From sequence record LR694611: DNA of 64,000 bases; one strand, written 5' to 3'. This document shows, one piece after another, positions 1 through 64,000 of the stretch. This DNA is from Escherichia phage rV5_ev158. The translations under genes and the position numbers were made by a program. The notes below the pieces were generated by a model. The model saw nothing but the letters and a program-made list of their open reading frames with translations. It was not told the origin of the DNA and did no database searches. Within the stretch, counting starts at the first letter, position 1; each line of letters starts with the position of its first letter.

Positions 1-836
1 ATGTCTTGGATATCCAAACCCCTGATCCTGTAGAGAACTGCTTGCACACAATTAAGTGTAAAGCTAATGCAGTCCTTAATTATCTCGGTATTCCGGAAGA
101 TCGGTGCGTGGGGGTACTTGGAGGCACAGGTAATTTCAGACTAGATCTTCCCATGCCGGAAAGATATAAAGCCAACCGTAACAATACTCTTCGACCACTG
201 CTGCTTGGAGATGCAAGACAGTATCTCCAAAAGCAGTATAATGCTCAAGTGATCAACGGTATCGAGGCTGACGACTGGTTAGCTATCCAGCAATTTGAAG
301 GTTGGAACCACTACCAAAAAACAGGTAAGTTCAACAAGTTTATTATCTCTATTGATAAGGACCAAAGAACACTACCGGGGCTTGTGTTCGATCCCATGCG
401 AAACGATAAGGGAGATTTTGTAAGGGAAACCCCTATGCTGATCGATAACGGTATGGGGAACATCTTCATGAAGCCTAATGGAGAGGTTGGCGGTTACGGG
501 ATGCTGTTCTTCGGATACCAAATGCTGTGTGGTGACTCTGCTGACAACATCAAGCCGTATCAAGGACTTATCGGTAAGGGTAAGTTCGGGGATGCCTCAG
601 CATTCTACCTACTGTCTCAGTGCAGCACTCCAAAGGAGATGTGGGTGGCTATTATTGATCAGTACAAGAAGTGGTTCCCGAAAGGTGTTGTTAAGTATAC
701 TGACTTCAATGGTATTGATCGTAGAATTTCCGTAGGTCAATGGATGAGTATAATTTTTGACTGTTTGTATATGAAGCGGACATTTAATGACCAGACAAAA
801 CTTGTTAACGTTCTTAGAAATGTTGGAGCAATCTGA
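1..836 (+). CDS. 5'-3' exonuclease / flap endonuclease (FEN family), 5'-truncated by window edge
   Basis: Reading frame is open from position 1 (the listed start at 6 is TTG); GIEADDWLA and H3TH-like LCGDSADNIKPYQGLIGKGKFGDA motifs resemble T5 D15 / T4 RNase H-type nucleases (recalled). Confidence 0.6.
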   Translation, partial: VLDIQTPDPVENCLHTIKCKANAVLNYLGIPEDRCVGVLGGTGNFRLDLPMPERYKANRNNTLRPLLLGDARQYLQKQYNAQVINGIEADDWLAIQQFEGWNHYQKTGKFNKFIISIDKDQRTLPGLVFDPMRNDKGDFVRETPMLIDNGMGNIFMKPNGEVGGYGMLFFGYQMLCGDSADNIKPYQGLIGKGKFGDASAFYLLSQCSTPKEMWVAIIDQYKKWFPKGVVKYTDFNGIDRRISVGQWMSIIFDCLYMKRTFNDQTKLVNVLRNVGAI

Positions 837-1168
837 TGACTAAAAATGCTGTAGATAACGCAATTATGGAAGCTGTTTTTGAGGATGATCACACAACAGG
901 GACACTTAAAACAAAAAATACATTCGTTGTTGCCACAGGTATGTGGCGGTTGTATGAAGATGACACCATTTCATACATCCTGTACACGGATGATTACGCA
1001 GATGACCGTGTATGGTCTGCTGTTTTAAAAGAGGATTGTGAGCTGATTGAGGGCGAGCGGTTATGCATGTTCACCAGTGTGGAAACAGATGTTAAGCTTT
1101 GCTCTCTCGTCTTGTTCAAAGATAAGGCTTATGCTCCTGATGAAGGAGAGGAGGACGAGGAAGCATGA
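836..1168 (+). CDS. hypothetical protein (acidic C-terminus)
   Basis: 110 aa ORF; start overlaps upstream stop (TGATG). Confidence 0.45.
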   Translation: MTKNAVDNAIMEAVFEDDHTTGTLKTKNTFVVATGMWRLYEDDTISYILYTDDYADDRVWSAVLKEDCELIEGERLCMFTSVETDVKLCSLVLFKDKAYAPDEGEEDEEA

Positions 1169-1794
1169 GAGAGCGTCTATTATCCATAGACCAGTCGTTG
1201 ACACACACAGCTTGCGTTGTATGGGACGATGGAAAGCCTGTTCATAAGGTTGTGTTACGAACTCAAAGCTCATCTGCAAAAGAGAAGAAACCAGGGACGG
1301 TTTCTTTTGCAACAGCTGCTGAGCGTATTGACTGGATCTGCAAACAGGTCAGATATTACATCCACACGCACGGCGTTGACACCGTGGTTATGGAAGGGCT
1401 TTCCTTTGGATCACGCGGGGATGCCACACGCGAACTGGCTGGGTTGTTTTACGGTCTTGAAGTTATGCTTTGGGATGCTTTAGCTGATTGTGAAAATGAC
1501 GGCCTGTTTAAGGTTCACACAGTGACACCAACAACTGCCAAAAAGTTTGCTCGTAGTCATCTTCCTGAAGAACTTGCTTTTGAGGAGAAGAAAAAGCTTG
1601 ACAAAAAGACAGGTAAAGAGCATACTGTGAAGAAACCTGTTACGATGGATAAAAAGTTGATGGTTAAGGCCTGCGAAGTATCTGAACCAGGGTTCCTAGA
1701 TGGGATCAATTTGGTACAAGGTAAGGCCGATCTCGCAGATGCTTATTGGATAGGCAGGGCGCATCTGGAGGGGTTATCGCAAAGCGTAAAATAA
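1165..1794 (+). CDS. RuvC-like Holliday junction resolvase
   Basis: N-terminal SIDQSLTHTACVV (catalytic Asp), VVMEGLSFG (Glu) and C-terminal KADLADAYWIGRA (two Asp) in RuvC-like order. Confidence 0.55.
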   Translation: MRERLLSIDQSLTHTACVVWDDGKPVHKVVLRTQSSSAKEKKPGTVSFATAAERIDWICKQVRYYIHTHGVDTVVMEGLSFGSRGDATRELAGLFYGLEVMLWDALADCENDGLFKVHTVTPTTAKKFARSHLPEELAFEEKKKLDKKTGKEHTVKKPVTMDKKLMVKACEVSEPGFLDGINLVQGKADLADAYWIGRAHLEGLSQSVK

Positions 1795-2351
1795 GAAAGA
1801 AAGCTGTCAAAGCCCCCGTTCATAGCGGGTGGCTAAAAGATTCTAAGGACATAGCCAACTTTCGAAAAGAATTGTCAGAGGAGCAGGATGGTCTTGATCC
1901 GATCTTGTGCGAGCCACTTCGTAAGCCTTGTTTAGATCATGATCATCTGACTGGTCGTTGCAGGGGTGTTTTGTCTCAGTGCACTAATACCTTTGAGGGG
2001 TATGTGCTTAAATACTGGATGAAATACTGTAACGAGTATACAGATTGCAGTTTATCAGAGGCGTTGCGCCGGATGGCTGACTATCTGGAGAAAGACTACA
2101 GCGACTTCCCGCTCCACAAAAACTACAGAGATGATATGACAAAGTTCTTGAGGAGATGCTCTAAAGCTACGATTATTGCACGAGCAGAATCAGATCTCAA
2201 TCTTGTCATTAATCCAGAGTGCACCAAGCATGAGGCTATTGAGTCCTACATGCAGGAGTTTATAAAGAAAACTGAGGAGAGAGATTTCTATGGGGATGAA
2301 AAAGGTATTCAATCCTTGCGACTCAGTCCTGATCAGGATGAAATACCGTAA
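1746..2351 (+). CDS. endonuclease VII-like protein (T4 gp49 family)
   Basis: CLDHDHLTGRCRGVLSQCTN matches the recalled T4 endonuclease VII core HLDHDH..G..RGLLC..CN; listed start overlaps upstream gene by 49 nt, so the true start is uncertain. Confidence 0.55.
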   Translation: MDRQGASGGVIAKRKIRKKAVKAPVHSGWLKDSKDIANFRKELSEEQDGLDPILCEPLRKPCLDHDHLTGRCRGVLSQCTNTFEGYVLKYWMKYCNEYTDCSLSEALRRMADYLEKDYSDFPLHKNYRDDMTKFLRRCSKATIIARAESDLNLVINPECTKHEAIESYMQEFIKKTEERDFYGDEKGIQSLRLSPDQDEIP

Positions 2352-2511
2352 CTGGAAAGGTGTTGTTGCAGATCGCTGCGTTACTGAGCCTAATTTATGG
2401 TTTGGCTCTACAGAGTATCATAAAGAAGAGCAGTGGTTGATGCATGCCTTTGATGTAGACAAGGGCGAATATCGTGACTTCGCTTTAAAAGACATTCTTC
2501 AGTTTTACTAA
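2290..2511 (+). CDS. hypothetical protein
   Basis: 73 aa ORF in an alternative frame overlapping the end of the endonuclease VII-like gene; weak support. Confidence 0.3.
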   Translation: MGMKKVFNPCDSVLIRMKYRNWKGVVADRCVTEPNLWFGSTEYHKEEQWLMHAFDVDKGEYRDFALKDILQFY

Positions 2512-2517
2512 GGAATT

Positions 2518-3507
2518 TTGACGATGATGACAAAGTTAACTCTTGAGCAAATTTTAACACTAAAGCAGCAGGGATACACTAATAGACAAATTGCTCGTGA
2601 ATTTTTAGGCCGTGAGTCACGTGAGAGTTGGATCCGACTACAGCTTAAACGTGCACAAGAGAATATGTCAGAGATTGTAGGAGAAGCAACGGAGCGCTTC
2701 CTTGAAGAACACAAAGGAGCTAAAGTTTGGGTGTATGATACAGAAACATCACCAACAAACGGCTGGTTCTTTGGGCACTATAAGACCAACATTCAAACCT
2801 GCGGTATTGAAATTATGCCCTATATGCTAACTTTCGCAGGTAAGTGGTTAGACAGTCCTAGTGTGGTTGACTGCGCTCTTCCCGATTACAAAATGTGGGA
2901 TGAGGATATTCACAATGACCTCGAATTGATTCAGGACTTGTGGTATTATCGGGATAAATGTGATGTCGCAGTAGCCCACAATTCAGGTTTTGACTGTGGG
3001 TGGGCAAACCAACGATTTGCATTTCACGGGTTGCCTCCAACAAGCCCATACAAAGAGGTTGACACCCTTAAAATGATCAAGAAGGCATTCCGTTTGAATG
3101 CAAACACTTTGGAGTATGCATGCAAATACTTCCAACTTGCCCGACAGAAACTGATTGACCACACATTTGAAATGTGGATCAAGTGTGTTCATGGTGATCT
3201 TGAGGCGTTTAAACAGATGCGGGAGTACAATGTTGGTGATATCCTATCTCTGGAAGGCCTGTATTTGCTGGCACGCCCGTTTGCTAAGCAGCACCCCAAC
3301 ATGTCATTGTACTACCAGGATGAGGAGCCAAAAGTTCGTTGCCCACGCTGCGGTGGAGAACACCTTCACGAGGAAGAAGCTTTGGCGTATACTCAACTGA
3401 GTGCATTTAAAACATATCGCTGCGAAGGTTGTGGATCTGTTGTTCGTGACCGTAACAACATCCGTACCAGAGAAGAAATGAAAAACACCCTGATTCAGAT
3501 AATCTAA
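2518..3507 (+). CDS. DnaQ-like 3'-5' exonuclease (DEDDy) with N-terminal HTH and C-terminal zinc ribbon
   Basis: Exo motifs VWVYDTETS (DxE), VAHNSGFDCGW (H-N-x2-F-D) and YNVGDIL (Y-x3-D); N-terminal QGYTNRQIAREF HTH-like; C-terminal CPRCGG...CEGCG; terminator hairpin follows. Confidence 0.55.
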   Translation: MTMMTKLTLEQILTLKQQGYTNRQIAREFLGRESRESWIRLQLKRAQENMSEIVGEATERFLEEHKGAKVWVYDTETSPTNGWFFGHYKTNIQTCGIEIMPYMLTFAGKWLDSPSVVDCALPDYKMWDEDIHNDLELIQDLWYYRDKCDVAVAHNSGFDCGWANQRFAFHGLPPTSPYKEVDTLKMIKKAFRLNANTLEYACKYFQLARQKLIDHTFEMWIKCVHGDLEAFKQMREYNVGDILSLEGLYLLARPFAKQHPNMSLYYQDEEPKVRCPRCGGEHLHEEEALAYTQLSAFKTYRCEGCGSVVRDRNNIRTREEMKNTLIQII

Positions 3508-3516
3508 TCAAGTATA

Positions 3517-3540
3517 GGGAGGCTTGCGCCTCCCTTTTCC
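3517..3540 (+). terminator. Rho-independent terminator
   Basis: GGGAGGCTTGCGCCTCCC hairpin followed by TTTT. Confidence 0.6.
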
Positions 3541-3553
3541 TTTTGGAGGCACT

Positions 3554-4372
3554 TTGAGCAAGAAAGAGTCCAACGACAAATATTACACAAACCCTGAGTA
3601 TGCAGAATATCTTGTTGGTAAAGTAAAAGATAAGTATGGAAATTGTGCATACGTTGAGCCTTCTGCTGGAAGGGGTTCTTTTTCAAAACTATTTTCAGAG
3701 ATACTGTCTTACGATCTAGTACCAGATCCTGAATTTGAAGGACCAACACCGTGCATTCAGGCAAACTTCTTGGAGGTGCATCCCAAGGCAGATGTCTTCA
3801 TAGGTAACCCACCATTTGGCAAGAATTCATCTTTAGCTTGCAAATTCTTTAACCATTGTGCATCATTGCTAGAGCTTGGAGGGGCTATAGCCTTCATCTT
3901 GCCACGGACATTTGAAAAAATATTTTTTGCAAACAAACTGGACATGTCGATGCACCTTGTCTACAGTGAAAGGTGCCCTAAGAACTCGTTTCTACTTAAT
4001 GGCAAACCTTATGACGTGCCGTGTGTTTTCCAAATTTGGGAGAAAAAGGCGTGCAACAGGGATCCTGTAGAGATTGGGGAGAATAAGTTATTTTCTTTTA
4101 GCACTCCAGATGACTACGACTTCTGTGTAAGACGTGTTGGGTATAATGCTGGAAAAGTATTGGGGGAGGATGACCCAAAATCTGAAGAATCAACATATTT
4201 CATAAAATCTTTAGTTGACGGTGTTGACAGAGTGTTTGCTGAATGCTATTCTTCTTTTCAAGAAGAAGCAGGTAAGACTGCCGGAATGAAGAGTATAGGT
4301 AAGAAAGAACTACAATACATTTTGGAGACTAGGTATGATCAAAAGCATAGACTTGACCAAAGAACTTACTGA
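3554..4372 (+). CDS. N6-adenine DNA methyltransferase (gamma-class, TaqI-like motif order)
   Basis: KYYTNPEYAEYLV, then VEPSAGRGSF (AdoMet motif I-like), then FIGNPPFGK (motif IV); start placed at in-frame TTG 3554 after the terminator, GGAGG 4 nt upstream. Confidence 0.6.
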   Translation: MSKKESNDKYYTNPEYAEYLVGKVKDKYGNCAYVEPSAGRGSFSKLFSEILSYDLVPDPEFEGPTPCIQANFLEVHPKADVFIGNPPFGKNSSLACKFFNHCASLLELGGAIAFILPRTFEKIFFANKLDMSMHLVYSERCPKNSFLLNGKPYDVPCVFQIWEKKACNRDPVEIGENKLFSFSTPDDYDFCVRRVGYNAGKVLGEDDPKSEESTYFIKSLVDGVDRVFAECYSSFQEEAGKTAGMKSIGKKELQYILETRYDQKHRLDQRTY

Positions 4373-4415
4373 TGCAAAAGCTTTTGGTGAGACAGCGGTA
4401 CAAAGGGGGCAGGCG

Positions 4416-4793
4416 ATGGGACTGGCACTACCTTTCGTATTAAAAGAGCACTTTACAGATTTTCAACTTATCAAGGGTGATAAGGGAATGCTTATCCTGG
4501 AGCATAAGTTGAGTAAGAAACGCTATAAAGTTGTTTTTAATTCTAAAGCTCCAACAAAACTGGGATTCAGAACTTACAATCTTAACCCATCCTACACTAA
4601 GGGTGTTGGAAGGGTAGAACAACAGCATTTCAGTGCCAGAGCTTCTTTAGCCCCTTTGATGCTAAATTTCTCAGGGGTGGCTTTAGGATACCTTGATAAG
4701 AAAAGAGTTCTTCATGTCCGTTTCACAGACTTTGTAACGCTTCTAGCCAACAACGAGGTTGATGAAAAGGGACGTGTAAAAACAAACTTCTAA
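4416..4793 (+). CDS. hypothetical protein
   Basis: Listed ORF starts at 4335; internal ATG 4416 has AAGGGGG 6 nt upstream. Confidence 0.45.
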   Translation: MGLALPFVLKEHFTDFQLIKGDKGMLILEHKLSKKRYKVVFNSKAPTKLGFRTYNLNPSYTKGVGRVEQQHFSARASLAPLMLNFSGVALGYLDKKRVLHVRFTDFVTLLANNEVDEKGRVKTNF

Positions 4794-4820
4794 TAACGCA
4801 TAGTATGATTGGAGAACGCA

Positions 4821-5012
4821 ATGACACTAAAGTTAACAATTCCAGACAGCTTTTCAGAAGACTTTATCCCAGAAATGATGGGTAAGATGCGATCATTGCT
4901 TGATCAGATCGAGGAAGCTGTTTGGGAAGACGATGCTGTAGTGGCTAACGAGCTGGTAGATAAGTGTAAAAGTATTATTGATGCAGTTGAAGAATACCAC
5001 GGAGGTTTTTGA
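4821..5012 (+). CDS. hypothetical protein
   Basis: ATG 4821 preceded by GGAGA; 63 aa. Confidence 0.4.
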   Translation: MTLKLTIPDSFSEDFIPEMMGKMRSLLDQIEEAVWEDDAVVANELVDKCKSIIDAVEEYHGGF

Positions 5013-5626
5013 TGGATATTATTGTTCTTAACGCCCCACCCAGCAGTGGTAAGGATCACATTGCAGATCTCTTGTTGGAAGCTATTCCTAACTCACACCA
5101 CCGTGAGGTTAAGGAGATGCTCTTCAGTGTGGCAATTAAGGCAGCTGGTGTAACTCCTCAACTCTGGAATGCACTTTATGACCGCCACTACAAAGAAGAG
5201 CCTTGCCCTTTCTTAATGATAGACGGTAAGCATGTTTCTCCGCGAGAATGGATGATCCATTGTAGTGAAAATCTGATTAAACCTATCTTTGGTGAAGATG
5301 CTTTCGGTAAAGCCGCAGTCGCATCTTTGAAGAAAGATTTCCCTAAAGGTAAAGGGGTTGTTGTTTACTCCGATGGTGGATTCAAAGAGGAGCTGGCATG
5401 CCTTAGCGAGTACGCGTACAGCACAGGTGGAGATCTGTTGTTGTTCCGTATTCACCGTGTCGGATATGACTGGGGAAATGATTCCAGAACCTATCTAAGT
5501 CTGGAAAAGAACGGAATAAAAGGAATTGAGTTCGATGTTGTAAACCCTGAAGGTGCACCTTGGGAATGTGCATCGGAGATTGTGTGCAAGTATATTGATG
5601 CTAAAGAGGCCCAAGAAGAATGTTAA
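5009..5626 (+). CDS. deoxynucleoside monophosphate kinase-like (P-loop)
   Basis: N-terminal IIVLNAPPSSGKDHIADLL resembles the T4 gp1 dNMP kinase P-loop (recalled LSGVKRSGKDT). Confidence 0.45.
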   Translation: MMDIIVLNAPPSSGKDHIADLLLEAIPNSHHREVKEMLFSVAIKAAGVTPQLWNALYDRHYKEEPCPFLMIDGKHVSPREWMIHCSENLIKPIFGEDAFGKAAVASLKKDFPKGKGVVVYSDGGFKEELACLSEYAYSTGGDLLLFRIHRVGYDWGNDSRTYLSLEKNGIKGIEFDVVNPEGAPWECASEIVCKYIDAKEAQEEC

Positions 5627-6213
5627 TCGGTATTGATGTAGATTTGACACTGGTAGATTCAGGAACAGCATGGTGGGAGTGGTTGGAGCGTTTATATGGT
5701 CCAGCCAGTAAGACAGTCACTAAACCTTCTAATGGGTTAATGTATTACGATCTGTCAAAGTATTGGCCTGATCGCCCCAAAGAAAACATCATAGGGCCTT
5801 TTGATTTCTGGAGTGACCCGTTCCTCTACGACTTTCTTAAGCCTGAAGATGGGGCTATTGAGGTTATGAAAGATTTGGTGGCTCGTGGTCACAAGCTTGC
5901 ATTTATCTCGGTATGCAAGAAAGGTCACCTTGCATCTAAATCAAGGTTCTTAAAGCGTTGGACTAGTGATTTTATGGATCTGGACGATCACACCCAGGGT
6001 CACGGCTTCTACGCCACGCATTTCAAGGGAAATGTGGCTGTAGATGTTATAATTGACGACAGGCATGAATACCTGAACCAATTCGCTTCACGCCCTGAAG
6101 TTATTAAAATTCTAAAAGATACGCCTTATGAGCAATTTGAGGAGTTAAAGGTCAGTGTTGACTATACCGCTAATAGCTGGTATAAAATAGGAAAGTTTTT
6201 AGAAGGTATTTGA
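5620..6213 (+). CDS. HAD-superfamily 5'-deoxyribonucleotidase-like
   Basis: N-terminal GIDVDLTLVDS fits HAD motif I DxDxT. Confidence 0.45.
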   Translation: MLIGIDVDLTLVDSGTAWWEWLERLYGPASKTVTKPSNGLMYYDLSKYWPDRPKENIIGPFDFWSDPFLYDFLKPEDGAIEVMKDLVARGHKLAFISVCKKGHLASKSRFLKRWTSDFMDLDDHTQGHGFYATHFKGNVAVDVIIDDRHEYLNQFASRPEVIKILKDTPYEQFEELKVSVDYTANSWYKIGKFLEGI

Positions 6214-6214
6214 A

Positions 6215-6415
6215 ATGGGCAGATGTTCTAAAGGTGGCGATCCTGTAGTCAGATACGGTGACTGGCTAGAGGTGTATGATCTGGGAGGTAAGCTGGTGTA
6301 TGCCTCCAGGATCACCCAAGACATGTGCTCCGATATGTTCAACAGATACCTTGCATTTAAGGCCAACATAAACCCAGACGAAATTTCCAAAATTAAAACA
6401 AGGAGAGCTAAATAA
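6215..6415 (+). CDS. hypothetical protein
   Basis: 66 aa ORF. Confidence 0.4.
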   Translation: MGRCSKGGDPVVRYGDWLEVYDLGGKLVYASRITQDMCSDMFNRYLAFKANINPDEISKIKTRRAK

Positions 6416-7398
6416 TGCTAAAACTGTGCACTGCAAAGATCATTGCTGACAGCATTTCCGAGAAAGGTAAGCGCATCACCACTTTTGAGCTAGAGTATCC
6501 TCGAATTATTCACTCAGAGCTTATGACGCACCGAGTGTTCAGCCGAAACGCCATGTCTTCCCGTGCAGTGCCTGTCGGAAAGATGCTGCAACAGATTGTG
6601 GAGAATCCGGCAATGCCAGTTCGCTTCGGTGTAAATAAGCGAGGAATGGAAGATGGTGGGGAACACGATCAAAAGATCCGTGTAGAGTACACTGATATGG
6701 AGCTAACTCCGGAAGAGTTTTGGAAAGAAGCTGCAAAAAACGCCGCTTGGCATGCAGAGAAGTTTGCCCTTGCTGGTTACCATAAGCAAGTATGTAACCG
6801 CTTAGTGGAGCCTTTTCAGCGCATGAAAACAGTTGTAACAAGCACCGAGTGGAATAATTTTTTCCACCTCCGTTGCTGGCACGATGCGGATCCTACGATT
6901 CAGATGTTAGCTAATTGTATGTGGGAGGCTCTTGTGAATAGCACTCCTGAAATCCTTAAACCGGGTCAATGGCACACTCCATATGTAGAGCACGTTTATT
7001 TGGACGGGGAGTTTAACTACGCTGTACGTGACACAGAAGGAAAGCTCTGCATTCTCGATACTAAAGAAGCTCTGGCTATCAGTGCTAGTTGCTGTGCACA
7101 AGTATCTTATCGAAATATTGACAGCACGTTTGAAAAGGCAGACAGTGTGGCTAAAAAATTGATTGGTGGGGATCGTATTCATGCAAGCCCTTACGAGCAC
7201 CAGGCAACACCTATGGATCACGATAACGCAATGGAACGTTTAAACTACTACCTGTCTTCATGTGAAATCACACAAGACATCAGTACTTGGCAGGAAGGTG
7301 TAACCCATCAAGACCGTGATGGTAAATTCTGGTCTGCCAACTTTTGTGGGTGGGTTCAGCACAGACAACTGCTTAATAACCACTTCGTGAAAGGTTAA
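6415..7398 (+). CDS. thyX: flavin-dependent thymidylate synthase ThyX
   Basis: ThyX signature RHR-x7-S-x-R present as THRVFSRNAMSSRAVP. Confidence 0.8.
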   Translation: MLKLCTAKIIADSISEKGKRITTFELEYPRIIHSELMTHRVFSRNAMSSRAVPVGKMLQQIVENPAMPVRFGVNKRGMEDGGEHDQKIRVEYTDMELTPEEFWKEAAKNAAWHAEKFALAGYHKQVCNRLVEPFQRMKTVVTSTEWNNFFHLRCWHDADPTIQMLANCMWEALVNSTPEILKPGQWHTPYVEHVYLDGEFNYAVRDTEGKLCILDTKEALAISASCCAQVSYRNIDSTFEKADSVAKKLIGGDRIHASPYEHQATPMDHDNAMERLNYYLSSCEITQDISTWQEGVTHQDRDGKFWSANFCGWVQHRQLLNNHFVKG

Positions 7399-7427
7399 TC
7401 CTATCACAGCGATAGGTAACTTTTGTG

Positions 7428-7456
7428 TTGACTAATAGTATTAGATAATCTATAAT
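7428..7456 (+). promoter_or_regulatory. sigma70-like promoter TTGACT-17-TATAAT
   Basis: Perfect -35/-10 with 17 bp spacer, after palindrome CTATCACAGCGATAG (7401-7415). Confidence 0.6.
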
Positions 7457-7484
7457 AATGGCTCACTTTGTTGGTGAGCCAGAA

Positions 7485-7958
7485 ATGGAGACAGATATGA
7501 GTAATGTTATGATTCCTAAAAAGACATTTATTTCAGTTACTTTGGATTTCCTATCTACCGTTCCCGGGTTTAACGTTCGCACACGAAACGGTCTCCGAGC
7601 TGCACTCTTTGCCGTAGGGTTTGATTTAAAAAGTATTGATGTTCTTCGTGGAAAAAACGTTCGATGCAAAAATAAGCCAACACATTATCGAAAGGCAGAT
7701 GTATTTGCTGGTGTCATGCGTGCAGACTTTAGATACCCGCAAATGTATAACGGTGTAGATATTTTAGATGTGGATAAAGCACCTGGTGAGGCAATGCTTG
7801 TTCAAGATCTTCCGTATGATATTCCTGTAGAGGATCGTGTTAATGTAAGAAAGTATACAAAACAATCTGAAAAGGCTGAAGATATTCATATTGTTGATGA
7901 ACCTTTCAATTTTGAAGATCTGCATCGCCTGGAAAAATTATTCGGTATTGAAAGCTAA
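7485..7958 (+). CDS. hypothetical protein
   Basis: Listed ORF begins at 7458, directly abutting the -10; in-frame ATG 7485 has GGTGAG upstream and is more plausible. Confidence 0.5.
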   Translation: METDMSNVMIPKKTFISVTLDFLSTVPGFNVRTRNGLRAALFAVGFDLKSIDVLRGKNVRCKNKPTHYRKADVFAGVMRADFRYPQMYNGVDILDVDKAPGEAMLVQDLPYDIPVEDRVNVRKYTKQSEKAEDIHIVDEPFNFEDLHRLEKLFGIES

Positions 7959-7968
7959 GGTGGTGAAG

Positions 7969-8199
7969 ATGAGTCATAACTCCAAGTGGAAGGATCTTGG
8001 TTTTGCAAGTCGGTCAGAGTATGTTGGTTGGCTTTGGTTCAACGGCCTGACAAACGATATTAAAATGTATGATGATGTTTATTATGACGAGTATACAGGC
8101 AAAATTATAAATATCTCTGTAGAAGAGGATACCTTTATCCAGCAAGATACTGATACCTGCCTTGATAAATACGTTGATGAAGTGGAGGAAGCAAATTGA
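7969..8199 (+). CDS. hypothetical protein
   Basis: ATG 7969 preceded by AAGGTGG; 76 aa. Confidence 0.45.
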   Translation: MSHNSKWKDLGFASRSEYVGWLWFNGLTNDIKMYDDVYYDEYTGKIINISVEEDTFIQQDTDTCLDKYVDEVEEAN

Positions 8200-10511
8200 T
8201 CACCAAGGTAATTAAAAGCAACGGATGTGAAGTGGCATTCGATCCAGAACGTTTAAATAAGGCAGCTATTTTCGGTGACGACGGTAACGGCAATTGGTCA
8301 CATATTGCACTGGATGCATACAAACGACTGTATGATGGATGTACAACCAAAGAAGTTAACCAAGCTATCATAGACTCCTGTGTTAGCCGTAAAGACGAAG
8401 CACATTCCCGTATGGCTGGTCGTGTTCTTATTGGTCAGATTTATAAAGAGGCTTTTGGAGGGTTTACAAAGATCCCTTCCTTACCATCATTTTACAACGA
8501 CATGGTTGAGAAAGGGTATTGGGAGGATATGGGATATAGCTTTACCGAGCTAAACACTTTAGACGCTGTTATTGACCACAGTAAAGATCTCGGTTATGGC
8601 TATGCAGTCCTTAAACAGTTTCGCGACAAATACGGGATCAAGGATACTCTTAAAGACACCTTGTTTGAATCTCCCCAGATGATGTTTATGGGGATAGCAA
8701 TGGCTGTCATGAAGAATATGCCGAAAGAACGTCGTATCAACGATGTTGTAAAATTATACACTTATCTGTCCGACTTAAAGATCAATGCCCCGACACCGTA
8801 CTTAAACGGGCTGCGCACAGGTAAGACAGGGTATGCATCTTGTTGTGTAATAAAAGCTGACGATACAGCAAAATCTATTGGTGTGGCACGTGAAGTTGCG
8901 TACACAATGACGGTTAACCAAGCAGGTATCGGCTACTATTTATCATCAAGATCTGCAGGTGATGGTGTTCGCGGTAACACTATTAAACACATGGGTAAGA
9001 TTCCATATTATCGAGGTATTGATGCTGGTGTTAAGGAGAACAGACAACAATCACGTGGCGGTTCTGCAACAGTATCATTCCTTGCACTGGACCCGCAGAT
9101 TGATGAGCTAATCCGTTTGAGAAACCCTATGACTGTTGCTTCAAAAAGAATCAACACCATGGACTACTCCATCGGTATTAATAGGTCGTTTATCAACCGT
9201 GTGGCTAAGAATTTAGATTGGATGCTTGTTTCTTATAAGCACGCTCCTCAACTGCATGAGGGTATCTTCACCATGTCTATGGAGGAGTTCGATGCAGAGG
9301 TTGAGCGTATTGCTAAAGATGACAGTATTCCTAAGACATGGATCCGGGCTAGAGATCTTGCTGTTGAGCTGATCACGCAGCGTACTGAGGTGGGAAGGCT
9401 GTACGTATACTGGACAGATGAGATGAATAGACATACACCTTTTAAAGATGTGATCTATTCAAGCAACCTGTGTGCAGAAATAGCCCTCCCGACAAAAGGC
9501 TATTCAGATATGCGTAATATCTTCAAGTACGATGTTGATGATGGTGAGGTTGCATTGTGCTTCCTGTCATCTCTTGTAGCTGGGAGGGTTACTCCAGAGG
9601 AGTATGAGGATGTTGCATACTATACGGTGCTTATGATTGACAATGTTATGGAAATCATGACATATCCGTATGAAAATATGGAAAGCACAGTTAAAAAACG
9701 CAGATCCATCGGGGTTGGCCTTACCAATGTTGCACATTTTATTGCCAGCCATAAGGTTACTTACGGGTCTCCTGAAAGTAAACAGCTTGTTCACGATCTT
9801 GCAGAACTTCACAGCTACAGCTTGCATAAGGCAAGTTTACGGTTGGCAAAAGAGCGTGGTGTCTGCGAGTGGATGCATAAAACAAAATATCCAGAAGGTT
9901 GGTTACCAATCGACACCTATAACAAAGAGGTCGATAGCGTGGTGAAAGATCCTTCTCTTAAACAGGATTGGGAAGGGTTACGTAAAGAAATCATTGAGAA
10001 TGGTGGGCTACGTAATAGCGTTCTTGAAGCATATATGCCTAATGAAAGCTCTTCGCTGGCAACAAACACCACTAACGGGGTTTATCCTGTCCGTGAGCAC
10101 ATTATCTTTAAAAAGTCGCCACAAGGGCAGGTGCTGTTTATCGTTCCTGACTATGATGGGTTGAAAGAGTATTACACCTCGGCTTGGGACGTTGATACTA
10201 ACGACATGATCGATATGTACGCCGTGATTCAAAAATTCACAGGTCAGGCAATCAGCGCGGATTTATACATAGACTACACCAAGTTGAAAGATGGTAAAAT
10301 TTCAATGAAGGAGCAGTTAGGGTACCTTATCCGTGCCACTAAATTCGGGATGAAGACATGGTATTATTTAAACTCTAGGGTTGGTGCTGGTGACTCCTTG
10401 GCAGAGGAACTTCATGCCAAGAAACAGGCTGAAGATGAAACCAGAAAGAACTATCCTTTGATTGCAGATAGTTCAGTTGAAGATCCGTATTGCGAAAGCT
10501 GTGCACTATAA
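8196..10511 (+). CDS. nrdA: ribonucleoside-diphosphate reductase large subunit (class I)
   Basis: 771 aa; N-terminal ATP-cone-like VIKSNGCEVAFDPERL; active-site NLCAEIALP; terminator follows. Confidence 0.9.
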   Translation: MITKVIKSNGCEVAFDPERLNKAAIFGDDGNGNWSHIALDAYKRLYDGCTTKEVNQAIIDSCVSRKDEAHSRMAGRVLIGQIYKEAFGGFTKIPSLPSFYNDMVEKGYWEDMGYSFTELNTLDAVIDHSKDLGYGYAVLKQFRDKYGIKDTLKDTLFESPQMMFMGIAMAVMKNMPKERRINDVVKLYTYLSDLKINAPTPYLNGLRTGKTGYASCCVIKADDTAKSIGVAREVAYTMTVNQAGIGYYLSSRSAGDGVRGNTIKHMGKIPYYRGIDAGVKENRQQSRGGSATVSFLALDPQIDELIRLRNPMTVASKRINTMDYSIGINRSFINRVAKNLDWMLVSYKHAPQLHEGIFTMSMEEFDAEVERIAKDDSIPKTWIRARDLAVELITQRTEVGRLYVYWTDEMNRHTPFKDVIYSSNLCAEIALPTKGYSDMRNIFKYDVDDGEVALCFLSSLVAGRVTPEEYEDVAYYTVLMIDNVMEIMTYPYENMESTVKKRRSIGVGLTNVAHFIASHKVTYGSPESKQLVHDLAELHSYSLHKASLRLAKERGVCEWMHKTKYPEGWLPIDTYNKEVDSVVKDPSLKQDWEGLRKEIIENGGLRNSVLEAYMPNESSSLATNTTNGVYPVREHIIFKKSPQGQVLFIVPDYDGLKEYYTSAWDVDTNDMIDMYAVIQKFTGQAISADLYIDYTKLKDGKISMKEQLGYLIRATKFGMKTWYYLNSRVGAGDSLAEELHAKKQAEDETRKNYPLIADSSVEDPYCESCAL

Positions 10512-10516
10512 TTTTA

Positions 10517-10538
10517 AAGGGGCTTCGGCCCCATTTTA
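10517..10538 (+). terminator. Rho-independent terminator / intercistronic hairpin
   Basis: AAAGGGGCTTCGGCCCC followed by ATTTT. Confidence 0.5.
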
Positions 10539-10549
10539 GAGGTAGAATA

Positions 10550-11638
10550 ATGGCTGTATTTAATGCTGAGAACACCGCTCATAAAACTGGTGACTATCCG
10601 CTGTTTCTGGGACAGCAAATGGGTATGTACGACTCTATCAACAAAAAATATCCACAACTGTTTGAACTATACAAAAAACAAAAAGAGCAAGATTGGGCAG
10701 AGGATGAAGTGGATTTGTCGCAATCTATTTCAGATTTTGTAACATGCTCAAAGTCAACTTATGACGTGATGGTGCAGACCTTGATGTGGCAATGGGAGGC
10801 TGATAGCGTTGCGGCAAGATCGATCATCTGCCTCTTTTCACCATTCATCACTAATAGTGAGCTTTTCACTCTATTGATGAAACAGTCAGAGATTGAAGTT
10901 CTTCACGCACTAACTTACTCAGAGATTGTTAGACAATGCCTCCCCAATGCCCGTGAGATTATAGAAGAGATTCAGGAAAACCAAAACGTTCTGAGCAGAT
11001 CCGTCGTTATTGTCAAATACATGCAAGAGCTTGAGGTTATTGGTGCAAAATACCGCCTGGATCCTTCTAGTGTTGAAGAAGATATTGTGCGGAAATGCAT
11101 TCTTAGAGCGCTTTTTGCGCTTTTAGCTCTGGAAAGTATTGAGTTTATTGCAAGTTTTGCATGCACTTTCGCAGTAGCTGAACAGGGTATCTTTGTTCAG
11201 GTGGCGCAGCTTGTTCAAAAAATCATGCTTGACGAAATGCTACATTCGAAAGGTGATTTTGCCATCATTGATATCTTGCTTAATGATCCCGCATGGGAGA
11301 AAAGCTTCCTTGAGATAAAGGGGGAGTTAAAAGAGATTCTTGATGAAGTACGAACCAAAGAGTACGGTTGGAGTGACTATATTTTCAGCGAAGGAAGAGC
11401 GATTATAGGTCTTAACTCACCGTTGCTTAAAGAGTGGGTTGACTATAACTGCTCACCGATTTATGATTACTACGACATCGACAAAGACTTTGTGCCGCCA
11501 ACAAAGGACCCGCTACCGTTTATGCAGGTGTGGATGAAACCTTCATTGCAACAGACGGCGAACCAAGAAATGTCGAACACTGACTACCGCGTCAACACAA
11601 CTGTTAACGACGCTGAAGAAGAAATTTGGGAGTTTTAA
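10550..11638 (+). CDS. nrdB: ribonucleoside-diphosphate reductase small subunit
   Basis: ATG 10550 after hairpin with AGAGGTAG upstream; ferritin-like small-subunit features; acidic C-terminal tail EEEIWEF. Confidence 0.8.
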   Translation: MAVFNAENTAHKTGDYPLFLGQQMGMYDSINKKYPQLFELYKKQKEQDWAEDEVDLSQSISDFVTCSKSTYDVMVQTLMWQWEADSVAARSIICLFSPFITNSELFTLLMKQSEIEVLHALTYSEIVRQCLPNAREIIEEIQENQNVLSRSVVIVKYMQELEVIGAKYRLDPSSVEEDIVRKCILRALFALLALESIEFIASFACTFAVAEQGIFVQVAQLVQKIMLDEMLHSKGDFAIIDILLNDPAWEKSFLEIKGELKEILDEVRTKEYGWSDYIFSEGRAIIGLNSPLLKEWVDYNCSPIYDYYDIDKDFVPPTKDPLPFMQVWMKPSLQQTANQEMSNTDYRVNTTVNDAEEEIWEF

Positions 11639-11641
11639 TAT

Positions 11642-11920
11642 ATGAGCTGCGAAAAATCTTTTTTCATCATCATTTACGGTAAGGATAACTGCCCACATTG
11701 TGTCAGAGCAAAAGAATTTGCAATCAGCAAAGGTCTGCCTTTTGTATATAAGACACTTGGCGAGGGCTACACAAAAGAAGAGCTTATTGAGAAGTGTAGT
11801 CCAATCGTCCCCCGAACGTTGCCGCAGATCTTCTTAGAAAGCGATCTTGACAGTATCCATATAGGCGGTGCCGACGATTTCATCTCTTTTGTTAAGAATG
11901 GTTTTGGAGAGAAAAAGTGA
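11642..11920 (+). CDS. glutaredoxin/thioredoxin-like redoxin (NrdC/NrdH-like)
   Basis: CPHC active site in YGKDNCPHCVRAKEF; sits between nrdB and nrdD. Confidence 0.75.
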   Translation: MSCEKSFFIIIYGKDNCPHCVRAKEFAISKGLPFVYKTLGEGYTKEELIEKCSPIVPRTLPQIFLESDLDSIHIGGADDFISFVKNGFGEKK

Positions 11921-14040
11921 AAGTTGTAAAACGGGACGGTAGAGAAGAGTTCTATAACGGAATTAAGGTGATCAAGGCGGCAGAGTCCGCCTTACTTGAG
12001 TCTGGACATACTGAAGAAGAAGCTTACCGGATCGCCTGCGCGGTTAATGAAGTTGTTGCTAACAATCTACCAACCGACCAGTGCACAATCTCTGTAAAAA
12101 ATATCCATATCCTTGTTGAAGATGCTCTTATGGATATGGGTTTAAAATGTGCAGCCAGAGAATACATCCAGTATAGACAGACAAGAGATAATAACAGAGA
12201 GGCAGGTGGAAAACTGCTTGCAGATATTAGTGGCTTCTTGGATCGAACTTGTGATGAATTTACAAAAGAAAACGCAAATAAGCCTACTAATCATGTACAC
12301 ACTCATCGCGACCTGCTTGCAGGTATTCTTAGCAAACACCTTGCATCAACACAGATCCTGCCAGACCGTGTCTCCGAAGAGCACAATAAAGGCTTCATCC
12401 ATGTGCATGATCTTGACTACTTGATCAGTCCGTTAACAAACTGTTGTTTGGTAAATTATCCAGATATGTTGGAAAACGGATTCAACATTGGTAACGCCCA
12501 TGTCAGTAAGCCGAAGTCAATAGGGGTTGCAACAACAATCCTTAGCCAAATTTCTAGTGCGGTAGCTAGTGCTCAATATGGTGGTCAGACTATGAGCCAT
12601 ATTGATCATTATCTGGCACAGTATGCTGAAGCAACCTATGAGAAGAACCTTAAATTTTGCCAGGAACATTGGTTGCCAAATGCTGAGAGTGTTGCAATGC
12701 AAATGACAGATAAAGACGTATTTGACAGCATGCAGACTTTGCTCTATCAAATCAATACGTTAACTTCTGTCAACGGGCAAACTCCATTCATCACATTGAG
12801 TTTAGGACTGGATACCTCGGTCTTTGGTAGAATGATTACCAAAAACTACCTGAAAGTCCACAAAATGGGTCTTGGTGAAGAACGTATTACACCTGTGTTC
12901 CCTAAAGTGCTGTTCTTCCTAGAAGAGGGTGTCAACATGAACCCTGGGGATCCTAACTATGATTTGAAACGATTAGCTCTGGAATGCTGTGCAGAACGTA
13001 TCTACCCTGACTTCGTATCTGTACCACTAAATAGAAAAGTGACAGGCTCGACAGATGGCAAAGTAACTAGCATGGGTTGCAGGAGTTTTCTTAGCAAATA
13101 CAATGACTTGGAAACAGGCGAGGAGAAATACCTTGGCAGATTTAACTTAGGCGTTGTTAGCCTTAACCTGCCAATGATTGCGGCAAAAGCCAAGACGGAA
13201 GGTGTTGATTTCTTTGCAGTTCTTGACGAATACTTGGATCTTGCATACGAGGCTCACCTTGTAAGGGTTAATCGTCTAAAAGGAACAAAGGCAGGGCAGA
13301 ACCCCATCATGTGGTGTGAAGGCGCTCTTGCTCGCCTGGATCCTGAAGAGAGTATTGATAAACTCTTCTATGACGGGTACGCTTCCATCAGTATTGGGTA
13401 TATCGGTGTGTATGAAACCTGTCAGATTTTGGGCAGAGAGGGTGACAAGGCTTTAGCTCTTGGAATCCTTCAGCACATGAGAGATGCTTGTGAGCGATAC
13501 AAGAAGGAAAGTAGACTAGCATTTAGCTTGTACGGCACTCCTTCTGAGAGTCTATGCTATAAAGCTGCAACCTGTCTGGATCGTGAATATCCGGAAGTGT
13601 TGAAGCACGAGCATGAATATCTCACCAACAGTTTCCATCAGCCAGTATGGATAAATAGCTCTCCTTTTGATAAGTGGGAGTATGAGGAAGGTTTTGCTAT
13701 GATCTCCTCTGGTGGCAACATCGGATACGTAGAAACACCTAACCTGAAAAACAACCTGGATGCTTTAGAGGCTCTTGTTGACTTCGGGTATAAACACATT
13801 ATGTATTTTGGTATTAACCAACCTGTGGATAAATGTCTCAAGTGTGGTTTCTCTGGTGAGTTCAGTGCAACAGCTAAAGGCTTTGTATGCCCAGAGTGTG
13901 GAAACCATGAAGAGGGAACGATCAGTGTAATTCGACGTGTGTCTGGATACCTTTCCAGTCCTAACTCCCGTCCTTACAATAAAGGTAAGCAAGCGGAAGT
14001 TATCGAGCGAGTTAAGCACTACGGAAGTTGTGGTTGCTGA
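11917..14040 (+). CDS. nrdD: anaerobic ribonucleoside-triphosphate reductase
   Basis: 707 aa; N-terminal ATP cone; C-terminal zinc ribbon CLKCGF...CPECG and glycyl-radical-like RRVSGYL. Confidence 0.85.
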   Translation: MKVVKRDGREEFYNGIKVIKAAESALLESGHTEEEAYRIACAVNEVVANNLPTDQCTISVKNIHILVEDALMDMGLKCAAREYIQYRQTRDNNREAGGKLLADISGFLDRTCDEFTKENANKPTNHVHTHRDLLAGILSKHLASTQILPDRVSEEHNKGFIHVHDLDYLISPLTNCCLVNYPDMLENGFNIGNAHVSKPKSIGVATTILSQISSAVASAQYGGQTMSHIDHYLAQYAEATYEKNLKFCQEHWLPNAESVAMQMTDKDVFDSMQTLLYQINTLTSVNGQTPFITLSLGLDTSVFGRMITKNYLKVHKMGLGEERITPVFPKVLFFLEEGVNMNPGDPNYDLKRLALECCAERIYPDFVSVPLNRKVTGSTDGKVTSMGCRSFLSKYNDLETGEEKYLGRFNLGVVSLNLPMIAAKAKTEGVDFFAVLDEYLDLAYEAHLVRVNRLKGTKAGQNPIMWCEGALARLDPEESIDKLFYDGYASISIGYIGVYETCQILGREGDKALALGILQHMRDACERYKKESRLAFSLYGTPSESLCYKAATCLDREYPEVLKHEHEYLTNSFHQPVWINSSPFDKWEYEEGFAMISSGGNIGYVETPNLKNNLDALEALVDFGYKHIMYFGINQPVDKCLKCGFSGEFSATAKGFVCPECGNHEEGTISVIRRVSGYLSSPNSRPYNKGKQAEVIERVKHYGSCGC

Positions 14041-14043
14041 TTC

Positions 14044-14073
14044 TTGACAAAAGCCACAAGGATGTGGCATATT
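14044..14073 (+). promoter_or_regulatory. putative sigma70-like promoter
   Basis: TTGACA at 14044-14049; TG-extended CATATT-like -10 about 18 bp downstream. Confidence 0.4.
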
Positions 14074-14103
14074 ATTGACACACAGTGAGCTAGGAGGTGC
14101 AGT

Positions 14104-14220
14104 ATGTCATCAGGTATTTATAAAATTTGCAAGTGCGGCTGTAGTTGTAATCTTCGTTGGTGCAAGGCACTAGACGATTTTATTTGGCATTGCCCTAAAT
14201 GTGATGCGGAGTATCTATGA
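14104..14220 (+). CDS. small Cys-rich (zinc-ribbon-like) protein, 38 aa
   Basis: AGGAGG 6 nt upstream of ATG; CKCGCSC...CPKC; stop overlaps nrdG start (ATGA); below the ORF-track size cutoff. Confidence 0.35.
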   Translation: MSSGIYKICKCGCSCNLRWCKALDDFIWHCPKCDAEYL

Positions 14221-14690
14221 ACATTGCTGGATACACAGAAATATCTTACACCGAAGGACCAGGTATTAGAACTGCCTTGTGGGTATCTGGGTGCCCACAC
14301 GCTTGCCATGGTTGCTTTAATCAGGCATTTTGGTCAAAAGATAAGGGGAGGAAGTTCACTGAAGAAGACTTGCAAAAAATCTTGTCAGATTTAGATAACC
14401 CGTCTGTGTGCGGTATCTCTCTACTGGGTGGAGAACCCTTAGCATACTATAATGAGCCAGATATTATTAGCCTGATGGAGAAAATTAAGGAAAAATTTGG
14501 TGACAAGAAAACTATTCTTGTATATACTGGGTTCACATTTGACCATATCTCTAGTGATGTTCTTAAACTGGCTGATATCATCATTGACGGTAAGTATGTA
14601 AAAGATTTACCAACCAAGAAACCGTTCCGAGGCAGTGATAACCAAAGAATGTTTAAAAAAGTATCAGGCGGTTGGGTTCAGGTAGACTAG
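14217..14690 (+). CDS. nrdG: anaerobic RNR activating protein (radical SAM)
   Basis: CxxxCxxC radical-SAM motif as CPHACHGC; adjacent to nrdD. Confidence 0.8.
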   Translation: MNIAGYTEISYTEGPGIRTALWVSGCPHACHGCFNQAFWSKDKGRKFTEEDLQKILSDLDNPSVCGISLLGGEPLAYYNEPDIISLMEKIKEKFGDKKTILVYTGFTFDHISSDVLKLADIIIDGKYVKDLPTKKPFRGSDNQRMFKKVSGGWVQVD

Positions 14691-14693
14691 TTG

Positions 14694-14723
14694 TTGACAA
14701 AGCTTTGTTGAGTTGGTTATAAT
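14694..14723 (+). promoter_or_regulatory. sigma70-like promoter TTGACA-18-TATAAT
   Basis: TTGACA 14694-14699, TATAAT 14718-14723. Confidence 0.55.
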
Positions 14724-14752
14724 TGCCGTAATGAAAGCAGAGGAGGTGCCAA

Positions 14753-14866
14753 ATGGCTAAAAAAGCCTTGAAGAAGGCGTACAAGAAAGAGATTGCGCTT
14801 GAGCTTAAGAAAAAACACAAGCGTGAAAAGAAACATCATGAAGATGAAGAGGGGGTGCAACAGTGA
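14753..14866 (+). CDS. small basic protein, 37 aa
   Basis: GAGGAGGTG upstream of ATG; lysine-rich; below ORF-track cutoff. Confidence 0.3.
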   Translation: MAKKALKKAYKKEIALELKKKHKREKKHHEDEEGVQQ

Positions 14867-15213
14867 CACAAGAACGTATCGATTTGGCTAATAAGTTTGT
14901 AGATCTCATTTTGCCACGGTTAGTTACTCAACATGCAGATGCTATTTCTACTAATCTTGATGGCTTACGCCTAATGCTGAATCGCACAGATGACCCTCGT
15001 ATTCGGGCTGATTTAGAAGCCTCTGCCAACAAACTGGAAAAGTTCTTGCAAGTAGACACGCAAGAAGCCTTGCACAAGATTATGGTGGAAGGTTTCTCTA
15101 AAGAATTTACCATTAAAGAGCTTAAGGAGCTGATCCACCAAGAAGAGATGAATATCCGAGTTCAGGCTGTTGCAAGCAGCATGGAAGCGGCTATTGAAAA
15201 ACTGTTGCAGTAA
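14863..15213 (+). CDS. hypothetical protein
   Basis: 116 aa ORF, GTG start overlapping upstream stop. Confidence 0.45.
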   Translation: MTQERIDLANKFVDLILPRLVTQHADAISTNLDGLRLMLNRTDDPRIRADLEASANKLEKFLQVDTQEALHKIMVEGFSKEFTIKELKELIHQEEMNIRVQAVASSMEAAIEKLLQ

Positions 15214-15251
15214 AAGTACTTGGCACATCTCAATCTGAAAGGAGTCCCAAC

Positions 15252-16040
15252 ATGGGTCGAGCTAAAGAAACAAAACGCATGCGTGATGAAGCTAGAGAGG
15301 CTCGCAAATCTGATCGCCTGCGTAAGGCTGCTGAGAAATTTGCTGACGAAAGAGAGCACACCGCTCCAGCTCTCCGACCAATGAATAAGAAGCAGCAAAA
15401 GTATCTTGATTATCTAGGGTCACGTAAGATTATTATTGTAAACGGTGTGTTTGGATCCGGTAAGACATTTATGGCATCTGCATATGCAGGTGATCTTCTG
15501 CGTAAGAACGAGATTGATAAGATCATTGTTGCACGTCCTTACGTCCAGACAGGAAAGACTTCAGGATTTAAACCCGGAAATGCAATGCAGAAACTGTGGC
15601 CCTATCTTCGAAGCATGATGGACACGATTTGTCGTCGTGTTGGCAAAGGTGCTTTTGCCGCAATGCTGGGAGACGGTCAGAACAGTCGTATCGAGATTTG
15701 TGAAGTTGAAAGCATTCGTGGTCGTAGTTTCGATGAGCGATGCTTTGTCCTGATTGACGAGGCACAGCAAACTAACCCTGAAGAAATGTTGTCAATTATC
15801 ACAAGGATCTCTGATCAAGCCACCCTTGTAATTATGGGTGATAATAGCCAACGTGACATCCCTGGTAAATCTGGCCTTGCATGGGTGACGGATTTCTTTA
15901 CTCGTCATCCAGATCCTGAGGTTGGAATGATCAGCTTTGATAGTCCAGACGATGTCGTTCGTTCCGGGTTGGGTCGTCAAATCGCACTCAATCTTATTGA
16001 GGATCGTGCAAATCATATTTGGACCCCTGTTTCCGAGTAA
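15252..16040 (+). CDS. phoH: PhoH-like ATPase
   Basis: Walker A GVFGSGKT; ARPYVQTGKTSGFKPG resembles the recalled PhoH block RPAVEAGEKLGFLPG. Confidence 0.75.
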   Translation: MGRAKETKRMRDEAREARKSDRLRKAAEKFADEREHTAPALRPMNKKQQKYLDYLGSRKIIIVNGVFGSGKTFMASAYAGDLLRKNEIDKIIVARPYVQTGKTSGFKPGNAMQKLWPYLRSMMDTICRRVGKGAFAAMLGDGQNSRIEICEVESIRGRSFDERCFVLIDEAQQTNPEEMLSIITRISDQATLVIMGDNSQRDIPGKSGLAWVTDFFTRHPDPEVGMISFDSPDDVVRSGLGRQIALNLIEDRANHIWTPVSE

Positions 16041-16084
16041 TACAGAAGGGTGGTTATTCCACCCTTAAATATCTAAAACAGTTG

Positions 16085-16113
16085 TTGACAAATAGGCAAG
16101 CTTTAGATATTAT
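16085..16113 (+). promoter_or_regulatory. sigma70-like promoter TTGACA-17-TATTAT
   Basis: -35 at 16085-16090, -10 at 16108-16113. Confidence 0.5.
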
Positions 16114-16141
16114 TATCGGACAAAACAAAGAGAAGGACAGT

Positions 16142-16453
16142 ATGGCTACAATACAAGAGAAACTGAATAAAATATACTGCCTATTTGTCTATAACGGTGA
16201 GACAATTTTGGCAAATAAAGGATCCAAGAATGTGTGGACCAAGGACAGCGGTGGTAATATAATCAACTTAGCGTTGCTACGTGAGCGCCGACACAGATTC
16301 TTTATCGAGTCTCGAATTATTGAAAGCAGCACTTGCTACAGAACAGGCGATAAAGTAATTGTTGACAATGATACGTGGTATGTGGTAGATTGGCAATCAT
16401 TGAGTTGTGATGCTTCTGACAATCGTAAGTACTCCATAGTGATTGCTAAATAA
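16142..16453 (+). CDS. hypothetical protein
   Basis: ATG 16142 downstream of promoter with AAGGACAG SD-like sequence; listed ORF start 16019 overlaps phoH. Confidence 0.45.
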   Translation: MATIQEKLNKIYCLFVYNGETILANKGSKNVWTKDSGGNIINLALLRERRHRFFIESRIIESSTCYRTGDKVIVDNDTWYVVDWQSLSCDASDNRKYSIVIAK

Positions 16454-16513
16454 AGGTAAATGTGAATCAGGTTTAAATAAATAGCTTTCAACTTCCAATA
16501 TTAAGGATTTCTC

Positions 16514-17563
16514 ATGAATTTAACACCTCGCAGCACCATGGTACACGGCATGAAAGAGAAACAGAACGGTTTCGAACCTATGAGTAATAAAATGTTTGGT
16601 ATGCCGGGCGGTATCATGGAAACATACAGCTACCCAACACCTGTTGTTGACCACGTTCTTTATATCGACGATTTGGAAGACCTGCAGGATCATATGTCTC
16701 GCCTGCAGACGATCCGTATGGCTCAGCCTGAAGAAAGCATTCGAGTGATCATTAACAGCCCTGGTGGTTGCGTGCACATTGCGATGGCTTATCTGCAGGC
16801 ATTCCGCGAGTCTCAGGCAAGCGTTGTTGCACATGCGGAAGGGATGTGCTGCTCTGCGGGAACAATCTTATGGCTGGGTTGCAAAGAACGTACTGTGGCT
16901 CCGGACACAGAGTTTATGTTCCACTACTATCAAGGTGGCACTTATGGTAACGGTGTGAACATGAATACTCAGGTCAGCTACTGGAAAAAACGTTTTGAAC
17001 GCCTGATCGAAAAATACTACGGTGGGGTGCTGACAGAAGATGAGATCGCATCCATCACAGCTGGTGGCGAAGTGTGGTTGGACGGAGAAGAGCTGGCAGC
17101 ACGCACTGGAGCTATTATTCTGGATGAAGGCAACATACAACGCATCCAGAACGGACAAAAACCGAAAAAGCTTCTGGCAAAAGGTGATGAAGAAGGCGTG
17201 TTAGGTGAAGCAGGTCTTCCGGAGATTCACCAGTGCACATCTTTAGATGAGTTAGTTCATGCTGTTGAATCTGCAAAAGCGGGTGGTTCGAAAGGTGATG
17301 TTCACACTGTGTTCCTGAATCTGCAGATGGAAAGTGGCGAGACCGTCAGAATTGCCCTGAGTGAGATTACTTCAGAAGATCTGCAGCGATTCTCTGTCGT
17401 TGAACTTCAAGACATTCTGTCCCAATTGAAGACAACCCTGAACGGCGGTGAAGAGGTTAAGGTAAAAGATAAGACTCGCAAGCGTCTGGTGGACAATATT
17501 ATTAAAACAGCAAAAGAGCTCAATGAAAAAATCCTGGGTGCAGGAATTGTCGAAGAAGCTTAA
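16514..17563 (+). CDS. ClpP-family serine peptidase-like protein with C-terminal extension
   Basis: INSPGG and GMCCSAG (Ser) blocks, then His and Asp in ClpP order; about 150 aa extra C-terminal region. Confidence 0.6.
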   Translation: MNLTPRSTMVHGMKEKQNGFEPMSNKMFGMPGGIMETYSYPTPVVDHVLYIDDLEDLQDHMSRLQTIRMAQPEESIRVIINSPGGCVHIAMAYLQAFRESQASVVAHAEGMCCSAGTILWLGCKERTVAPDTEFMFHYYQGGTYGNGVNMNTQVSYWKKRFERLIEKYYGGVLTEDEIASITAGGEVWLDGEELAARTGAIILDEGNIQRIQNGQKPKKLLAKGDEEGVLGEAGLPEIHQCTSLDELVHAVESAKAGGSKGDVHTVFLNLQMESGETVRIALSEITSEDLQRFSVVELQDILSQLKTTLNGGEEVKVKDKTRKRLVDNIIKTAKELNEKILGAGIVEEA

Positions 17564-17574
17564 ACATTAATTCT

Positions 17575-17598
17575 AAAGCCCTCTTCGGAGGGCTTTTA
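17575..17598 (+). terminator. Rho-independent terminator
   Basis: AGCCCTCTTCGGAGGGCT hairpin followed by TTTT. Confidence 0.65.
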
Positions 17599-17614
17599 TG
17601 ATCTGGAGATTTGC

Positions 17615-18148
17615 ATGACTTGTGCTAGAAAACCTGATGAACAACGTAACGCCTACGATGAGTATGTGACACCGGAGTGGTGTGCAGAAGGGCTGTATGA
17701 CCTTATTCCGTTCCCAGAAGACTGGACCTACTTAGAGCCTTGCAGGAATAGTGCCTCAGGTGTGTTCTACTCACGTATGCCGTTAGGATCTGCATGGGGA
17801 GAAATCCAAGAAGGTGTTGACTATCTGAATACAGAATACAACCATGTTGACTGTATTATCACCAACCCACCATACAGCCTGGCTCGTGAGTTTGTAGACA
17901 AGGCGTTGAAAGATGCTGACGTAGTTATTATGCTTTTGCGTCTTAATTTTCTGGAAAGCAAAGCCAGATTTGAATGGTGGCTTGATAATGCACCTACTAC
18001 TGTGATCACAATATCTAAGCGTCCATCATTTCAATCAAATGGCAGAACTGACGGGCAAGCATATGCATATTTTGTGTGGGATAAGAAAAACCGTTTAGAC
18101 TTGCCGCCGTTTATGTGGTTGGCACCCCCAGAGGTAGACCTGAAATGA
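17615..18148 (+). CDS. small DNA N6-adenine methyltransferase-like protein
   Basis: 177 aa with IITNPPY catalytic motif; size and motif fit small phage Dam-like methyltransferases. Confidence 0.5.
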   Translation: MTCARKPDEQRNAYDEYVTPEWCAEGLYDLIPFPEDWTYLEPCRNSASGVFYSRMPLGSAWGEIQEGVDYLNTEYNHVDCIITNPPYSLAREFVDKALKDADVVIMLLRLNFLESKARFEWWLDNAPTTVITISKRPSFQSNGRTDGQAYAYFVWDKKNRLDLPPFMWLAPPEVDLK

Positions 18149-18429
18149 AAATGAGTGCTAAGGACAAATTACACCAGTTAGCGCTAAAACGTCCTGTAAC
18201 GCTTCCTGACGAGCTTAACTCCATTTATGATGCGATTGTAGGGGAGATACAAAATAAAGCGTTAGCAGGCTTTCTGGGGTGCGGATTTTCGATAAATCTA
18301 CCCTCGCATCTCTCAGATTACTTCCCGCACATTGTTGGAGATTTAAGGGCAGGAGGTCTGCAGGTAGATGTTGTTGGCATCTCCCCAGAGAAAAATAATA
18401 CGGTTGCCTACTTGACAGTAACCTGGTAG
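18145..18429 (+). CDS. hypothetical protein
   Basis: ATG 18145 with GAGGTAG upstream. Confidence 0.45.
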   Translation: MKMSAKDKLHQLALKRPVTLPDELNSIYDAIVGEIQNKALAGFLGCGFSINLPSHLSDYFPHIVGDLRAGGLQVDVVGISPEKNNTVAYLTVTW

Positions 18430-18465
18430 TTGTGTATTGTTGTTTTCAACAAGAGGGGGTCATTT

Positions 18466-18705
18466 ATGTACAAGTCATTTTCAATCTACTCAAGACAGGC
18501 GAAACACTACACAGAGATCCTGATCACTCAGAAAAAATCTGTGGAAGGTGAGTGGGAATATCACCATAAAATGTTGCGTCCAGACTGGGTTTTTGATAGA
18601 CTTATTGCTATGATCCCTCTCGGAGAAGTATACCCTCTGACAGCCCATCGCGATGCTTGGGATTTAATTGATTACATAGATTCATTTAAGGAGCCTAGAT
18701 TATGA
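18466..18705 (+). CDS. hypothetical protein
   Basis: ATG 18466 with AGGGGGT 5 nt upstream. Confidence 0.45.
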   Translation: MYKSFSIYSRQAKHYTEILITQKKSVEGEWEYHHKMLRPDWVFDRLIAMIPLGEVYPLTAHRDAWDLIDYIDSFKEPRL

Positions 18706-19100
18706 AGATTGAGATTACTAAAGAAGGTAAGAAAGTGTCCGGCAACTATGCAACAGTAATTCGGGATTTAATGTTTGAAGCCACCAAGATCGGTACATCT
18801 AAAGTTGGTCAAACTGTTAGTGTGAAAAGTAATATCGCCACAGGAGAGAAGGTATTCATTGTGGTCAAAGGGCAGGATCCCGTGGAAGGAACAGTGGGCC
18901 GAGGTGGCTACCTATGCATTTCTGAAGAGCCGCGTATGTTAGTGGCTGACGCTACTATGGGTGGGAAACGTGTGTGCGAGGCGGATGAGGTAATGATTAT
19001 CCAACCTGTTGATCCAGATGACCCAGCAACTTGGGTGGTAGGAAATGAAATCTTCTCTTTAGAAGAGTTATCCTTCCCAGCACCGCGCTCTGTTCAGTAA
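18702..19100 (+). CDS. hypothetical protein
   Basis: 132 aa ORF. Confidence 0.45.
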   Translation: MKIEITKEGKKVSGNYATVIRDLMFEATKIGTSKVGQTVSVKSNIATGEKVFIVVKGQDPVEGTVGRGGYLCISEEPRMLVADATMGGKRVCEADEVMIIQPVDPDDPATWVVGNEIFSLEELSFPAPRSVQ

Positions 19101-19137
19101 TAATTTATCTTACCGGGGACGGTAGGTAGGAGGTAGC

Positions 19138-19371
19138 ATGAAAGTTAAATTTCTTACAGATTTAGGGTACCCTTCCTTGGTTGACTGTGTTGGTAAAATT
19201 GTGGAAGCAAAACGGCTATCTGCAAACGAGAATGTTGTCCTGGTTAAAGGGAAGGATTTACTAGCTGCAGGTGCAGAGTCTGGCAGGATCTCTCCTGATT
19301 ATATGTATTACCTATCTTTAAGTAATCTGCCAGAGCGAGGCGGTAAAGGCCTTGAAGTTGTGGAGGAGTGA
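19138..19371 (+). CDS. small acidic protein, MKVK / KGxDLxAAGA paralogue family
   Basis: MKVKFL...VGKIVEA...LVKGKDLLAAGA...GLEVVEE; paralogous to 22796 and 23010 ORFs. Confidence 0.5.
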   Translation: MKVKFLTDLGYPSLVDCVGKIVEAKRLSANENVVLVKGKDLLAAGAESGRISPDYMYYLSLSNLPERGGKGLEVVEE

Positions 19372-19376
19372 CAGGT

Positions 19377-19901
19377 ATGCTTCTGATTAACTGGGAAGAC
19401 CTCTATGGGGACAAAGACCCTGTTGCGTTTGTTGATCGTAGGTGGAGATACACTGAAGAACAACTGGCGGCAAAAAATTTAACTGCAAAACGCAGAAAGA
19501 TCATCCAGTGCAAGTACAAATACGCACAGTTTGCTGCAAAAGTGTCTCCACAAATCGAGAGCTTTGTGCTTAAATTGTATGACGAGTACCTCAAATTCAA
19601 ATTGGATTTTGTGCAGGTGTACCGTGCACAGGTACGACCAGATACCAACATATGTAGATGGAAGGTTGTTTGTGAAGGTAAAGATTTGCCGCTCAGCTTG
19701 ACAATTGAGTGGCGTTATGGGTATCATGAGTGTGGTCTGTATGATATTTGGGATGTCATTGTAGATCCTGCTAAGCATCTGAACACAGAGGAGCTGGAAT
19801 ATATCAATAAGGTTATTCTCGATATGTTTTTCAGCTACACACATGAAAACTCTGAGAAAGAACGGGATAATTTTCTTGACACCCTCAGCGACCATTTGTA
19901 G
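19377..19901 (+). CDS. hypothetical protein
   Basis: ATG 19377 with GGAGGAG upstream. Confidence 0.45.
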   Translation: MLLINWEDLYGDKDPVAFVDRRWRYTEEQLAAKNLTAKRRKIIQCKYKYAQFAAKVSPQIESFVLKLYDEYLKFKLDFVQVYRAQVRPDTNICRWKVVCEGKDLPLSLTIEWRYGYHECGLYDIWDVIVDPAKHLNTEELEYINKVILDMFFSYTHENSEKERDNFLDTLSDHL

Positions 19902-19931
19902 TATACAATTTAACCTACAAAGGGAGGACCA

Positions 19932-20159
19932 ATGAGTATAAATGTTGTGCTAATAGGTTACCTGGTAATGTCCGTTATAACAGCGGTATTCTTGACAGGT
20001 GTATGCATCGTGTCCAGACGAAGGGTGAAGTTTGATGATTTTATCACCATCATCACTGCTGCACCTTTTTGGCCTGTTGTTATCTTCATCGTAATAATGT
20101 GCCTAGTTGATTACTACAAGAATATCAGGAAGGAGAGTAGGGATGGAGACCGCACCTAA
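19932..20159 (+). CDS. small membrane protein (two predicted TM segments)
   Basis: Hydrophobic stretches VVLIGYLVMSVITAVFLTGVCIV and IITAAPFWPVVIFIVIMCLV. Confidence 0.45.
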   Translation: MSINVVLIGYLVMSVITAVFLTGVCIVSRRRVKFDDFITIITAAPFWPVVIFIVIMCLVDYYKNIRKESRDGDRT

Positions 20160-20295
20160 AACTATCTATACTGTTCTTAAAGATATTGCGTTCTACGCAG
20201 ATCTTAGCCAGGCACCTTTATGGGAAAAGAGCATGTATTTAAAATGGTGCGTTAATTTAGGGAGACCTTCCAGTGTTTCAAGCCATGTTTATTGA
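20143..20295 (+). CDS. hypothetical protein
   Basis: ATG 20143 with AAGGAGAG upstream. Confidence 0.35.
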   Translation: METAPKTIYTVLKDIAFYADLSQAPLWEKSMYLKWCVNLGRPSSVSSHVY

Positions 20296-20378
20296 GATGC
20301 TATCTGGGATATTGTTACTGGTAGCCATCTTAGGTGGTGCAGTTCTGATGTATAACTATCTTGAAAAAGGAGACAGCA

Positions 20379-20564
20379 ATGGTAAAAAATAAATCTTTAG
20401 AGCAGGCTGAAAACCTTCTCCACGAGCTGGTAAAGGAGTGGAAAGTTGAATACTCAGATTTTAATGCACGAGAGGGTGAAGATTATTGGCCTACGGAGCG
20501 CTCAGAGGGAGAATGGTATCAAGATTTTATAGAGTGGTTATATCAGACGTGCGATGAGGGGTGA
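20379..20564 (+). CDS. hypothetical protein
   Basis: ATG 20379 with AAGGAG 6 nt upstream. Confidence 0.4.
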   Translation: MVKNKSLEQAENLLHELVKEWKVEYSDFNAREGEDYWPTERSEGEWYQDFIEWLYQTCDEG

Positions 20565-21031
20565 CGATGTTTGTTAAATATGTAAAAACGTGCCTCAACA
20601 GTCTTGGCAGAGAGCATTGGTACACCTTGCTTGAAAAAGGGGAAATTTTAACAAAATCTGGAAAGATAACTTTGATACCTCTTGATAGTAAAGGTAAAGA
20701 CCCGTCACGACTTGTTATAGATGATTACGTTACAGGTGTGACGTTCGAGGTCTCTGTGGAGAGGTTAATACGCAGAGCTGGCGGCCCTTATGACCGAAGA
20801 GAGTATGTTTTCGATTCCGTTACAGAGATGGGGGAGCATCCGTCTTTAATGTTCAGGATGGTAATCAGAGATATGAGGTCATCTATAGATAGGATCGTAA
20901 AGGACATTAAGGAACCTTTTAGAGTAAAAGTTAAGAAGTTTTTCGATTCTAAGATTAACATACTCGCCGTTGCACTAGGTGTAGTTCAACTTCTGTTAAT
21001 TTTGCACTATTTTGAACTACTATTTAAGTAG
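20561..21031 (+). CDS. hypothetical protein with C-terminal TM segment
   Basis: 156 aa; C-terminal ILAVALGVVQLLLILHYF. Confidence 0.45.
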   Translation: MTMFVKYVKTCLNSLGREHWYTLLEKGEILTKSGKITLIPLDSKGKDPSRLVIDDYVTGVTFEVSVERLIRRAGGPYDRREYVFDSVTEMGEHPSLMFRMVIRDMRSSIDRIVKDIKEPFRVKVKKFFDSKINILAVALGVVQLLLILHYFELLFK

Positions 21032-21093
21032 TAGTTGAGATATGGCACAAAGGATGTGCCATAGTGAAATAAACTAAGAAAGAGGTAGAGAGA

Positions 21094-21441
21094 ATGCCAA
21101 AGATTAAAACGTTATTACTGTGGGTGGCTGTTTTAGCTTTTATAGGGTACTGGACTTGGGAAACTGAATTAAAAGATATCGGATATACCAGTCTTGAGAG
21201 CAAGGCGTGCATTGGCATAACCGATGCGTTCAGGCAAAATGCTATGGATCACGAATGTGTTGATGCAGATATAGATGAGAAACTGTCTAAGGACAAAGAT
21301 TTTTACCATGGGCATGCTTTACTTGATAGTGGTGACACTGTAGAGTTCTGGTCGTGGTTTCGTGAAGATGGAACAATAAAAACAGCAGTAAAGATCTCTA
21401 ACAAAGAGTTAATGCTGTTGCAGCAAAAGGAGGCTCAATGA
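21094..21441 (+). CDS. hypothetical membrane-anchored or secreted protein
   Basis: N-terminal hydrophobic LLLWVAVLAFIGYW. Confidence 0.45.
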   Translation: MPKIKTLLLWVAVLAFIGYWTWETELKDIGYTSLESKACIGITDAFRQNAMDHECVDADIDEKLSKDKDFYHGHALLDSGDTVEFWSWFREDGTIKTAVKISNKELMLLQQKEAQ

Positions 21442-21725
21442 TCTGGATATCCTATGCTGATGGCACCATGCTGTATACTGCAGGTACCAGATATGAAGTT
21501 CAGGAGAACGATAAAAAATTTATCGTAAAAACATTTGACAAGGACGACAACCTTTTGCTAGAATTGACTTACAAGGTTGGAGAGGTATCCAATATCCAAT
21601 TGGATTGTGGTTATAAAGATAATCCACTCAAAAAACCTGGAATAGGCAAGGCTTCAGAAGAACGTTTGTCTCGTATTGCAGAAAGCGTTTCTACACAAAA
21701 ATCTAAGAAGGGGACTAGAAAATGA
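21438..21725 (+). CDS. hypothetical protein
   Basis: 95 aa ORF, 4 nt overlap. Confidence 0.45.
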   Translation: MIWISYADGTMLYTAGTRYEVQENDKKFIVKTFDKDDNLLLELTYKVGEVSNIQLDCGYKDNPLKKPGIGKASEERLSRIAESVSTQKSKKGTRK

Positions 21726-21916
21726 AAAACTTACGTTTTAACACTTATTACTACAACACATTGAATGATTTGTACTATATTGTTCGAAGTAAAAGTCCTG
21801 AAACAGTCCTATTCTGCCGTGAACCTTTCAAAGGGGAGGAAGTAGAGTCTGAGATGAATGTTAGCCAAATCACCTCTTTGTTGCTCTCAGGCGCAATGGA
21901 AGAAGCAATATTCTAA
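21722..21916 (+). CDS. hypothetical protein
   Basis: 64 aa ORF. Confidence 0.4.
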   Translation: MKNLRFNTYYYNTLNDLYYIVRSKSPETVLFCREPFKGEEVESEMNVSQITSLLLSGAMEEAIF

Positions 21917-21934
21917 ACCAGGCGGGAGGGTTTT

Positions 21935-22120
21935 ATGAAGCACTATTGCCTGTCTGGTAGAATGGGTGCAGATTGTGATTGGGTTTTCTTAAAACTTGTC
22001 AGCATTCGAGAGTTCATCCCAGAGGAAGAGCAAGAAAGCGAGCTGATGTCATGGATCAACCATTACGGTAACACTTTTCGGCATGTTAAGGTAGAAGAGT
22101 TGCCAAGCGAGGCTGATTGA
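21935..22120 (+). CDS. hypothetical protein
   Basis: 61 aa ORF. Confidence 0.4.
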   Translation: MKHYCLSGRMGADCDWVFLKLVSIREFIPEEEQESELMSWINHYGNTFRHVKVEELPSEAD

Positions 22121-22215
22121 CTATGATTGCATCAATATTAACGTTTATGGGTGGCGTGGCATTCGGATTCATTGTTTGCCTGTTTATAGTGATTATGTCT
22201 ATGCGAGGCTGAATT

Positions 22216-22512
22216 ATGAAACTTTTTGAGTGGTTTAAAAAGTTTAAATATAAAGCTGTAGCCATCGTGCCGTGGTCCATTCAGTGGGTTGATGAAGGTG
22301 GTCTACCGATACCTGGTGACAAAGATACTGGGTACTGGATTATGATGGAGAACGGGTTTGGAAAGCGAAAGTATACGTGCACAAACTCTACTCGATCTGC
22401 ACTTAATAGAGTTCCTGGTTACAAACTTATGGTTGTGTGGAAAATGTCAGGCGTGCCTCCAGCCAATGCTCAATTTCTTACTGACAATCCTACCACGGTA
22501 GAGGAAGATTGA
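22216..22512 (+). CDS. hypothetical protein
   Basis: 98 aa ORF. Confidence 0.45.
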   Translation: MKLFEWFKKFKYKAVAIVPWSIQWVDEGGLPIPGDKDTGYWIMMENGFGKRKYTCTNSTRSALNRVPGYKLMVVWKMSGVPPANAQFLTDNPTTVEED

Positions 22513-22514
22513 TA

Positions 22515-22796
22515 ATGAAAAAGATTAACAGTAGTGAAGTCGAGTTTAAACTTGTCGGAAAAGGCACTTACTGGGAAGTTCGTCAAAAGGTATATTTGTT
22601 CGGTCTTATTCCTTACTGGTCTAAATTCTACTGGGGAGCTAACGAGTGGGGAAGATACGCCACCAAATCAATGGCACTTATTGGTATAGCAGAGTACATT
22701 GCAGCCAGAGATAGGGTTGAAGACACTTATTACTATACTGCGGACGATATTCGTAACAGTGTTTACGTCCCACAACCACCTGATGGAGACCGTTGA
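22515..22796 (+). CDS. hypothetical protein
   Basis: ATG 22515; 93 aa. Confidence 0.45.
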   Translation: MKKINSSEVEFKLVGKGTYWEVRQKVYLFGLIPYWSKFYWGANEWGRYATKSMALIGIAEYIAARDRVEDTYYYTADDIRNSVYVPQPPDGDR

Positions 22797-23020
22797 TGAA
22801 AGTTAAAGTTTTAGATTCAAGCTTCTATATTGGTCAGGAGCCCTTAGTGGGGAAAGTGTTTACTGCTGTCCCTAACGAAGATTACCCCGACCTTTTAAAA
22901 ATAAAAGGGGCAGATCTTATTGCCGCTGGTGCATCTCAGGAATGCTTTGACAGTCAGTGGACCTACAACTTTGCCCTAGGTGAGGATGTAGAGATAGTGG
23001 AGGACAATCATGAAGGTTAA
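22796..23020 (+). CDS. small acidic protein, MKVK / KGxDLxAAGA paralogue family
   Basis: MKVKVLDSSFYIGQEPLVGKVF...IKGADLIAAGA...EIVED. Confidence 0.5.
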   Translation: MKVKVLDSSFYIGQEPLVGKVFTAVPNEDYPDLLKIKGADLIAAGASQECFDSQWTYNFALGEDVEIVEDNHEG

Positions 23021-23264
23021 AATTCTTGATTCTAACGTCTACTTGGGACAATCCTTCCTGAAGGGAAAGGTCGTTCCTGCGGTATACTTTGAAGGGTTGC
23101 CGTGGGATGATCCTGTTCGGCAACATCACAGTTATGTAGGCCACAACGTAGTGTTTATCTTAGGAGCAGACCTGATCACCGCTGGTGCACCTGAATATTA
23201 TTTCGGGGAAGAGTCCTATTATGCCTTTGGGGTAGGGTCAGATGCAGATATTGTAGAGCTGTGA
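23010..23264 (+). CDS. small acidic protein, MKVK / KGxDLxAAGA paralogue family
   Basis: MKVKILDSNVYLGQSFLKGKVV...ILGADLITAGA...DIVEL. Confidence 0.5.
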   Translation: MKVKILDSNVYLGQSFLKGKVVPAVYFEGLPWDDPVRQHHSYVGHNVVFILGADLITAGAPEYYFGEESYYAFGVGSDADIVEL

Positions 23265-23276
23265 TGGGCAACCGTT

Positions 23277-23675
23277 GTGAAAAATAAACTGTTCAAAGTT
23301 ACAATGAAAATTCGCGGAGCTTGGAGCGTAAAGCAAGGGCGTATTCCAGAATTTGAGAAAGACTTCTACGTAGTCTCCACCTCGGAGGAGGCTGCATGCT
23401 GGCAAGCTGGCTATGCCTATGCAAGAACCTGGTACGAAGGATACCAGACTGGGGGCTATGACGGAGAAATTATCAGCAAGGGTGTAGAAGAAATTAATGT
23501 GTTGACAAGTGAAAAAGTTTTTGTTATAGTGCATCCAGATTCCAGAGTGAAGCATTACTGGAATGCCAGAACAAAAACTTGGACACCGTTTGCAGATTCT
23601 GCTACACCACTTTTAAACCAGAAAGCTCTTGACTCTGTCCCGAGCTATGGGGTTGTTGAAGAAAAGCTAAACTGA
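23277..23675 (+). CDS. hypothetical protein (paralogue of 25482-25877)
   Basis: Shares VIVHPDSRVKHYWNARTKTWTP with VMRHPHSNIAYYWDVLNNEWTP in the other ORF. Confidence 0.5.
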   Translation: MKNKLFKVTMKIRGAWSVKQGRIPEFEKDFYVVSTSEEAACWQAGYAYARTWYEGYQTGGYDGEIISKGVEEINVLTSEKVFVIVHPDSRVKHYWNARTKTWTPFADSATPLLNQKALDSVPSYGVVEEKLN

Positions 23676-23692
23676 AACAGTGGGGTACTAAC

Positions 23693-23983
23693 ATGATGGA
23701 TTTAGTTCTGGACACTGATAACACCGGAGCGTTTAAAAAGGGTGGTGTAACAAGCGTTGACCAATCCTTCCCTGCCAAGATTGACTCAAAATGGACCTAC
23801 AAGTTTGATGGAGAGATCTTCGCAAATGATGAGAAGGTTGTAGATGCTGCAGCCATTTTGAACGCTCTAGGGTACGACCCTGTGAATTCTTTGATCAAGG
23901 ATCCTGTTGAGTTTGCAGAGTATGTTCGAAAAATGGCAGATCTTGCTGTGGATATTTTAAAAACTATCGACAACAATCTGTAA
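23693..23983 (+). CDS. hypothetical protein
   Basis: 96 aa ORF. Confidence 0.45.
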   Translation: MMDLVLDTDNTGAFKKGGVTSVDQSFPAKIDSKWTYKFDGEIFANDEKVVDAAAILNALGYDPVNSLIKDPVEFAEYVRKMADLAVDILKTIDNNL

Positions 23984-23989
23984 AAACTG

Positions 23990-24018
23990 TTGACACAACG
24001 CTTCAGATTTAGTATCAT
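23990..24018 (+). promoter_or_regulatory. putative sigma70-like promoter upstream of hpf homologue
   Basis: TTGACA 23990-23995 with TATCAT-like -10 about 17 bp downstream; hairpin GAGGGTTTGGTTCCCTC in the leader. Confidence 0.4.
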
Positions 24019-24065
24019 TGTTTTCAAAGAGGGTTTGGTTCCCTCTTCTTTAAAAGGAACACGTT

Positions 24066-24383
24066 ATGCAAATTGAAATCACTGGCAACGTAGAAATCAC
24101 TGAAGGTATGGTGTCTTTCATTTCCAACAAAATGTCTAAACTGGAGCGTTTGCACCCCTCTGCCAACTATGCACGTGTGAGTGTAAAAGTTGAAAATGAT
24201 CACCAGGAAGTTATGGCGTTCATTTTTGACAATTCTGGAAAAGAAGTTATTGCCAAGGCTAAAGGTAGTGATGCTTACGAGGCAACTGACCGTATGGTAG
24301 ATGTTGCAGCACGTCAGCTGGCTAAATGCGGTGGAAAGAAAGGTAAGGGGAAAGGCAAAGTAAAGATTGACTTTGGAGAATGA
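24066..24383 (+). CDS. hpf: ribosome hibernation promoting factor / RaiA (YfiA) family homologue
   Basis: MQIEITGNVEITEGM... resembles recalled E. coli HPF MQLNITGNNVEITEAL...; conserved VKVE block and C-terminal ARQLAK; Lys/Gly-rich tail. Confidence 0.75.
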   Translation: MQIEITGNVEITEGMVSFISNKMSKLERLHPSANYARVSVKVENDHQEVMAFIFDNSGKEVIAKAKGSDAYEATDRMVDVAARQLAKCGGKKGKGKGKVKIDFGE

Positions 24384-24520
24384 GGTGCTACAACGGGTGT
24401 GATTAAGAAATTAGTCCCAAATGTAGAGATTGCATGCTTTGAAATTATGTTTGCAATCGCAGTTGTAGTTAATGTGTTAGGTTACGGCTATTAATATCAA
24501 ATAATTGAGGAGACCTCTAA

Positions 24521-24790
24521 ATGAAAATTAAATTATTCAAAACTGAGCTGGCAGACAAAAACTGTGGACTGGTTGAAGGCATGATTGTTGAAGCACAACC
24601 AGTGGACTATATGAAGGTGGTTCGTGATGCCCTGGGTGAAGGTTTTGATCTGATGGAGCCAGCTCTGCGAGAAGATGTTATCGAGATGGCTAAAAAGCAC
24701 ACACCTGAAGGTTTGGTGGTGTTTGTTGCACCGGGTAACGGAGAAGAATTGATTGTAACTCCTGATGTGTATGAGATTGTAGAGGAATAA
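24521..24790 (+). CDS. small acidic protein (MKIK start, EIVEE end)
   Basis: 89 aa; compositionally similar to the MKVK family. Confidence 0.45.
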   Translation: MKIKLFKTELADKNCGLVEGMIVEAQPVDYMKVVRDALGEGFDLMEPALREDVIEMAKKHTPEGLVVFVAPGNGEELIVTPDVYEIVEE

Positions 24791-24881
24791 TCCTGCTTGG
24801 ATTAGCATACTTCCTCGATAAGGAAGATTTGTAATTATTTGTGGGAAAGGAATCCCAATCTCTTACCAGAGGTGATACTAT

Positions 24882-25145
24882 ATGATTGTTTATTTTAAAA
24901 CTTCAGGTGGATACCCTGATTCTCAAAGCTTGATCGGAAAAACGTGCACAGCATACTCACCTCTTGATGAGGAGGTAAGCGATATTCTACGAAATATGTA
25001 TCGGATTGACCCCCAAGAAGCCTTTGATCAAAACCTTGTATTTGTCAAGGGCTCAGATATGAAGTCTTTGGGAGCATTCCCTGAAGCAGATGATGATGCC
25101 GTTTATTCGTTCATGACTCCTTTTGAAGCTATGGTTGTTGGGTGA
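24882..25145 (+). CDS. small acidic protein
   Basis: 87 aa. Confidence 0.45.
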   Translation: MIVYFKTSGGYPDSQSLIGKTCTAYSPLDEEVSDILRNMYRIDPQEAFDQNLVFVKGSDMKSLGAFPEADDDAVYSFMTPFEAMVVG

Positions 25146-25149
25146 TAAT

Positions 25150-25482
25150 ATGAAAGTACGCTTTATTGGTGAAACAATTCCTGTGCATCTCCGGTCTCCT
25201 GAGGATTCTGCAGATCTTGCATCTCAAAAGGCGAGAGGTTATGATAAGAAAGTAACCTCAACCGATGTAGTGCTTGAGGCTACCAGTCTACCTGACCCTG
25301 CTGCATTCTTTAATCATTATGGGTACTATTTCAGCAATCTGATGAATATCGGTGAGCTTGTGTTTATTAGTGGTGGAGAGATTGTTAGCAAGCTTGGCGG
25401 CGATCCAGATGTCTTTCATGAAACCTGTCCTTTTGCATTTGTGGTAGGTTCAGATGTGGAAGTTATTGAGGAGGTGCGGTAA
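25150..25482 (+). CDS. small acidic protein (MKVR start, EVIEE end)
   Basis: In-frame ATG 25150 just after upstream stop; listed start 25123 overlaps. Confidence 0.45.
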   Translation: MKVRFIGETIPVHLRSPEDSADLASQKARGYDKKVTSTDVVLEATSLPDPAAFFNHYGYYFSNLMNIGELVFISGGEIVSKLGGDPDVFHETCPFAFVVGSDVEVIEEVR

Positions 25483-25877
25483 TGGTAAGCCTATACCGTG
25501 TTGAGTATAGCTCAGATACTGTATACAACGTAAGAAGCAAAGATCGCAGCGACAGAGTGCAAGAAATGTATGTTCTTGCCGACAGTCCGTTATCTGCAGC
25601 GTTCAAGGCAGGGGCTCTTGCATCTCGTTGGAAATTTGAAGGGGGATCTTTCTATGAAGAAACCCTTGAAGATTCTGTTGTTATTTCTTCTGTAGAGGTT
25701 TCAGACGACTACGAAGGGAAAAAGTTCGTAATGCGGCACCCACACAGCAACATTGCGTACTACTGGGATGTTCTGAACAACGAGTGGACCCCAGATCTTC
25801 AGAAGGCTACTGTGCTAACACCGTTTTTGGCAGATAAGTTCCCACCAGAAGGTAATTTATCCGCACTGTTTCAGTAA
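25482..25877 (+). CDS. hypothetical protein (paralogue of 23277-23675)
   Basis: Shared HP...YYW...WTP block. Confidence 0.5.
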   Translation: MVSLYRVEYSSDTVYNVRSKDRSDRVQEMYVLADSPLSAAFKAGALASRWKFEGGSFYEETLEDSVVISSVEVSDDYEGKKFVMRHPHSNIAYYWDVLNNEWTPDLQKATVLTPFLADKFPPEGNLSALFQ

Positions 25878-25953
25878 TTTTCTTGCACACAGGTGTTGAC
25901 AACGCCAACCCTGTGTGAAATAATACCTTCATCTTAACAAGACAGGAGACCGA

Positions 25954-26214
25954 TTGATGAAGATTAAATTGAAAAACCTTGAAACGGCAGAGATTCAGGA
26001 CGGTGTTGATTTCCGTTCTAAAGATGGTGACATCTTAGATGTAAATATTCCAACCTACGAGCTGATTAAAGGTTTTGGCAACGTTCCGGAAGAGGATATT
26101 ACAGAAATTCTTATGATGTTGATTCTTGACGGAACTGTGTTTGCAGGTGAAGGTGAGAACGCTATTGCAATCCCAGGCCATTTTTATGAAGTAGTTGACG
26201 AAGAGGTGCTGTAA
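25954..26214 (+). CDS. small acidic protein (MKIK start, EVVDEEVL end)
   Basis: TTGACA 25896-25901 upstream; 86 aa. Confidence 0.45.
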   Translation: MMKIKLKNLETAEIQDGVDFRSKDGDILDVNIPTYELIKGFGNVPEEDITEILMMLILDGTVFAGEGENAIAIPGHFYEVVDEEVL

Positions 26215-26565
26215 ATGAAAGTAGAAATTACCGGTTTTGATGTGAATGTGGTTCCGGAAGATATTTTAGCTAAACTTCCAGAAGGTTTTGGTAACGGCGT
26301 TGTGGTGGATGCTGTTCCTCCTACCAAAGACATTCTGCTGCAGTATGGTGTAGCAGAGGAAGATGTCGATAAAGTTCTTACAATGATGGCAATCGATCGT
26401 GTTGTCGTTGTTAAAGGTCTCGATAATTTTGAGAGTGATCCCCTGATTATTCGTGGAGATGACTACAAAATCATCGATAATGAAGGCCAAGAGTTCTATG
26501 AGCCTTGTGCAGAAGATATTCTTAACTTATTACTGGAAGCAGGCACCGAAGAGGAGGACGAATAA
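26215..26565 (+). CDS. small acidic protein
   Basis: 116 aa, strongly acidic C-terminus TEEEDE. Confidence 0.45.
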   Translation: MKVEITGFDVNVVPEDILAKLPEGFGNGVVVDAVPPTKDILLQYGVAEEDVDKVLTMMAIDRVVVVKGLDNFESDPLIIRGDDYKIIDNEGQEFYEPCAEDILNLLLEAGTEEEDE

Positions 26566-26894
26566 TGAAGATTGACCCGTTACTGAAGGCTCGTGCAGAA
26601 AAAGCGTACACCATTAAGTTGACCAACCTGGTTCCTACTTGTCATCCGGATGTAGGTTGGCCCGAAGGTTTGGTGGAGGGAACTGTAACAGCTGCATACC
26701 TTCCTAACATCAAATACCTTATGGAAATCTTGGAGCTGGATGAGGAAACTGCAGAACAGTTCCAGTTGGATATGAAACAAAGTGGGACTCTGGTTATTCA
26801 CGGGTGGTACAATACTAAAGATGCAGAAGACCCTCTGGTAACTTCTAATCTGGCATATGAAATCTTAGGACCTTTGAACCTGGAGAAAGACTAA
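26565..26894 (+). CDS. hypothetical protein
   Basis: 109 aa. Confidence 0.45.
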   Translation: MKIDPLLKARAEKAYTIKLTNLVPTCHPDVGWPEGLVEGTVTAAYLPNIKYLMEILELDEETAEQFQLDMKQSGTLVIHGWYNTKDAEDPLVTSNLAYEILGPLNLEKD

Positions 26895-27181
26895 TGAAAG
26901 ATCTGGTTAAGATTAAGATTAAAGATACCAATGGAGAACTCAGTCATTTTGGAATTAATGATGGTGACGAGCTGATCGCACACCTGCCTACCAAGGAAGT
27001 TGTAAGCAAAGCAGTTGCCGGAGAAGAAGATGCAATGCAGGCTGCAGGTGTGGATGAAAACTATGTAGCCATGTGCATGTGCCGAGATCAGGTTGTTCTG
27101 TATAAAGCGTATCGACCAAACGGAGCCACGGAGTGGCTTGTATTCCGACCCGAAGGATATGAAATCTTAGAGGCACTATGA
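26894..27181 (+). CDS. hypothetical protein
   Basis: 95 aa. Confidence 0.45.
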   Translation: MKDLVKIKIKDTNGELSHFGINDGDELIAHLPTKEVVSKAVAGEEDAMQAAGVDENYVAMCMCRDQVVLYKAYRPNGATEWLVFRPEGYEILEAL

Positions 27182-27270
27182 TAAATCTTGCCAAGGTTGC
27201 AACGGCACTGTTAATTATTTGCTGGTCAGTAACCTTAACACTGTGTCTTGTATTTCAGTAAGGTGCTTAT

Positions 27271-27534
27271 ATGAACATCCTGATGTGGGTTGTAGCAGTG
27301 GCGTTTGTTGCATGTTTTTGCTGCTGGGTTGCGGTGAGGATTTCTGTAGCTACCCTTCGGAAGTTGGGGTTCTCAGAGTGGGATATTAATATCCTTTCTT
27401 TTCGCAATGAAACAATCTCAGCCGCCCTGCTCTGTAAGAAATTCAAGTGGGAACCTTGCGAGGTCATGAACTATCTAAGAACGGGAGATATCCCTGAAAG
27501 ATTTAAAAAAGTTCTTGACGACAAGGATAAATGA
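27271..27534 (+). CDS. small membrane protein
   Basis: N-terminal TM MNILMWVVAVAFVACFCCWVAV. Confidence 0.45.
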   Translation: MNILMWVVAVAFVACFCCWVAVRISVATLRKLGFSEWDINILSFRNETISAALLCKKFKWEPCEVMNYLRTGDIPERFKKVLDDKDK

Positions 27535-27562
27535 TAGTATAGTGACTAACAAGAGGTGAGGA

Positions 27563-27703
27563 ATGACTAATTTTACTGAAGCTTTAATGATGGCCTTGTC
27601 TGTTTTAGCGCTATCGGTGTGTTTTGGGGCGTTATTCACATCTCTGGTTAAAGTTTTACATACAGTATTATTACCCAAGGAGCGCAGTAATGACGAAGAT
27701 TGA
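27563..27703 (+). CDS. small membrane peptide, 46 aa
   Basis: AAGAGGTGAGGA before ATG; hydrophobic core; below ORF-track cutoff. Confidence 0.35.
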   Translation: MTNFTEALMMALSVLALSVCFGALFTSLVKVLHTVLLPKERSNDED

Positions 27704-27941
27704 CTTAAATGCTGGAGACCATGTTGTTGTCAAATGCATCGGAGATTATCTTGGATTCACAATCGGCAATACTTACGAGGCGGTAGTGGCGAAGGTTTAC
27801 CATGATAAAGTCCTCAGTCTTGTATTTGACTGCGATGATGATGGGGATGACCGATACGTCTGTGAGGTGCTGGCACGAGACGATAGTGAAGACCAGAAAT
27901 TCCTGGTTATTGAACTGAACGGTATTTTTGTAGAACGTTAA
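27690..27941 (+). CDS. hypothetical protein
   Basis: ATG 27690 with AAGGAG upstream; listed ORF start 27624 less likely. Confidence 0.45.
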   Translation: MTKIDLNAGDHVVVKCIGDYLGFTIGNTYEAVVAKVYHDKVLSLVFDCDDDGDDRYVCEVLARDDSEDQKFLVIELNGIFVER

Positions 27942-27969
27942 TTTAAAACAACATAAGGAGACTCTTACT

Positions 27970-28275
27970 ATGGCTAAATCTAAAGTTGAACTGTTCACCT
28001 CTCTTCCTTCTGACACTGCAGAGCGTGATCGCCTTCGCAAAACAATCGAAGAACTGGTAGAACTCCAACTTCAGATTAAAGATCTGAAAGATGCCATTAA
28101 GGATATCATTCTCGTTGAGAAGCAGGATCACCTGTATTCTCCTAAATTCATCAAATCTCTGGTGGCTACCGAGTTCGATATTCGCTATGAGGCTGAAAAA
28201 CGTCGCGCTAAAATCGAAGAAGAGGTTGAGCACATGTCTGAGGCAGACATTCTGTTCAAACGCTCTGTAGAATAA
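27970..28275 (+). CDS. hypothetical coiled-coil protein
   Basis: 101 aa, charged heptad-like; followed by terminator. Confidence 0.5.
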   Translation: MAKSKVELFTSLPSDTAERDRLRKTIEELVELQLQIKDLKDAIKDIILVEKQDHLYSPKFIKSLVATEFDIRYEAEKRRAKIEEEVEHMSEADILFKRSVE

Positions 28276-28283
28276 TGACAAAG

Positions 28284-28307
28284 AGGGGGGCTTGGGCCCC
28301 TCTTTTT
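28284..28307 (+). terminator. Rho-independent terminator
   Basis: GAGGGGGGCTTGGGCCCCTC hairpin plus TTTTT. Confidence 0.65.
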
Positions 28308-28330
28308 ACTATCTATGAAGGAGATTTGAG

Positions 28331-28657
28331 ATGGGTATACCGATTACTGTAAAAGAGCTAAATGAACGTGATGCAGGTGGTCTATGGCCTGCACGAAAAA
28401 TCCGCTGCGTCTATATGAAAGAGAATCTTGAACATCTTGATCAACAGATAAAGGTCGGCGATATTTTCGAGGTCTTCTATTCCAATCGGCGCAACTGGGA
28501 AACCATTCAGCCTTCTGGTTTTGTTCTTGCCAAACTTGACACTGGAGAAGTGATTATCCCTGGGTTGGATATTGTCTTCGAAATTATCCAAGAGTGGGAT
28601 CCGGATAAGATTAGATACGAAGAATTATTCGGTAAAGGTATTATCAAACCTGTGTGA
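28331..28657 (+). CDS. hypothetical protein
   Basis: 108 aa. Confidence 0.45.
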   Translation: MGIPITVKELNERDAGGLWPARKIRCVYMKENLEHLDQQIKVGDIFEVFYSNRRNWETIQPSGFVLAKLDTGEVIIPGLDIVFEIIQEWDPDKIRYEELFGKGIIKPV

Positions 28658-28965
28658 GGTGGATTATGTCTACAAAGGCGGCTAAATACTCCTATATGCC
28701 ATCAACCTCTGCAGAGGTAGACTTTAGTTTCGATGTGTTTCCACTGTTTGAGGTGATTCTGGCATACCCAACAATACTATCTACTCCTGAATCACTTGTA
28801 CCTGTTAAGTTGCAGAACGCTATGCATTCTATGCACTACAACAACAAATGTAGGCACAGATGGTGTCAGGACGAGGAAAAAGATTTGGATAGTTTGAGGG
28901 ATTTTGACAGTCACCTTTTGACACCTTTCAGCTACTCCAACCTTGATAAGCCCTCATGGGTATAG
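28654..28965 (+). CDS. hypothetical protein
   Basis: 103 aa. Confidence 0.4.
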   Translation: MRWIMSTKAAKYSYMPSTSAEVDFSFDVFPLFEVILAYPTILSTPESLVPVKLQNAMHSMHYNNKCRHRWCQDEEKDLDSLRDFDSHLLTPFSYSNLDKPSWV

Positions 28966-28989
28966 CAAAATATCAAATTTAAGACACCT

Positions 28990-29016
28990 AGGACGCTCTG
29001 TGGCGTCCTTTTCTTT
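28990..29016 (+). terminator. Rho-independent terminator
   Basis: AGGACGCTCTGTGGCGTCCT hairpin plus TTTCTTT. Confidence 0.65.
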
Positions 29017-29177
29017 ATCTGGTGCACGATTGCATACCTTGGACAGATAATCTCGTTACAGAGCGTTTAAGAGCTTTCTACAAACAAGTCTCTCTTTCGA
29101 GCGTAGCGAGAACGCACGTCCGTTTTGACCCAAATCACCATACGCTCGGATTTTAACCAAACCCTCGCGGCGTTGCT

Positions 29178-29206
29178 GTTGACACATTACCGCTCCCGTG
29201 ATAGTA
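29178..29206 (+). promoter_or_regulatory. sigma70-like promoter TTGACA-17-TAGTAT
   Basis: -35 at 29178-29183, -10 at 29201-29206. Confidence 0.5.
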
Positions 29207-29239
29207 TCCACACACAGTTTGGAGAATATGGAATACACA

Positions 29240-29329
29240 ATGAGAACATTGTCTGAAGTTTTAGTGGTGATCCTGATGATCATTACTTCCATAGCGGCTG
29301 TTGCCGGAATACTCACGGGTGGAACATGA
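29240..29329 (+). CDS. small hydrophobic peptide, 29 aa
   Basis: Downstream of promoter; single TM-like VLVVILMIITSIAAVAGIL; stop overlaps next start (ATGA). Confidence 0.3.
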   Translation: MRTLSEVLVVILMIITSIAAVAGILTGGT

Positions 29330-29538
29330 TCAACACACATGCATCTGAAGAGACATCCGAAGGAGTGACCATATGTCCCTTGGATGAGCCAGTTAAAGAG
29401 GAAAACTTAGATTCTGAGGACTCTTCATCTTCGTCCCAGACAGATCCTGAGGCTGATGACCTGACGTGGGAGGACATCGTAGATATCTGGTTCTCTATTA
29501 TGCCTGAGCACGAAGAGTTCAGAGGTGGTAGACTATGA
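29326..29538 (+). CDS. small highly acidic, Ser-rich protein
   Basis: 70 aa; DSEDSSSSSQTDPEADD. Confidence 0.4.
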   Translation: MINTHASEETSEGVTICPLDEPVKEENLDSEDSSSSSQTDPEADDLTWEDIVDIWFSIMPEHEEFRGGRL

Positions 29539-29659
29539 AGCACCGAGCCCACACAGGTTCCTCATGCTAAAGCATGGCCTGAAGAGGCAAACGTGTATAA
29601 TTCTTGTGCATTGGAACGTATAAAACCCTGTTCACACTCTCATTCCCAGAGGAGATTTT

Positions 29660-29875
29660 ATGAAGATAGAGATATTTGGTGGAGCTGACAACACTCGTGG
29701 CCTGATTTACCTTGAATTCGATGAATCATACCTGCCAGAGGTGTTAAATATAGACTCTGTTGCTGAGGCTTTGGGAGTAAACCCTAAAGAACTCCACTCT
29801 TGTGCTGAGATCGATGGTTGGGAAGAGACCATGAACATTGATTTCAGTGAAGTAGAGGATGAACCGCTAGACTGA
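29660..29875 (+). CDS. small acidic protein (MKIE start)
   Basis: 71 aa; last plus-strand gene before the ORF-free zone. Confidence 0.45.
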   Translation: MKIEIFGGADNTRGLIYLEFDESYLPEVLNIDSVAEALGVNPKELHSCAEIDGWEETMNIDFSEVEDEPLD

Positions 29876-30004
29876 CACACAATCAGCTGCCCGGCTAAAG
29901 TGCTGGAAGCGCACCTATAACACATCTTTCAACTAAATTTCCTACCACCACAATCACTTACCTACCACACATGACTGTTTGCTTGTTTAGTGAGCAGTCA
30001 TGCC

Positions 30005-30033
30005 TTGACATTCTTGCCTATCCTGATAAAATT
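30005..30033 (+). promoter_or_regulatory. sigma70-like promoter TTGACA-16-TAAAAT reading into ORF-free DNA
   Basis: -35 at 30005-30010, -10 at 30027-30032; no ORF of 60 aa or more on either strand for about 2.2 kb downstream. Confidence 0.45.
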
Positions 30034-31382
30034 AAGTTCTTCTCTTTTCTTTTACCGAGTAATTCGGGTTTTCTGTTCTCTTCGGTTTGAAGGGGTATGG
30101 AGATACACCTGAGTGAACAGGGTGAACAACCGAACCATTGGCTATGGCATTAGCATGGCGAAGCGGACGGGTGACGAAAGAGGGGCCGGAGGACACCAGT
30201 CACTGCCATATGATATATGGGTGATAACCTGAAGAGTCTGAATAAGTGTTTAAGTACCAGTCAGAGGAAAAGGTGAATGGTAGCCGAAGGGGGATGGGGG
30301 GTTTCTTGTATCTTTAATTTGTATATTATGTATACACTTGTAAACCAATCTCATCTGAATCTGTTTACCACACAAAGCGGATAGAGACAAATATCACCTA
30401 TTAAACTTGAATTATTTATAGAAAATACCACAACACCACTTAAGTCTTTGATTTTACACACAAATCCTACAGATATTCAACCTCCATATTTAACATACTT
30501 GTAACATATTCCATACTCTACCTGTCTGATCAATTTCCCCAACTACATTCTCATATTTTCCCTGTCTGTACTACCCCTGCCCCGCCGGGAGTCCCGTCAT
30601 ATCTGGCTTTCCAGCAAATATCACACCCACAAATATCATTGCCTGAAGAGGGTTTCATCCCATAATACCTGCCTTACCTGAAGAGCGCTTCATACACCAC
30701 GTAAATTTTTTAATTGACCTCCCCCTGCCCCGCCGGAGAGGTTGGCTTTTCCCACACAGACCTGAAGAGTCAGCCAGAAATATCTGAACAGGCCCAATTC
30801 TACCACGATTTTGACCTGACCTACAGGGAGGCCCGAAGGGTCTAGCTTTCAGCTAGAGTCCTTGCAGGACCTACAGGAGCGCTGCCAGGCGGACGGAATG
30901 GGAATACTTCTCATTCTTATAACAATTCTCAAATATCGAGACAGTGAGAGAAATTAATAGGCCAGGCCGTTCACACAGTGGCACAACATTTGCAACCTAT
31001 TTTGGGTGGATGAATGAGAATACCTATCATTGTGAGAACTGTTATCATTACGGGCAATTTAACATAATACCCATTATGCGCACCACCGGCGATACATACA
31101 GGGATTGATAACATGGGTTACTGTTTACGCACATAACAATTATATTTCTTACTATTTGTGTGGGATATAGTTAGCAGCCGATAGATTAGATATTAACCTG
31201 CAGACTTCTGACCGTCCAGACGTCTAAACGCCCACACACCAAGGATTATACATACACTCCTGAATGTAAACAGGGCCGCAAAAATGCTACCATACAAGCT
31301 TGTAAATTTTTCATGCAGCACTTGACAAAGAGGAGAAAAACTTGTCTGACATAATGTGACCTAACTGACACAACATGACACT

Positions 31383-31471
31383 TTTACACACCTATTAGTT
31401 TACACACTGGATTGTTTACATTCCTGATTGTTCACATGCTAACCATTTACATGATTGACTGTTTACACACC
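31383..31471. repeat. iteron-like array, six copies of (T/A)GTT(T/C)ACA spaced 14-16 bp
   Basis: TTTTACACACC, AGTTTACACAC, TGTTTACATTC, TGTTCACATGC, CATTTACATGA, TGTTTACACACC; further TGTTTAC copies near 31121, 31265 (inverted), 31871, 31924, 31973. Confidence 0.6.
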
Positions 31472-31479
31472 GATAATCA

Positions 31480-31773
31480 GCCATGCCATTCGTTTGCATG
31501 AAAACAATTAACAAGATAACAATCGACAAGTTAATAATCTTTCGCTGGCTATGCCAGGTGACTAGGTCACCCCTTCGGGCGTTCCTATGACATAATATAA
31601 AAGCAGGGCAACTATTAGCAGATCTATAGTTGCCTTGCTTGTTATGTCATGATTAACTAAATACAAGGCAACTATGATCTGATTAATAGTTTGCAGACAA
31701 ACTATCACGGGGGTGATGGTTACTGCTTTTATATTATGTCGCGACTCCGTCGCGCCATGCCATTCGTTTGCAT
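31480..31773. repeat. 20 bp perfect direct repeats flanking a palindrome-rich 274 bp module
   Basis: GCCATGCCATTCGTTTGCAT at 31480-31499 and 31754-31773; between them a ~66 bp imperfect palindrome (31586-31652, centre AGATCT), GCAACTAT/ATAGTTGC inverted repeats and hairpin CGCGACTCCGTCGCG. Confidence 0.6.
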
Positions 31774-32380
31774 AGTTGCCTTATTGTTACGAATAAAACA
31801 ATTGCATTGTTAATGATTTCTTATCTTTCTCTTAGTCATCTAATGATTCCAGTCAGTATAGTAATGTACAGTAAACATTAGACGACTAAAGATTTCTCTG
31901 TTTATGATAACTCATCTTGATAATTTCGGACTGTTTACGAAAAATGTTGACACCTGAGCTGATTTATGTTATGCAGTTTACACGAATAATTATTTTATGC
32001 AGGTATTGACTATTCCGTTATTCTGTGGTTGGAATAAATACTTTGCAGGCTATAGAATGGCGTGCGTACGTGAATTCTGAGATCTGGCGGCTATAGTTAT
32101 ACTCGATTTTTCGCGTAGAACACGCTTTCGATGCTGTGTAAGTGTATGACTTATAAAGATTTTTAGTTGTTGACAAGATATTGGAGATGTGCATCAGGTT
32201 AAAATTTGTGCAATAGCGGCATTACGTGCACTTTTGGGAGAGAAAACGGGTAAAAATGGACTTGCTACCACACAATGAAAAATTATGCAATAGTTATTTT
32301 CCATGTATATTTGTACAGTATGTGGGATTGATGGCTAGTCAATTATTCCACTTGCCAGGTAGGGCCGTTTATGGTAGGAG

Positions 32381-32404
32381 AAGAGCAGACAAAAAGAAAG
32401 GGGC
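32381..32404 (-). terminator. Rho-independent terminator for the minus-strand block
   Basis: AGGGGCCTAAGCCCCT hairpin; on the minus strand it is followed by a T-run (plus-strand AAAAAGAAA upstream). Confidence 0.6.
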
Positions 32405-32433
32405 CTAAGCCCCTTGATAATTCAGTTAAAAAA

Positions 32434-32853
32434 TTATAATGATTCGTATATTTCAAAAATCCGATTTGCCAGGTCGTTACGGTAGCGGAATTTTTCCTCA
32501 CGTTTGATCATAAGATCTTTATAGCCGTACTCTTTAAGCACTTCATTAACTTTATGGCGGCATACTTTCATATTATCCTGCGCGTCACCAATAAATCTGT
32601 TGCTATGGTGCATGGCTTTAATTTCTTCTTCCAGGACCAGGGCAACTATGCGGACCGGATCAAGCTGATAGGCGGTAACATCCATGCGGCATTGTAAACG
32701 GCTTTTTACGTCTGCCACCGGATATACTGCAACCTCTTCCCCGTCAACATTGATAATAATTAGTTTACCATCGATTTCGAATCCTTTCGCCGCCGGACCG
32801 TGACAAAAAGCGTTATCAAAGCTATATGCCGGATTATTAGATTTAATGTTCAT
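32434..32853 (-). CDS. hypothetical protein
   Basis: 139 aa; last gene of the minus-strand block. Confidence 0.5.
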   Translation of the reverse strand: MNIKSNNPAYSFDNAFCHGPAAKGFEIDGKLIIINVDGEEVAVYPVADVKSRLQCRMDVTAYQLDPVRIVALVLEEEIKAMHHSNRFIGDAQDNMKVCRHKVNEVLKEYGYKDLMIKREEKFRYRNDLANRIFEIYESL

Positions 32854-32997
32854 GGTGTTTTTACCTCTTAGTTAATTTTCTTACAACTTCCCTTCAAAAA
32901 AGAATATAGCAAAACTGCCGATCCCTGTCAACCAGGGATAGCATAATTTTTATGTGATCAAGGGGCTTTATTGCCCCTGACCATGTAACTTGTTGTA

Positions 32998-33261
32998 TTA
33001 TTTGTTGCTCATCCAGTTTTCCCAAGCTGCCTGATAATCTGCCTCACTACGGCGGATCTCTTCTTGCTCTTCAAGGCGGATCTCTTCTTCCAGGTACCCC
33101 AAGATGTCAGCCTTTTTAGTCTGGCGTAGCATCCAGTCATCTTTTTTGCGAGTGAAGATCTTATAAGCTTTCTCGCAAACCTCTTTTTTGCTACCTTTCT
33201 GGACTTCAAGAACACGATAAGCCATATATTGAACTAATTTGAGCTGATCAAGACGTTTCAT
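32998..33261 (-). CDS. hypothetical protein
   Basis: 87 aa, charged. Confidence 0.45.
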   Translation of the reverse strand: MKRLDQLKLVQYMAYRVLEVQKGSKKEVCEKAYKIFTRKKDDWMLRQTKKADILGYLEEEIRLEEQEEIRRSEADYQAAWENWMSNK

Positions 33262-33321
33262 GATGTTTACCTCTTTGTGCGGTTCTGATTAGTGGGCCTT
33301 TTGGCCCGTGTCATTATCTTA

Positions 33322-33594
33322 TTACTTATGGCGGCAGAATTCAAGCGTTTTTAATTGATAATCTTCCTCAGCCTGGAGTACAACCGCCTCGATCATTTCG
33401 TTGGCATTGTTGAAGCCATACCCTTTAGCGAACTCGTCCGCACCACCTTCGTGATCATGTTCTGCGTTCATCGCTTCCACAAAATGGAATTCCAAATTGT
33501 TGAGGTAGGGGCTTGATGTGCCGTCTTCTTTTTCGATGAGATCCCAAATAGCATTAAAACGTGATTCGACTTCTTGATTAATCCAGCTTGACAT
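33322..33594 (-). CDS. hypothetical protein
   Basis: 90 aa; AGAGGAAAA upstream of ATG; TTGACA promoter-like sequence in the upstream intergenic region. Confidence 0.45.
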   Translation of the reverse strand: MSSWINQEVESRFNAIWDLIEKEDGTSSPYLNNLEFHFVEAMNAEHDHEGGADEFAKGYGFNNANEMIEAVVLQAEEDYQLKTLEFCRHK

Positions 33595-33812
33595 AGTGTT
33601 TTCCTCTCTTCTGGTTGTTGTGTGGGCACCTTTGCCCCTTCAAGATAAATGTTACCCCACCCCCTGGCAGATGTCAACGGTTTTTATAGTTCTTATATGA
33701 CAGGCAGGCCTGGTGATTGTCTCCCCCTGTTCCCAAGTGCCGCCCGTTTAATAAGAATAGCAAAAGGGGCCGAACAAGTCAACCCCAAAATCAGTACCAA
33801 AACACTTTTTAT

Positions 33813-34124
33813 TTATACGGTCCGGTCATTGGCCTTTGTCCAGGACCTGGCGATCCGTTTCCCAGTCACCTGGAACGGAGACTGCATTGTGTGTAATGAA
33901 TCCAGCGTAAGGGAGGACCGTTTACGGCGTATCTTCAGGATCGCCAATGTATTGTCCATCTCACGGCCAGGTCCTGGGCGGTATGGTGTGCCTCCAGCGT
34001 TAAGGTTGATGATCTCATGTATTGAGATCCGGCGTTGTTTTGCTTCCGCATCTTTGAAGATAGCCAGTGGAGGCGCTATGCGTTGCCGATACCAATCTAA
34101 AACGGTTGGCGTAATAGCGATCAT
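33813..34124 (-). CDS. hypothetical protein
   Basis: 103 aa; AGGGGGT 5 nt upstream of ATG; start overlaps upstream stop (ATGA). Confidence 0.45.
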   Translation of the reverse strand: MIAITPTVLDWYRQRIAPPLAIFKDAEAKQRRISIHEIINLNAGGTPYRPGPGREMDNTLAILKIRRKRSSLTLDSLHTMQSPFQVTGKRIARSWTKANDRTV

Positions 34125-34312
34125 ATTTTACCCCCTATGTAGTCCGGTCGGTTTTTCTCTGTCATGCGTTTTAGCAATTCTTGAATAATCCCTATTGCGG
34201 TTAATGTCTCATCTTCACGCTTTGAGTCAACATACCCGGGATCGTTTATAACTTTTGTCTGATTATGATATCTCAATACCGCCAACACTTTTACAGCTTC
34301 ATCAGTGGTCAT
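34121..34312 (-). CDS. hypothetical protein
   Basis: 63 aa. Confidence 0.4.
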   Translation of the reverse strand: MTTDEAVKVLAVLRYHNQTKVINDPGYVDSKREDETLTAIGIIQELLKRMTEKNRPDYIGGKI

Positions 34313-34457
34313 TATCGCACCTAAAACAATGAGTTAATATATAACACCAGATCGCTGACCACTAGAACAACACTGATCAGCACATACCTAACCATAAGGG
34401 TAAAGAGCGCCAATATTGACACCACAATCCCCAAGGTGGTGATTATCTTTTTCATGG

Positions 34458-34742
34458 TTAACGGTTCACGTAAGCTTTACCGTTTACCGTCATCGGCAAA
34501 TCTTCCAGGTCTGGATCTTCCTTAAGGTCACGAGCAAGCTCACCGCACCGGATACCCTCGAATCCGTAGTACTCTGTTGTACCGTCATTAAAAGTTTTAG
34601 TGGCAAGGCATAAGCGATAAGTAACCCCGATTCGATTGACGGCATGAATATCCGTTAGATTAACCTCTTTTGCCAGCTCATTAGCCATTGCAGGCGCATT
34701 AAGTCCAACAACCAGGGTAACCGCTGCGATCATCTTTTTCAT
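34458..34742 (-). CDS. secreted small protein (signal peptide)
   Basis: N-terminal MKKMIAAVTLVVGLNAPAMA signal-peptide-like; AAGAGGA upstream. Confidence 0.5.
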   Translation of the reverse strand: MKKMIAAVTLVVGLNAPAMANELAKEVNLTDIHAVNRIGVTYRLCLATKTFNDGTTEYYGFEGIRCGELARDLKEDPDLEDLPMTVNGKAYVNR

Positions 34743-34833
34743 TGTGTCTATCCTCTTTCTGCTACGTTTAAGGCGGCGGTAACCGCCTGTTTATGCTTTG
34801 TTGGTTAATTTTCAGGTATCTGTATAAATTAAA

Positions 34834-35049
34834 CTATGCTGTACGCTCAACTATAACAACGGTTTGGGGGATCTCCCCTTCCACCACTAGTAAGGCCTTT
34901 TTCTGCGTGATAGATATCTTTACCCGTTGCAGCGTGGCGGTGAAGTCTTTCATTTCGTCACGCGGTGTTTTAGTGCAGTACCAGATCTCAGGCTTGCCGA
35001 TCTGTAAGTTGCGTAAAAATTCTGTTTTGCCTGTTTTGTTAGTGATCAT
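34834..35049 (-). CDS. hypothetical protein
   Basis: 71 aa. Confidence 0.4.
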   Translation of the reverse strand: MITNKTGKTEFLRNLQIGKPEIWYCTKTPRDEMKDFTATLQRVKISITQKKALLVVEGEIPQTVVIVERTA

Positions 35050-35233
35050 TTGTCAACCTCACCCGATACCGTTGGAAGACAAGATCACATTAGCCATGGT
35101 TGCAATCAGGCCAATACCCAGGGCAATAACCGGGATCACAGCATCAATTAATTTTTGTTTCATGGTGTTTATTCTCTTCTGTTAGTAACCTTATTCATAG
35201 GGCCGCTGCCACGGCCCCAGGGTAAGGCGGCTA

Positions 35234-35479
35234 TTAGTGTTTCATTCCAACCATAGCGGCGCGGATCGCCGTAGTGCTGTACTTGAAGCCGTCCGGGGTC
35301 TTATCTTGTCCGGTTAGCTCCAGAAAAAGCATCATATCCCGCGCCGCATCATTACGATTAGCATTAGCGTTAATAAAGCCTTGGGCCAACCGGTACAATG
35401 ACTCATCGTTATTAATCCAAAGGCTTACATTCCAATGAGTTTTGTTTTTGTAACCGTTATAACCTTTATTGCTTTTCAT
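35234..35479 (-). CDS. hypothetical protein
   Basis: 81 aa. Confidence 0.45.
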   Translation of the reverse strand: MKSNKGYNGYKNKTHWNVSLWINNDESLYRLAQGFINANANRNDAARDMMLFLELTGQDKTPDGFKYSTTAIRAAMVGMKH

Positions 35480-35570
35480 GGTGTTTACCTCTTCTTTGTT
35501 CCGGGTGGCGGATCATTCTACCACCTTATGTATTATGCTTTGTTAGATGGTTGTTTGTTGTCAAACTATT

Positions 35571-35792
35571 TTAACGATAATCATCGTACGCTTTATTAAC
35601 CTGGCGAATATAACATTCAAAAGCTAGATCAATAGATTCATATTCACGGATATACTCACCATAGGAAACCACATACATTTCTATAGCTTCCTCATATGCG
35701 AGGAGAATAGAATCTAAGCCTACGATCTCGGTCTTTGCAATAATAGCCATGATTTTTATCCTCTTTGTGGTTGGTGGGGCTTGTTGCTCCAT
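35571..35792 (-). CDS. hypothetical protein
   Basis: 73 aa. Confidence 0.4.
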   Translation of the reverse strand: MEQQAPPTTKRIKIMAIIAKTEIVGLDSILLAYEEAIEMYVVSYGEYIREYESIDLAFECYIRQVNKAYDDYR

Positions 35793-35825
35793 TTTATTTA
35801 TATATTACAGTTTTATATGGTCATG

Positions 35826-36059
35826 TCAACTATTTTCAAAAAATTTTTCTGCTGTGATATTCTTTCCGGTAGGGTTCGCTACTTTCAAAATTCTATCATG
35901 CACCGGACGCCCGAAAGAATAAGATCCGTATACAGTAAACCAATAATCACCGTCAGGCTGTACTATTACCGCCGCATAGGGTACGCCTTTTTCGTTTTTG
36001 CTGACAAAATAGATCACATTGCCATTAATAGCCTCAGTGCGTTTAATTTGTTCCATCAT
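35826..36059 (-). CDS. hypothetical protein
   Basis: 77 aa. Confidence 0.45.
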   Translation of the reverse strand: MMEQIKRTEAINGNVIYFVSKNEKGVPYAAVIVQPDGDYWFTVYGSYSFGRPVHDRILKVANPTGKNITAEKFFENS

Positions 36060-36114
36060 GATGATTTACCTCTCTTTATTTTCATAATTGGGGGCCTTTT
36101 CGGCCCCGCCAGGT

Positions 36115-36399
36115 TTATTTATTGATAGCGTGCAGCGGGAAAGCTACGCCAGGTTGATAAATAACCTTTACAACCTCATCAGGACAAAAGAAGTTGCAGA
36201 ACTCACCGCAATAGGCCTCATCCTCTTTCAACTCTTCATCAACATACTCAAAAAAGTAGTCGATGCTTGGATAATCCTGGCCGGGATTATAGTCAACCAT
36301 CGTTAATAATAACTCTTGATCATTCCGTAGGATGTGCATACCCGCTTTTAAGTATTTTGCTTCCATTTCTACTACATCGCCAGCGGTAACAATAGCCAT
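36115..36399 (-). CDS. hypothetical protein
   Basis: 94 aa. Confidence 0.45.
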   Translation of the reverse strand: MAIVTAGDVVEMEAKYLKAGMHILRNDQELLLTMVDYNPGQDYPSIDYFFEYVDEELKEDEAYCGEFCNFFCPDEVVKVIYQPGVAFPLHAINK

Positions 36400-36526
36400 G
36401 ATTTTAACTCCTATCTATCTGGTCAACGATTGGGGGCCTCCCCCTCGACAACTCTTATTATCCATATTGTCGGGAATGATGCAAGTACTTCTTTAAAAAT
36501 TTTTTAAGCGCCCCGTATGCCGTTGT

Positions 36527-36567
36527 AACGCCAAAATAATAAAGGCCATGCAACCGCATGGCCTTTA
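36527..36567 (-). terminator. Rho-independent terminator
   Basis: 8 bp stem GGCCATGC/GCATGGCC; minus-strand transcript would have a T-rich tail after the hairpin. Confidence 0.55.
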
Positions 36568-36601
36568 TGTGATTATATTGCTGCAGGCCCTGCTAGGGGC
36601 C

Positions 36602-36952
36602 TTATTTTGCATTCTTGCCTGTATTGCCGCCACGGTACCAGCGTTTGCGGTGAAAATGGTAATAATCACCCTCGGCATTAAACATCAGATGATTTTCAAT
36701 AACCAGCTTACGAAGGTGGGCCGGATCTTGTTCCATTCTTGCCAGATTCCGGCGGCTGTTACGTAAGCGTATAAATTCCATATTCAGGCCGTTGATTGCA
36801 GCATGGATGTTAAAGTAACCACCTTTGAGACGTTCACGCATGGCGTTAAGCTCAACACAATATACAGATTTCTCACAAATCAAGGTATTAGCTAGGGCGC
36901 GGACCTGGGCAAGGGGGTTAAGCTCATTAAAGTAATATAGTTTGACTTTCAT
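36602..36952 (-). CDS. hypothetical protein
   Basis: 116 aa. Confidence 0.45.
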   Translation of the reverse strand: MKVKLYYFNELNPLAQVRALANTLICEKSVYCVELNAMRERLKGGYFNIHAAINGLNMEFIRLRNSRRNLARMEQDPAHLRKLVIENHLMFNAEGDYYHFHRKRWYRGGNTGKNAK

Positions 36953-36969
36953 AAAATCGCCTGCTGAAA

Positions 36970-37269
36970 TTAGTTTGAGAAAACATCGTTCACAATAGCG
37001 ATCACAATGCCGCCCACCTTGTCACGGTCAACAATGCACAAATCACCATAGATCATGTGGTAGTCTGGATGATCTTTCACAGAATAGTCAATAAGTGTTT
37101 TCTTGTCATCCAGCTTCGTAACTTCCATTCTCATAACGATATGAGAATCATCAAAGGCATTATTCCGAAAAGTCATAGCCTGACCGCCAGGGCACCCGGT
37201 GATCTCCACTTCCACACCATCTACGATCTGACCATCAAAGAAATAAAGATTATTAGCCTGGATAAACAT
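36970..37269 (-). CDS. hypothetical protein
   Basis: ATG 37269 with AAGGAG 8 nt upstream (listed GTG start 37278). Confidence 0.45.
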   Translation of the reverse strand: MFIQANNLYFFDGQIVDGVEVEITGCPGGQAMTFRNNAFDDSHIVMRMEVTKLDDKKTLIDYSVKDHPDYHMIYGDLCIVDRDKVGGIVIAIVNDVFSN

Positions 37270-37315
37270 GTCTATCACTCCTTGTTAACTGCGTGGTATT
37301 TTAACAGGGTTTAAA

Positions 37316-37359
37316 TTTACTTTATTGATGGCCCTGGAGTCAAGGCCATCTAAAAATAA
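37316..37359 (-). promoter_or_regulatory. conserved 44 bp promoter/operator-like element, copy 1
   Basis: TTTACTTTATTGATGGCCCTGGAGTCAAGGCCATCTAAAAATAA; on minus strand TTGACT -35 lies in the loop of palindrome GATGGCC...GGCCATC; about 47 nt upstream of the next minus-strand gene. Confidence 0.5.
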
Positions 37360-37362
37360 ATT

Positions 37363-37563
37363 TTACAGGCCTACAATCTCTTTGATTCGTTTAACCGCTG
37401 CCTCAGCGCCTTGGGGGTAAAAATTATGGTAACCAATCACGCGAGTGATACTAATCGCCGTTTGATGATCTTCATAGTCGCCCTTGAAGATTTCTTGACC
37501 GTCAATCAGCACGGCAATTTTTTCTTCTTTTTTGAAGTTAATAACGCGGATATTGTTGCTCAT
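37363..37563 (-). CDS. hypothetical protein
   Basis: 66 aa. Confidence 0.4.
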   Translation of the reverse strand: MSNNIRVINFKKEEKIAVLIDGQEIFKGDYEDHQTAISITRVIGYHNFYPQGAEAAVKRIKEIVGL

Positions 37564-37702
37564 TTTGTTTCTCCTTTCTGGTTTTTGTGGTGGTGGGGAT
37601 TAGCTCCCCGTTGATTGTTATTATCCACATTCCGGACCGGATTGCAACACCACGGAAGAAAAATTTTTTAAAAAGATAGGCCCCCATGATCGGGGGCCGT
37701 TC

Positions 37703-37822
37703 CTAGTTACTTACAGCGATAAAGTACATCCCTACGCCTAGCAATATTTCAAGGGCGATAATCTCAAGCCATACCATAACGCGGCGCACCTTATCGGTGC
37801 ATGGCTTATCCTTGGTTGTCAT
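37703..37822 (-). CDS. small membrane peptide, 39 aa
   Basis: GGAGGAAAGGGGGAG upstream of ATG; hydrophobic C-terminus; below ORF-track cutoff. Confidence 0.35.
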   Translation of the reverse strand: MTTKDKPCTDKVRRVMVWLEIIALEILLGVGMYFIAVSN

Positions 37823-37991
37823 CGTCTCCCCCTTTCCTCCGGGTAGTAGTGACGCGATCTACAATGGCCCCCAGGAGTCCTATCACGACACACACCACAA
37901 GAAAAATTATCTCCGCTGTTGTTCGATCCATTGTTATAAAATTCCTCAAGATCAGGCCTGAAAATAAAGCGTTCGTTATTGAATCCGTCAC
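37806..37991 (-). CDS. small membrane peptide
   Basis: Listed GTG start 37991; internal ATG 37931 would give a 41 aa TM peptide; translationally coupled to the 37703-37822 ORF. Confidence 0.3.
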   Translation of the reverse strand: MTDSITNALFSGLILRNFITMDRTTAEIIFLVVCVVIGLLGAIVDRVTTTRRKGGDDDNQG

Positions 37992-38041
37992 GCCAGGCGG
38001 CTGGCTTCAAATCTTCACTAAAGGGATTAATTAACGTGGCA

Positions 38042-38413
38042 TTATTTAAACGGTTGGCCCACATATTTTCTATTCCTCTCAAATAGGCGATCCGCCTCAG
38101 TTAAACATATCTCATGGGCTTGATCTCTGGTTTTAGCCTCATCAAAAACCTGTTGTGCCAGGCTGCAGCGTAGGGAGACTGGAAGATCACTATAATAGGC
38201 GTTGACAAACGTTTGAGCGTCGTACAGGTCTGAAAATACTTTACCCTTTCTATTATTCCCCTTGTCAACAATTGCAAGGATAACCAATACAATAGTTGCA
38301 ACCACCCCCAGGAAAATAGATATAATAAACCATAAAAAGGCGGATCTGCCCATCTTGCCAGCGATCCAGGCGTTAAACAAGGAAACCAATACAGCCAAAA
38401 TAATAAATTCCAT
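38042..38413 (-). CDS. membrane protein (two predicted TM segments)
   Basis: MEFIILAVLVSLFNAWIAG and FLWFIISIFLGVVATIVLVILAIV; listed start 38446. Confidence 0.45.
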   Translation of the reverse strand: MEFIILAVLVSLFNAWIAGKMGRSAFLWFIISIFLGVVATIVLVILAIVDKGNNRKGKVFSDLYDAQTFVNAYYSDLPVSLRCSLAQQVFDEAKTRDQAHEICLTEADRLFERNRKYVGQPFK

Positions 38414-38477
38414 TCTATGTACCTCTTTTGCAGTTCTGTTTAACAATAAGGCGGCAAATATGCCGCCTGTTACCTGA

Positions 38478-38858
38478 TTAAAAATTATCGCCGTAAATCT
38501 TTCCGCTTTCTGCCCATACCACCACGCGGGGCATACTATCCCACACGTCTTGTTTTAGATTGAGCGCGTGCAATTCTTCGGTGGTGCCCATACCAGGCAC
38601 GGGCTGATTGTATACTGCAAAACGACCACCTGCATAATCGTAGGCCAGAGTTAAATCACACTGGATCATCTTTTTGATCATGGCGTTGAGCATAGCGTTA
38701 GCCGCATACTGGTCACGTTTTAAAGGCAACTCTTTGATTAGTTTGCGATAGTTTTCAATGTGATCGCACACTGTTTCACGTGGAAGATCTTTCATGTCCT
38801 CGCGAAAGGTAACCAGGTTAAACATAACGGTGTCAATAGCTTTAGTAGTGTTTTTCAT
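38478..38858 (-). CDS. hypothetical protein
   Basis: 126 aa; upstream TTGCAA/TATATT promoter-like sequence and leader hairpin GGGGCAAGACGTTTGCCCC. Confidence 0.5.
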   Translation of the reverse strand: MKNTTKAIDTVMFNLVTFREDMKDLPRETVCDHIENYRKLIKELPLKRDQYAANAMLNAMIKKMIQCDLTLAYDYAGGRFAVYNQPVPGMGTTEELHALNLKQDVWDSMPRVVVWAESGKIYGDNF

Positions 38859-38947
38859 AATGTTTACCTCTTTGTTTTGTGTGGGGGCAAACGTCTTGCC
38901 CCTTGAGTTTTAATATAGCAGGTTTTTAGGTTATTGCAACACTTTAT

Positions 38948-39571
38948 TTATGAAAAAGTCATCTCGCCATATTCATCCACATCAAACCGCCAATCATTGG
39001 CCTCGATAAGGCCGATCAGGTTTTCGGTGGTGAATTGTTCAAGATAGGCTTGCTCCAGGTCTACGTAAACCTTGCGGGATAACTCCCGTACCGTCTCGGT
39101 GATCAGCTCTTCCAGCTCTTCAACTTTATCCTCTTGCTTGGTGGTCAGGTCTAGCCAATTGGTATCGATGCACCCGCCTATTGTGTTTTCGTGATGATAA
39201 TGGCTAAACGGGATACGTTCAACGCTGGCTGACAGTTCGCCATCATGCATTGTGCCGAACAAGTGTCTAATTAAGCGGAATTTTGTAAGCGCTTTAACCT
39301 TACGCAAGAATTTTTCTAAGTTTACATTTTCAGCACTAATTGATGCGCCGTCGCCTTGACACCAAAAGCCGGACCAATGTACTTCGGTATCTTCAAGGCC
39401 GTACTCTGGAAAAACATATTCTTTATAGTATTCAATTACACTTTCTGCGAAAAAATCCTCTCCGCTGTGTTCTTCTCTTTCGCGGACCATTTCAATAGCC
39501 TTTTCTTTTTGTTCGTCGGTCAGCACGTCGAAAGATAAATTGCAACCTGTGGTAATGTTAACGGTGGTCAT
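38948..39571 (-). CDS. hypothetical protein
   Basis: 207 aa; preceded by promoter and leader hairpin. Confidence 0.5.
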   Translation of the reverse strand: MTTVNITTGCNLSFDVLTDEQKEKAIEMVREREEHSGEDFFAESVIEYYKEYVFPEYGLEDTEVHWSGFWCQGDGASISAENVNLEKFLRKVKALTKFRLIRHLFGTMHDGELSASVERIPFSHYHHENTIGGCIDTNWLDLTTKQEDKVEELEELITETVRELSRKVYVDLEQAYLEQFTTENLIGLIEANDWRFDVDEYGEMTFS

Positions 39572-39628
39572 GATATTTTCTCCTGTTTTCTTTGTTAGTG
39601 GCGGGAAGTTTTCCCGCCTGTGTTTTTA

Positions 39629-39656
39629 ATTATACTTATTGAGATTTACTTGTCAA
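39629..39656 (-). promoter_or_regulatory. sigma70-like promoter TTGACA-16-TATAAT with leader hairpin
   Basis: Minus-strand -35 at 39651-39656, -10 at 39629-34; leader hairpin GGCGGGAAAACTTCCCGCC (39600-39618) before the RBS. Confidence 0.55.
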
Positions 39657-39906
39657 CACTATTTTTTAAATTATTGTGGCGCAAAATGTTTAAAATCTCC
39701 TCAACGTCATCAACACGGCGGCAATTTTTAAACGCTACCAATTGCCCCATGATTTTAATCACTGGGCGGCCTTGCCAGTGCCCCTGGAGAAAGCGCGCCT
39801 TGACTTTATCGGTGGAACTATCACGCCACCAAATGGCCTTGTTGTTGCAGTAGTAAAAATTATTCAGGACAACATCAACTTTATCAAAATTTTTTAATTT
39901 ACGCAT
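39646..39906 (-). CDS. hypothetical protein
   Basis: 86 aa. Confidence 0.45.
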   Translation of the reverse strand: MRKLKNFDKVDVVLNNFYYCNNKAIWWRDSSTDKVKARFLQGHWQGRPVIKIMGQLVAFKNCRRVDDVEEILNILRHNNLKNSVDK

Positions 39907-40110
39907 GGCGTTTACTCCTTTCTCTCTTTGATGTGGTTAGTATAGCTAACCTGTTTAAGATGTCAAGCTTTAAATAAAATCACTGTCAATGATATTTTTA
40001 ACGCCATAAAACGGCCCTAAGCGATGTTTTCAGGTTAAAGGGGGGCGATTGCATAGGTGGGGCCTTTTTGGCGCTTACAGGGCCAACCAGGGGCGCTATT
40101 CGTAGGATAG

Positions 40111-40139
40111 AAATAAAAAGCCCCGCACAATGGCGGGGC
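40111..40139 (-). terminator. Rho-independent terminator
   Basis: GCCCCGC...GCGGGGC hairpin; minus-strand T-run after it. Confidence 0.6.
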
Positions 40140-40147
40140 GTTGGTTG

Positions 40148-40369
40148 TTATTTGTCTTTATGGCGGTATCGTTCTGCCTGTCGTTCACGTTCCAAAAGTA
40201 GGCCAGGCAATTTACGATCATAATGATTTCGCCAGATCTTTCCAAATCTTTTTGGCTTATTCAGTTTATTGTTACGCTGGCGTCGTTCCGGCAGCTCTTC
40301 GGAATCATGAGATCGCTTTACAATCTTCTCAAAATTAATCTTCATATATTCCCCCCTTGCTAACTTCAA
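40148..40369 (-). CDS. hypothetical basic protein
   Basis: Arg/Lys-rich; alternative ATG start at 40345. Confidence 0.4.
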   Translation of the reverse strand: MKLARGEYMKINFEKIVKRSHDSEELPERRQRNNKLNKPKRFGKIWRNHYDRKLPGLLLERERQAERYRHKDK

Positions 40370-40706
40370 TATTGGCCTGAATAGCCCGGATACGCCGTTT
40401 TATAACCTCCTGATCCTTGCAATCATATCCCCAAAAGTCTACGATTTTTGCGCCTCCAGCCTTTAGGCGGTATAGTGTTTCTTGCATCTTGTAGGCCGGG
40501 ATCGGTCGCGGTGTTACCTGGTCGCCCTTCTCATTCTTGTACTTGATAATGTAGTCTTCATTGTCGTTGAATATCCAAAATGGGTATTCTGTGAGCGCGT
40601 TGCTCTCTTTTTCGTTTTTAGATTGGATCTTGTTTACAATTAAAGCCGTAGCAATAGCGCCAATAATAAAACTTGCCCCACTGATCATGTTACTTTCTCC
40701 TTTCAT
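40335..40706 (-). CDS. hypothetical protein with N-terminal TM segment
   Basis: ISGASFIIGAIATALIV. Confidence 0.45.
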   Translation of the reverse strand: MKGESNMISGASFIIGAIATALIVNKIQSKNEKESNALTEYPFWIFNDNEDYIIKYKNEKGDQVTPRPIPAYKMQETLYRLKAGGAKIVDFWGYDCKDQEVIKRRIRAIQANIEVSKGGIYED

Positions 40707-40764
40707 TGTATTGATAAACTATCTTTATAGATGGCCCTGCTACCAGGACCACCGAAAAAACAGT

Positions 40765-41010
40765 TTATTTGACGATACCGACAAAACAGATCCCGCCTTC
40801 CCCTATATAGGCAATATCGGTAATTTTATAATTTGTCAAGATCCGCGTGTTCAGCTCATTAATAAAATCTGTCATCGCGTTGGTGTAGTTGTCTTCCGTG
40901 TCTAAGGCATAATCCCAGGTGTAAACCTTTTTACGTCCGAAGCCTTTTACCATGATACGGGCGCTTTTGGTGTTGGTAGGGGCATAATATTTGGTGATTA
41001 GTGCTGCCAT
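40765..41010 (-). CDS. hypothetical protein
   Basis: 81 aa; preceded by conserved 44 bp element copy 2. Confidence 0.45.
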   Translation of the reverse strand: MAALITKYYAPTNTKSARIMVKGFGRKKVYTWDYALDTEDNYTNAMTDFINELNTRILTNYKITDIAYIGEGGICFVGIVK

Positions 41011-41053
41011 GGTTTTAACTCCTATGCATTAGTTCAGTGTTAACAGTATAAAG

Positions 41054-41097
41054 TTTACTTTATTGATGGCCCTGGAGTCAAGGCCATCTAAAAATAA
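41054..41097 (-). promoter_or_regulatory. conserved 44 bp promoter/operator-like element, copy 2
   Basis: Near-identical to copy 1; about 44 nt upstream of gene start 41010. Confidence 0.5.
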
Positions 41098-41099
41098 TC

Positions 41100-41441
41100 T
41101 TACTCGTTTTCTTCCAGCTCCGCAAGCTCTTCTTTTGCTTCTTCTAACTCTGTCTGTAATTCCTGGTATTCTTCATCGTCCTCAATATCCAGGCTGTCGA
41201 TGTAGTCGCTAAATCCGCAGCGGTAAGCGATAGGATCTAGCTCCTTGAGGATACGCGACGGAAGAAAAGAAATGTTTCCGATCATGATTTCGCCGTAGAT
41301 CTCGTCTAACCATTCATCATAGTTTTCGTCGTACTTGTCCTCGTCGATTTCAAAGGTATCGATCTTGTTCTCAAGGTCTGCGATCTGTTTTTTCAGTGCG
41401 GCAACCTGAATAGCTTTTTCTGCGGCGGTCATAGTAGTCAT
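41100..41441 (-). CDS. highly acidic coiled-coil protein
   Basis: 113 aa, Asp/Glu-rich. Confidence 0.5.
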   Translation of the reverse strand: MTTMTAAEKAIQVAALKKQIADLENKIDTFEIDEDKYDENYDEWLDEIYGEIMIGNISFLPSRILKELDPIAYRCGFSDYIDSLDIEDDEEYQELQTELEEAKEELAELEENE

Positions 41442-41492
41442 GGTGTTTTCTCCTTTTGTGTGTTCTGGGAAGTTTTCCCGTTTACGGGTTTA

Positions 41493-41520
41493 AGTATACC
41501 GATCTAAGTTAGCTTGTCAA
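41493..41520 (-). promoter_or_regulatory. sigma70-like promoter TTGACA-16-TATACT with leader hairpins
   Basis: Leader contains GGGAAGTTTTCCC / CCCGTTTACGGG hairpins (41467-41488). Confidence 0.5.
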
Positions 41521-41640
41521 TTAAAAATTTAAGAAAAATTTTGCAAAACTGTTAGCGCTACTCATTAACATTTGCGCCAGGATGTAACCGACAACGCAGA
41601 CGATAATAGTTACCTTTGTGTATTGGCGTGTAGTGCCCAT
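41521..41640 (-). CDS. small membrane peptide, 39 aa
   Basis: AAGGGGG upstream of ATG; TM-like VTIIVCVVGYILAQMLM; lies just downstream of element copy 3. Confidence 0.3.
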   Translation of the reverse strand: MGTTRQYTKVTIIVCVVGYILAQMLMSSANSFAKFFLNF

Positions 41641-41674
41641 CTTAAAGCCCCCTTTTTCGCTTAACTGAGATTAG

Positions 41675-41718
41675 TTTACTTTATCGATGGCCCTGGAGTC
41701 AAGGCCATCTAAAAATAA
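41675..41718 (-). promoter_or_regulatory. conserved 44 bp promoter/operator-like element, copy 3
   Basis: Same sequence with one substitution (ATCGATGG). Confidence 0.5.
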
Positions 41719-41720
41719 AC

Positions 41721-42125
41721 TCAATAAGTTTTTAGTACTTTCCCGTCCAACCTGTCTAGCTGGATCTCAATGGCTGCAGAAAACCTATTATAAACCACGT
41801 CGCCCATGGAATCCAACCAGTCTATGACGTTATACACTTGCTCTTTGTTCTTGCAGGTCCGGATCCGTTTCATGATGTAAGCCGGATCAATATTGGTACT
41901 CTCGTTGGTGTTCCCCTGTACCTGGTTTGCCGTATTAGCCACATCTTTAATGGCCTTTACCACCACCTGGAAGGGCTTTAAGGTGCCTTTTGCGTTCATC
42001 TCACGCGCTTTTGCGGCGCGGTTGTTATAGGTTACACAACGGCGGCAAATGTTCACTAAGTGCATGTCAATAATTTTTTCATCGTTTGCCAGTTCGTTCA
42101 TGATGCGGCGTACGTTCTTATTCAT
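41721..42125 (-). CDS. hypothetical protein
   Basis: 134 aa. Confidence 0.5.
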   Translation of the reverse strand: MNKNVRRIMNELANDEKIIDMHLVNICRRCVTYNNRAAKAREMNAKGTLKPFQVVVKAIKDVANTANQVQGNTNESTNIDPAYIMKRIRTCKNKEQVYNVIDWLDSMGDVVYNRFSAAIEIQLDRLDGKVLKTY

Positions 42126-42173
42126 GATCTTTTTCCTTTGTGCTGGCGGGAAACATTCCCGCCTTTTGTGTCT

Positions 42174-42201
42174 AGTTTACTTAAATTTTGCAGCGTGTCA
42201 A
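42174..42201 (-). promoter_or_regulatory. sigma70-like promoter TTGACA-16-TAAACT with leader hairpin
   Basis: Leader hairpin GGCGGGAAACATTCCCGCC (42145-42163). Confidence 0.5.
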
Positions 42202-42207
42202 TGATTT

Positions 42208-42606
42208 TTATTCGTGGGCGCATGTCACAATGTGCTTTTTATAGCCCAGGTGGTCAGCAAGTGCCGACAAAAACTCTTCTTCGTAGATCCAGCCGTCGGC
42301 AGTGATCCCCATAGCATTTAATGCACTCTCAAGTGCTGCGTTAGCTTTATCGTAACCGTGACCGCTCGCCTTGCCGCCAGTATAACCGTACTTATTGTTC
42401 TTGTTGTCGTGAATCCAAAACACGCAGTAGTGAGTGTTACCACTGGCGGCGGCATAATACCGGATCTCAGCTACTTCGTGCAAATTATTGTCATCATCCA
42501 GGCCCACCAGATTATAAGCCTTGTAAAATCCACGATCACGGCGGCAGTTCTTGACATCAGAAAAAGAAAAGTCCGCATTATCAAAATTAAAGGTAGTGGT
42601 TTTCAT
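42208..42606 (-). CDS. hypothetical protein
   Basis: 132 aa. Confidence 0.5.
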   Translation of the reverse strand: MKTTTFNFDNADFSFSDVKNCRRDRGFYKAYNLVGLDDDNNLHEVAEIRYYAAASGNTHYCVFWIHDNKNNKYGYTGGKASGHGYDKANAALESALNAMGITADGWIYEEEFLSALADHLGYKKHIVTCAHE

Positions 42607-42669
42607 GATTTTATCCTCTTAGTGTCTTTTGCGATTTCAGTGTATTTTGTGTCAGACCATATGTCAACA

Positions 42670-42867
42670 TTATTTTTTATTAAACCAGTGGTTGATCTGA
42701 CCTTTTGTCAGGGCGCAACGGTTAAGCTGTTGCAGGGTATAGCTATGACCGCGACGAAATTTATAAAGGCCTTGCCCGTTGTTGATGGTTACATCCACCC
42801 GGCAAATCACTTGATTGGTGACCACCTGGCGAGTGTTGCGACGTACTTTAATTCCGTAGGCGTTCAT
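42670..42867 (-). CDS. hypothetical basic protein
   Basis: 65 aa. Confidence 0.4.
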   Translation of the reverse strand: MNAYGIKVRRNTRQVVTNQVICRVDVTINNGQGLYKFRRGHSYTLQQLNRCALTKGQINHWFNKK

Positions 42868-42962
42868 GATTTTTTATCCTCTCTGTTAATTGGTGTGGTG
42901 TTGTTCACCTTGCGAGGATAAGAATAACAAGAACTGTCCGAGCTGTCAACCATTAGTTAAAA

Positions 42963-43130
42963 TTATTTTTTTGGGTAGAATTCTCCAGCCGCCGCCCCTG
43001 CCAGGTTAACCATCATTTTTTCGTACTCTTCTTTATGTTCCAACGCTCCCGCCATAGCCTTTTCAACCAGGGCGATAGCCTCAGCGTCATTAATAGCTAC
43101 ATTTTCCAGGGGGATCATATTACCTTCCAT
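42963..43130 (-). CDS. small protein, 55 aa
   Basis: AGAGGAGGT 7 nt upstream of ATG 43130; below ORF-track cutoff. Confidence 0.4.
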   Translation of the reverse strand: MEGNMIPLENVAINDAEAIALVEKAMAGALEHKEEYEKMMVNLAGAAAGEFYPKK

Positions 43131-43673
43131 TTTTGTACCTCCTCTTCAATTGTTACCTATCCTATAGCATAGGCCCACCAGGTTTGCAAGCCTTCATTCT
43201 CTCCTACCTGGTCAGTTAGGCCCTGCCAGGCTGGCCCCGCCAGGTTGCAGCGGTCAGCGCATCAGGTTAGAATTTTTTTTTTTGAAAAGTGTTGACAGCG
43301 GCCCCGCCAGGTGGCAAAATATACCTATCGAAAGGACGGCAGGCACCGGTGACGGGGGAGACAACCACCGGGGATGGGCGCTGCATGAAATGAGAACGAT
43401 TATCATTATCGTCTAAAAATTTATGCAAAAACTTCTTGCTTTCTTTGTCCTGTGTGTTACTATAATAACAAGCCGGGGCAGTAGGGGCCGGGAGACAATC
43501 ACCGGGCCTGCCCGTTATTCTGCAAACGAGAATGATTATCATTCAAAATTCTAAATGAGAACTCCTCGCATTTAATAAATTTAATTAGCACGCTAATTAC
43601 CCTACGTAACAATTTCCTATAAAATAGTATCCACTAAAATATTCCCATATAGAAATTTTAAAAATCCATTTCT

Positions 43674-43836
43674 GAAAACGAAAAATCGATTTCGTCCCCA
43701 AAAATTTCAGGTCGAGAGCCGGAACGATTTCCGGAAAATCCGATTCAGAAAACGAAAAACAGATCGAGTACTGAGAAATTTATCGAGAAAAATTTTCAGA
43801 AAATTCAATCTTTGAAACGAAAAACAGATCGAGTAC
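43674..43836. repeat. direct repeats GAAAACGAAAAACAGATCGAGTAC (two near-exact copies plus one degenerate)
   Basis: Copies start near 43674 (degenerate), 43747 and 43813; period about 66-73 bp; no convincing ORF. Confidence 0.55.
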
Positions 43837-44147
43837 TTGGAAAGCTGCGCCACAACTTCAAGGTAGTGGTTGGATTATTACTATAAAAGGTCAAGGGTAA
43901 GTGGGGGAAGTTCTAGTAGAAGGGTGTGAGCATGTGCGGGAAATCTGTAATGGTGGTCTGGAATATGGTGCAGACGATAGGATGAGTGGTTCATCTCGTC
44001 GTGCCTGCTCTGAAAAATCCATTTTAGTTTTCGATCCATTTTCTGATTTTCTAAGGATTTTAAAATATCCTGGTAGGTAAAATATCAAAAGGAGGAAATC
44101 CATTTTAGAAATCCTCCTGATCTCTGGCAACCTGATAACTTAAAATA

Positions 44148-44480
44148 TCAGGCTCCCAGTGTGTTCTTTCCTTTATACAACCGTAAGGGTATAGTTTTTG
44201 TAACAGTCCATCTCCCCAGCCCTTCCCAGTTCCAGTTGTAGGCATGGTACCCGGTTACGCATGCACTGCTGGAGTGATCATAGGCATAAGAGAACGCTAT
44301 ACGCACCAAATGAAACCAGTCTTTCCACGGTTGTGGTCCGTAAGCTTTTCTCCAACACCGACACAAGCTAAATGTCTCAAGAATAGGCAGGATAACAAAT
44401 CCATACACCGCCACCAGAATAGCCAACGCAATGATTGTCAGGAATACATACCCTGCAGTTGAAACGATGATCTCTGTCAT
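44148..44480 (-). CDS. membrane protein
   Basis: N-terminal TM VFLTIIALAILVAVYGFVILPIL. Confidence 0.5.
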   Translation of the reverse strand: MTEIIVSTAGYVFLTIIALAILVAVYGFVILPILETFSLCRCWRKAYGPQPWKDWFHLVRIAFSYAYDHSSSACVTGYHAYNWNWEGLGRWTVTKTIPLRLYKGKNTLGA

Positions 44481-44680
44481 TTGTCGTCCCCTTTCTTATG
44501 GATATAGATGTGAGAGCCTGCCTGTATATAAATTTCTCGACCATCTTCTGCAAAGATATGAAATACACGATCACCTTCATACTCGATACGTGATATCTTC
44601 ATAATGGTCTTTCCACCTGGGATGCGGATCTCGTCCCCCACAGCGATGTTCCATGCAGATTTAAGCTTAAACATCTGCAC
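44477..44680 (-). CDS. hypothetical protein
   Basis: 67 aa. Confidence 0.4.
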   Translation of the reverse strand: MQMFKLKSAWNIAVGDEIRIPGGKTIMKISRIEYEGDRVFHIFAEDGREIYIQAGSHIYIHKKGDDK

Positions 44681-44912
44681 CCTCCTTTGGGAGCTCTAAC
44701 TCTGGCATAGCCATATACGCCACAACAGGGTTGTAATCAAAGTAGAAATGACCGTTAATTATCCCAGTTTTGTGCACATGGTCACCAGATCCTGCAAGAA
44801 CAATCTCGCAAGCTCCGAAATCAACCTTGCCATTCTCATCTGCCATGGCTACAATATACTTTCCTAGAGGCATGTTTTCAACGCCGTCTACAAATGTCCA
44901 CCCTTTGTTCAT
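44667..44912 (-). CDS. hypothetical protein
   Basis: 81 aa. Confidence 0.45.
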   Translation of the reverse strand: MNKGWTFVDGVENMPLGKYIVAMADENGKVDFGACEIVLAGSGDHVHKTGIINGHFYFDYNPVVAYMAMPELELPKEGADV

Positions 44913-44932
44913 ACTTTATCTCCTGCACTTTC

Positions 44933-45268
44933 TTAAGGTAACCAGTAAACAATCTCGCCTTTCAGCTTCATGTCATTTCCAACATAAATTTGCCAGCCAT
45001 CCATCGTTTTGGCAACTGCAGGCCCAAAGTCATCCGCACCCCTTACCTCTTTCCAGGTCCCGTAGTCAGGTTGCCAGATATAAAATCCACCTTCTTTGTC
45101 CCATGCTCCATACACCACGTTTGACAGGTTTCCCATTGCAACAATAGTGGGCCGTGGGAATAATGCATCTACAGATGCGCCACAATATCGGGTATCTTTT
45201 AAATTGCACTCCCAAAAGATGTCTGCCAGTGTGGCGGCGATAGCTTTACGTCTTTCTAATGTTACCAT
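44933..45268 (-). CDS. hypothetical protein
   Basis: 111 aa. Confidence 0.5.
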   Translation of the reverse strand: MVTLERRKAIAATLADIFWECNLKDTRYCGASVDALFPRPTIVAMGNLSNVVYGAWDKEGGFYIWQPDYGTWKEVRGADDFGPAVAKTMDGWQIYVGNDMKLKGEIVYWLP

Positions 45269-45275
45269 ATCATAC

Positions 45276-45467
45276 TCACTTGTTGTTAATAAGTTCTAAA
45301 ACTTTCTGTCTTACTTTGTCAAGATCTGTTGATTCAAAAACTGTACGATATCCCCAACTTTGCCCATATGAGTGATTGCAATCCCCGTAGCACCATTGCT
45401 CAATTTGATAGTATTCAAGGAACGGGTGCTGTCTAACTATGATACCATCCCGGTTAAAAATTACCAT
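45276..45467 (-). CDS. hypothetical protein
   Basis: 63 aa. Confidence 0.4.
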   Translation of the reverse strand: MVIFNRDGIIVRQHPFLEYYQIEQWCYGDCNHSYGQSWGYRTVFESTDLDKVRQKVLELINNK

Positions 45468-45530
45468 AATACATCGCTCTCTGTTAGTTTATGCGTATAT
45501 TATACACTGCAGTTTTCAGATGTCAACCTC

Positions 45531-45782
45531 TTACAGATTGCTCCAGTACAATCGGCATTTACATTTTGGGCAATGAGGTTCTTTTATGTAATAACCATCA
45601 GTCTTTGGAACACTTTTTGGTGCAGTTTTAAGATTGTACCTGGTAAAACATCTGAAGCAGGTTACCTCTCCCACCTGTTGATCGTTGATCCACTCACCAG
45701 AGTAAAGCTCTTTCTTGTTTCTCATAATTCTCTCCCAAATCCTCTGCAATCTTATACCAAAATCTCCAGCCAGAAAGCACAC
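45531..45782 (-). CDS. hypothetical Cys-rich protein
   Basis: CFRCF...CPKCKC zinc-ribbon-like. Confidence 0.4.
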   Translation of the reverse strand: MCFLAGDFGIRLQRIWERIMRNKKELYSGEWINDQQVGEVTCFRCFTRYNLKTAPKSVPKTDGYYIKEPHCPKCKCRLYWSNL

Positions 45783-45976
45783 GGGAACACTTTGAGGATT
45801 GAATCTTTACTTGGCTCGGAAGTTCTTTTTCCGTATGGTAGGTAGAAATACCCTCCTGCAGATTCGAATATAGCTCCTTCGGTTGTATCTACCACAGCAA
45901 GAATTAAGATTTTAGTCTCCACAGTGCTCTCCTCTCTTAGTTGTCGTGGAAACTATATCACCTCAGAAGATGGTCG

Positions 45977-46516
45977 TCAACACTTTTTGTACTCCACCAC
46001 GACAATATCTATGTCGAAAGTGGCAAGTTTAATAACGTCCTCTACGTGTTCCCACTTCAAACCGCCTATGCCGCACCCGATCTTAGGGATGTAGAATGGT
46101 AAAGTCGATCCGCTAAATACTTCATTGACTAGCTCAAAGCCTTTCAGGATTGAGAAATACTCAGCATTAGGTCCTGGGTAGAACTGGGTATATAGATTGA
46201 TTCCGTAGACAATACCTATCGGAGATAAGTGCTCCCATCGGGAGAACGCACCCAGTTTACTTAGGCAACCGTATCTAGTCTCTTTGTCGGCTGACAGTGC
46301 TTGAGGAAACTCACGGGCAATCTGTTTTGCTATACCCTTGCCCATTGTGTGGAAGCAGTTACAACCGTGGATCAGGTGACCAGCACCGCTCTTAAAAAGG
46401 GAGATTAAATCTCCCTCTACAGTATCAATAATCACGGTAGGCCAGCTCCTCTTCCGCAATTTCAAAAAACTCAGTCCAGCACTGTGGCATATTGGAGTTA
46501 CCGAAGTGGCTTTCAT
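45977..46516 (-). CDS. macrodomain protein (DarG-like ADP-ribose hydrolase fold)
   Basis: HLIHGCNCFHTMGKGIAKQIAREFP and YIPKIGCGIGGLKWEHVEDV resemble recalled DarG macrodomain blocks VNTVGVMGKGIALQFKQAFP and MPALGCGNGGLPWEDV; alternative GTG start at 46435. Confidence 0.65.
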   Translation of the reverse strand: MKATSVTPICHSAGLSFLKLRKRSWPTVIIDTVEGDLISLFKSGAGHLIHGCNCFHTMGKGIAKQIAREFPQALSADKETRYGCLSKLGAFSRWEHLSPIGIVYGINLYTQFYPGPNAEYFSILKGFELVNEVFSGSTLPFYIPKIGCGIGGLKWEHVEDVIKLATFDIDIVVVEYKKC

Positions 46517-46850
46517 AGTAAAGGTTCTTACCGCTAGGAAGGTAGAAATCTGTTACCTCATAAAATCCACAATCGTCGCACTCACCTTCTTCAAACTTGG
46601 CCTTAACCTTAATACCGAGGAAGGTGAAAAGTTTATGGACATCTTCAGTTTCGAACTCCCAGGGAATGTTGTTTTCCGCATCGGTGTAGAACTGGATCAG
46701 CAGACCATTGTCCAGTTTACCAAAATACTCTGTGAAGTAACTTCCTTCCCAGAAATCTTTATGACAAATAATATCCATGCGTTTGCCCATAATAATGGTG
46801 TGAGCGTTTTGGGCATCGTCACGAATCAGTTTTGGCATTTCATAGATCAT
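46425..46850 (-). CDS. hypothetical protein
   Basis: 141 aa. Confidence 0.45.
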   Translation of the reverse strand: MIYEMPKLIRDDAQNAHTIIMGKRMDIICHKDFWEGSYFTEYFGKLDNGLLIQFYTDAENNIPWEFETEDVHKLFTFLGIKVKAKFEEGECDDCGFYEVTDFYLPSGKNLYYESHFGNSNMPQCWTEFFEIAEEELAYRDY

Positions 46851-46918
46851 CTTAGTTCTCCGGGTTCAACAGGTGGTGGTGCTACAGGAAGATCATAAAA
46901 CATGGCTATCACAGTCTC

Positions 46919-47116
46919 TTACACAGGAATTGCTTCAAACAGGCCGTTATCTATACCGTCCTTCAGATAGAGATTATATTCTATGTCGGTATCTGTATAA
47001 AGGGCAGCATCCAGCATTCTATCTGTGAGTCCATCCATTGGGTGGAGAAACCACCACCCACGCCAGTCAAAGTAACAGCCTGGTGCATCTTCTCTTACAC
47101 GGATTCGATAAATCAT
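46919..47116 (-). CDS. hypothetical protein
   Basis: 65 aa. Confidence 0.4.
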   Translation of the reverse strand: MIYRIRVREDAPGCYFDWRGWWFLHPMDGLTDRMLDAALYTDTDIEYNLYLKDGIDNGLFEAIPV

Positions 47117-47212
47117 GGGCAGTGGCCTCCTGTTAGTTATACATCCCAGTTTTCTTCGTTCATCACGTCCTCCCGTTCTATGAAGTTATAATTGCACACC
47201 TTTCCACCTGTG

Positions 47213-47629
47213 TCAACAGAAAACTTCAACAAACTCTTCCACAGTTTTAATGTCGTGGGAAAAAGGTTTACGGCTATAACGGGCAATAGCACTATCAACC
47301 ACCACCCGGTACTCCAAATCTTCAGAATATTTCATGAAGCATTGCAGCGTCTCTGGGCAGATAGCTAAATAGCTCCACCACCCTTCTTCAGATTGGTAGT
47401 CGAATCCCATACTCTCCAACCATGAAGCATATACGCCTGCACCCTCAAGCCAGTGAGTATTTTCATCCAGAAACTTGTTAATAGACATGTGAGCTTCTAA
47501 GCATTTATCCAGCTCTTTTCCGTTAACCAGCCACGCACTGACCGTGGCGCATCCAAAGTCTACAGATTGAGTTGACAGGTTGTATTGGTCATAGTTCTCA
47601 GGTTTAACAATGATATCTTCTAATGTCAT
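47213..47629 (-). CDS. hypothetical protein
   Basis: 138 aa. Confidence 0.5.
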   Translation of the reverse strand: MTLEDIIVKPENYDQYNLSTQSVDFGCATVSAWLVNGKELDKCLEAHMSINKFLDENTHWLEGAGVYASWLESMGFDYQSEEGWWSYLAICPETLQCFMKYSEDLEYRVVVDSAIARYSRKPFSHDIKTVEEFVEVFC

Positions 47630-47642
47630 TTTCAGATCTCCT

Positions 47643-47675
47643 TATACAAAAATGCCCCACCCTTTCGGGCAGGGC
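47643..47675 (-). terminator. Rho-independent terminator (repeated element, copy 1)
   Basis: GCCCCACCCTTTCGGGCAGGGC hairpin; minus-strand T-run follows; same element at 58468-58495. Confidence 0.55.
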
Positions 47676-47690
47676 TATGTTAACTAGGTG

Positions 47691-48314
47691 CTAAAAGTAT
47701 TCGTAGAGGTATCCATCGGGGGCTGGAATTTTTTCATGAATGTAGTAATCAACACATATTCCGGTTTCTCTTCTACAAGAATTGTGGGATACCCATTCTT
47801 TAAGAACGTTTCCATTCATGTCCAGCCTTCTTACATTTTTACACCGTCTACCGCTGGTGCTTCTATGCAACAGAATATCCTCCGTCTGCTTGTCTTTATT
47901 TTCTCCCCAGGTAGTTAAACGGATATTATCAAAAGAGTACCCTTTGAAATCATCTATCCTGTCACAAGAAGGCTTTTTCCTTTTGTCGTATCCGCTGGCT
48001 ACCCACTGATCATACAACTCTTTGTAACCGTTCAGGTATAGCCACTCCTTAAACTCTTTTTTGGTGTAAGTCGGAGGAGGGTGGCCTCTTTGCTTGCTGT
48101 TGCACTTTTGAGCCTTGTACAGCACGCGTATTACACCTTTTTCTGAAGAGTCGTGGGAAAATTGGTCAGCCTCCTTGCTGGCCTTCTTGCAACACTCTTT
48201 GCACTTATTAAGATGACCGTCAGACATCTTTGGGTGTTTGTAGAACTCGGAGAGGTTTTTCACCTCTCCGCACTTTATGCACCTCTTACAATGCGTGGAT
48301 TCTGCTTTTGCCAT
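47691..48314 (-). CDS. Cys-rich zinc-finger protein
   Basis: N-terminal HCKRCIKCGEV...NKCKECC cluster; function not recognised. Confidence 0.5.
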   Translation of the reverse strand: MAKAESTHCKRCIKCGEVKNLSEFYKHPKMSDGHLNKCKECCKKASKEADQFSHDSSEKGVIRVLYKAQKCNSKQRGHPPPTYTKKEFKEWLYLNGYKELYDQWVASGYDKRKKPSCDRIDDFKGYSFDNIRLTTWGENKDKQTEDILLHRSTSGRRCKNVRRLDMNGNVLKEWVSHNSCRRETGICVDYYIHEKIPAPDGYLYEYF

Positions 48315-49557
48315 ATTGCAAACCTACCGGAGCGAAAGGTATGTCATCACAGAAGTCATACTGCGCCGGATTCTGACCCATCGGGTCATCTTCCTCATCA
48401 TTTACAGGAGGAGCGTCTACAGTGTTTTGCTGTGGAGCTGCTTCCTGTTTGGCAGCCTGAGGTTCTTGATGGTCAGTTGACCCAGCACCGTTCTTGATCC
48501 AATCGTACAACGGCTCAGCCAGATTAGTCAAGACATCTTTTGCTTCTGCAGTAATTGCCGCTGCAAAATCATCAACTTTCGTTTTCTTGTCAATACGGCG
48601 ACAAGCGTTCAACACCGCATTACCGACACTGGCACCTACTTCATCTTCAGTTCGGTTGGTGGCTTGAGCATACTCTTTCTTAAGCTCAATGGTGACTACG
48701 TGCAGTGTTTTAGCCACACCTAGTGGGTCGTCTACCTTAAACCCGCGATCCAGGATGATTTGCAACGCATTGATGCTATGTCCCGTCTCCACACCAATAG
48801 GGTCGTAAGAGGATTTACGCTTGCCACCAGAGCCTTGAGTGCCGTTCTCTGCCTTAGGTGGATAGGCTTTGAAACCGCTGATAATGTTTCCGGTGTCTTT
48901 GTCAACAATGGCTGCAACACGACCACCTACCACCAGGTCTTTAAGCTGCTCATCAGTAACAACCATGGCACCTTCGCCAATCTTGTGGTCATTAACAGTA
49001 ACCACGTTGCCAACAATCTGAGTCACATCGCCATAGATGCGTAAAACGTCCTGATTGGCATTCTGCTGAGGTTTCTGCTTCTGGCCTTGTGATTGTGCAC
49101 CTTGTTGCTGTTTTTGCTGCTGAGTCGCTGCTGGAGCCTCTCCTGCACCCAGCTTGACCATCTTAGCCAGTGAGCCTTTGTAATAGGTCTTACCGTTATG
49201 CTCGTTTGCCTTCAAAGGGATATTTACGATCCATCCCGGCGTTACGGTTTCCCACTTGTCATCAATTTTAACAGAGACAGAGTCTTGATGACCAGGTTTA
49301 AGCAGCTTATCACCCATACTGATCCAAACTTCTTCACCACCTTGAAGCAGGTTATCAGAGGAATCCAGTTCAGAAATCAGTAAAGAGATGGTGTGGCTGG
49401 ATTCAATTTTCTTACCTTGCCACACAGTGGTTTTAATACCTGTTGTAGGATCAGCACCTTTGATAGGTTTGATGCTGACACGTTTAATCATGCCGTGAGC
49501 CAGTAAAACAGTTTCACGCGGATTCATCGGGTTAGCGAATTGTTGAATAACGCTCAT
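48286..49557 (-). CDS. putative ssDNA-binding protein (SSB-like; tentative)
   Basis: 423 aa; Gln-rich low-complexity linker and acidic C-terminal region containing DDIPF, the canonical SSB tail motif, though not at the extreme C-terminus. Confidence 0.35.
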   Translation of the reverse strand: MSVIQQFANPMNPRETVLLAHGMIKRVSIKPIKGADPTTGIKTTVWQGKKIESSHTISLLISELDSSDNLLQGGEEVWISMGDKLLKPGHQDSVSVKIDDKWETVTPGWIVNIPLKANEHNGKTYYKGSLAKMVKLGAGEAPAATQQQKQQQGAQSQGQKQKPQQNANQDVLRIYGDVTQIVGNVVTVNDHKIGEGAMVVTDEQLKDLVVGGRVAAIVDKDTGNIISGFKAYPPKAENGTQGSGGKRKSSYDPIGVETGHSINALQIILDRGFKVDDPLGVAKTLHVVTIELKKEYAQATNRTEDEVGASVGNAVLNACRRIDKKTKVDDFAAAITAEAKDVLTNLAEPLYDWIKNGAGSTDHQEPQAAKQEAAPQQNTVDAPPVNDEEDDPMGQNPAQYDFCDDIPFAPVGLQYGKSRIHAL

Positions 49558-49922
49558 TATTTGTCTCCTTGTTCTTCGTTAGTGTTCGCCGTGTGTGCAA
49601 ACCCTGCCTGAATTAATTTGTCCTGAACTTGAGCCAACAGGCCCATTGCAAAACTTGTGGTCCCAGAGAGAGCCATCAGCATATCTCGTTGTTGAGCTAC
49701 CCAACCTAAGGCATAGTCCAAACGACGATATTTTTCTTCTTCGCGCAGAGCCTGAAATAATTGTTCAGCCTCCGGTTGTTGTGTGAGCTCCTGAAGTCTT
49801 CCCATGAAAGAAGAAAGCACTAGCAAAAGAGACACTTGATCTTTACTTAACCCTAAGAAAAATTCTTGAGGTTGTTCTTGCTCGTTCATCGCAACCGACG
49901 CTTGATCGTTCATTTGTTCCAT
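49557..49922 (-). CDS. hypothetical protein
   Basis: 121 aa. Confidence 0.45.
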   Translation of the reverse strand: MEQMNDQASVAMNEQEQPQEFFLGLSKDQVSLLLVLSSFMGRLQELTQQPEAEQLFQALREEEKYRRLDYALGWVAQQRDMLMALSGTTSFAMGLLAQVQDKLIQAGFAHTANTNEEQGDK

Positions 49923-50005
49923 TATGGAATCTCCGATTTTATTTGAACAACATAGAAGGAGACACTATTTTAGCATCCCCTTCTGTAAATTACAATAGGT
50001 ATTTG

Positions 50006-50251
50006 TTAGCCAATCACTTCAAAAGTTCCCCAATTCCCGTCCAGCAGGCAGGTGATCGGATCCCCATCGTCGTCAAAGATTTCAAAGTTTTCAGCATCCA
50101 GGATGTGGCCCTCGAACACAATACTTTCGTCGCCACCACCAGAAATAACAGCGTATTCCTTACCTTGAGTCAAGTTTTGACACCCTTTGCCACCAAAACC
50201 TACTTCCACACAACGTACTTTCTGTCCTGCGCGAGCAACTACTTCAGCCAT
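50006..50251 (-). CDS. hypothetical protein
   Basis: 81 aa. Confidence 0.45.
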   Translation of the reverse strand: MAEVVARAGQKVRCVEVGFGGKGCQNLTQGKEYAVISGGGDESIVFEGHILDAENFEIFDDDGDPITCLLDGNWGTFEVIG

Positions 50252-50268
50252 CTTAAGGTCTCCTGATA

Positions 50269-50589
50269 TTAATCGTCAAGTTCAAAATAGATTTTAACAG
50301 CTTCATCAAAGATTGGGATCCCGATGTTGTTGATAAGCTGCCAAACTACCATATCTTTACCTGGGTCTGGGAGAATGTCAACCTTCCTCCATGCGCTGTA
50401 TATCCAGTTTGGACCACCTTCTGCACTAACTGGCAGATTTTCACCAGCCTCCTGCAGATACTTATACAGCAAAAGATATTCTGGATACTCTAGAACACTG
50501 TCCTCTGTAGTATATAGCAGTTCACGGTATACTTTTAAGAACCCTGCTGGGGTAATGTTTTCAGTCTTCATTTGCCGCTTCTCCTGCAT
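50269..50589 (-). CDS. hypothetical protein
   Basis: 106 aa. Confidence 0.45.
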   Translation of the reverse strand: MQEKRQMKTENITPAGFLKVYRELLYTTEDSVLEYPEYLLLYKYLQEAGENLPVSAEGGPNWIYSAWRKVDILPDPGKDMVVWQLINNIGIPIFDEAVKIYFELDD

Positions 50590-50950
50590 TCATCAGGTCT
50601 GCCATGGCGTCACCCACGAAGAGAACAACCACATCGTTGACAGCGTCAGCATCATCTTTGTTGACGTTGCTGAATTTAGGACACACAGCGATGATCATAT
50701 AGACACCGTTACCAACCTGGACTGTCCGTGTGGTGCACATCATGGCGGTATTTGTGCCTTCTTTGAAGGCGAAGCCTTGAAGACGCTCCTCTAAAGTGTT
50801 ACCGGTAGATTTCAGAAGCGCCAGCTCGTCCAAGGCATAGATGATATCTCCGGAAGTTAGTGTTGCCTTGCCATCAGACACCATAATCACTCCATCAGCA
50901 CCGTCAAGCTTAGAGGCTTCAAAGATATCAATATCCCAAATATTTTTCAT
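50561..50950 (-). CDS. hypothetical protein
   Basis: 129 aa. Confidence 0.45.
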   Translation of the reverse strand: MKNIWDIDIFEASKLDGADGVIMVSDGKATLTSGDIIYALDELALLKSTGNTLEERLQGFAFKEGTNTAMMCTTRTVQVGNGVYMIIAVCPKFSNVNKDDADAVNDVVVLFVGDAMADLMNAGEAANED

Positions 50951-51282
50951 TACGCTTCCTCGTCGTCTAAGTAATCATCAAGAGAGGTGAAGATTTCACC
51001 GAAGTATTCTAAGATTTCTAGCTCACGTGTGGTGCAGCAAACATAATCGCCTTGGTCGTCCTTAATAGTGGCCTCTTTACCCAGAACATCTACTTCAAAT
51101 TCATCGTTCAGCAGGACGGCCCCTGTGTAAACTTTGTCAGCTGTGCAGTCCCGAAAAGCAGAGTCCTTTTCCAGATAGTCTGGCTTAACCTTGGCTTTAA
51201 TTCGTTGATATTGTTTGGTCATTGCTGTGGTCCCCTTTCGTTTTGATAGGGCCATTATATTAGGCCCCATCACTGTTGTCAA
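50950..51282 (-). CDS. hypothetical protein (paralogue of 51286-51540)
   Basis: KPDYLEKDSAFRDCTADKVY vs KPECVANDRAFKDCTVGAIY; alternative ATG start at 51222. Confidence 0.45.
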   Translation of the reverse strand: MTTVMGPNIMALSKRKGTTAMTKQYQRIKAKVKPDYLEKDSAFRDCTADKVYTGAVLLNDEFEVDVLGKEATIKDDQGDYVCCTTRELEILEYFGEIFTSLDDYLDDEEA

Positions 51283-51285
51283 GTA

Positions 51286-51540
51286 TTAATGTTCAGGTTT
51301 TACAAAAACTACTTCATTAACAGTGCACCAGACAGAGTCTCCTTCGTCATCTTTAAAGGTAAGGCACTGTGCTGAGTTTTCCAGCTCATCAATCTCTTCT
51401 TGTGATAAAGGGGCCCCTTCTTCCAGAAGGGCTTTTACCAGAGGGTTCTCACAAAACTCTGCTTCATAAATTGCACCGACTGTGCAGTCTTTAAAAGCTC
51501 GGTCATTTGCAACGCATTCTGGCTTCAAAGTAATTTTCAT
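51286..51540 (-). CDS. hypothetical protein (paralogue of 50950-51282)
   Basis: 84 aa. Confidence 0.45.
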   Translation of the reverse strand: MKITLKPECVANDRAFKDCTVGAIYEAEFCENPLVKALLEEGAPLSQEEIDELENSAQCLTFKDDEGDSVWCTVNEVVFVKPEH

Positions 51541-51617
51541 CTTGGCAGTCTCCTTAGTTATTTAAAAAATCAACGCTTTGTTTGTGTGAAGCATCTTATA
51601 TCTAATCTGACTTCTTG

Positions 51618-52016
51618 TCAATGGCTATTTTCAATCAGCCACACAGGGTCTAGGTAGATTTGTTGACGTCTTGCCCAATGACAAACTTCATTATACATCT
51701 GAATCTCTTTGTCTGTCAATTCACGAATAGGCTCATCTATACCCTCATTTTTGTGGTAATCCCATTCTGCGTCTATCTCCCACAGCCATGACTTGTTGTC
51801 ACCACGCTTACGCACACAGAAGTCACCAGGGCGGCCTGCCAATGCATTTAAGAACTCGTTCTCCGCTCGCTCCTGGAGAATACTAAGGAGCAAAACGTTG
51901 GAACATGACCGTAAAATATGCTTCAGCTCGCAGTCATCGATCTCAACTTCGATACGTTGTTTGACTGTGTGAGTACCTTTTACTAACATTCTACCTCCTC
52001 TAAACAAACTCTGCAA
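51618..52016 (-). CDS. hypothetical protein
   Basis: 132 aa; contains the recurrent GGCAGGCC..GGTGA motif in coding sequence. Confidence 0.45.
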   Translation of the reverse strand: MQSLFRGGRMLVKGTHTVKQRIEVEIDDCELKHILRSCSNVLLLSILQERAENEFLNALAGRPGDFCVRKRGDNKSWLWEIDAEWDYHKNEGIDEPIRELTDKEIQMYNEVCHWARRQQIYLDPVWLIENSH

Positions 52017-52194
52017 GGGTTGTGTTGTTCACTGCACCACAGTAAATGGAGTATCCCAGCCCATTAGGGTGCAGAAACCACGGCGTGCCGAAATTATCTT
52101 TCACGTAGACATCGCCGTTGCTTGTAAAGGGCCAATATTCTTCACCAAGGGTGAAATACCTACTCATACCCTCAGCCAGATACTTTACTTTCAT
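52000..52194 (-). CDS. small protein, paralogous trio member
   Basis: DNFGTPWFLHPNGLGYSIY block. Confidence 0.4.
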   Translation of the reverse strand: MKVKYLAEGMSRYFTLGEEYWPFTSNGDVYVKDNFGTPWFLHPNGLGYSIYCGAVNNTTLAEFV

Positions 52195-52418
52195 AGGTCC
52201 TCTTCAACAGCTACAAACTTGGCAAGCAGGGTGGTTCCGTAGATATGATACTCACCGTTTGCCAGATGGGAGATAAACCAGGCAATCCCTTCCTCGTCTT
52301 TAATCATCTTGTTTGCACGAGCTTTATCGTAATAAACCTCGTAGGTCTTTCCTTCTTTAAAGAATGACAGGTCTGTCATCTTTTCTTCTACAAAGGTAGC
52401 TTTAACCAAAGTCGTCAT
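52191..52418 (-). CDS. small protein, paralogous trio member
   Basis: DEEGIAWFISHLANGEYHIYG block. Confidence 0.4.
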   Translation of the reverse strand: MTTLVKATFVEEKMTDLSFFKEGKTYEVYYDKARANKMIKDEEGIAWFISHLANGEYHIYGTTLLAKFVAVEEDL

Positions 52419-52822
52419 TGATCAGTCTCCTTCTTGTTAAGTCTGAATACTGCAATAATAGCATTCCCAAGGTGCAGTGTCAAATCATTTCCAAGATACC
52501 ACAGCATTCCACGGTCATCTTTGATGAAAGGGTAGCAATTTGGTGCCTTCTCTTTAATGAAAGGGTGACAATCTGGTGCCTTCCAGACATTGTACACTTT
52601 CCCAACCTGAAAGAAATCAGGCCCTGTTGGGATTTTAGTGCCTGGCCACACTTGAGATACCTGAACACACTCCACCTGCATAATAACAGGGATAGTCATG
52701 GATGTAAATGTTTTTGTTGGTTCTACTACCATAAAAGTCTCCTCTTTGCTCAACAACACTTCCATGTGTTGATAGTTTACATTAGTGACAATCACCCCAA
52801 TTACGACCACACAGGTATTCAC
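52415..52822 (-). CDS. small protein, paralogous trio member, with internal 11 aa tandem duplication
   Basis: APDCHPFIKEK/APNCYPFIKDD from a 33 bp tandem repeat at 52519-52582; DDRGMLWYLGNDLTLHLGN block. Confidence 0.45.
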   Translation of the reverse strand: MNTCVVVIGVIVTNVNYQHMEVLLSKEETFMVVEPTKTFTSMTIPVIMQVECVQVSQVWPGTKIPTGPDFFQVGKVYNVWKAPDCHPFIKEKAPNCYPFIKDDRGMLWYLGNDLTLHLGNAIIAVFRLNKKETDQ

Positions 52823-55559
52823 CTGTGATCTGGAACGGGACGCCCATCATTTTAGAAGCTTGCCAGAAGCAATGCACCACCATTTCACCCACAGGGCTCC
52901 AGATAAGTTCAAGCTTTCCGTCATCGTTCAGGATAGGATCGTACACCGTGTTTCCGTCTCTGTCAACCACTTCGTTTCCGTCCTCATCCTTGCGTGCCTT
53001 TTTGTACTTATGACCGTCGAACACATGAAGTTTGGCCTCCTGCTCTGCCTTAAATGCTTCCAGTTCTTCGATTGTGTCGAAGGTGTACACAGTCTTATAC
53101 TTCGGTGTGTCAGGGACTTGAAGCTGATATTCGTCATGGTAATAGATAATACGACGAACACCTTCATCGTACCACCCACGCTTCACCATTTGATGGTGCA
53201 TGAGTATCCCAACTAAGTCACACAACGATGCGCCGCCATTTTGTTGGTATGCATTAAGTAAAGAGTGTTTAGATCGGGTCCAGATAGCATGACCATCAAA
53301 AGAGTAGATAAACTTCTTACCCGTTGCTTCCCAGAATTTCTCCAGATCTTCTTTACGCCCCTTAAGACCAGGGTTGGCATCCCAGAGTGCATCGATTACC
53401 CTTTGTCCCAACTCTGGAGAGATGTCCAGCATATCTGCAACTTTATCTTTTTGTGCCCCATACATAACCCCATACGTGATAGGTTTACCGTCGTTACGAG
53501 ACACCTCTCTACCTGCTACTTTTGTATATGCCTCAGCATTGTTTTGGTGTGCGTCCCCGTTACTTACAACATCGTAATACAGGCCGTTGTCGAACTCAAA
53601 GGCACCCCAAGCCCCGATAAGCTGCTCTAAGTTGGACCCGTCAATACCGATCTCAAAGTATCCTGGAGGAACACCCCACAGACTACGCATCTCTTTACCC
53701 ATAACCACTTTAGGAGATGGTTTAGGCATGTTTGCACAAATACTGTGTTTCTGTCGGGAAGTGTTTGTTAATCCAGAACTTTTAGCAGGAAGCTTATGGT
53801 CAATCTTCAAACGTGGGTGATTAAGAAGACCAGTATCAACCTTATCCTCCTTGATTGGATCAAGGACCGATCTGCGGTTTCGCAATGATAACCACAAGAC
53901 GATATCTTTAGCCATCTCTCCGTTCAATTTTTCAAGATTCGGGCATAGGTGTCCAAACGTATCTTTCAGTTGCGGAGAAGTAATAAGTGCCCTAGCTTTT
54001 CTACGTATTTTCCCGAATACTTCCTTTTTAATCCTTTCGGAGTTAGGAAAGCTTCGGAACTTGTGCACGGTTGTCTGGAACTTAGCATCAGTTTTGTTCC
54101 AGAAGTTGATAATTAGGTCACAATACTCTGACTCTAAAAGCTCGTCCATATATGCATACACTCGTGCATCAACATCTGCATCAGGTAGAGCTTTCTTCTT
54201 GCTGTCTTTAGTTACATCCTTAGTTCTCCACATTGTCGGAAGCCAACCAGCACTGATCAGGTATCGCTTAATATCGTCCTGATTACTGATTTTCATAGGT
54301 ATCTTGCAGTCAGGCATTCGCTTCTGCTGTAGATCACTTATTGCCTGATCCATTAGCTCTTTAGGTAAAGGTTGTGGTGTGGAGGTGCCCTTGATATAGC
54401 CCCTCAAGAAATCCGCCATCTTATCAGGGTCTTTACAGCCCATCTCTTCACACCATTTTATCCCCATCTTACTGACATCTCCTGTGGAGGTAAATGCTCG
54501 CTTAGGAGGAGCTTTGAATTCTAAAGCACTCATGTCCACAGGGTAGCCAAGCTTGTCTTTTAACCATTTCCAACCATTATTGGAGATTGTCCCATCCTGG
54601 TTAAACGGCTTTTCAGGGAACTTAGGCCGCTGAGACATTGATAACTCTTTTAAAGGAAGTTGTGGTTCAACACGATCAGCGATCTCTTTCATCCACGCAT
54701 CGCAGCGGTCACGTAAAGCAATAGCCCCATCTATGTCGAAATACACACCCTGTCGAGCCTGCAGCTCCATCAGGAAATGCTGCAGCATGCCTCGGCGTAA
54801 TGCATTCTTCCAGGTAATCTTCTTGAATCCTTTAGGCTTCTCTTTGGCAGGGTCATACATAAAGTTCTGCATGTCAGATTTGCCGTAGAATACACCTTTT
54901 GATTCCGCTACCAACTCTTTCCAGAGCAACTCCTGGATGATAACGTCCTCGAACACACGATCCACATATTTCCACAGCGGAAGATCGCGCCAGTCATCAA
55001 TTTGAACTTTCTGGTTACCAAGGGCGTAGCCCCATGCCATAAGGCCGTGAGGACCAACAGGTTGCATTTTCTTAGTAACCGGGTTGAATACAGCGTCCGG
55101 ACAACCTTTTGGTAAAGGGCGATCAGGCCACAAGATTCGGCTCATAGCCAACGTATCAAACAGGTTAACCTGGTGGTCGTTGATAGTCCCCATGCATTTA
55201 GGATCACGGAACATATCAAAATGAATACCGGATAATCTTTCCATTAGCATAAAGTCATAACTGTAGCAGTTATGGCAGTTCAAAGCTGTTGGTGACCAGT
55301 CAGAATTGCCTGTAAGCCAACCTTCCAACTCCGAAAAATCTGCTATGCGAACTTCAAAATCTTTATAAAGAGTTTTCTTTGCCAGAATGAAGTTCTTAGC
55401 CTTTTCTATATCCTCCTCGGAGTAGTGTGTGCGGTCATTTAGAGGAAGGAACAGCATAAAACGGTTCTTATTCAGCTCTTTAAACAGACCGCAGTGATAA
55501 TAAAGATCTGGGTCTTCCAGCAAACCGGATGACTCAAAATCGAAAGACCACATACTCAT
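52782..55559 (-). CDS. family A DNA polymerase with 3'-5' exonuclease domain
   Basis: 925 aa; N-terminal FDFESSG (exo I DxE); PolA-like motif B KPITYGVMYGAQ and motif C YYHDEYQ. Confidence 0.8.
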   Translation of the reverse strand: MSMWSFDFESSGLLEDPDLYYHCGLFKELNKNRFMLFLPLNDRTHYSEEDIEKAKNFILAKKTLYKDFEVRIADFSELEGWLTGNSDWSPTALNCHNCYSYDFMLMERLSGIHFDMFRDPKCMGTINDHQVNLFDTLAMSRILWPDRPLPKGCPDAVFNPVTKKMQPVGPHGLMAWGYALGNQKVQIDDWRDLPLWKYVDRVFEDVIIQELLWKELVAESKGVFYGKSDMQNFMYDPAKEKPKGFKKITWKNALRRGMLQHFLMELQARQGVYFDIDGAIALRDRCDAWMKEIADRVEPQLPLKELSMSQRPKFPEKPFNQDGTISNNGWKWLKDKLGYPVDMSALEFKAPPKRAFTSTGDVSKMGIKWCEEMGCKDPDKMADFLRGYIKGTSTPQPLPKELMDQAISDLQQKRMPDCKIPMKISNQDDIKRYLISAGWLPTMWRTKDVTKDSKKKALPDADVDARVYAYMDELLESEYCDLIINFWNKTDAKFQTTVHKFRSFPNSERIKKEVFGKIRRKARALITSPQLKDTFGHLCPNLEKLNGEMAKDIVLWLSLRNRRSVLDPIKEDKVDTGLLNHPRLKIDHKLPAKSSGLTNTSRQKHSICANMPKPSPKVVMGKEMRSLWGVPPGYFEIGIDGSNLEQLIGAWGAFEFDNGLYYDVVSNGDAHQNNAEAYTKVAGREVSRNDGKPITYGVMYGAQKDKVADMLDISPELGQRVIDALWDANPGLKGRKEDLEKFWEATGKKFIYSFDGHAIWTRSKHSLLNAYQQNGGASLCDLVGILMHHQMVKRGWYDEGVRRIIYYHDEYQLQVPDTPKYKTVYTFDTIEELEAFKAEQEAKLHVFDGHKYKKARKDEDGNEVVDRDGNTVYDPILNDDGKLELIWSPVGEMVVHCFWQASKMMGVPFQITGEYLCGRNWGDCH

Positions 55560-55617
55560 ATACAGTTCTCCTTAAAGGGGAGGCGGTTGTACTACCCCTC
55601 CCACTCTTTGTTAAACA

Positions 55618-57696
55618 TTAAAAAGGCGTTTCATCATCCTCAAAACCAGGGACCGGGTCAGAGGATGGATCATCGTACTGGAGGTCTTCCTGCGTGTCAA
55701 CAGGCTTAACAGTAGGAGTTACAACCTTATCAGCCACAACCTTGCCCATAGGTGTTTCTACAACTGCATGCTCCTGATCCTCAAACATAGCCTGAGGTCT
55801 CCAAACAACCTCCCCACCTTCTCCGTCTGTAAACATTTGCATTTCTTTGTCCCAGTACCAATTACTGGCATCATGGAACTTACCTGTGTGCGGGTCCATA
55901 ACCAAAGTGTCAGCAATACCTAGAGTTTTTGCTGGACGGTTTTTAAGACCTACCAGACGGACACGTCCACGAGAACGATCCACCATTTCTTCGGCCTCGA
56001 CACCTATGACTACCCAACTCAACTGTTCAAGCCCCGCCGATCCTCGCAAATTCTCTTTTCGCACAGGATACCAGAAAGGTAACGGGTTACCATCCTTGTC
56101 CTTAGGAGGCACAATCTCTGTACGTTTGAGGTGAGCGATCACCAAGATAAACACGTTAAACTGCTTACAAAACGCAGCCAGCTGAGTCATAGCCATGTCC
56201 AGTTCTTTTCGCTCATCCTTAACATTAAGCCCTGAAATTACCATGGACAGGTGATCCAGCACAATATAACGGCAATGGTACAGGCAAACCATTTGCTTAA
56301 GCTTGGTAATCAACTCGTCCACCGGAATAGATCCGAAATGTTTGAACACTTTGATTTTTCCAGCTTTTGCCCATGATTGGTGAATCTCTGCGTGTTCTTG
56401 ATCAGTTAAAAACTGGCTAGGATCTTCAACAAACTCTTTAACATCAAACCCTAACTGGTTTGCATACAAGGAGTTAATTGCTTCCTCTGGGTCCTCCTCA
56501 AGATGGATCATACATAGACGATCATCCTCTTCATAGTCATCAGCCTTCGGGCATGTCGGGTCCATTAGGTATCTTGCAATACAATGTTCCAGTTTTTTAG
56601 CTACAGTTGTTTTACCGCCCCCTGATGGCCCTGTAAGCATTACGAGTGTCCCTTTGTGCAAGCCTTTTAGCATTTTTTGCAGTTTTGGGAACTCTGCGCT
56701 GATATCTACCCCGTTGGAAGTCTTTTTCCGCAAAGACTCGATAGAGAAGTCTTCTAAATCCGACACAGCATCAGGCACATATTTAACAGGGTGCCGGAAC
56801 ATGTTGACAATATCTTCCAGCTTTTTAGCCTTCAGCATGTCACGGATATCTTTTACCCCGTCAGGGTCATTTACTTCACCAGGGTATTCTACGTGGTAAA
56901 CGTTATCAGCCATCAAAAATGCTGCGATATTGTGCGTGGCCTCAACACCTTTAATGACGTGTTTTTGCTTCTCTACCTCGTTAGCTGCATCGTTATCCAT
57001 TGCCAGCACAACTGTTCCATAGCTACGGATAAACTTCTCATTGTTTGCAAAAGTATCTACTGCGTTTGCACATCCACAGTTAATTCCAACAAAAGGCAGG
57101 CAGGGTTTTCCTGCCAGATCACCACCGTTGATAACTGCGTCGATCCCGTCCTGGACCTCTTTAGCCCACTGCTTCACCTTTGCCGGGGCTTTAGCGTTGG
57201 TGAGAATCCCTTTTACTTGTATCTGATATGCAGCCTGCCATGCTGCAATAACATCACCTTCTCCCTCACAAACGTTAATCTGCTTACGGTTGTTGGAAGA
57301 TGCACACAGCTTTTGACCAAACATCTGGGAGTTGGCCTTTACGATGCCAACAACGGAGAAGTGGCCCCTTTGTTCTTTAGGAATAGTCCAGTCACGCTTT
57401 TTGAAACCGGACAGATTTCCGTAGCGGTCGTAATATGGGAAATATGTTGCAGTGACTGTCACACCGTCTTCTTGTGACAATGCTGATCGCACACCAAAAT
57501 ATTGTGCAGCCATCAGACCGATATTTTGTTGTGGGACAGGGACAATTTTAGTATTTTCTAAAACAGTCTCTACAGTTTCAACTTCTTTTTCATCACGATA
57601 GTCTCGTTTCACACTTCCCCCACTTTTATACTTAGTTGCTTTCGGGTTTGGCTCACCGAAACGGTTGTATGCAGATGCCATAAATTTACTTCCCAT
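55618..57696 (-). CDS. primase-helicase (TOPRIM primase plus DnaB/gp4-like helicase)
   Basis: 692 aa; TOPRIM-like VVLAMDNDAAN; Walker A LTGPSGGGKTT; Walker B-like IVLDHLSMV. Confidence 0.75.
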   Translation of the reverse strand: MGSKFMASAYNRFGEPNPKATKYKSGGSVKRDYRDEKEVETVETVLENTKIVPVPQQNIGLMAAQYFGVRSALSQEDGVTVTATYFPYYDRYGNLSGFKKRDWTIPKEQRGHFSVVGIVKANSQMFGQKLCASSNNRKQINVCEGEGDVIAAWQAAYQIQVKGILTNAKAPAKVKQWAKEVQDGIDAVINGGDLAGKPCLPFVGINCGCANAVDTFANNEKFIRSYGTVVLAMDNDAANEVEKQKHVIKGVEATHNIAAFLMADNVYHVEYPGEVNDPDGVKDIRDMLKAKKLEDIVNMFRHPVKYVPDAVSDLEDFSIESLRKKTSNGVDISAEFPKLQKMLKGLHKGTLVMLTGPSGGGKTTVAKKLEHCIARYLMDPTCPKADDYEEDDRLCMIHLEEDPEEAINSLYANQLGFDVKEFVEDPSQFLTDQEHAEIHQSWAKAGKIKVFKHFGSIPVDELITKLKQMVCLYHCRYIVLDHLSMVISGLNVKDERKELDMAMTQLAAFCKQFNVFILVIAHLKRTEIVPPKDKDGNPLPFWYPVRKENLRGSAGLEQLSWVVIGVEAEEMVDRSRGRVRLVGLKNRPAKTLGIADTLVMDPHTGKFHDASNWYWDKEMQMFTDGEGGEVVWRPQAMFEDQEHAVVETPMGKVVADKVVTPTVKPVDTQEDLQYDDPSSDPVPGFEDDETPF

Positions 57697-58480
57697 TAAT
57701 TCTGCTCCTTACTACAGGCTCGTTTGCTAGGAATACGGCTTTTGCCCAGCCACGTGGTGTGAGGCTTCGGATCATCTTCGTTCTTGCACTCTTTCCACCC
57801 AGCTTGGCGTGTTGCATGGAATACCCGCTAACCGCGTCAACTATTTGCGGGACAGGTTTTGTGGCCGGGATTATAAATCCATTACCTATCCAGCCGCAAG
57901 TTATTTTTGGATAGGCATCACGTGGAGCTATAAATTCAGGAAACCAGGGGTTTACATCATCCTCCGGTAAATACCCGCCATAGTCAGAAGGGTGAAAACG
58001 GTAATCAGGTTTGCGCCACAGTGTGGACATAACACCCACAGGATTCTCTACATGCCACGGGCAATCGTAAATCTCTCCCAACTCTTCTGCAACCCGAGCA
58101 TCCTTTACAGCATTAATCTGGATCAGCGGGTCCTTAGCCAGCTTCTTCTTAAAGTGTGCAGCACCTGACACCGCTAAGTGGGTGCACGGAGGAAATGCAA
58201 GAACAAAGTCCGGAGCTGGGTACATGCAGAAAGTTTCCTGAGGGAACCATGGATCAATCCAATAATCTACATAGTGAATATTTGGATGATCGGTGATCAC
58301 CTCTGCATAACTGCCGTGGTCAGCACCTTCTGCGTTAAAGCACAGGCACAGATATCCAGCTTTTGCCCAGTCAATGACTGCACCGCCAGATCCGTCAAAT
58401 AGACTCCACACAACACCTTTGTGGTAGTGTTCTTTATAGATAAATTTCAATTTGCTGTCTCCTAATGCAAAAAGCCCCAC
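57686..58480 (-). CDS. C5-cytosine methyltransferase-like protein (short)
   Basis: LFDGSGG (motif I FxGxG), AFPPC (motif IV PC) and HVENPVG (motif VI ENV) in C5-MTase order; only 264 aa. Confidence 0.45.
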   Translation of the reverse strand: MGLFALGDSKLKFIYKEHYHKGVVWSLFDGSGGAVIDWAKAGYLCLCFNAEGADHGSYAEVITDHPNIHYVDYWIDPWFPQETFCMYPAPDFVLAFPPCTHLAVSGAAHFKKKLAKDPLIQINAVKDARVAEELGEIYDCPWHVENPVGVMSTLWRKPDYRFHPSDYGGYLPEDDVNPWFPEFIAPRDAYPKITCGWIGNGFIIPATKPVPQIVDAVSGYSMQHAKLGGKSARTKMIRSLTPRGWAKAVFLANEPVVRSRINGK

Positions 58481-58495
58481 CCTTTCGGGCAGGGC
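58468..58495 (-). terminator. Rho-independent terminator (repeated element, copy 2)
   Basis: Identical GCCCCACCCTTTCGGGCAGGGC hairpin. Confidence 0.55.
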
Positions 58496-58501
58496 CTAGT
58501 G

Positions 58502-58984
58502 TTAAACCCGGATACCTATTGTATACTCGGTGGATACCAATGTCAAATCTAAATTTAAAATTTCTTGCATCTCATAGTATGCATCCAGGGTGAGATACAT
58601 TTCCCCATCCTTTTCTACATACTTGTCCAAGTGCTTGAGGCATTTCGGATAACTATCAAGGGCAGCCTTTAGGCACTCAAACTCTGTGCTGTTGATGAGT
58701 CCTTCCATCTTGGCTACCCGTTCTGGGGTAACGATAGCACTGTAGTGAGATTTAGCTTCCTGGATGCAATGGGTCCAAGCATCAACTTTCTCTTCGAAAA
58801 GTCCGAAGAACTTCTTTTTGGTGAGCTTCAGATTCTTTAAGTGCTTAAGCACTCGGTTACCGATCACAGCCACATCACGAAACTTAAGGATCACTTTGTC
58901 GATATCCTCGCGGCCTATTTTCACAAAGCAAGCCTCACACATTTCAGGAGCTGCGTAACCTACTTTCCACATAAAATCTGACAT
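58502..58984 (-). CDS. hypothetical protein
   Basis: 160 aa. Confidence 0.5.
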   Translation of the reverse strand: MSDFMWKVGYAAPEMCEACFVKIGREDIDKVILKFRDVAVIGNRVLKHLKNLKLTKKKFFGLFEEKVDAWTHCIQEAKSHYSAIVTPERVAKMEGLINSTEFECLKAALDSYPKCLKHLDKYVEKDGEMYLTLDAYYEMQEILNLDLTLVSTEYTIGIRV

Positions 58985-58996
58985 AACACTATCCCC

Positions 58997-59395
58997 TTAT
59001 TCTTCCTGAAAAGCAACGATATCATATGAACTTGCAGACGATCCTGGTGAAGAATGACTCCAGTCTAGGTCATCAGAGTAGTCAGCGTACTGTGCACCAC
59101 TACGTAGTTTATATTTTACCCACTTACCTGGTGCAGGGTTTTCACCACCTTCCCATACTTCCCAGCCTTCTGGCAGGCCGTCCTGGGGATAGTCATCCAC
59201 CTCACTAATAATCTTAGGGTTTGGCACCAAGATCCCTGCAGGCTCTTCCTTCCGGATAAGTGTCCACACAACGTAGGTGTCTGAGCAGGCGCATGATAGC
59301 AAAGTATATCCACTATTCAGAACTTCTGCAAGCTCTTTTTCAGCATCTTCCAATTTGGTTAAGTGGTATTGGATAACCTTCACACCTGTAATCAT
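58997..59395 (-). CDS. hypothetical protein
   Basis: 132 aa. Confidence 0.5.
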   Translation of the reverse strand: MITGVKVIQYHLTKLEDAEKELAEVLNSGYTLLSCACSDTYVVWTLIRKEEPAGILVPNPKIISEVDDYPQDGLPEGWEVWEGGENPAPGKWVKYKLRSGAQYADYSDDLDWSHSSPGSSASSYDIVAFQEE

Positions 59396-59739
59396 CAGAA
59401 ACCTCCCACTTCTTCAGCAAATGCAGCTGCTGTCGTCGCTGCATCCAGATAGGACTCTAGTTCACGGGCTGCACGTTTGTAAATTGAGTGTCGCAAATCG
59501 TTTGGCAGTTGGTGGAAGTCCACCTCTTCACCGTTGTGGTAAACATGCACATCGGTAATTTGTCTAAATCCGTAATAGTCAACATCAGAATCACGGCACT
59601 CTGGGTCTGGCAACTGGACAACTGCCTGAGCTTCCACAGTGAACATATCGTCAAGTTCGAAATCGATTTCAAAAGTGTATGGTTTATAACATTTCATCAT
59701 TTGATTGTACTCTTTATTGATCAGACTTATCTTTCGCAA
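59395..59739 (-). CDS. hypothetical protein
   Basis: 114 aa. Confidence 0.45.
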   Translation of the reverse strand: MRKISLINKEYNQMMKCYKPYTFEIDFELDDMFTVEAQAVVQLPDPECRDSDVDYYGFRQITDVHVYHNGEEVDFHQLPNDLRHSIYKRAARELESYLDAATTAAAFAEEVGGF

Positions 59740-61039
59740 TTAAGGTCGGGGCAAGTTTGTAATAACGGAAGCCACCACCACCTTGCCAGTTTACAGACTT
59801 AGAAATACCACCTTGATCTTCACCATCGATCACTTTTTCCAAGCGCGGAATAATATGGGTATGACAATGATCACCTAGCTCGATTGAGATCCAACGTCTT
59901 TTCATCTTGTGAGCTACAGCAGCAGTAGTTCCCGAACCACCGAATGAATCCAATACCAAATAGCCTTCTCGCGTACACATTTCGAAAATTCGCTTCAAAA
60001 GCGCTTCTGGTTTTTTCCCATTTTTGAAACTAACGCCGCCTTCATTTGCTATTCCATTCCAACTAATGTCTGTCCAAACATCAGTTATTAGTTCCGCAGG
60101 TTGCATATCACCGTCAATTTCCAAAAGCCTGTTGGAGTAAAAGACCATTTGCCTACCATTTACGATATAAAATCCTTCAACATCTTCATTTGGATGTACA
60201 TAAACCTTATCCCTATCTTTCTTTGACTTCTCGATAGTTTCTTTTCTCTTTATTTTAGCACCACCGCCGATTGCAACAGATTGAAATACACGTTCTGCAT
60301 TATCAATTGCGAATTGTGCTAATTCATCATCGAATGTATCAGGCAGTTTTTTCTTGGCCTCTTTTGCATCTTTATAGCCATTGGCCTTTGCAAACGCATC
60401 GGCAATACCGCACCACGTCCAATTTTTATAATGGTCATCCGGGTTTAATAGGTATTTGTTATATCCTGTATCGTACCCTTTAGGTATATAGATTTTGTTA
60501 AGCGGTTTCTGGGTGCGATCTTTTGCATATACAAGCAAAAAGTTTGCTGTGGAGAAAACTGTGGCTCCTGTTGCCTTAAATCCCGAAGGGGAATTTGTGG
60601 TCATCGATATGGTATTTAACTGATTTGCACGACCAAAAATCTCGTCCATCAAAACTTTTAAATACGCCATTTCGCAATCATCTAAGTGAACGAATATTAC
60701 CCCATCATCACTTAGAAGATTACGAATTATTTCTAACCTATCCCTCATTAAGCCCAGCCAAATGGAATGCTCCAGGCTATCATCGTAGTGCTCAAAAGCC
60801 CTCCCGGTATTGAATGGCGGGTCTATGTAAACACACTTCACTTTGCCTGCATACTCTTGCTCTAGCGCCTTCAATGCTAATAAGTTATCTCCAAAAATCA
60901 GTTTATTATCAAAAATATCGTTTTCGGTCACTTTCTGGCTGCGGTAAGACTTGCTAGAATCTTCTAATAAAATGTGCGGCTCTAACTTTTTGCGCTCGTT
61001 TTTACCTATCCAGGTAAGTTCTAATTTGGTTTTGCTCAT
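59714..61039 (-). CDS. DNA methyltransferase (N6-adenine or N4-cytosine, beta-class motif order)
   Basis: VYIDPPFNTG (motif IV) near N-terminus and LVLDSFGGSGTT (motif I) near C-terminus; AAGGAGAG upstream. Confidence 0.7.
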   Translation of the reverse strand: MSKTKLELTWIGKNERKKLEPHILLEDSSKSYRSQKVTENDIFDNKLIFGDNLLALKALEQEYAGKVKCVYIDPPFNTGRAFEHYDDSLEHSIWLGLMRDRLEIIRNLLSDDGVIFVHLDDCEMAYLKVLMDEIFGRANQLNTISMTTNSPSGFKATGATVFSTANFLLVYAKDRTQKPLNKIYIPKGYDTGYNKYLLNPDDHYKNWTWCGIADAFAKANGYKDAKEAKKKLPDTFDDELAQFAIDNAERVFQSVAIGGGAKIKRKETIEKSKKDRDKVYVHPNEDVEGFYIVNGRQMVFYSNRLLEIDGDMQPAELITDVWTDISWNGIANEGGVSFKNGKKPEALLKRIFEMCTREGYLVLDSFGGSGTTAAVAHKMKRRWISIELGDHCHTHIIPRLEKVIDGEDQGGISKSVNWQGGGGFRYYKLAPTLIAKDKSDQ

Positions 61040-61100
61040 CGTTTGGTGCTCTCCTTAGTTTTTTGTGGGGAGGAGGCCTCCCCTTTATACTCACATCTTA

Positions 61101-61442
61101 CTACTCAAGGTCTTCAGAGTCAAGCTCAAAAAGAATCAAACTGTGCATGCCTGCAGATAGATTAACACACCCTGCAACAATAAGGGTCTGATAGTAAGGT
61201 TCAGCACCCTCGATGTCTTCGTTAAAATCCACAACAAGGTAGTCACCTTTGTTAAAGGTGTATTTGTCCGATGTAAACGCAAAACCTGCCCAGTCCCCTA
61301 CTGCAGGGTCTTTATCAGTCACCTTTGTTAACAGTAGATCTTTTTCACGGGATCTTTTAGTAAAATCGTGAATCACAACATCCTTCTCTTCAGGAGTTGG
61401 ATTGCCACACACGTAGTTAACTATATTTCTCCACAAACTCAT
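61101..61442 (-). CDS. hypothetical protein
   Basis: 113 aa. Confidence 0.45.
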   Translation of the reverse strand: MSLWRNIVNYVCGNPTPEEKDVVIHDFTKRSREKDLLLTKVTDKDPAVGDWAGFAFTSDKYTFNKGDYLVVDFNEDIEGAEPYYQTLIVAGCVNLSAGMHSLILFELDSEDLE

Positions 61443-62809
61443 ACGTCCCCCTCTTCGGCTCTGGTTTCAAAATCTTTCCTGACAATTTTGTCTAAGTCAG
61501 GGAATGTTGTATTGTAAAACTCTACGACTCGCGGGTCAACAATAATGTCAACTTCTCTTAGTGGACGCAACAAGTTTATCCCTTGTATTGTCTTAACTCT
61601 ACTCAGAGCGACATACGTCATCCCAGGAGAGAAAGCTCCGTTCTTTCCAAGGTCTAGGTTGTAACAATCTAGCGTAAGTCCTTGACTTTTATGAGATGTT
61701 ACGGCGTACCCAGATTTCAGAGGAAGTTGCTTGTATGATCCAATCACTACCCTCTCTATAAACTTCTCCATCTTCCTTTCTGCAATGTTGTATCTCTGAG
61801 ATGGCTTATACTCGTTATTTTCCCACAACCTCTGCTCTATGTCAACCTGTGTTCCATCTTCAAGCTCTACCACCACCGCCTTGTTCTTAAATTTAACAAT
61901 TGTGGCACGTGTTCCGTTAACATAATAAGGTACTTTGTGCGTCGGGTCAACATCGTTGGCGGTTATCATAACTTTCATGCCAATTTTCAACTTCATCTCC
62001 TGCTCAACTGGCAGGGTGGAGGGAAACTTACCCTTCATTTCACCAGTGTATACCTTCTCTGGGCCATTGATGGCATCATAGAACCTTCTGTTCACTTCCT
62101 CTGCTTGTTTGTTGGTGGCGCAAATTGTGAGAGCGTCTGTTGGTACACCGCCTTTGTAACAGCGAGCATTAAGTTCTGCTACAACCTCTTTTATGCGACG
62201 ACCCTCACGAACACAGTTGAGCATTGTGGCAAATCGAATAGACTCCTGTCGGAACTGGTCTATTAGGGCTATGTTGTGAAGGTCCAGCTCTTTCCAAGAT
62301 TCGGTATAGCAACATAGGTCTGTGTGGTAGAAGTTGAAGTAGGCCTCCTTCTCCATAGAAGAGACAACAGGAGGTGCCTGGTAAAAATCGCCAAACAATA
62401 TGACCTGTATGCCTCCGAAAGGTTTGTCATTTTTTCGAAGGAAGCGGAGTTTCCTATCCATCTCTATAAACTTATCAGCACGGATCATAGAGATTTCATC
62501 GATAATTAGGATGGTAAATGCCTTGCTTTTCAAAGGCTTTGCTGTTTTTGCCCTTATTGCAGTCCAGTCAGACTCCATGCTCACACCTGCTGCAAGATCG
62601 AAGGTTCGGTGTGCTGTTGCTCCATTAACGTTTAAAGCGGCTACCCCTGTCGGGGCAACCGTTATGCAAGAGTCTCCATACATTGACTGGATCATGTTGA
62701 TGAGGTACGTCTTCCCACAACCTGCGGGTCCTGAAACGAAGACATTCTCCCCACTCATGATTGCAACAAGGGCAGCATCTGTGCCTACATCATACTGCCC
62801 TTTTTCCAT
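61439..62809 (-). CDS. SF1B helicase (Dda/RecD/Pif1-like)
   Basis: Walker A VSGPAGCGKTY, Walker B ILIIDEISMI, C-terminal VTSHKSQGLT. Confidence 0.75.
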   Translation of the reverse strand: MEKGQYDVGTDAALVAIMSGENVFVSGPAGCGKTYLINMIQSMYGDSCITVAPTGVAALNVNGATAHRTFDLAAGVSMESDWTAIRAKTAKPLKSKAFTILIIDEISMIRADKFIEMDRKLRFLRKNDKPFGGIQVILFGDFYQAPPVVSSMEKEAYFNFYHTDLCCYTESWKELDLHNIALIDQFRQESIRFATMLNCVREGRRIKEVVAELNARCYKGGVPTDALTICATNKQAEEVNRRFYDAINGPEKVYTGEMKGKFPSTLPVEQEMKLKIGMKVMITANDVDPTHKVPYYVNGTRATIVKFKNKAVVVELEDGTQVDIEQRLWENNEYKPSQRYNIAERKMEKFIERVVIGSYKQLPLKSGYAVTSHKSQGLTLDCYNLDLGKNGAFSPGMTYVALSRVKTIQGINLLRPLREVDIIVDPRVVEFYNTTFPDLDKIVRKDFETRAEEGDV

Positions 62810-64000
62810 TACGCCTCCTCGTAAAGAATGTCGATAGTGTTACCGTCTCGGTCAACCACGTATTCAATCGGGTCTCCGTCCTTGCGTGCTTCCGGAGCTA
62901 CCACAATCTCATAGCGGCATGCACGGCACTTAGCGCTATTGTGTTGGTATGGCACACTAACCACATCTGCAGGGTCAACCATGACAGTCATTACAGTGCC
63001 GTAGCTCTTTGCATACTCCTTGCTGGCGCAGTGTAAGCCATAGGAGCACGCAGCTTCAGGATCATCCTCTACAAAGTCACGAGGCATGGATACAAAAGCA
63101 CCCTGGTATTGTGGAACTTTACCACTGTGACAATCCACCCACTTGCTGCCGTTAAACTGAACCCCTTTGTAGCAAATGATTCGACCATCTTCTGCAATCT
63201 GGATATCGTTGGCCTGCATAAAATCGTAGAGCATGTTTACAGATTTTGCAGAAGGATTGCGTAGCAGGCGAACGAGGAATTTCACATAGCGGTCATCCAG
63301 TGTTCCGTCTGCATAGTCTTTCTCAATTTTCTTTGCAATGGTGGATCGCATCTCTACACCGTAGTAGTAGAGCTTACCATCTTTCATGATCAGGTTGTCT
63401 GCAAGTGTGGTGAACTCATTCTTGCGTTCCAGCCAGACAAGGATTTCACCAATTGCCTCATCATATTCCTGAACAGAGATATGGTCGAAGACTTTCTGGT
63501 AAACTTCCTCACTTTCGCTGCGGCGAATTTCAAAAATGCCTTCGTTGCAGGTGATCTGGAGGAGTTCCCCACAAATAACTACTAAAGGCTCGATGCTTCG
63601 AGTCTGTTGCTGAGACACACTGCTCACCACCTCCAGCACCGGGTCTTTGACTTCTACTAAAGGTTCTTCTGACTTGATTGCCACCCCAGTGAACCCCACA
63701 CCGTGAACAACACACAGTGGGTATACCACGCCCCAACGTTTAACGGAACCTTCGCCTAAGTCTAAGATCATGGCGTACTTACCATTATCTTCCAGCCCAT
63801 ATCGAAATAGACGGGCCTCTTCACGGGTTTCAAAATCCTCACGGGTGTAGCAGACGCTGTCACGGTCAGGATCGAACAACTCTGGGGCACCAACTGCCAG
63901 TGTCCAGGTTGTGTCGCCTTTCTCAATGGCACATGTGAAACCCTTCTTCTCAAGTTCTGCACGGCGGTCGCGTGCTTCTTTACGAGTTTTGAAGTGTTCG
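62809..64000 (-). CDS. hypothetical protein, 5'-truncated by window edge
   Basis: Listed start 63879 is TTG; the frame stays open to position 64000, so the gene begins beyond the window. Confidence 0.5.
   Translation of the reverse strand, partial: EHFKTRKEARDRRAELEKKGFTCAIEKGDTTWTLAVGAPELFDPDRDSVCYTREDFETREEARLFRYGLEDNGKYAMILDLGEGSVKRWGVVYPLCVVHGVGFTGVAIKSEEPLVEVKDPVLEVVSSVSQQQTRSIEPLVVICGELLQITCNEGIFEIRRSESEEVYQKVFDHISVQEYDEAIGEILVWLERKNEFTTLADNLIMKDGKLYYYGVEMRSTIAKKIEKDYADGTLDDRYVKFLVRLLRNPSAKSVNMLYDFMQANDIQIAEDGRIICYKGVQFNGSKWVDCHSGKVPQYQGAFVSMPRDFVEDDPEAACSYGLHCASKEYAKSYGTVMTVMVDPADVVSVPYQHNSAKCRACRYEIVVAPEARKDGDPIEYVVDRDGNTIDILYEEA

What the first reader, a model, noticed from the sequence alone, without database searches (positions are those of the whole stretch)
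31383..31471. Iteron-like array of six (T/A)GTT(T/C)ACA repeats at 14-16 bp spacing
Six copies of one 8-11 bp motif sit head-to-tail in the same orientation within 89 bp, and at least five more TGTTTAC copies lie within about 600 bp on either side, one inverted. This density is far above chance and is typical of initiator or regulator binding arrays.
Basis: seen in the sequence. Interest (0 to 1): 0.6.

Follow-up and report, generated by a model that had tools for sequence, protein, structure and literature searches.

The report
Repeat array beside phage genome end
The six-copy repeat is real and far beyond chance, but it sits right next to the terminal repeat that marks the physical end of an rV5-like coliphage genome, so it is more likely a genome-end (packaging or end-processing) signal, like the short repeats beside the ends of phage T7, than a replication-origin iteron array.

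Summary
The window is an rV5-like Vequintavirus. Six head-to-tail TTYACA cores lie on the + strand at 31383-31467, spaced 16,16,16,15,16 bp. This is the densest 6-mer cluster in the 64-kb window. No shuffle reached it, and it is the only such cluster in the 138-kb genome.

The array lies in a 2.56-kb non-coding gap between convergent gene arms. It starts 37 bp inside the right boundary of the 458-459-bp direct terminal repeat (DTR, window 30888-31346) reported for close relatives. A second array, TGAC(A) at a 9-10 bp period, fills those 37 bp.

In 17 Vequintavirus genomes the DTR-end box and a downstream 20-bp box are conserved. The stretch between them varies from 114 to 221 bp through gain and loss of whole units. 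Polarity is strict (92 TTYAC on +, 0 on -), and the core is more conserved than the spacers. Sister genera keep the DTR-end box but have no array.

A better iteron-type origin candidate lies about 40 kb away: four 22-bp palindromes, an AT-rich stretch and a wHTH "replication initiation" gene.

Best reading is a protein-binding genome-end element analogous to T7 SRL (confidence about 0.45). The function is untested. Moderate interest.

The parts
30888..31346 (.). Direct terminal repeat (DTR) of the virion DNA, present once in this assembly. It runs from GGCGGACGGAATGGG to GAGAAAAACTTGTC.
   Evidence: Gotham has a repeat_region annotated at 1-459 and at 136567-137025. Both ends of EdH4 align the same way. 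Six records start exactly at window 30888. Papers PMC7471380 (459 bp) and PMC6563267 (458 bp) report the repeat. The boundaries were inferred by homology and were not measured for this phage.
31347..31381 (+). First array: TGAC(A) cores at 31347, 31357, 31366 and 31376, with a 9-10 bp period. It starts at the first base after the DTR. The first copy is TGACATAAT.
   Evidence: It is the only cluster of at least 4 TGACA per 100 bp in the 138-kb genome. Relatives carry 1-8 copies, with 63 on + and 6 on -. Indels occur in whole units.
31383..31467 (+). The finding: six TTYACA cores with a 15-16 bp period. The units run roughly from 31377 to 31472. The genus-wide consensus unit is tgACTGTTTACAc.
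   Evidence: (family D1).
31480..31499 (+). Conserved 20-bp box GCCATGCCATTCGTTTGCAT. It is the right-hand anchor of the hypervariable stretch and is repeated exactly at 31754-31773.
   Evidence: (family D7). It is present in all 17 relatives examined.
31119..31131 (+). Isolated unit-like copy ACTGTTTACGCAC inside the DTR.
   Evidence: (D2/D8).
31254..31272 (-). Inverted unit-like copy inside the DTR. It is 84% complementary to unit 3 (31413-31431).
   Evidence: (I6).
31500..31773 (.). Context, probably a separate element. This module lies between the two 20-bp direct repeats. It contains ACAA-rich 15-bp repeats (31503-31539), an 18-nt perfect inverted repeat (31589-31606 / 31723-31740), GGCAACTAT x4 in both orientations, and terminator-like hairpins. 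It is absent in phage FV3.

Best explanation
The array is a cis-acting genome-end element. It is a head-to-tail platform of short binding sites (core A-N3-TTYAC, one per 15-16 bp), preceded by a related TGACA array at about 10 bp. Both lie immediately inboard of one copy of the 459-bp direct terminal repeat.

Proposed mechanism (inferred, not shown). In replicating concatemers, a phage DNA-binding protein coats this unique, polar array. The protein could be the unidentified small terminase or an accessory end-recognition factor. The coated array marks the adjacent DTR boundary (...CTTGTC|TGACA...). The large terminase then cuts there, or the DTR is duplicated and processed there. This would parallel the short-repeat array SRL next to the T7 terminal repeat, and the multi-site cosB/pac regions of other phages.

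Shown here: position, uniqueness, polarity, periodicity, constraint on the core, and turnover of whole units.

Inferred: that a protein binds, and that the process served is packaging or end processing.
For: (1) Position. The DTR boundaries map to window 30888-31346 by alignment with both ends of Gotham and EdH4 (annotation; PMC7471380, PMC6563267). The TGACA array begins at the first base after the DTR, and the TTYACA array begins 37 bp after it.

(2) Uniqueness. Both arrays are the only clusters of their motif in the 138-kb genome.

(3) Conservation in kind. All 17 Vequintavirus genomes examined have the arrays between two conserved anchors. The stretch varies from 114 to 221 bp. Units repeat at 15-16 bp, and autocorrelation peaks at lags 9, 15-16 and 31-32.

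(4) Polarity. TTYAC occurs 92 times on + and 0 times on -. TGACA occurs 63 times on + and 6 on -.

(5) Constraint.
- In 117 PWM-selected 16-mers, a set that also includes TGACA-array units, information content is 1.3-1.7 bits at A(-4), TT, A and C. It is at or below 0.8 bits at the other positions.
- Between orthologous units of 7 phages, core columns differ less than spacer columns (0.088 against 0.196 mean pairwise difference; Mann-Whitney p=0.004).

(6) Not coding and not structured.
- No ORF of 40 aa or more overlaps the array.
- Unit indels of 15-16 nt are not multiples of three.
- There is no Rfam match.
- The folding z-score is -0.35.

(7) Direct analogue. In T7 the 160-bp terminal repeat is followed, from nt 175, by about 12 CCTAAAG-type cores at 12-14 bp spacing in one orientation.

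(8) Transcription from the flanking arms probably does not enter. The last right-arm gene has its own promoter and terminator.
Against: - No binding protein is identified. No small terminase gene was found, and the two genes upstream of TerL are spanins.
- Mydovirus (KPP-1) and Seunavirus (PVP-SE1, GAP31) keep a homologous DTR-end box but have no array after it. The array is therefore not required for the subfamily's shared end-cutting chemistry.
- Copy number falls to 1-2 recognisable units in navn, PDX and nom, so many copies are dispensable.
- No comparable array lies on the other side of the DTR, unlike T7 SRR.
- The function of T7 SRL itself was never established (my recollection).
- The termini were not measured for this very phage. 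One paper infers headful packaging for a Vequintavirus (PMC13211470).
- The core-versus-spacer test uses related sequences and a MAFFT alignment that may favour core matches.
Confidence: 0.45

Rival explanations
1. Replication-origin iterons. A phage initiator would bind the repeats and open nearby DNA.
For: The array is a dense, same-orientation repeat set in a long non-coding region. The cumulative GC skew of the window turns here. The rV5 paper also saw a skew change at 104.4-105.5 kb but attributed it to the switch in transcription direction (PMC3606486).
Against: - The period is 15-16 bp with a 6-9 bp core, not 17-22 bp units phased by whole helical turns.
- Copy number is highly variable among close relatives.
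- No AT-rich stretch is adjacent (GC 0.33-0.40).
- No initiator-like neighbour was found.
- The genome has a canonical candidate elsewhere. It has four 21-22-bp palindromic repeats next to about 130 bp at 18-27% GC and a wHTH gene in PHROG 12838 'replication initiation protein'. It is 90-99% conserved in 118 records.
- The skew turn coincides with convergent transcription.
Confidence: 0.1
2. Transcription-related array. The TTGACA/TTTACA (-35-like) and TGACATAAT (extended -10-like) elements would bind host RNA polymerase or a phage regulator at the genome end. This could give an early rightward promoter, a polymerase trap, or control of DNA entry.
For: - The cores resemble -35 hexamers.
- TGACATAAT (TG-n-CATAAT) occurs only twice in the 64-kb window, at 31347 and 31588, both on +.
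- A TTGACA is conserved at the DTR end across genera.
- T7 also has host promoters just inside its left end (annotation).
Against: - The consensus scan finds no properly spaced -35/-10 pair on either strand between 31300 and 31480.
- No gene or Rfam RNA lies downstream on +.
- The genes to the right are on the opposite strand.
- The position conserved across relatives is A-N3-TTYAC, not a full hexamer pair.
Confidence: 0.15
3. By-product repeats. These would be slippage-prone or recombination-prone tandem duplications that accumulate next to the processed DNA end, with no sequence-specific role.
For: - Whole-unit indels and a 114-221 bp length range occur among close relatives.
- Sister genera lack the array.
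- Some genomes keep only 1-2 units.
Against: - Spacers within one genome are already diverged while the core is kept.
- Orthologous cores change about half as often as spacers.
- Polarity is absolute in all 17 genomes.
- An array is retained in every genome of the genus examined.
Confidence: 0.2
4. Cluster of host DnaA boxes, or sites for another host factor such as OmpR or PhoP.
For: TTTTACACA at 31382-31390 fits the relaxed DnaA box TTWTNCACA. Three other units are one mismatch away by my own reading of the sequence.
Against: - Only 1 of the 6 units is an exact relaxed match.
- The CACA part is not conserved in relatives, where TTYACG is frequent.
- The 16-bp period does not match the 10-11 bp tandem spacing of OmpR, PhoP or PhoB sites (established knowledge, not tested).
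Confidence: 0.03

Closest known systems
Phage T7 short-repeat arrays beside the terminal repeat (SRL/SRR of Dunn and Studier 1983; the names are from memory, the sequence was checked here)
   Same: - It lies immediately inboard of a short direct terminal repeat: T7 TR 1-160 with the array from nt 175; here DTR 30888-31346 with the arrays from 31347 and 31383.
- All copies are in one orientation.
- A short conserved core is separated by variable spacers at a period of 12-16 bp.
- Extra copies of the core lie inside the terminal repeat.
   Different: - There is no sequence homology (CCTAAAG against TTYACA or TGACA).
- The host virus is an unrelated myovirus of 138 kb.
- There are two successive arrays with different periods.
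- No matching array lies on the other side of the repeat.
- Copy number is very variable within the genus.
- The T7 arrays themselves have no established function.
Terminase recognition regions made of repeated sites (lambda cosB R-sites, P1 and SPP1 pac; from established knowledge, not tested here)
   Same: Several short repeats lie within about 130 bp of the cleavage position, and the site is unique in the genome.
   Different: Binding by a small terminase is not shown, and no small terminase gene was recognised. The element is not conserved in sister genera that share the boundary box.
Iteron-type origins (lambda ori, plasmid iterons)
   Same: Direct repeats in one orientation in non-coding DNA.
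   Different: The period and core length differ. There is no AT-rich unwinding element and no adjacent initiator. Copy number is not conserved. A canonical candidate of this kind exists elsewhere in the same genome.

Membership tests
Iteron-type replication origin | Three or more direct repeats of about 17-22 bp, phased by whole helical turns | tested here: not met
   The period is 15-16 bp (about 1.5 turns) and only 6-9 bp are conserved.
Iteron-type replication origin | Adjacent AT-rich DNA-unwinding stretch | tested here: not met
   GC is 0.33-0.40 in all 60-bp windows from 31340 to 31549. The other candidate shows 0.18-0.27.
Iteron-type replication origin | Cognate initiator gene at or next to the repeats | tested here: not met
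   Ten flanking proteins have no Pfam hit and fall only in PHROGs of unknown function.
Iteron-type replication origin | Supports initiator-dependent replication | not testable with these tools
   Needs plasmid-amplification or origin-mapping experiments.
T7-type short-repeat array flanking a direct terminal repeat | Lies directly inboard of the terminal repeat | tested here: met
   The DTR ends at 31346 and the arrays start at 31347 and 31383. In T7 the TR ends at 160 and the array starts at 175.
T7-type short-repeat array flanking a direct terminal repeat | Short conserved core with variable spacer, in one orientation, at a 12-16 bp period | tested here: met
   (92 copies on +, 0 on -).
T7-type short-repeat array flanking a direct terminal repeat | Counterpart array on the other side of the repeat (SRR) | tested here: not met
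   Left of 30888 there are only loosely spaced repeats: CCTGAAGAG at 30228, 30642, 30677 and 30761, and AAATATCA x3. There is no tight periodic array.
T7-type short-repeat array flanking a direct terminal repeat | Sequence homology to the T7 heptamer | tested here: not met
   The core is different. This is an analogy only.
Terminase recognition site (cosB/pac-like) | Adjacent to the cleavage position and unique in the genome | tested here: met
Terminase recognition site (cosB/pac-like) | Bound by the small terminase subunit | not testable with these tools
   No TerS was recognised; the genes upstream of TerL are Rz-like spanins. Needs EMSA or footprinting.
Terminase recognition site (cosB/pac-like) | Conserved among phages that share the end sequence | tested here: not met
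   KPP-1, PVP-SE1 and GAP31 keep CTTGACArGGAG...TTGTGT but have no array.
DnaA-box cluster | Multiple matches to TTWTNCACA | tested here: not met
   There is one exact match in the array, at 31382. The CACA part is not conserved in relatives.
Sigma-70 promoter | -35 and -10 hexamers 16-18 bp apart | tested here: not met
   No site was reported between 31300 and 31480 on either strand.

The most novel reading that the evidence does not exclude
The polar two-tier array (TGACA at about 10 bp, then TTYACA at about 16 bp) is the genus-specific recognition or stop signal that tells the Vequintavirus packaging machinery where the terminal repeat ends. A bound protein filament could act as a ruler or roadblock for the cut at CTTGTC|TGACA. 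That would make it the first defined cis-acting packaging signal of a DTR myovirus. It would also give an experimentally tractable model for the never-explained T7 SRL/SRR repeats, because copy-number variation supplies natural alleles.
Probability: 0.25. Interest if true: 0.55.

Novelty: new variant of a known kind. Interest (0 to 1): 0.35.

Why it matters
rV5-like phages are widely used as candidates for therapy and biocontrol against E. coli. Many deposited genomes are still opened arbitrarily or called circularly permuted. A unique, easily recognised array abutting the terminal repeat gives a sequence landmark for the true genome ends.

If it is the end-recognition signal, it would define the packaging specificity of the genus. 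That is relevant to transduction risk and to engineering. It would also offer a handle on the old question of what short repeats beside phage terminal repeats do.

The analysis also redirects the search for the replication origin to a better candidate elsewhere in the genome.

Tried and rejected
- Rfam at E<=1 over 29000-33500 gave no match.
- Folding 31340-31500 as a single strand gave no excess structure (z -0.35).
- The sigma-70 scan found no spaced hexamer pair in the array.
- Tandem Repeats Finder does not report the array; it finds only a 15-bp ACAA repeat at 31503-31539.
- The relaxed DnaA-box reading gave one exact match only.
- Host-factor motifs recalled from memory (OmpR, PhoP, PhoB, TyrR, LexA, IHF, Tus/Ter) were rejected on spacing or sequence, without a formal test.
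- Neighbouring proteins were screened as possible binders in Pfam and PHROGs; all have unknown function.
- I looked for a link between the palindromic iteron half-site ACGGACA and the DTR start GCGGACGG. ACGGACA occurs 18 times genome-wide, so the link was dropped.
- An IMG/VR scan with the 18-mer from the conserved box returned only two extra loci.
- Literature searches for T7 SRL/SRR function found nothing usable. The statement that their function is unknown rests on memory.
- A first fuzzy-regex script timed out.

Full report
**Identity and setting.** The 2-kb region around the finding is 100% identical (one 1-bp gap) to Escherichia phage rV5_ev168. It is 90-98% identical to about 100 other Vequintavirus genomes. 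The array lies in a 2,558-bp stretch without annotated genes (window 29876-32433). To the left is a + strand arm of small genes, and to the right a - strand arm, so transcription converges here. The original rV5 paper drew this stretch as a box labelled "non-coding". It assigned no function and regarded the genome as circularly permuted (PMC3606486).

**The observation.**
- Six TTYACA cores lie on the + strand at 31383, 31399, 31415, 31431, 31446 and 31462. Spacing is 16,16,16,15,16 bp.
- A motif-agnostic test asked for the largest number of non-overlapping copies of any 6-mer in any 90 bp. It picks exactly this site as the top cluster of the whole 64-kb window (5 exact TTTACA).
- None of 1000 dinucleotide-preserving shuffles of the non-coding region reached 5, and none of 100 shuffles of the window did.
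- I rebuilt the 138,126-bp genome from the window plus LR694610.1 1-74,200. In it, this is the only place with at least 3 same-strand TTYACA in 100 bp.
- The stretch immediately upstream (31323-31376) is the only place with at least 4 TGACA in 100 bp.
- Five more GTTTAC lie within 600 bp: three direct and two inverted, against about one expected.

**The key context is a genome end.**
- Several relatives' records (EdH4, HdK5, Gotham, bov10K2, bov25_3, ECP2309) begin at the base that corresponds to window 30888.
- Gotham carries annotated 459-bp repeats at both ends.
- Aligning both ends of Gotham and EdH4 with the window places the repeat at 30888-31346. It runs from GGCGGACGG to AAAAACTTGTC.
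- The base after the repeat starts a TGAC(A) array (31347, 31357, 31366, 31376). The TTYACA array follows from 31383.
- The finding is therefore 37 bp inboard of one copy of the direct terminal repeat (DTR).

**Comparative anatomy.**
- In 17 Vequintavirus genomes (16 distinct sequences), the last about 50 bp of the DTR are conserved. So is the 20-bp box GCCATGCCATTCGTTTGCAT.
- The stretch between these two anchors ranges from 114 to 221 bp.
- It always consists of TGACA(Y) units at about 10 bp followed by units at 15-16 bp, with consensus tgACTGTTTACAc.
- Copy number runs from 1-2 recognisable units (navn, PDX, nom) to about 10 (V5, slur16, ev156).
- Autocorrelation over all sequences peaks at lags 9, 15-16 and 31-32.
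- Polarity is absolute: 92 TTYAC on + and none on -; 63 TGACA on + and 6 on -.
- An alignment of the seven long arrays shows that differences are insertions or deletions of whole units.
- Within units, information is concentrated at A(-4), TT, A and C (1.3-1.7 bits). The remaining positions are at or below 0.8 bits.
- Between orthologous units, core columns differ about half as much as spacer columns (0.088 against 0.196; one-sided Mann-Whitney p=0.004; invariant columns 36/48 against 41/75, Fisher p=0.018). The sequences are related and the aligner may favour core matches, so this is supportive, not decisive.

**What it is not.**
- It is not coding. No ORF of 40 aa or more overlaps it, and unit indels are not multiples of three.
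- It is not a known RNA.
- It is not a structured strand (z -0.35).
- It is not a spaced sigma-70 promoter.
- Only one unit is an exact relaxed DnaA box.

**Sister genera.** The DTR region itself is recognisably conserved in Mydovirus and Seunavirus. KPP-1 has a 514-bp DTR at 116,316-116,829 (PMC9862379). Its end, CTTGACAAGGAGAGAGAATTGTGT, is homologous to the rV5 end CTTGACAAAGAGGAGAAAAACTTGTC. PVP-SE1 and GAP31 have the same box. None of the three has a short-period array after it; their best 6-mer clusters reach 3-4 copies elsewhere. The arrays are therefore an elaboration specific to Vequintavirus.

**A better origin candidate.** While looking for a small terminase, I found that the genes upstream of TerL are spanins. 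I also found that a 116-aa winged-helix protein (LR694610.1 64,980-65,330, - strand) belongs to PHROG 12838 "replication initiation protein" (E 2.5e-80). Its Pfam hits to HTH_36 and DUF6945 fall just below the cut-offs.

Directly 3' of this gene lie four tandem 21-22-bp palindromic repeats, GTGTCCGTATCACGGACAGTTA (64,823-64,908). Next to them is about 130 bp at 18-27% GC. This region is 90-99% identical in 118 Vequintavirus records. The RefSeq V5 record names the gene "replication initiation protein". This has the classical iteron-origin anatomy that the DTR-adjacent array lacks.

**Closest known.** I read the ends of T7 directly. The 160-bp terminal repeat is followed, from nt 175 to 332, by about 12 CCTAAAG-type cores at 12-14 bp spacing, all in one orientation. 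Copies also lie inside the repeat, and a looser set lies before the right-hand repeat.

The rV5-type arrays share position, polarity, the core-plus-spacer design and the period range with these. They share no sequence, and they lack a counterpart on the other side of the DTR. In T3 and T7, packaging specificity maps to the terminal 5% of the genome, and maturation starts at the concatemer junction (PMC3276506). To my knowledge the role of the heptamer arrays themselves was never settled.

**Interpretation.** The best-supported reading is a polar array of protein-binding sites that serves recognition or processing of the genome end (packaging start or stop, or DTR duplication). My confidence is about 0.45. 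The rivals are:
- by-product tandem repeats (0.2);
- a transcription or regulator array (0.15);
- origin iterons (0.1);
- host DnaA or other host-factor sites (0.03).

**Uncertainties.**
- The termini were not measured for this phage.
- One report infers headful packaging for a Vequintavirus from a phage cocktail (PMC13211470).
- No binding protein is known.
- The element is dispensable at the subfamily level.

**Verdict.** The "binding array" idea is reasonable, but the "iteron/origin" label is probably wrong. None of the annotated records and papers examined here describes the feature. It is an analogue of a known but poorly understood kind of element, and is of moderate interest.

Noticed in passing
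Outside the window: LR694610.1 64,680-65,330 (L025 14680-15330): Candidate replication origin. Four tandem 21-22-bp palindromic repeats GTGTCCGTATCACGGACAGTTA lie next to about 130 bp at 18-27% GC. They sit directly 3' of a 116-aa wHTH gene in PHROG 12838 'replication initiation protein'. The region is 90-99% conserved in 118 Vequintavirus records.
   Followed up: partly
window 31500-31773 (direct repeats at 31480-31499 and 31754-31773): A 274-bp module is bracketed by two identical 20-bp direct repeats. It contains an 18-nt perfect inverted repeat (31589-31606 / 31723-31740), GGCAACTAT x4 in both orientations, and terminator-like hairpins on both strands. Phage FV3 has a single copy of the 20-bp box and lacks the module, so it is dispensable or mobile.
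   Followed up: partly
window 31321-31346; L020 2506-2529; L021 1238-1261; L022 1226-1249: The last about 25 bp of the terminal repeat (CTTGACA, a purine-rich run, then TTGT) are conserved across Vequintavirus, Mydovirus and Seunavirus. This is a likely core of the end-cutting site.
   Followed up: partly
window 31347 and 31588: TGACATAAT (extended -10-like) occurs only twice in the 64-kb window, both on +. One copy is the first base after the terminal repeat, and the other is at the start of the 18-nt inverted repeat.
   Followed up: no
window 30228-30769 and 30571-30736: The other side of the terminal repeat carries looser repeats: CCTGAAGAG x4 (30228, 30642, 30677, 30761), CCCCTGCCCCGCCGG x2 spaced 148 bp apart, and AAATATCA(C/T) x3. 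An insertion of about 50 bp relative to EdH4 lies between two CCTACAGG copies just before 30888. AAATATCA pairs also precede the DTR of KPP-1.
   Followed up: no
window 32398-32931, - strand: The last gene of the right arm (32434-32853, 139 aa, PHROG 12277, unknown function) has its own near-consensus promoter (TTGACA-17-TATATT with TG, 32931-32903) and an intrinsic terminator (32415-32398). Transcription from the right therefore probably stops before the non-coding region.
   Followed up: no
window 30005-30067, + strand: A near-consensus promoter (TTGACA-16-TAAAAT with TG, 30005-30032) is followed within about 25 nt by a terminator-like hairpin (30055-30067). No ORF is attached.
   Followed up: no
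Records MG0656xx named 'Campylobacter phage': About 18 unverified 'Campylobacter phage' records are 90-98% identical to this E. coli Vequintavirus region. These are probably mislabelled or contaminant genomes.
   Followed up: no

Follow-up and report, generated by a model that had tools for sequence, protein, structure and literature searches.

Introduction

Among the regions described so far, the one conceptually closest to the locus analysed here is 'Repeat Region 3', or the injection stop signal, of phage T5. This untranslated segment straddles the boundary of the terminal repeat, contains nested direct and inverted repeats as well as palindromes, and is better conserved than the neighbouring ORFs (bioRxiv 10.1101/866236). 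For T7 infection a hairpin form of the DNA is on record, and phages with short direct terminal repeats (DTRs) of the T7 type must duplicate the repeat (PMC4281155). Palindromes of the AAV type are also reported to suffer from slipped misalignment in E. coli, which makes them unstable there (PMC11754738).

For rV5-like phages (Vequintavirus) no origin or packaging signal has been defined so far. We know of no account of how exact terminal repeats of 330-460 bp are regenerated in large myoviruses. The rV5 genome paper reported a T7-like DNA polymerase and primase-helicase, drew the gap studied here as a 'non-coding' box, and looked in vain between genes 163 and 164 for the bidirectional terminators that its authors had expected there; an origin was sought by skew analysis, in which the changes only tracked the direction of transcription (PMC3606486). 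The genus is under study for use in phage therapy and biocontrol.

We analysed a stretch of 64,000 nucleotides from Escherichia phage rV5_ev158 (record LR694611), referred to below as the window, in which a sequence-only reading had singled out a pair of direct repeats around a palindrome-rich module. Comparison among phages establishes that this locus holds an ancient, conserved, single-copy DNA element that is constrained in its structure and adjoins the terminal repeat. Our literature search found no description of the element and no RNA-seq study. The element is absent from Rfam and, in the records examined, annotated only as a terminator on one of its hairpins (phages Murica and Alma).

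Results

A non-coding gap between converging transcription units

The region of interest is 99.9% identical to Escherichia phage rV5_ev168, with window position 1 corresponding to base 74127 of that record, and it matches 119 phage-collection records, nearly all labelled Vequintavirus. This genus was the best represented among the matches in every search, and by sequence comparison the window belongs to an rV5-like phage. Both 20-bp repeats sit in a gap of ~2.5 kb (roughly 29876-32434) that contains no credible ORF and on which transcription units converge, with plus-strand genes to the left and minus-strand genes to the right. The reference record carries zero annotated features within this gap. 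Conservation across 14 relatives is at least 0.9 throughout the gap except in two variable zones, 30800-30880 and 31347-31585, each of which abuts one boundary of the DTR.

The terminator scan placed a strong terminator at 32398-32415, immediately behind the last gene on the minus strand and at a distance of 650 bp from the module. The promoter scan gave no convincing promoter directed at the module; a TTGACA at 31322 has no properly spaced -10, and the candidate -10 differs among relatives. The window shows no enrichment of DnaA boxes and no cluster of them in its gap, and the sole Chi site of the window, at 17060, is distant from the gap. A tRNA scan of the entire window returned 0 tRNAs, and a search of Rfam 15 with window positions 29500-33000 (E <= 1) returned no match, with nothing relevant at five related loci. 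Since Pfam gave 0 domains for the six flanking small proteins, they offered no candidate binding protein; none was recognised among the flanking genes, and no initiator gene is annotated. Integrases, resolvases and invertases are likewise not named in the annotated genomes, a statement based on annotation in which most genes are hypothetical.

The terminal repeat and its short repeat arrays

The position of the DTR in rV5_ev158 was mapped by homology (Table 1). Phage Gotham annotates a repeat_region at 1-459 and 136567-137025, and these identical copies map to a single interval of the window, with which the start and end of the HdK5 record also coincide (30888 and 31346). Many further records open at most a few hundred bases from this site. 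The size agrees with the 458/459 bp in print (PMC6563267, PMC7471380).

To the right of the DTR come the TGACAY repeats, the iterons and the left direct repeat (DR-L), then a spacer that is A/T-rich and hypervariable, and after it the compound palindrome, followed by a GC hairpin and the right direct repeat (DR-R). DR-L begins 134 bp, and the outer stem of the palindrome 242 bp, past the DTR boundary. Four TGACAY repeats lie at the cut site, where their copy number differs between relatives, and the longer form TGACAYAA occurs 4 times in 31347-31950 against 0.05 expected. The iterons are enriched with P ~4e-7 and vary among relatives in number and sequence. All three motif families, namely the TGACAY repeats, the TTTACA iterons and the half-sites of the dyads described below, are locally enriched.

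Table 1. Features of the element and its surroundings, in window coordinates
Feature	Position	Strand	Basis or remark
Direct terminal repeat (DTR), 459 bp, one copy as in a concatemer junction	30888-31346		homology
TGACAY(AA) short repeats, ~10-bp phase, abutting the right DTR boundary	31347-31381	+	alignment
Six (T)GTTTACA-type iterons, 15-16-bp spacing	31383-31470	+	repeat search, alignment
DR-L (20-bp direct repeat, left copy)	31480-31499	+	exact match
Hypervariable spacer	31500-31585		conservation 0.3-0.7
Compound (cloverleaf or Y-type) palindrome	31589-31740		inverted repeats, DNA fold, covariance model
Dyad 1	31601-31640		
Dyad 2	31664-31694		
Dyad 3 (small hairpin)	31700-31721		
GC hairpin GCGAC-TCC-GTCGC, abutting the outer stem	31741-31753		counterpart of sister-family hairpin H0
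DR-R (20-bp direct repeat, right copy)	31754-31773	+	exact match
Lone GGCAACTAT half-site overlapping the end of DR-R	31772-31780	-	
139-aa gene	32434-32853	minus	neighbour of the element; homologous gene in sister family

Direct repeats and spacer

DR-L and DR-R both read GCCATGCCATTCGTTTGCAT with 0 mismatches, as the sequence-only reading had stated. The window holds no third copy even when 3 mismatches are allowed, and 0 of 100 shuffles gave two matches. The 20-mer, the 18-nt arm of the outer stem and the dyad have no further copy in the 138-kb genome, the other 74 kb included. The distance of 274 bp between the two copies, which the same reading had taken as the size of the module, holds for the window and is not a fixed property, since 15 aligned relatives show spacings between 227 and 323 bp. 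Nearly all relatives have kept DR-L, in which base 7 is polymorphic (C/A), and every relative examined has kept DR-R.

The spacer is hypervariable and occurs in at least three mutually unalignable types among relatives. In the window it consists of A-rich AACAA/TTAAC repeats (31500-31536) followed by a GC mini-hairpin cassette (31537-31580) that is present in some relatives and absent in others. In L022 an identical 44-nt copy of this cassette stands elsewhere, in inverted orientation. Smaller hairpin cassettes between short direct repeats also come and go in the flanks of the DTR. A resemblance of the locus to Xer/dif sites (shared TATATTATGT) was dropped on inspection by eye for want of a contiguous 11-6-11 site, and a CATAA-N6-TTATG Xer core was likewise absent from the sequence by eye.

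A compound palindrome with a strong predicted fold

The core between the repeats is closed by an outer stem, an 18-nt perfect inverted repeat that pairs 31589-31606 with 31723-31740 across 116 bp. Inside it lie three dyads of the form CAACTAT-N10-ATAGTTG, with centres near 31621, 31681 and 31711, at distances of 60 and 30 bp. The imperfect palindrome of ~66 bp (31588-31649), the inverted pairs and the GC hairpin that had been noticed earlier are all present, the arms of the palindrome being GCAACTAT (31608-31615) and ATAGTTGC (31626-31633) around the spacer TAGCAGATCT. What had been missed were the outer stem, the presence of three dyads rather than one, the variable spacing of the repeats and the proximity of the DTR. 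The window contains 6 copies of the half-site GGCAACTAT, where 0.44 would be expected; 4 of the 6 lie inside 31607-31780, and seven half-site-like copies fall within 180 bp. The small hairpin reads AACCATCAC-CCCC-GTGATAGTT.

Secondary-structure prediction, which had been suggested as a check, was run on the core and gave a strong fold as single-stranded DNA (z = -10.2), with z from -7.9 to -10.2 for the predicted folds overall. Folded as RNA, the two strands gave z = -8.7 and -7.6. The discrete element spans about 165 bp.

A positional counterpart in the sister family

The 139-aa neighbour gene has a homologue, ~88% identical, in Phapecoctavirus (Stephanstirmvirinae, here the sister family), where it is always close to the record ends. 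The DTR of phage Schickermooser measures 329 bp, and a Justusliebigvirus has a DTR of 342 bp (PMC12210895). A compound palindrome (z = -7.2) lies between the gene and the DTR in Phapecoctavirus, 200 bp from the latter, and its left two-thirds show 72-81% conservation in the other members of the sister family, namely Justusliebigvirus and phages of Klebsiella and Citrobacter.

We built a consensus and a covariance model from 7 distinct sister-family sequences, with 49 base pairs. Double-sided, compensatory changes were found in 13 of the 49 pairs, compared with 6.5 +/- 1.6 in shuffled controls (0/500 reached 13) and 0-4 in slid controls. Paired cells make up 98.5% of the alignment, and G.U accounts for 2 of 339. 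The outer stem is AT-rich and has been re-paired four times over, and the helices have no U-tracts. As comparative evidence, these changes demonstrate selection on intrastrand pairing in the sister family.

The sister-family model gave one full-length match to the window, at 31589-31768 on the minus strand (39.7 bits, model positions 1-166), which was the sole match in the whole genome. Its E value of ~1e-7 comes from a rough calibration, and the score partly rewards any AT-rich compound palindrome, since reverse-strand self-matches of the family reach 20-31 bits. The minus strand is the orientation predicted from the order of gene and DTR. In both groups the element has the 139-aa gene on one side and, at a distance of about 200-290 bp, the DTR on the other, and reading from the gene to the DTR both show a GC hairpin, the 5' arm of the outer stem, the small hairpin, one or more larger arms and the 3' arm of the outer stem. 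The small hairpin of phage VEcB, AACCATCACCGATAGTT, is near-identical to that of the window. We conclude on these comparative grounds that the core in the window is homologous to the element at the same place in the other subfamily.

A diverged relative with a re-paired stem and its own direct repeats

A further comparison came from an uncultured IMG/VR contig, L059, which was reached through the neighbour gene (protein 91% identical) and whose non-coding DNA is mostly unalignable with the window. At the same place it has an outer stem that pairs at 17 of 17 positions, GACATAATAACGCTGAG/CTCAGCGTTATTATGTC in place of GACATAATATAAAAGCAG/CTGCTTTTATATTATGTC in the window. The small hairpin of L059 is also re-paired around an unchanged CCCC loop. 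The contig has its own direct repeat, TATGCAACGATAACATGGCGC, on both flanks at a spacing of 243 bp, and this is a diverged version of ATGCAAACGAATGGCATGGC, the other-strand reading of the window repeat. A bracket in which both copies have altered together implies that the repeat pair is ancestral. The gap of L059 also contains three perfect DnaA boxes. An element of this type gave no match among GenBank phages.

Presence, loss and variation within the genus

Among the 119 matching records only phage FV3 lacks the module; all other Vequintavirus records have at least its conserved core and DR-R, and both repeat copies are present in nearly all of 15 aligned relatives. Across 19 relatives the core shows almost no change, and the rare substitutions fall in the 10-bp spacers of the dyads, in the apical loop region and in the degenerate half of dyad 2. 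In the long hairpin of A135-type genomes, the apical loop is the exact site of a 32-bp insertion, and phage V18 is without DR-L and the iterons and retains the core. This within-genus variation fits a constraint on half-sites and stems, without covariation. Because the core is near-invariant within the genus, covariation of the Vequintavirus type rests on the one diverged contig L059.

The comparison of related genomes that the sequence-only reading had called for brought out FV3, in which the left flank with its iterons, a single copy of the repeat and the right flank follow one another and the module is absent. The covariance model found no element at this locus. Used as a query, the FV3 junction gave a one-piece match in two FV3 records only, and the relatives that resemble it most (SYGMH1, YP-6, isim and others) have an insert of 230-340 bp at the junction. 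The single copy in FV3 is the A variant typical of left copies in its relatives. Since the closest relatives all carry the module, FV3 is best read, from these alignments, as one deletion between the repeats or as a loss during cloning or assembly, and not as an ancestral empty site. Direct repeats that flank a palindrome make the module prone to precise deletion by slipped mispairing, and FV3 shows the outcome.

Outside the genus, E. coli genomes gave no match to the element. The plasmid database gave a single match, a record of 137.6 kb to which 86% of the query region could be aligned; this is probably the genome of a phage deposited under plasmids. Pattern scans of IMG/VR and metagenomes for the dyad, the repeat junction and the repeat-hairpin-stem junction returned a few vequintavirus contigs plus chance matches. 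Other genera of Vequintavirinae were approached through a homologue of a 101-aa 'transcriptional regulator', which in those genomes lies near the DNA ligase; because the gene order differs there, these loci were uninformative.

Discussion

Alternative explanations

Part of the element resembles Rho-independent terminators set face to face, which might act as an insulator that shields the terminal repeat and packaging region. Leftward transcription would be halted by the minus-strand hairpin 31640-31601 with its T-rich tail and rightward transcription by the plus-strand hairpin 31700-31721 with its tail. The terminator scan flags the latter, followed by ACTGCTTTTA, the GenBank records of Murica and Alma independently mark the equivalent of dyad 1 on the minus strand, and the authors of the rV5 genome paper expected terminators between genes 163 and 164 (PMC3606486). 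An insulator that FV3 can dispense with would also be no surprise. The fit of the hairpins to terminators is nevertheless loose: dyad 1 on the minus strand is followed by the tail TTATATTAT, and on the plus strand the T-run stands 5 nt away from the stem. The converging genes own a terminator at 32398-32415, the candidate hairpins are at least 650 bp from the nearest gene end, and no credible promoter feeds the module. Terminators would also leave unexplained the 18-bp long-range stem, the dyads with shared half-sites, the co-varying repeats and the sister-family helices that have no U-tract, so that we regard this reading as unlikely. A structured RNA gene of ~150-180 nt, cloverleaf-like and transcribed from the gap, would account for the strong RNA folds (z = -8.7 and -7.6) and for the compensatory changes in the sister family. 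Most of the cells that are not Watson-Crick pairs are wobble-compatible on the DTR-to-gene strand, including those of dyad 1 and the small hairpin in the window; the count favours this strand by about 6 to 2, from cells that are few and non-independent. Against an RNA stand the scarcity of G.U (2/339 cells), as expected of a DNA palindrome constrained on both strands, the equally good folding of both strands, the conserved direct repeats outside the fold, the lack of an Rfam family and the lack of a convincing promoter or terminator at the ends. An RNA gene is therefore quite improbable in our assessment.

The dyads could instead form an array of double-stranded operators for a phage regulator, the hairpin potential being a by-product of dyad symmetry. 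Invariant half-sites around variable 10-bp spacers, dyads placed 60 and 30 bp apart and the density of half-site-like copies (seven in 180 bp) are what such an array would show. The 138-kb genome has no further occurrence of these motifs, however, so that nothing would be regulated elsewhere, no gene adjoins the sites, and the outer stem has been re-paired with new sequence in both L059 and the sister family, which the symmetry of a dimer cannot explain. We hold this to be an unlikely account as well. The idea of an insertion footprint, put forward in the sequence-only reading, takes the repeats as a target-site or att-core duplication and FV3 as the empty site. The layout of FV3 is exactly that of an empty site, and the smaller repeat-bracketed cassettes in the DTR flanks do come and go. 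Yet the module is single-copy in each genome, not found in E. coli genomes and present in all other lineages, FV3's closest relatives included; the repeats have co-varied in L059 and are ancestral, and a homologue of the core occupies the same place in another subfamily. Terminal inverted repeats are also missing from the module, and the annotation names no recombinase. A footprint is accordingly a very remote prospect. The related suggestion of a recombination or resolution site gained no positive evidence, and no recombinase is named in the annotated genomes. Terminators, an RNA, operators and a mobile element would each account for some of the anatomy and leave aside the compensated long-range stem, the co-varying repeats and the sister family.

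A probable structure-forming element of the genome end

The element is most likely a cis-acting, structure-forming part of a genome-end control region that would serve either the start of replication or the processing of the terminal repeat. For this explanation as a whole, comprising the repeats as conserved flanks, a cloverleaf acting in cis and a role at DNA ends, we would put the probability at roughly 45%. The near-pure Watson-Crick pairing, the missing Rfam match and the missing promoter favour folding as DNA over folding as RNA. The strand would fold on itself into a hairpin or cruciform, either extruded from supercoiled DNA or formed in the single-stranded state during replication, and the two repeat copies and the half-sites of the dyads would be putative protein binding sites. 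One option is an origin-like function, in which the T7-type helicase-primase and polymerase would enter or prime at the element, close to the left end; another is that the element aids the re-synthesis of the terminal repeat upon cutting of the concatemer, and both may hold. We infer a part in DNA-end metabolism from the iterons, the A/T-rich tract, the phased repeats at the cut site, the DnaA boxes in L059, the T7-like replisome and the need to duplicate the repeat.

The suggestion of a cruciform-forming origin core, made from the sequence before any comparison, remains plausible as a hypothesis. It gains from the selection on pairing in the sister family and from the iterons and AT-rich stretch that adjoin the element. 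Of the features of iteron origins, for which an array of three or more iterons beside an A/T-rich tract is typical, the locus has six iterons and a tract that here follows DR-L; no initiator is annotated, and the gap of the window has no cluster of DnaA boxes, three perfect boxes being found in L059 only. With respect to T7-type ends, it has a short exact DTR with a palindrome close by, at 242 bp. The convergent transcription at the site speaks against an origin, for which this would be an unusual location. If the FV3 record is correct, a viable isolate does without the whole palindrome, and under laboratory conditions the element is then either dispensable or redundant; this argues against a sole origin or an indispensable packaging signal.

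Comparison with described systems

Like the T7 group, rV5-like phages have a short exact DTR, a T7-like DNA polymerase and primase-helicase, short repeats of variable copy number right outside the boundary (cf. the T7-like fPS phages) and a palindrome near the DTR that could yield a snap-back hairpin. Unlike the T7 group, they are 138-kb myoviruses with host-type promoters, and the flank of the DTR in which their element sits is the one that opens the left genome end. With ~150 bp and three inner arms, the element is branched and far larger and has its own flanking direct repeats, and FV3 lives without it. With the T5 region the locus shares a conserved untranslated gap, and DnaA boxes occur both in T5 and in L059. 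The T5 repeat, in contrast, is ~10 kb long and contains genes, rV5-like phages are not known to inject in two steps, and the window has neither a cluster of DnaA boxes nor any sequence similarity to T5. Because no genes lie between the rV5-type end and the element, an injection stop there would expose nothing.

Iterons, an AT-rich tract and a palindrome are combined in the lambda ori, and palindromes are also found in the herpesvirus origins oriL and oriS. The rV5 locus has the same order of iterons, A/T-rich tract and palindrome, in single copy and with a variable number of iterons. It differs from such origins in its place at converging transcription, in its branched and repeat-flanked palindrome and in that no initiator gene was identified. 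In architecture only, the element resembles the AAV inverted terminal repeat, which has a similar length (~145-150 nt), an outer stem closing two or three arms, and a structure that is conserved rather than the sequence. The AAV repeat, however, stands in two inverted copies at the very ends of a single-stranded genome and is served by the Rep nickase, whereas the rV5 element is single-copy and internal (>650 bp from the end) in a double-stranded genome.

Implications for rV5-like phages and their relatives

A discrete, constrained element in at least two subfamilies, together with a natural deletion allele in FV3, makes the questions raised here directly testable. The direct repeats that flank the palindrome also make the module a predictable hotspot for errors of assembly or cloning, and its neighbourhood marks the physical genome ends in assemblies that have been opened arbitrarily. 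It is conceivable, if rather doubtful, that rV5-like and phi92/phAPEC8-like myoviruses share a new class of cis-acting cloverleaf with co-evolving flanking repeats, situated just within one terminal repeat, a structural switch that would start replication at the end, prime the regeneration of the DTR, or both. If so, it would represent a mechanism by which large myoviruses maintain short DTRs, distinct from the proposals made for T7.

Hairpin cassettes and possible rearrangements around the terminal repeat

The pattern of the compound palindrome and its 20-bp direct repeats recurs at a smaller scale next to the left boundary of the direct terminal repeat (DTR). The window, Alma, EduardKellenberger and CM1 all carry the ~50-bp hairpin cassette at this position, while FV3 and slur16 lack it and have a single GACCTACAGG(G/A)AG copy. 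A different cassette occupies the site in other relatives. The site is an indel between direct repeats. In the spacer beside the palindrome itself, the 44-bp cassette of mini-hairpins also has an identical, inverted copy ~2 kb away in the IMG/VR contig L022 (1164-1207). This copy suggests that the cassette is a small shuffling hairpin module.

Features in and around the gene-free gap (window coordinates unless stated)
Feature	Position	Strand	Remarks
101-aa protein gene	27970-28275	plus	100% conserved within the genus
CCTGAAGAG copies	29578, 30228, 30642, 30677, 30761	plus	5 of 7 window copies; clustered within or beside the gap left of the DTR
Near-consensus sigma-70 promoter, TTGACA-16-TAAAAT with TG	30005-30032	plus	directed into the conserved gene-free block
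CCCTGCCCCGCCGG, G+C-rich 14-mer, direct repeat	30575-30588 and 30723-30736		conserved gap left of the DTR
~50-bp hairpin cassette	30812-30880		immediately beyond the left DTR boundary; flanks are the direct repeat GACCTACAGG(G/A)AG
Three GC mini-hairpins, 44-bp cassette	31537-31580		presence or absence varies among relatives
139-aa protein gene	32434-32853	minus	adjoins the gap
Three perfect DnaA boxes, TGTGGATAA	L059 4845-4884		same direction, within 40 bp

The records of three relatives look different in this region. In the Shigella phage CM1 locus, the sequence at the end of the DTR (window 31300-31381) is present twice, at 1825-1908 and 2348-2430, with the copies 523 bp apart, and I29 has ~600 additional bases in the same region. 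The doubled sequence reflects either a true tandem duplication around the DTR or a repeat that was included twice by assembly. The phage V18 locus, around 2467-2501, is missing both the iterons and the left copy of the 20-bp repeat, and a poly-A run is found at the junction. The V18 record has a length of 129 kb and carries a circular label, so the terminal region may simply have collapsed during assembly.

Conserved DNA, repeated motifs and neighboring proteins

Left of the DTR, ~800 bp without genes (29980-30800) are essentially 100% conserved among 14 relatives, exceeding the conservation of nearby genes. It has no match in Rfam; an RNA that lacks annotation, or a further element acting in cis, could lie here. 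Short motifs are repeated here as well. The 9-mer CCTGAAGAG occurs seven times in the window versus 0.48 expected, and it also follows the distal repeat copy in L059 (4373-4381), a diverged uncultured relative with its own version of the element. The two CCCTGCCCCGCCGG copies are spaced by 148 bp, with 0 expected. L059 additionally has a DnaA-box cluster ~490 bp past the element; no similar cluster was found in the window or the other loci checked.

Pfam identified no domain in the 139-aa protein, which shares ~88% identity with its counterpart in Phapecoctavirus, of a different subfamily. The non-coding DNA beside the gene, by contrast, is unalignable between the window and Phapecoctavirus, and the comparison suggests that this end-proximal gene has been either exchanged or strongly conserved. 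Some records label the 101-aa protein, which likewise has no Pfam match but does have homologues throughout the Vequintavirinae, as a ‘transcriptional regulator’, others as a ‘double-stranded DNA-binding protein’; it may be a candidate for binding the repeated motifs.

Follow-up and report, generated by a model that had tools for sequence, protein, structure and literature searches.

A 13-nt box in promoter cassettes of rV5-like phages and unrelated uncultured phages: a conserved cis-regulatory signal and candidate transcribed leader element

Results

The window analysed here is a 64,000-nt stretch of Escherichia phage rV5_ev158 (LR694611), a genome of the Escherichia phage rV5 type (Vequintavirus) of 138 kb, and it holds three intergenic copies of a 13-nt box downstream of promoters predicted to be of the sigma70 type (Table 1). 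The promoters Pc1, Pc2, Pc3 and P1, and their start positions, are sequence predictions from a promoter scan and promoter scoring. At copy 1 the order is terminator, predicted promoter Pc1, box, the published promoter P168 and a gene that starts at 33594, 119 nt past the box. The terminator is the stem-loop part of this cassette and overlaps Pc1, whose -35 lies within its loop; the same terminator is annotated as such in phage Murica. P168 is listed as a promoter in the rV5 paper (Table S4), and Pc1 is absent from the published list of rV5 promoters.

With the box as reference, copies 2 and 3 form a direct repeat with a spacing of 134 bp, and copy 1 runs the other way. The tandem predicted promoters of copies 2 and 3 are antisense to their neighbouring genes and are aimed into an ORF-free region that contains three iteron-like direct repeats; neither Pc2 nor Pc3 is preceded by a clear terminator. 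The genes that neighbour the boxes all belong to PHROGs of unknown function. The -10 of Pc3 overlaps a perfect TATAAT, and its -35 TTGnnn hexamer is kept in all orthologues. Face-to-face with copy 3 stands P1, which is also found as TTGAAT-18-CAGAAT in SSE121, img148k and PcCB7V, and whose predicted start coincides with an invariant GCA that precedes the box by 6 nt on the minus strand. When sites were scored against the 19-bp palindromic Fur consensus GATAATGATAATCATTATC, the palindrome between boxes 2 and 3 was the best match in the whole window, and P1 was overlapped by Fur-box-like palindromic sequence matching at 14/19 (43528-43546 and 43522-43540). Six sites of at least 14/19 occur in the window, three of them in the copy 2-3 region (1.3 expected).

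Table 1. Positions in the window of the three box copies and of the predicted or published features around them.
Feature	Position	Strand	Description
P168 promoter	33649..33677	-	TTGACA-17-TAACAT; 35 nt downstream of box 1
Box copy 1	33712..33724	-	reads GGAGACAATCACC; ~+24..+36 of predicted Pc1 transcript
Pc1, predicted sigma70-type promoter	33754..33782	-	TTGACT-17-TATTCT with TG; predicted start near 33747
Intrinsic terminator of upstream gene	33766..33786	-	GGGGTTGACTTGTTCGGCCCC then TTTTGCTATT
Pc2, predicted sigma70-type promoter	43292..43320	+	TTGACA-17-CAAAAT with TG; predicted start near 43327
Box copy 2	43357..43369	+	reads GGAGACAACCACC; ~+31..+43 of predicted Pc2 transcript
Fur-box-like palindrome	43392..43410		GAGAACGATTATCATTATC; 16/19 to Fur consensus; between boxes 2 and 3
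Pc3, predicted sigma70-type promoter	43436..43466	+	TTGCTT-16-TACTAT; predicted start near 43470-43473
Box copy 3	43491..43503	+	reads GGAGACAATCACC; ~+22..+34 of predicted Pc3 transcript
P1, predicted promoter	43517..43546	-	TTGAAT-18-CAGAAT; face-to-face with copy 3
Three iteron-like direct repeats	43648..43843		~57 nt; spaced 74 and 65 bp

The conserved unit is the 13-nt GGTGrTTGTCTCC, or GGAGACAAyCACC on the opposite strand, where it is mostly followed by N4-CTGC; the site is asymmetric, with neither dyad nor direct-repeat symmetry. The pattern GGTG[AG]TTGTCTCC is present at 33712-33724 (+), 43357-43369 (-) and 43491-43503 (-), and these are the only copies in the whole 138 kb genome, compared with none in 60 third-order Markov simulations, a count that bears out the recurrence proposed in a preliminary description of this DNA. 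A profile search of the genome gave no fourth copy (E = 1e-14, 7e-12, 1e-5, then 0.8), and no further diverged copies were found in it. Copies 1 and 3 have a 23-mer in common (GGCAGGCCnGGTGATTGTCTCCC), and the extended conserved block of copy 1 spans 33703-33726. Read as GGAGACAAyCACC, the rV5 boxes lie 24-36 nt downstream of a sigma70-type -10, or roughly +22 to +43 in the predicted transcripts, with an additional 10-11 bp between -10 and box in copy 2 that keeps the helical phase. Only 3 of at least 36 rV5 promoters have the box, which is therefore not a general early-mRNA signal in rV5.

The preliminary description had listed five copies of a motif, GGCAGGCC(N3-4)GGTGA, in intergenic and coding DNA, of which the three intergenic ones are real and the two coding ones are chance look-alikes. 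As written, the motif has no match in the window; relaxed to GGCAGGC-N1-5-GGTGA it matches exactly at 33703 (+), 43338 (+) and 43499-43512 (-), all intergenic, where 0.01 matches are expected in the window. The copy at 33703-33726 corresponds to box copy 1, and the reverse-oriented site at 43484-43512 contains box copy 3. At 43338-43373 there is a real box, and the 6-bp dyad reported there (CCGGTG...CACCGG) is present, but the orientation assigned to this copy was wrong, the GGTGA that had been matched being non-homologous and part of the palindrome CACCGGTG. The coding sites, GGCAGGCCGCCCTGGTGA at 51823-51840 (-) and GGCAGGCCGTCCTGGGGA at 59172-59189 (+), lack the 13-nt box and share only GGCAGGCC, which occurs six times genome-wide against 3.0 +/- 1.8 expected, a number reached in 5 of the 60 simulations; we treat both as chance. 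It follows that the motif does not recur across intergenic and coding DNA alike, and the peptide GRPGD, from which the motif had been noticed, is a translation of non-coding DNA. Nor is GGCAGGCC the core, since this half is the less conserved flank: orthologues have GCACCCC, with only GCA invariant. What stands of the proposed protein recognition site is a recurrence far above chance at three intergenic positions; that it is of the restriction or methylation type is contradicted.

Across about 20 orthologues (from Vequintavirus, Certrevirus, Seunavirus, Mydovirus and Phapecoctavirus, and from an Aeromonas phage) the box is near-invariant and its flanks have diverged, and promoter and box are kept as a module across Vequintavirinae, phAPEC8-like phages and the Aeromonas phage. 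Most Vequintavirus genomes carry the box in three places each, and it is copy 3 that is conserved across phage subfamilies, at an orthologous, vertically inherited locus where the flanks retain about 70% identity and the box is invariant, which argues for purifying selection on the box itself. Strict conservation of a linear sequence implies that some factor recognises it sequence-specifically. Nearly all copies are preceded, on the GGAGACAA strand, by a predicted -35 TTGnnn and a predicted -10 TAnnnT separated by 16-18 nt, and the distance from the end of the -10 to the box is 22-29 nt (36 nt in the copy-2 family). All copy-3 orthologues, too, are directed towards an ORF-free stretch that bears iteron-like repeats, and phiTE has an analogous GGGTCTCGATC array at the same place.

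Uncultured phage contigs of 42-47 kb and 215 kb contain dozens of terminator-promoter-leader cassettes, several to at least 12 per contig, that resemble promoter-early stem-loop (PeSL) cassettes. Cassette-rich contigs are Ga0255090_1000022, Ga0255088_1000120, Ga0228700_1000372 and ERZ650304.5-NODE-5. In the cassettes, AAAAAGGCTTC-N4-GAAGCCTTTTTT directly precedes TATAAT, and the perfect, often extended, -10 is found on the GGAGACAAyCACC strand only. Box and promoter have the same relative orientation throughout the roughly 45 distinct cassettes, irrespective of the direction these take in the genome, and the segment between -10 and box has been swapped for unrelated sequences while the box has been kept. 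Among the 37 cassettes with enough downstream sequence, 20 have a Shine-Dalgarno (SD)-ORF at +105..+185, a range that the gene at +119 of rV5 copy 1 fits, and 5 have a terminator at +34..+122. One cassette of the 215 kb contig matches rV5 copy 3 at 26/31 nt beyond the promoter. No protein common to rV5 and the cassette phages was found in the ~130 kb sampled, a search for a shared binding protein giving only marginal matches. An IMG/VR search with the core plus N20-24 plus TAnnnT returned 79 loci, nearly all of them chance matches inside genes, one conserved gene accounting for about 45. A host chromosomal site or regulon was rejected, as the 17-mer had 48 scattered matches in unrelated taxa, by estimate about the number expected by chance, and none in enterobacteria; the box is absent from host-type genomes.

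The box belongs to no known RNA family: Rfam gave no match in the window at the gathering threshold, nothing that touches the box copies at E <= 10, and nothing near threshold in phiTE, phAPEC8, Kashira and a 46.8 kb contig, and a tRNA and tmRNA search found none. A conserved hairpin around the box, considered when the flanks looked self-complementary by eye, was rejected, with covariation, stability and accessibility all unsupportive. RNAalifold returned no conserved fold involving the box (-2.2 kcal/mol), a manually drawn outer stem was 78% paired against 77% in shuffles with covariation of 0.118 against 0.114, the box was unpaired at 0.58 against 0.55 with shuffled flanks (p = 0.39), and folding z-scores of single copies were unremarkable. 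The cassette phages have a small hairpin 5' of the box, with differing stems and a GNRA-like loop, which is suggestive outside rV5 only, z-scores being near 0 for the rV5 copies and the hairpin being absent in phAPEC8 and SSE121.

Discussion

The box is shared by distantly related and by unrelated phages, and it is therefore a cis-regulatory signal, not a restriction or methylation site. It has no earlier description in the literature searched, including the published rV5 analysis, which reported host-type promoters only and did not locate the origin. The rV5-like phages, coliphages with a broad host range, are of therapeutic interest, and their regulation has hardly been described; the box defines in them a small, deeply conserved set of special predicted promoters, two of which, flanked by Fur-box-like operators, aim at the only large iteron-bearing non-coding region. 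Concrete sites are thus offered for early regulation, for a possible link to host iron status and for replication initiation. In unrelated uncultured phages the same box is the best-conserved element of a cassette present in dozens of copies, which suggests that it is a widespread leader signal without earlier description and that the PeSL concept extends beyond T4-type phages.

PeSL cassettes have been described in T4-type phages, where a role in modular shuffling has been suggested for them (Arbiol et al. 2010, PMC2839356; Comeau et al. 2014, PMC4122927). The likeness lies in a terminator stem-loop that directly precedes a sigma70-like early promoter, with an SD and a small gene behind it, a layout that rV5 copy 1 and uncultured-phage cassettes reproduce exactly; in the predicted sigma70-like TTGnnn, 16-18 nt, TAnnnT of essentially all box copies; and in the occurrence of intergenic repeats, shared or shuffled between genomes, in ORFan-rich early regions. 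Published PeSLs have no conserved leader box, whereas here the 13-nt box (with N4-CTGC) is the most conserved element, and a second promoter often lies between box and gene. Moreover, rV5 is not T4-type and has only three copies, many dispersed copies being a feature of the 42-47 kb and 215 kb contigs, and its copies 2 and 3 face an ORF-free iteron region instead of a gene and lack the 3' SD and small gene that copy 1 and 20 of the 37 cassettes possess.

Our preferred reading, which we hold to be possible rather than probable, is that the box is a transcribed leader signal read in one orientation by a sequence-specific factor. Each real copy would be the hallmark of a small promoter-leader cassette driven by a host sigma70-type promoter, such that the Pc1, Pc2 and Pc3 transcripts would carry GGAGACAAyCACC about 22-43 nt from their predicted starts. 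Copy 1 would represent the full cassette, from terminator stem-loop through promoter, box, second promoter and SD to gene, with the architecture of a PeSL cassette to which a conserved leader box has been added. Copies 2 and 3 would direct transcription antisense to their neighbours into the ORF-free iteron region, copy 3 against a convergent P1 that may be controlled by its Fur box. The box may be read as nascent RNA or as exposed non-template strand, and the factor could then set the fate of the transcript or elongation complex, through processivity or antitermination, stability, or coordinated shut-off; the box itself would act neither as a promoter element nor as a DNA modification site. 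Copy number, conservation, association with predicted promoters, fixed orientation, cassette architecture and the absence of a known family are shown; we infer that the predicted promoters fire, that the box works once transcription has begun, and what the factor is.

Lambda-type nut sites and ops elements are leader signals that load elongation or antitermination factors. The box resembles them as a short conserved leader signal, a few tens of nucleotides past early promoters, that depends on orientation and is found at only a few promoters, and the small hairpin with a GNRA-like loop in the cassette phages adjoins the linear conserved box in a comparable way. However, the box has no similarity to boxA (CGCUCUUA), boxB or ops (GGCGGTAGnnTG), and the hairpin is unsupported in the rV5 copies; by inspection, the boxA and boxB sequences of a lambda-type nut site are absent from the leader, while the leader location is compatible with one. 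A bolder version of the leader signal, which we regard as distinctly doubtful, would make the box a portable address tag on PeSL-like cassettes moving between unrelated phages of gamma-proteobacteria; much as ops or nut sites do, it would equip selected early transcripts with an elongation or RNA-fate factor. In rV5-like phages the tag, and with it Fur-controlled convergent transcription, would have been recruited to send transcripts into the origin-like iteron region.

The main rival is a DNA operator, somewhat unlikely in our estimation, at which a phage or host protein would bind the double-stranded box and repress or block the few promoters of a small regulon. A conserved linear, asymmetric sequence with no supported fold, a constrained distance from -10 to box (22-29 nt, with copy 2 shifted by about one helical turn) and the restriction of the box to a subset of promoters are all as such an operator would have them. 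A linear asymmetric 13-mer at +22..+43 suits a DNA operator as well as it does a leader signal, the in-phase addition in copy 2 hints at geometry at the DNA level, and, if promoter and box are duplicated together, their fixed orientation could be a matter of inheritance. Against this, the box centre, at about +28 to +37, is past the usual polymerase footprint, so that repression would need a roadblock; the site lacks dyad or direct-repeat symmetry; its orientation strictly follows the direction of transcription in about 45 cassettes; and the ~130 kb sampled contained no DNA-binding protein common to rV5 and the cassette phages. The C1 repressor of phage P1 acts at dispersed asymmetric operators, and both systems have asymmetric sites of about 13-17 bp at a handful of promoters in a large phage genome, but C1 operators overlap promoters and occur in either orientation, whereas every box keeps a single orientation and lies past the predicted start.

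It is improbable that the box is an origin-associated element, with Pc2 and Pc3 as origin promoters and the box marking where a transcript is processed or handed over to the T7-like replisome as primer or R-loop. The primary origin of T7 has tandem promoters, rV5 encodes a T7-like DNA polymerase and a primase-helicase, published skew analysis of rV5 found no origin, and copies 2 and 3 and all copy-3 orthologues aim at an ORF-free, iteron-like region. Copy 1 and most cassettes elsewhere, however, precede ordinary small genes and not iterons, the GTC needed by a T7-type primase is lost in the Mydovirus variant GGTGTTTTGTACTCC, and G-richness of the flanks is not conserved.

We also give little credence to the box as passenger homology, that is, as the best-kept part of a mobile PeSL-like cassette with no sequence-specific function, its similarity being maintained by recombination and cassette exchange between co-infecting phages. 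The cassettes do have the architecture of PeSLs, the proposed agents of modular shuffling, they occur by the dozen in some phages and are common to unrelated genomes, and the 26/31 match between the 215 kb contig and rV5 copy 3 reaches beyond the promoter. Against it stand the invariant box between diverged flanks at the vertically inherited copy-3 locus, and the retention of the box where the segment from -10 to box has been replaced by unrelated sequence.

An upstream activator site is disfavoured and very improbable. It would centre GGTGrTTGTCTCC at about -41 relative to the same AT-rich hexamer, taken as a -10 on the GGTG strand, a class II position, with a box-hexamer spacing of 21-23 nt (33 nt in copy 2) that keeps helical phase, and Certrevirus and Mydovirus do have a perfect TATAAT on the GGTG strand, but with a poor -35. 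The perfect extended -10 of the uncultured phages is on the other strand only, theirs on the GGTG strand being poor; the conserved -35 is likewise confined to the other strand; and the transcripts would start right at terminators or run antisense into genes. Restriction and methylation sites are expected to be short, frequent or avoided genome-wide, and independent of promoters, and although rV5 encodes several DNA methyltransferases, the earlier idea of a short recognition motif of this type scattered over coding and non-coding DNA has next to no probability, given an asymmetric conserved unit of 13-17 nt, only three true copies, all intergenic and promoter-proximal, coding sites without the box and GGCAGGCC at chance frequency.

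By inspection, several further candidates were set aside as unlikely: a small ORF or SD function (no start codon), a T7-type primase site (GTC lost in Mydovirus), a sigma-dependent pause (GACAAT lost in A and C variants) and a single-subunit RNA polymerase promoter (GGGAGAC is T7-like, but -17..-1 is hypervariable). ToxI consists of tandem repeats of about 36 nt. A type III antitoxin (ToxI, or the pseudo-ToxI of phiTE) was rejected, there being no ToxI-like match at or near the box in phiTE or in the window; the phiTE match behind the pseudo-ToxI lead is annotated as 'terminator'.

Results

A 13-nt box, GGTGrTTGTCTCC (GGAGACAAyCACC on the other strand), is the mark of a conserved promoter-leader cassette common to several phages. 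Its core, GGTG[AG]TTGTCTCC, occurs exactly three times in the 138,171-bp genome, at window positions 33712-33724(+), 43357-43369(-) and 43491-43503(-) (copies 1, 2 and 3), and was absent from all 60 third-order Markov genomes. A profile built from ~20 copies of the box returned these sites (E = 1e-14, 7e-12 and 1e-5) and no fourth box in the genome, the next match having E = 0.8. The preliminary description had placed a motif, GGCAGGCC(N3-4)GGTGA, at five sites across intergenic and coding DNA and took its recurrence to suggest a protein recognition site. As written the motif has 0 matches; relaxed to GGCAGGC-N1-5-GGTGA, it matches at 33703(+), 43338(+) and 43499-43512(-) only, against an expectation of 0.01, and a 23-mer, GGCAGGCCnGGTGATTGTCTCCC, is common to sites 1 and 3. 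GGCAGGCC alone is found six times in the 138,171-bp genome, a number reached in 5 of the 60 Markov genomes (mean 3.0 +/- 1.8). At copy 2 the GGTGA originally read is part of a palindrome, CACCGGTG, and the homologous core lies on the other strand, so that copies 2 and 3 share one orientation, as direct repeats at a distance of 134 bp, and copy 1 has the opposite one. Two of the five sites, both in coding DNA, lack the core and are treated as chance, which leaves the recurrence real for the three intergenic sites. Between themselves these coding look-alikes agree at 16/18 positions (GGCAGGCCGyCCTGGkGA); they are on opposite strands in unrelated genes, and we judge the likeness to be coincidence.

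The copy-3 region is present in 250 cultured-phage records. We aligned divergent copy-3 loci from Vequintavirus, Certrevirus (phiTE, CR3-like, KaOmega, PcCB7V), Seunavirus (SSE121, EC152), Mydovirus (BIS47, AV124), Serratia phage Kashira, W70, Phapecoctavirus (phAPEC8, ukendt) and Aeromonas phage PhAER-3, and found the columns GCA-N5-GGTG-n-TT to be invariant, followed nearly always by GT, with divergent flanks. Many relatives have GCACCC in place of the GGCAGG of the originally described motif. The box itself also varies, with GGTGTTTGTCTC[CG], GGTGTTTTGTACTCC in Mydovirus and EC152, and GGTGATTGCTTCG in W70 among its variants. BLAST with the box alone gave matches in 136 cultured-phage records, at three places per genome in most Vequintavirus and at one in Certrevirus.

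In the GGAGACAAyCACC reading of the box, a predicted sigma70-type promoter lies upstream of it in every lineage, with a -35 of TTGACT, TTGCTT, TTGACA, TTGCAA, TTGACC, TTGATC, TTGCCA or TTGACG, a spacer of 16-18 nt and a -10 of the form TAnnnT or CAnAAT. From the end of the -10 to the box the distance is 24-29 nt, except in the copy-2 family, where it is 36 nt. Relative to the predicted starts of Pc1, Pc2 and Pc3, the promoters upstream of copies 1, 2 and 3, the box occupies ~+24..+36, +31..+43 and +22..+34. The rV5 genome paper lists 33 promoters, P168 beside copy 1 among them, and has neither this motif nor a promoter at copies 2 and 3. Promoter spacers, or the DNA beside them (43160-43320, 33649-33677), repeatedly carry a GC-rich motif, CCTGGyGGGGCC / CCAGGkGG, namely at P168, Pc2 and a promoter TTGCAA-17-TATAGG near 43187-43160(-), with two more sites at ~43250 and 43315; it also occurs 3' of the box in two related contigs (L020 and L123). 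Directly upstream of Pc2 is an 11-T run on the plus strand (43270-43281), which may be length-variable, since it is shorter or interrupted at the same place in related contigs.

Coordinates of features at and around the boxes, and of the two coding look-alikes
Feature	Position	Strand	Sequence or remark
Intrinsic terminator, copy 1 layout	33786-33766	-	loop holds Pc1 -35
Pc1 (predicted)	33782-33754	-	TTGACT-17-TATTCT
P168, published promoter	33677-33649	-	rV5 genome paper
Gene 3' of copy 1	starts 33594	-	copy 1 layout
Pc2 (predicted)	43292-43320	+	TTGACA-17-CAAAAT
Pc3 (predicted)	43436-43466	+	TTGCTT-16-TACTAT, overlaps a TATAAT
P1 (predicted)	43546-43517	-	TTGAAT-18-CAGAAT; second promoter of copy-3 lineage, faces Pc3
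Three iteron-like repeats, ~57 nt each	43648-43843		within 43131-44148
Coding look-alike	51823-51840	-	GGCAGGCCGCCCTGGTGA, without core
Coding look-alike	59172-59189	+	GGCAGGCCGTCCTGGGGA, without core

Genes from ~32 kb to 64 kb of the window are on the minus strand, where copy 1 shows the order gene stop, terminator, Pc1, box, P168, gene. A ~1-kb stretch of the early minus-strand block, 43131-44148, contains copies 2 and 3; it is essentially without credible genes and also has recurring AAATCCATTT units. Plus-strand transcription from Pc2 and Pc3 would run antisense to the neighbouring genes and toward the iteron-like repeats. Pectobacterium phage phiTE has the same arrangement, with a GGGTCTCGATC iteron array at the same position (900-1400 of the extracted locus L126), and 43131-44148 may be the replication origin that the rV5 genome paper could not locate. 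A Fur-box-like palindrome overlaps P1. The best match to the Fur consensus GATAATGATAATCATTATC in the whole window is at 43392-43410 (16/19), two more Fur-box-like sites (14/19) fall at 43522-43546, and three of the window's six sites scoring at least 14/19 lie here, against 1.3 expected in shuffles; Fur-like box arrays (TGAGAATCGTTCTCA, TGATAATCATTCTCA) are kept at this locus across phage genera. No function was assigned to the genes flanking the boxes.

Two short annotated CDSs in the same stretch, 43267-43386(-) and 43934-44080(+) (39 aa and 48 aa), are probably annotation artefacts; the former, which lacks a Shine-Dalgarno (SD) sequence, overlaps both box 2 and Pc2. A 2.5-kb region without annotated genes, 29876-32434, separates the plus-strand gene block from the minus-strand block convergent with it, and probably corresponds to the box that the rV5 paper labels "non-coding". 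A few short direct repeats are all that it contains, for example GCCATGCCATTCGTTTGCAT (x2; 31480 and 31754) and CTmCCCCTGCCCCGCCGG (x2; 30571 and 30719). Two 1-kb probes around the sites were 100% identical to Escherichia phage rV5_ev168 (LR694610.1, Vequintavirus), window x corresponding to LR694610.1 position x + 74125 for the 33-44 kb part. At a single offset the whole window has 23,035 mismatches to LR694610.1, the first at window position 1, so the source genome or coordinates differ from that record somewhere upstream of ~33 kb.

Beyond the rV5 lineage, matches in IMG/VR scans were mostly chance and within coding DNA; one 46.8-kb contig carried four box copies, and BLAST with it found no related cultured phage. 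A metagenome scan for TATAAT-N19-25-GGAGACAAWCACCGGGG gave 17 loci, from this contig, related 17-44 kb contigs, a 215-kb contig and rV5-like contigs. The consensus of the ~45 distinct cassettes extracted runs, in order, terminator hairpin (AAAAAGGCTTC-N4-GAAGCCTTTTTT), CATTTATAAT, ~22 nt, GGAGACAAWCACC, N4-7, CCTG(C), and then a T-run and GTAAC-rich sequence; GGAGACAATCACCgtccctgcccgatatattc from the 215-kb contig equals GGAGACAATCACCgggcctgcccgttattc of rV5 copy 3 at 26/31 positions. Downstream sequence was sufficient in 37 cassettes. Of these, 20 lead to an SD-ORF at +105..+185 (typically ~140), the main class, into which rV5 copy 1 fits with its gene at +119; five lead to a terminator at +34..+122 and would thus be short independent units. 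No convincing protein is common to rV5 and ~130 kb of cassette-phage sequence. The 17-mer had no match in enterobacterial genomes, and its 48 scattered matches in bacterial genomes, in unrelated taxa, compare with ~70 estimated by chance.

No tRNA was found, nor any Rfam family in the window at the gathering threshold, or in the window and four other phages at permissive thresholds. Single-copy folds were no more stable than shuffles (z -1.7 to +0.1), RNAalifold gave only a 4-bp consensus (-2.2 kcal/mol), a manual 8-bp stem was 78% paired against 77% in column shuffles (covariation score 0.118 versus 0.114), and the box showed no preference for being unpaired on either strand relative to shuffled flanks (0.58 versus 0.55, p = 0.39); without a supported fold, the element is conserved as linear sequence. 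The flanks of the box look self-complementary with differing sequences (ATAGCGGG/CCCGCTAT in phiTE, ATGACAGG/CCCGTCAT in Kashira), and the conserved hairpin to which they seemed to point was unsupported by formal structure tests. The 22 nt between -10 and box exist in unrelated versions, each able to form a small hairpin (stems CCUG/CGGG, CACCG/CGGUG, CACUA/UAGUG, CGG/CCG and CCG/CGG); the mean z is -1.28, but the rV5 copies have z ~0 and both phAPEC8 and SSE121 have positive values, and we regard this hairpin as suggestive only.

Discussion

The interpretation as a recognition site survives in part: the sites mark a conserved, shared promoter-leader cassette, and are not a restriction or methylation motif. 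The element has the architecture of the promoter-early stem-loops (PeSLs) of T4-type phages, in which a terminator stem-loop stands directly before a sigma70-like early promoter, with an SD sequence and gene after it; PeSLs recur in plastic regions and have been implicated in the shuffling of modules (PMC2839356, PMC4122927). In contrast to PeSLs, the element occurs outside T4-type phages, has a low copy number in rV5, and carries a conserved leader box, which is not mentioned in the PeSL description consulted; furthermore, two rV5 copies face the iteron region instead of a gene. We describe it as a PeSL-like cassette whose leader carries a conserved box.

Our tentative preference is that the box is a signal that would be read once transcription has initiated, in the RNA or in the non-template DNA. 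This reading is favoured because the orientation of the box is strictly tied to transcription in all cassettes, because it always follows the predicted start, at a distance that varies somewhat, because the cassette leads regularly to a gene or terminator, and because no phage-encoded DNA-binding protein was found in common with the cassette phages in ~130 kb of their sequence. The nut and ops leader signals offer a functional likeness, in that the box would resemble them in position, orientation dependence and sparseness; to our knowledge it has no sequence similarity to either. A DNA operator, which is rather unlikely, would accord with conservation that is linear, asymmetric and without a fold, and with the helical-phase shift in copy 2. 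A role in origin priming for copies 2 and 3 is improbable, and it is just as doubtful that the box reflects mere homology of the cassettes. Still less probable is an activator site serving the opposite strand, with the same AT-rich hexamer as -10 and the box centred at -41, as no -35 is conserved on that strand and, in other phages, only the GGAGACAA strand offers a good hexamer.

Judged from sequence, the Fur-box-like palindromes hint that a virulent phage may read host iron status. Beside the module, Certrevirus and Mydovirus have a GC-rich, highly conserved ~150-nt non-coding segment, absent from rV5 (for instance CCGGCGATyCACCTTCCGACCTGGCCC...GGTACGTTAGCCCCGCCTTT-CGCCGTGGGGTGGCG; 1600-1740 of the phiTE locus L126, 740-850 of the BIS47 locus L132, and L041), which could be a structured RNA. 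On contig ERZ650304.5-NODE-5 (locus L268, ~1249-1320) two cassettes stand face to face, their boxes 45 nt apart and a hairpin common to both, GCATCCTATAATTTATAGGATGC, between them, an arrangement that would give two convergent short transcripts.
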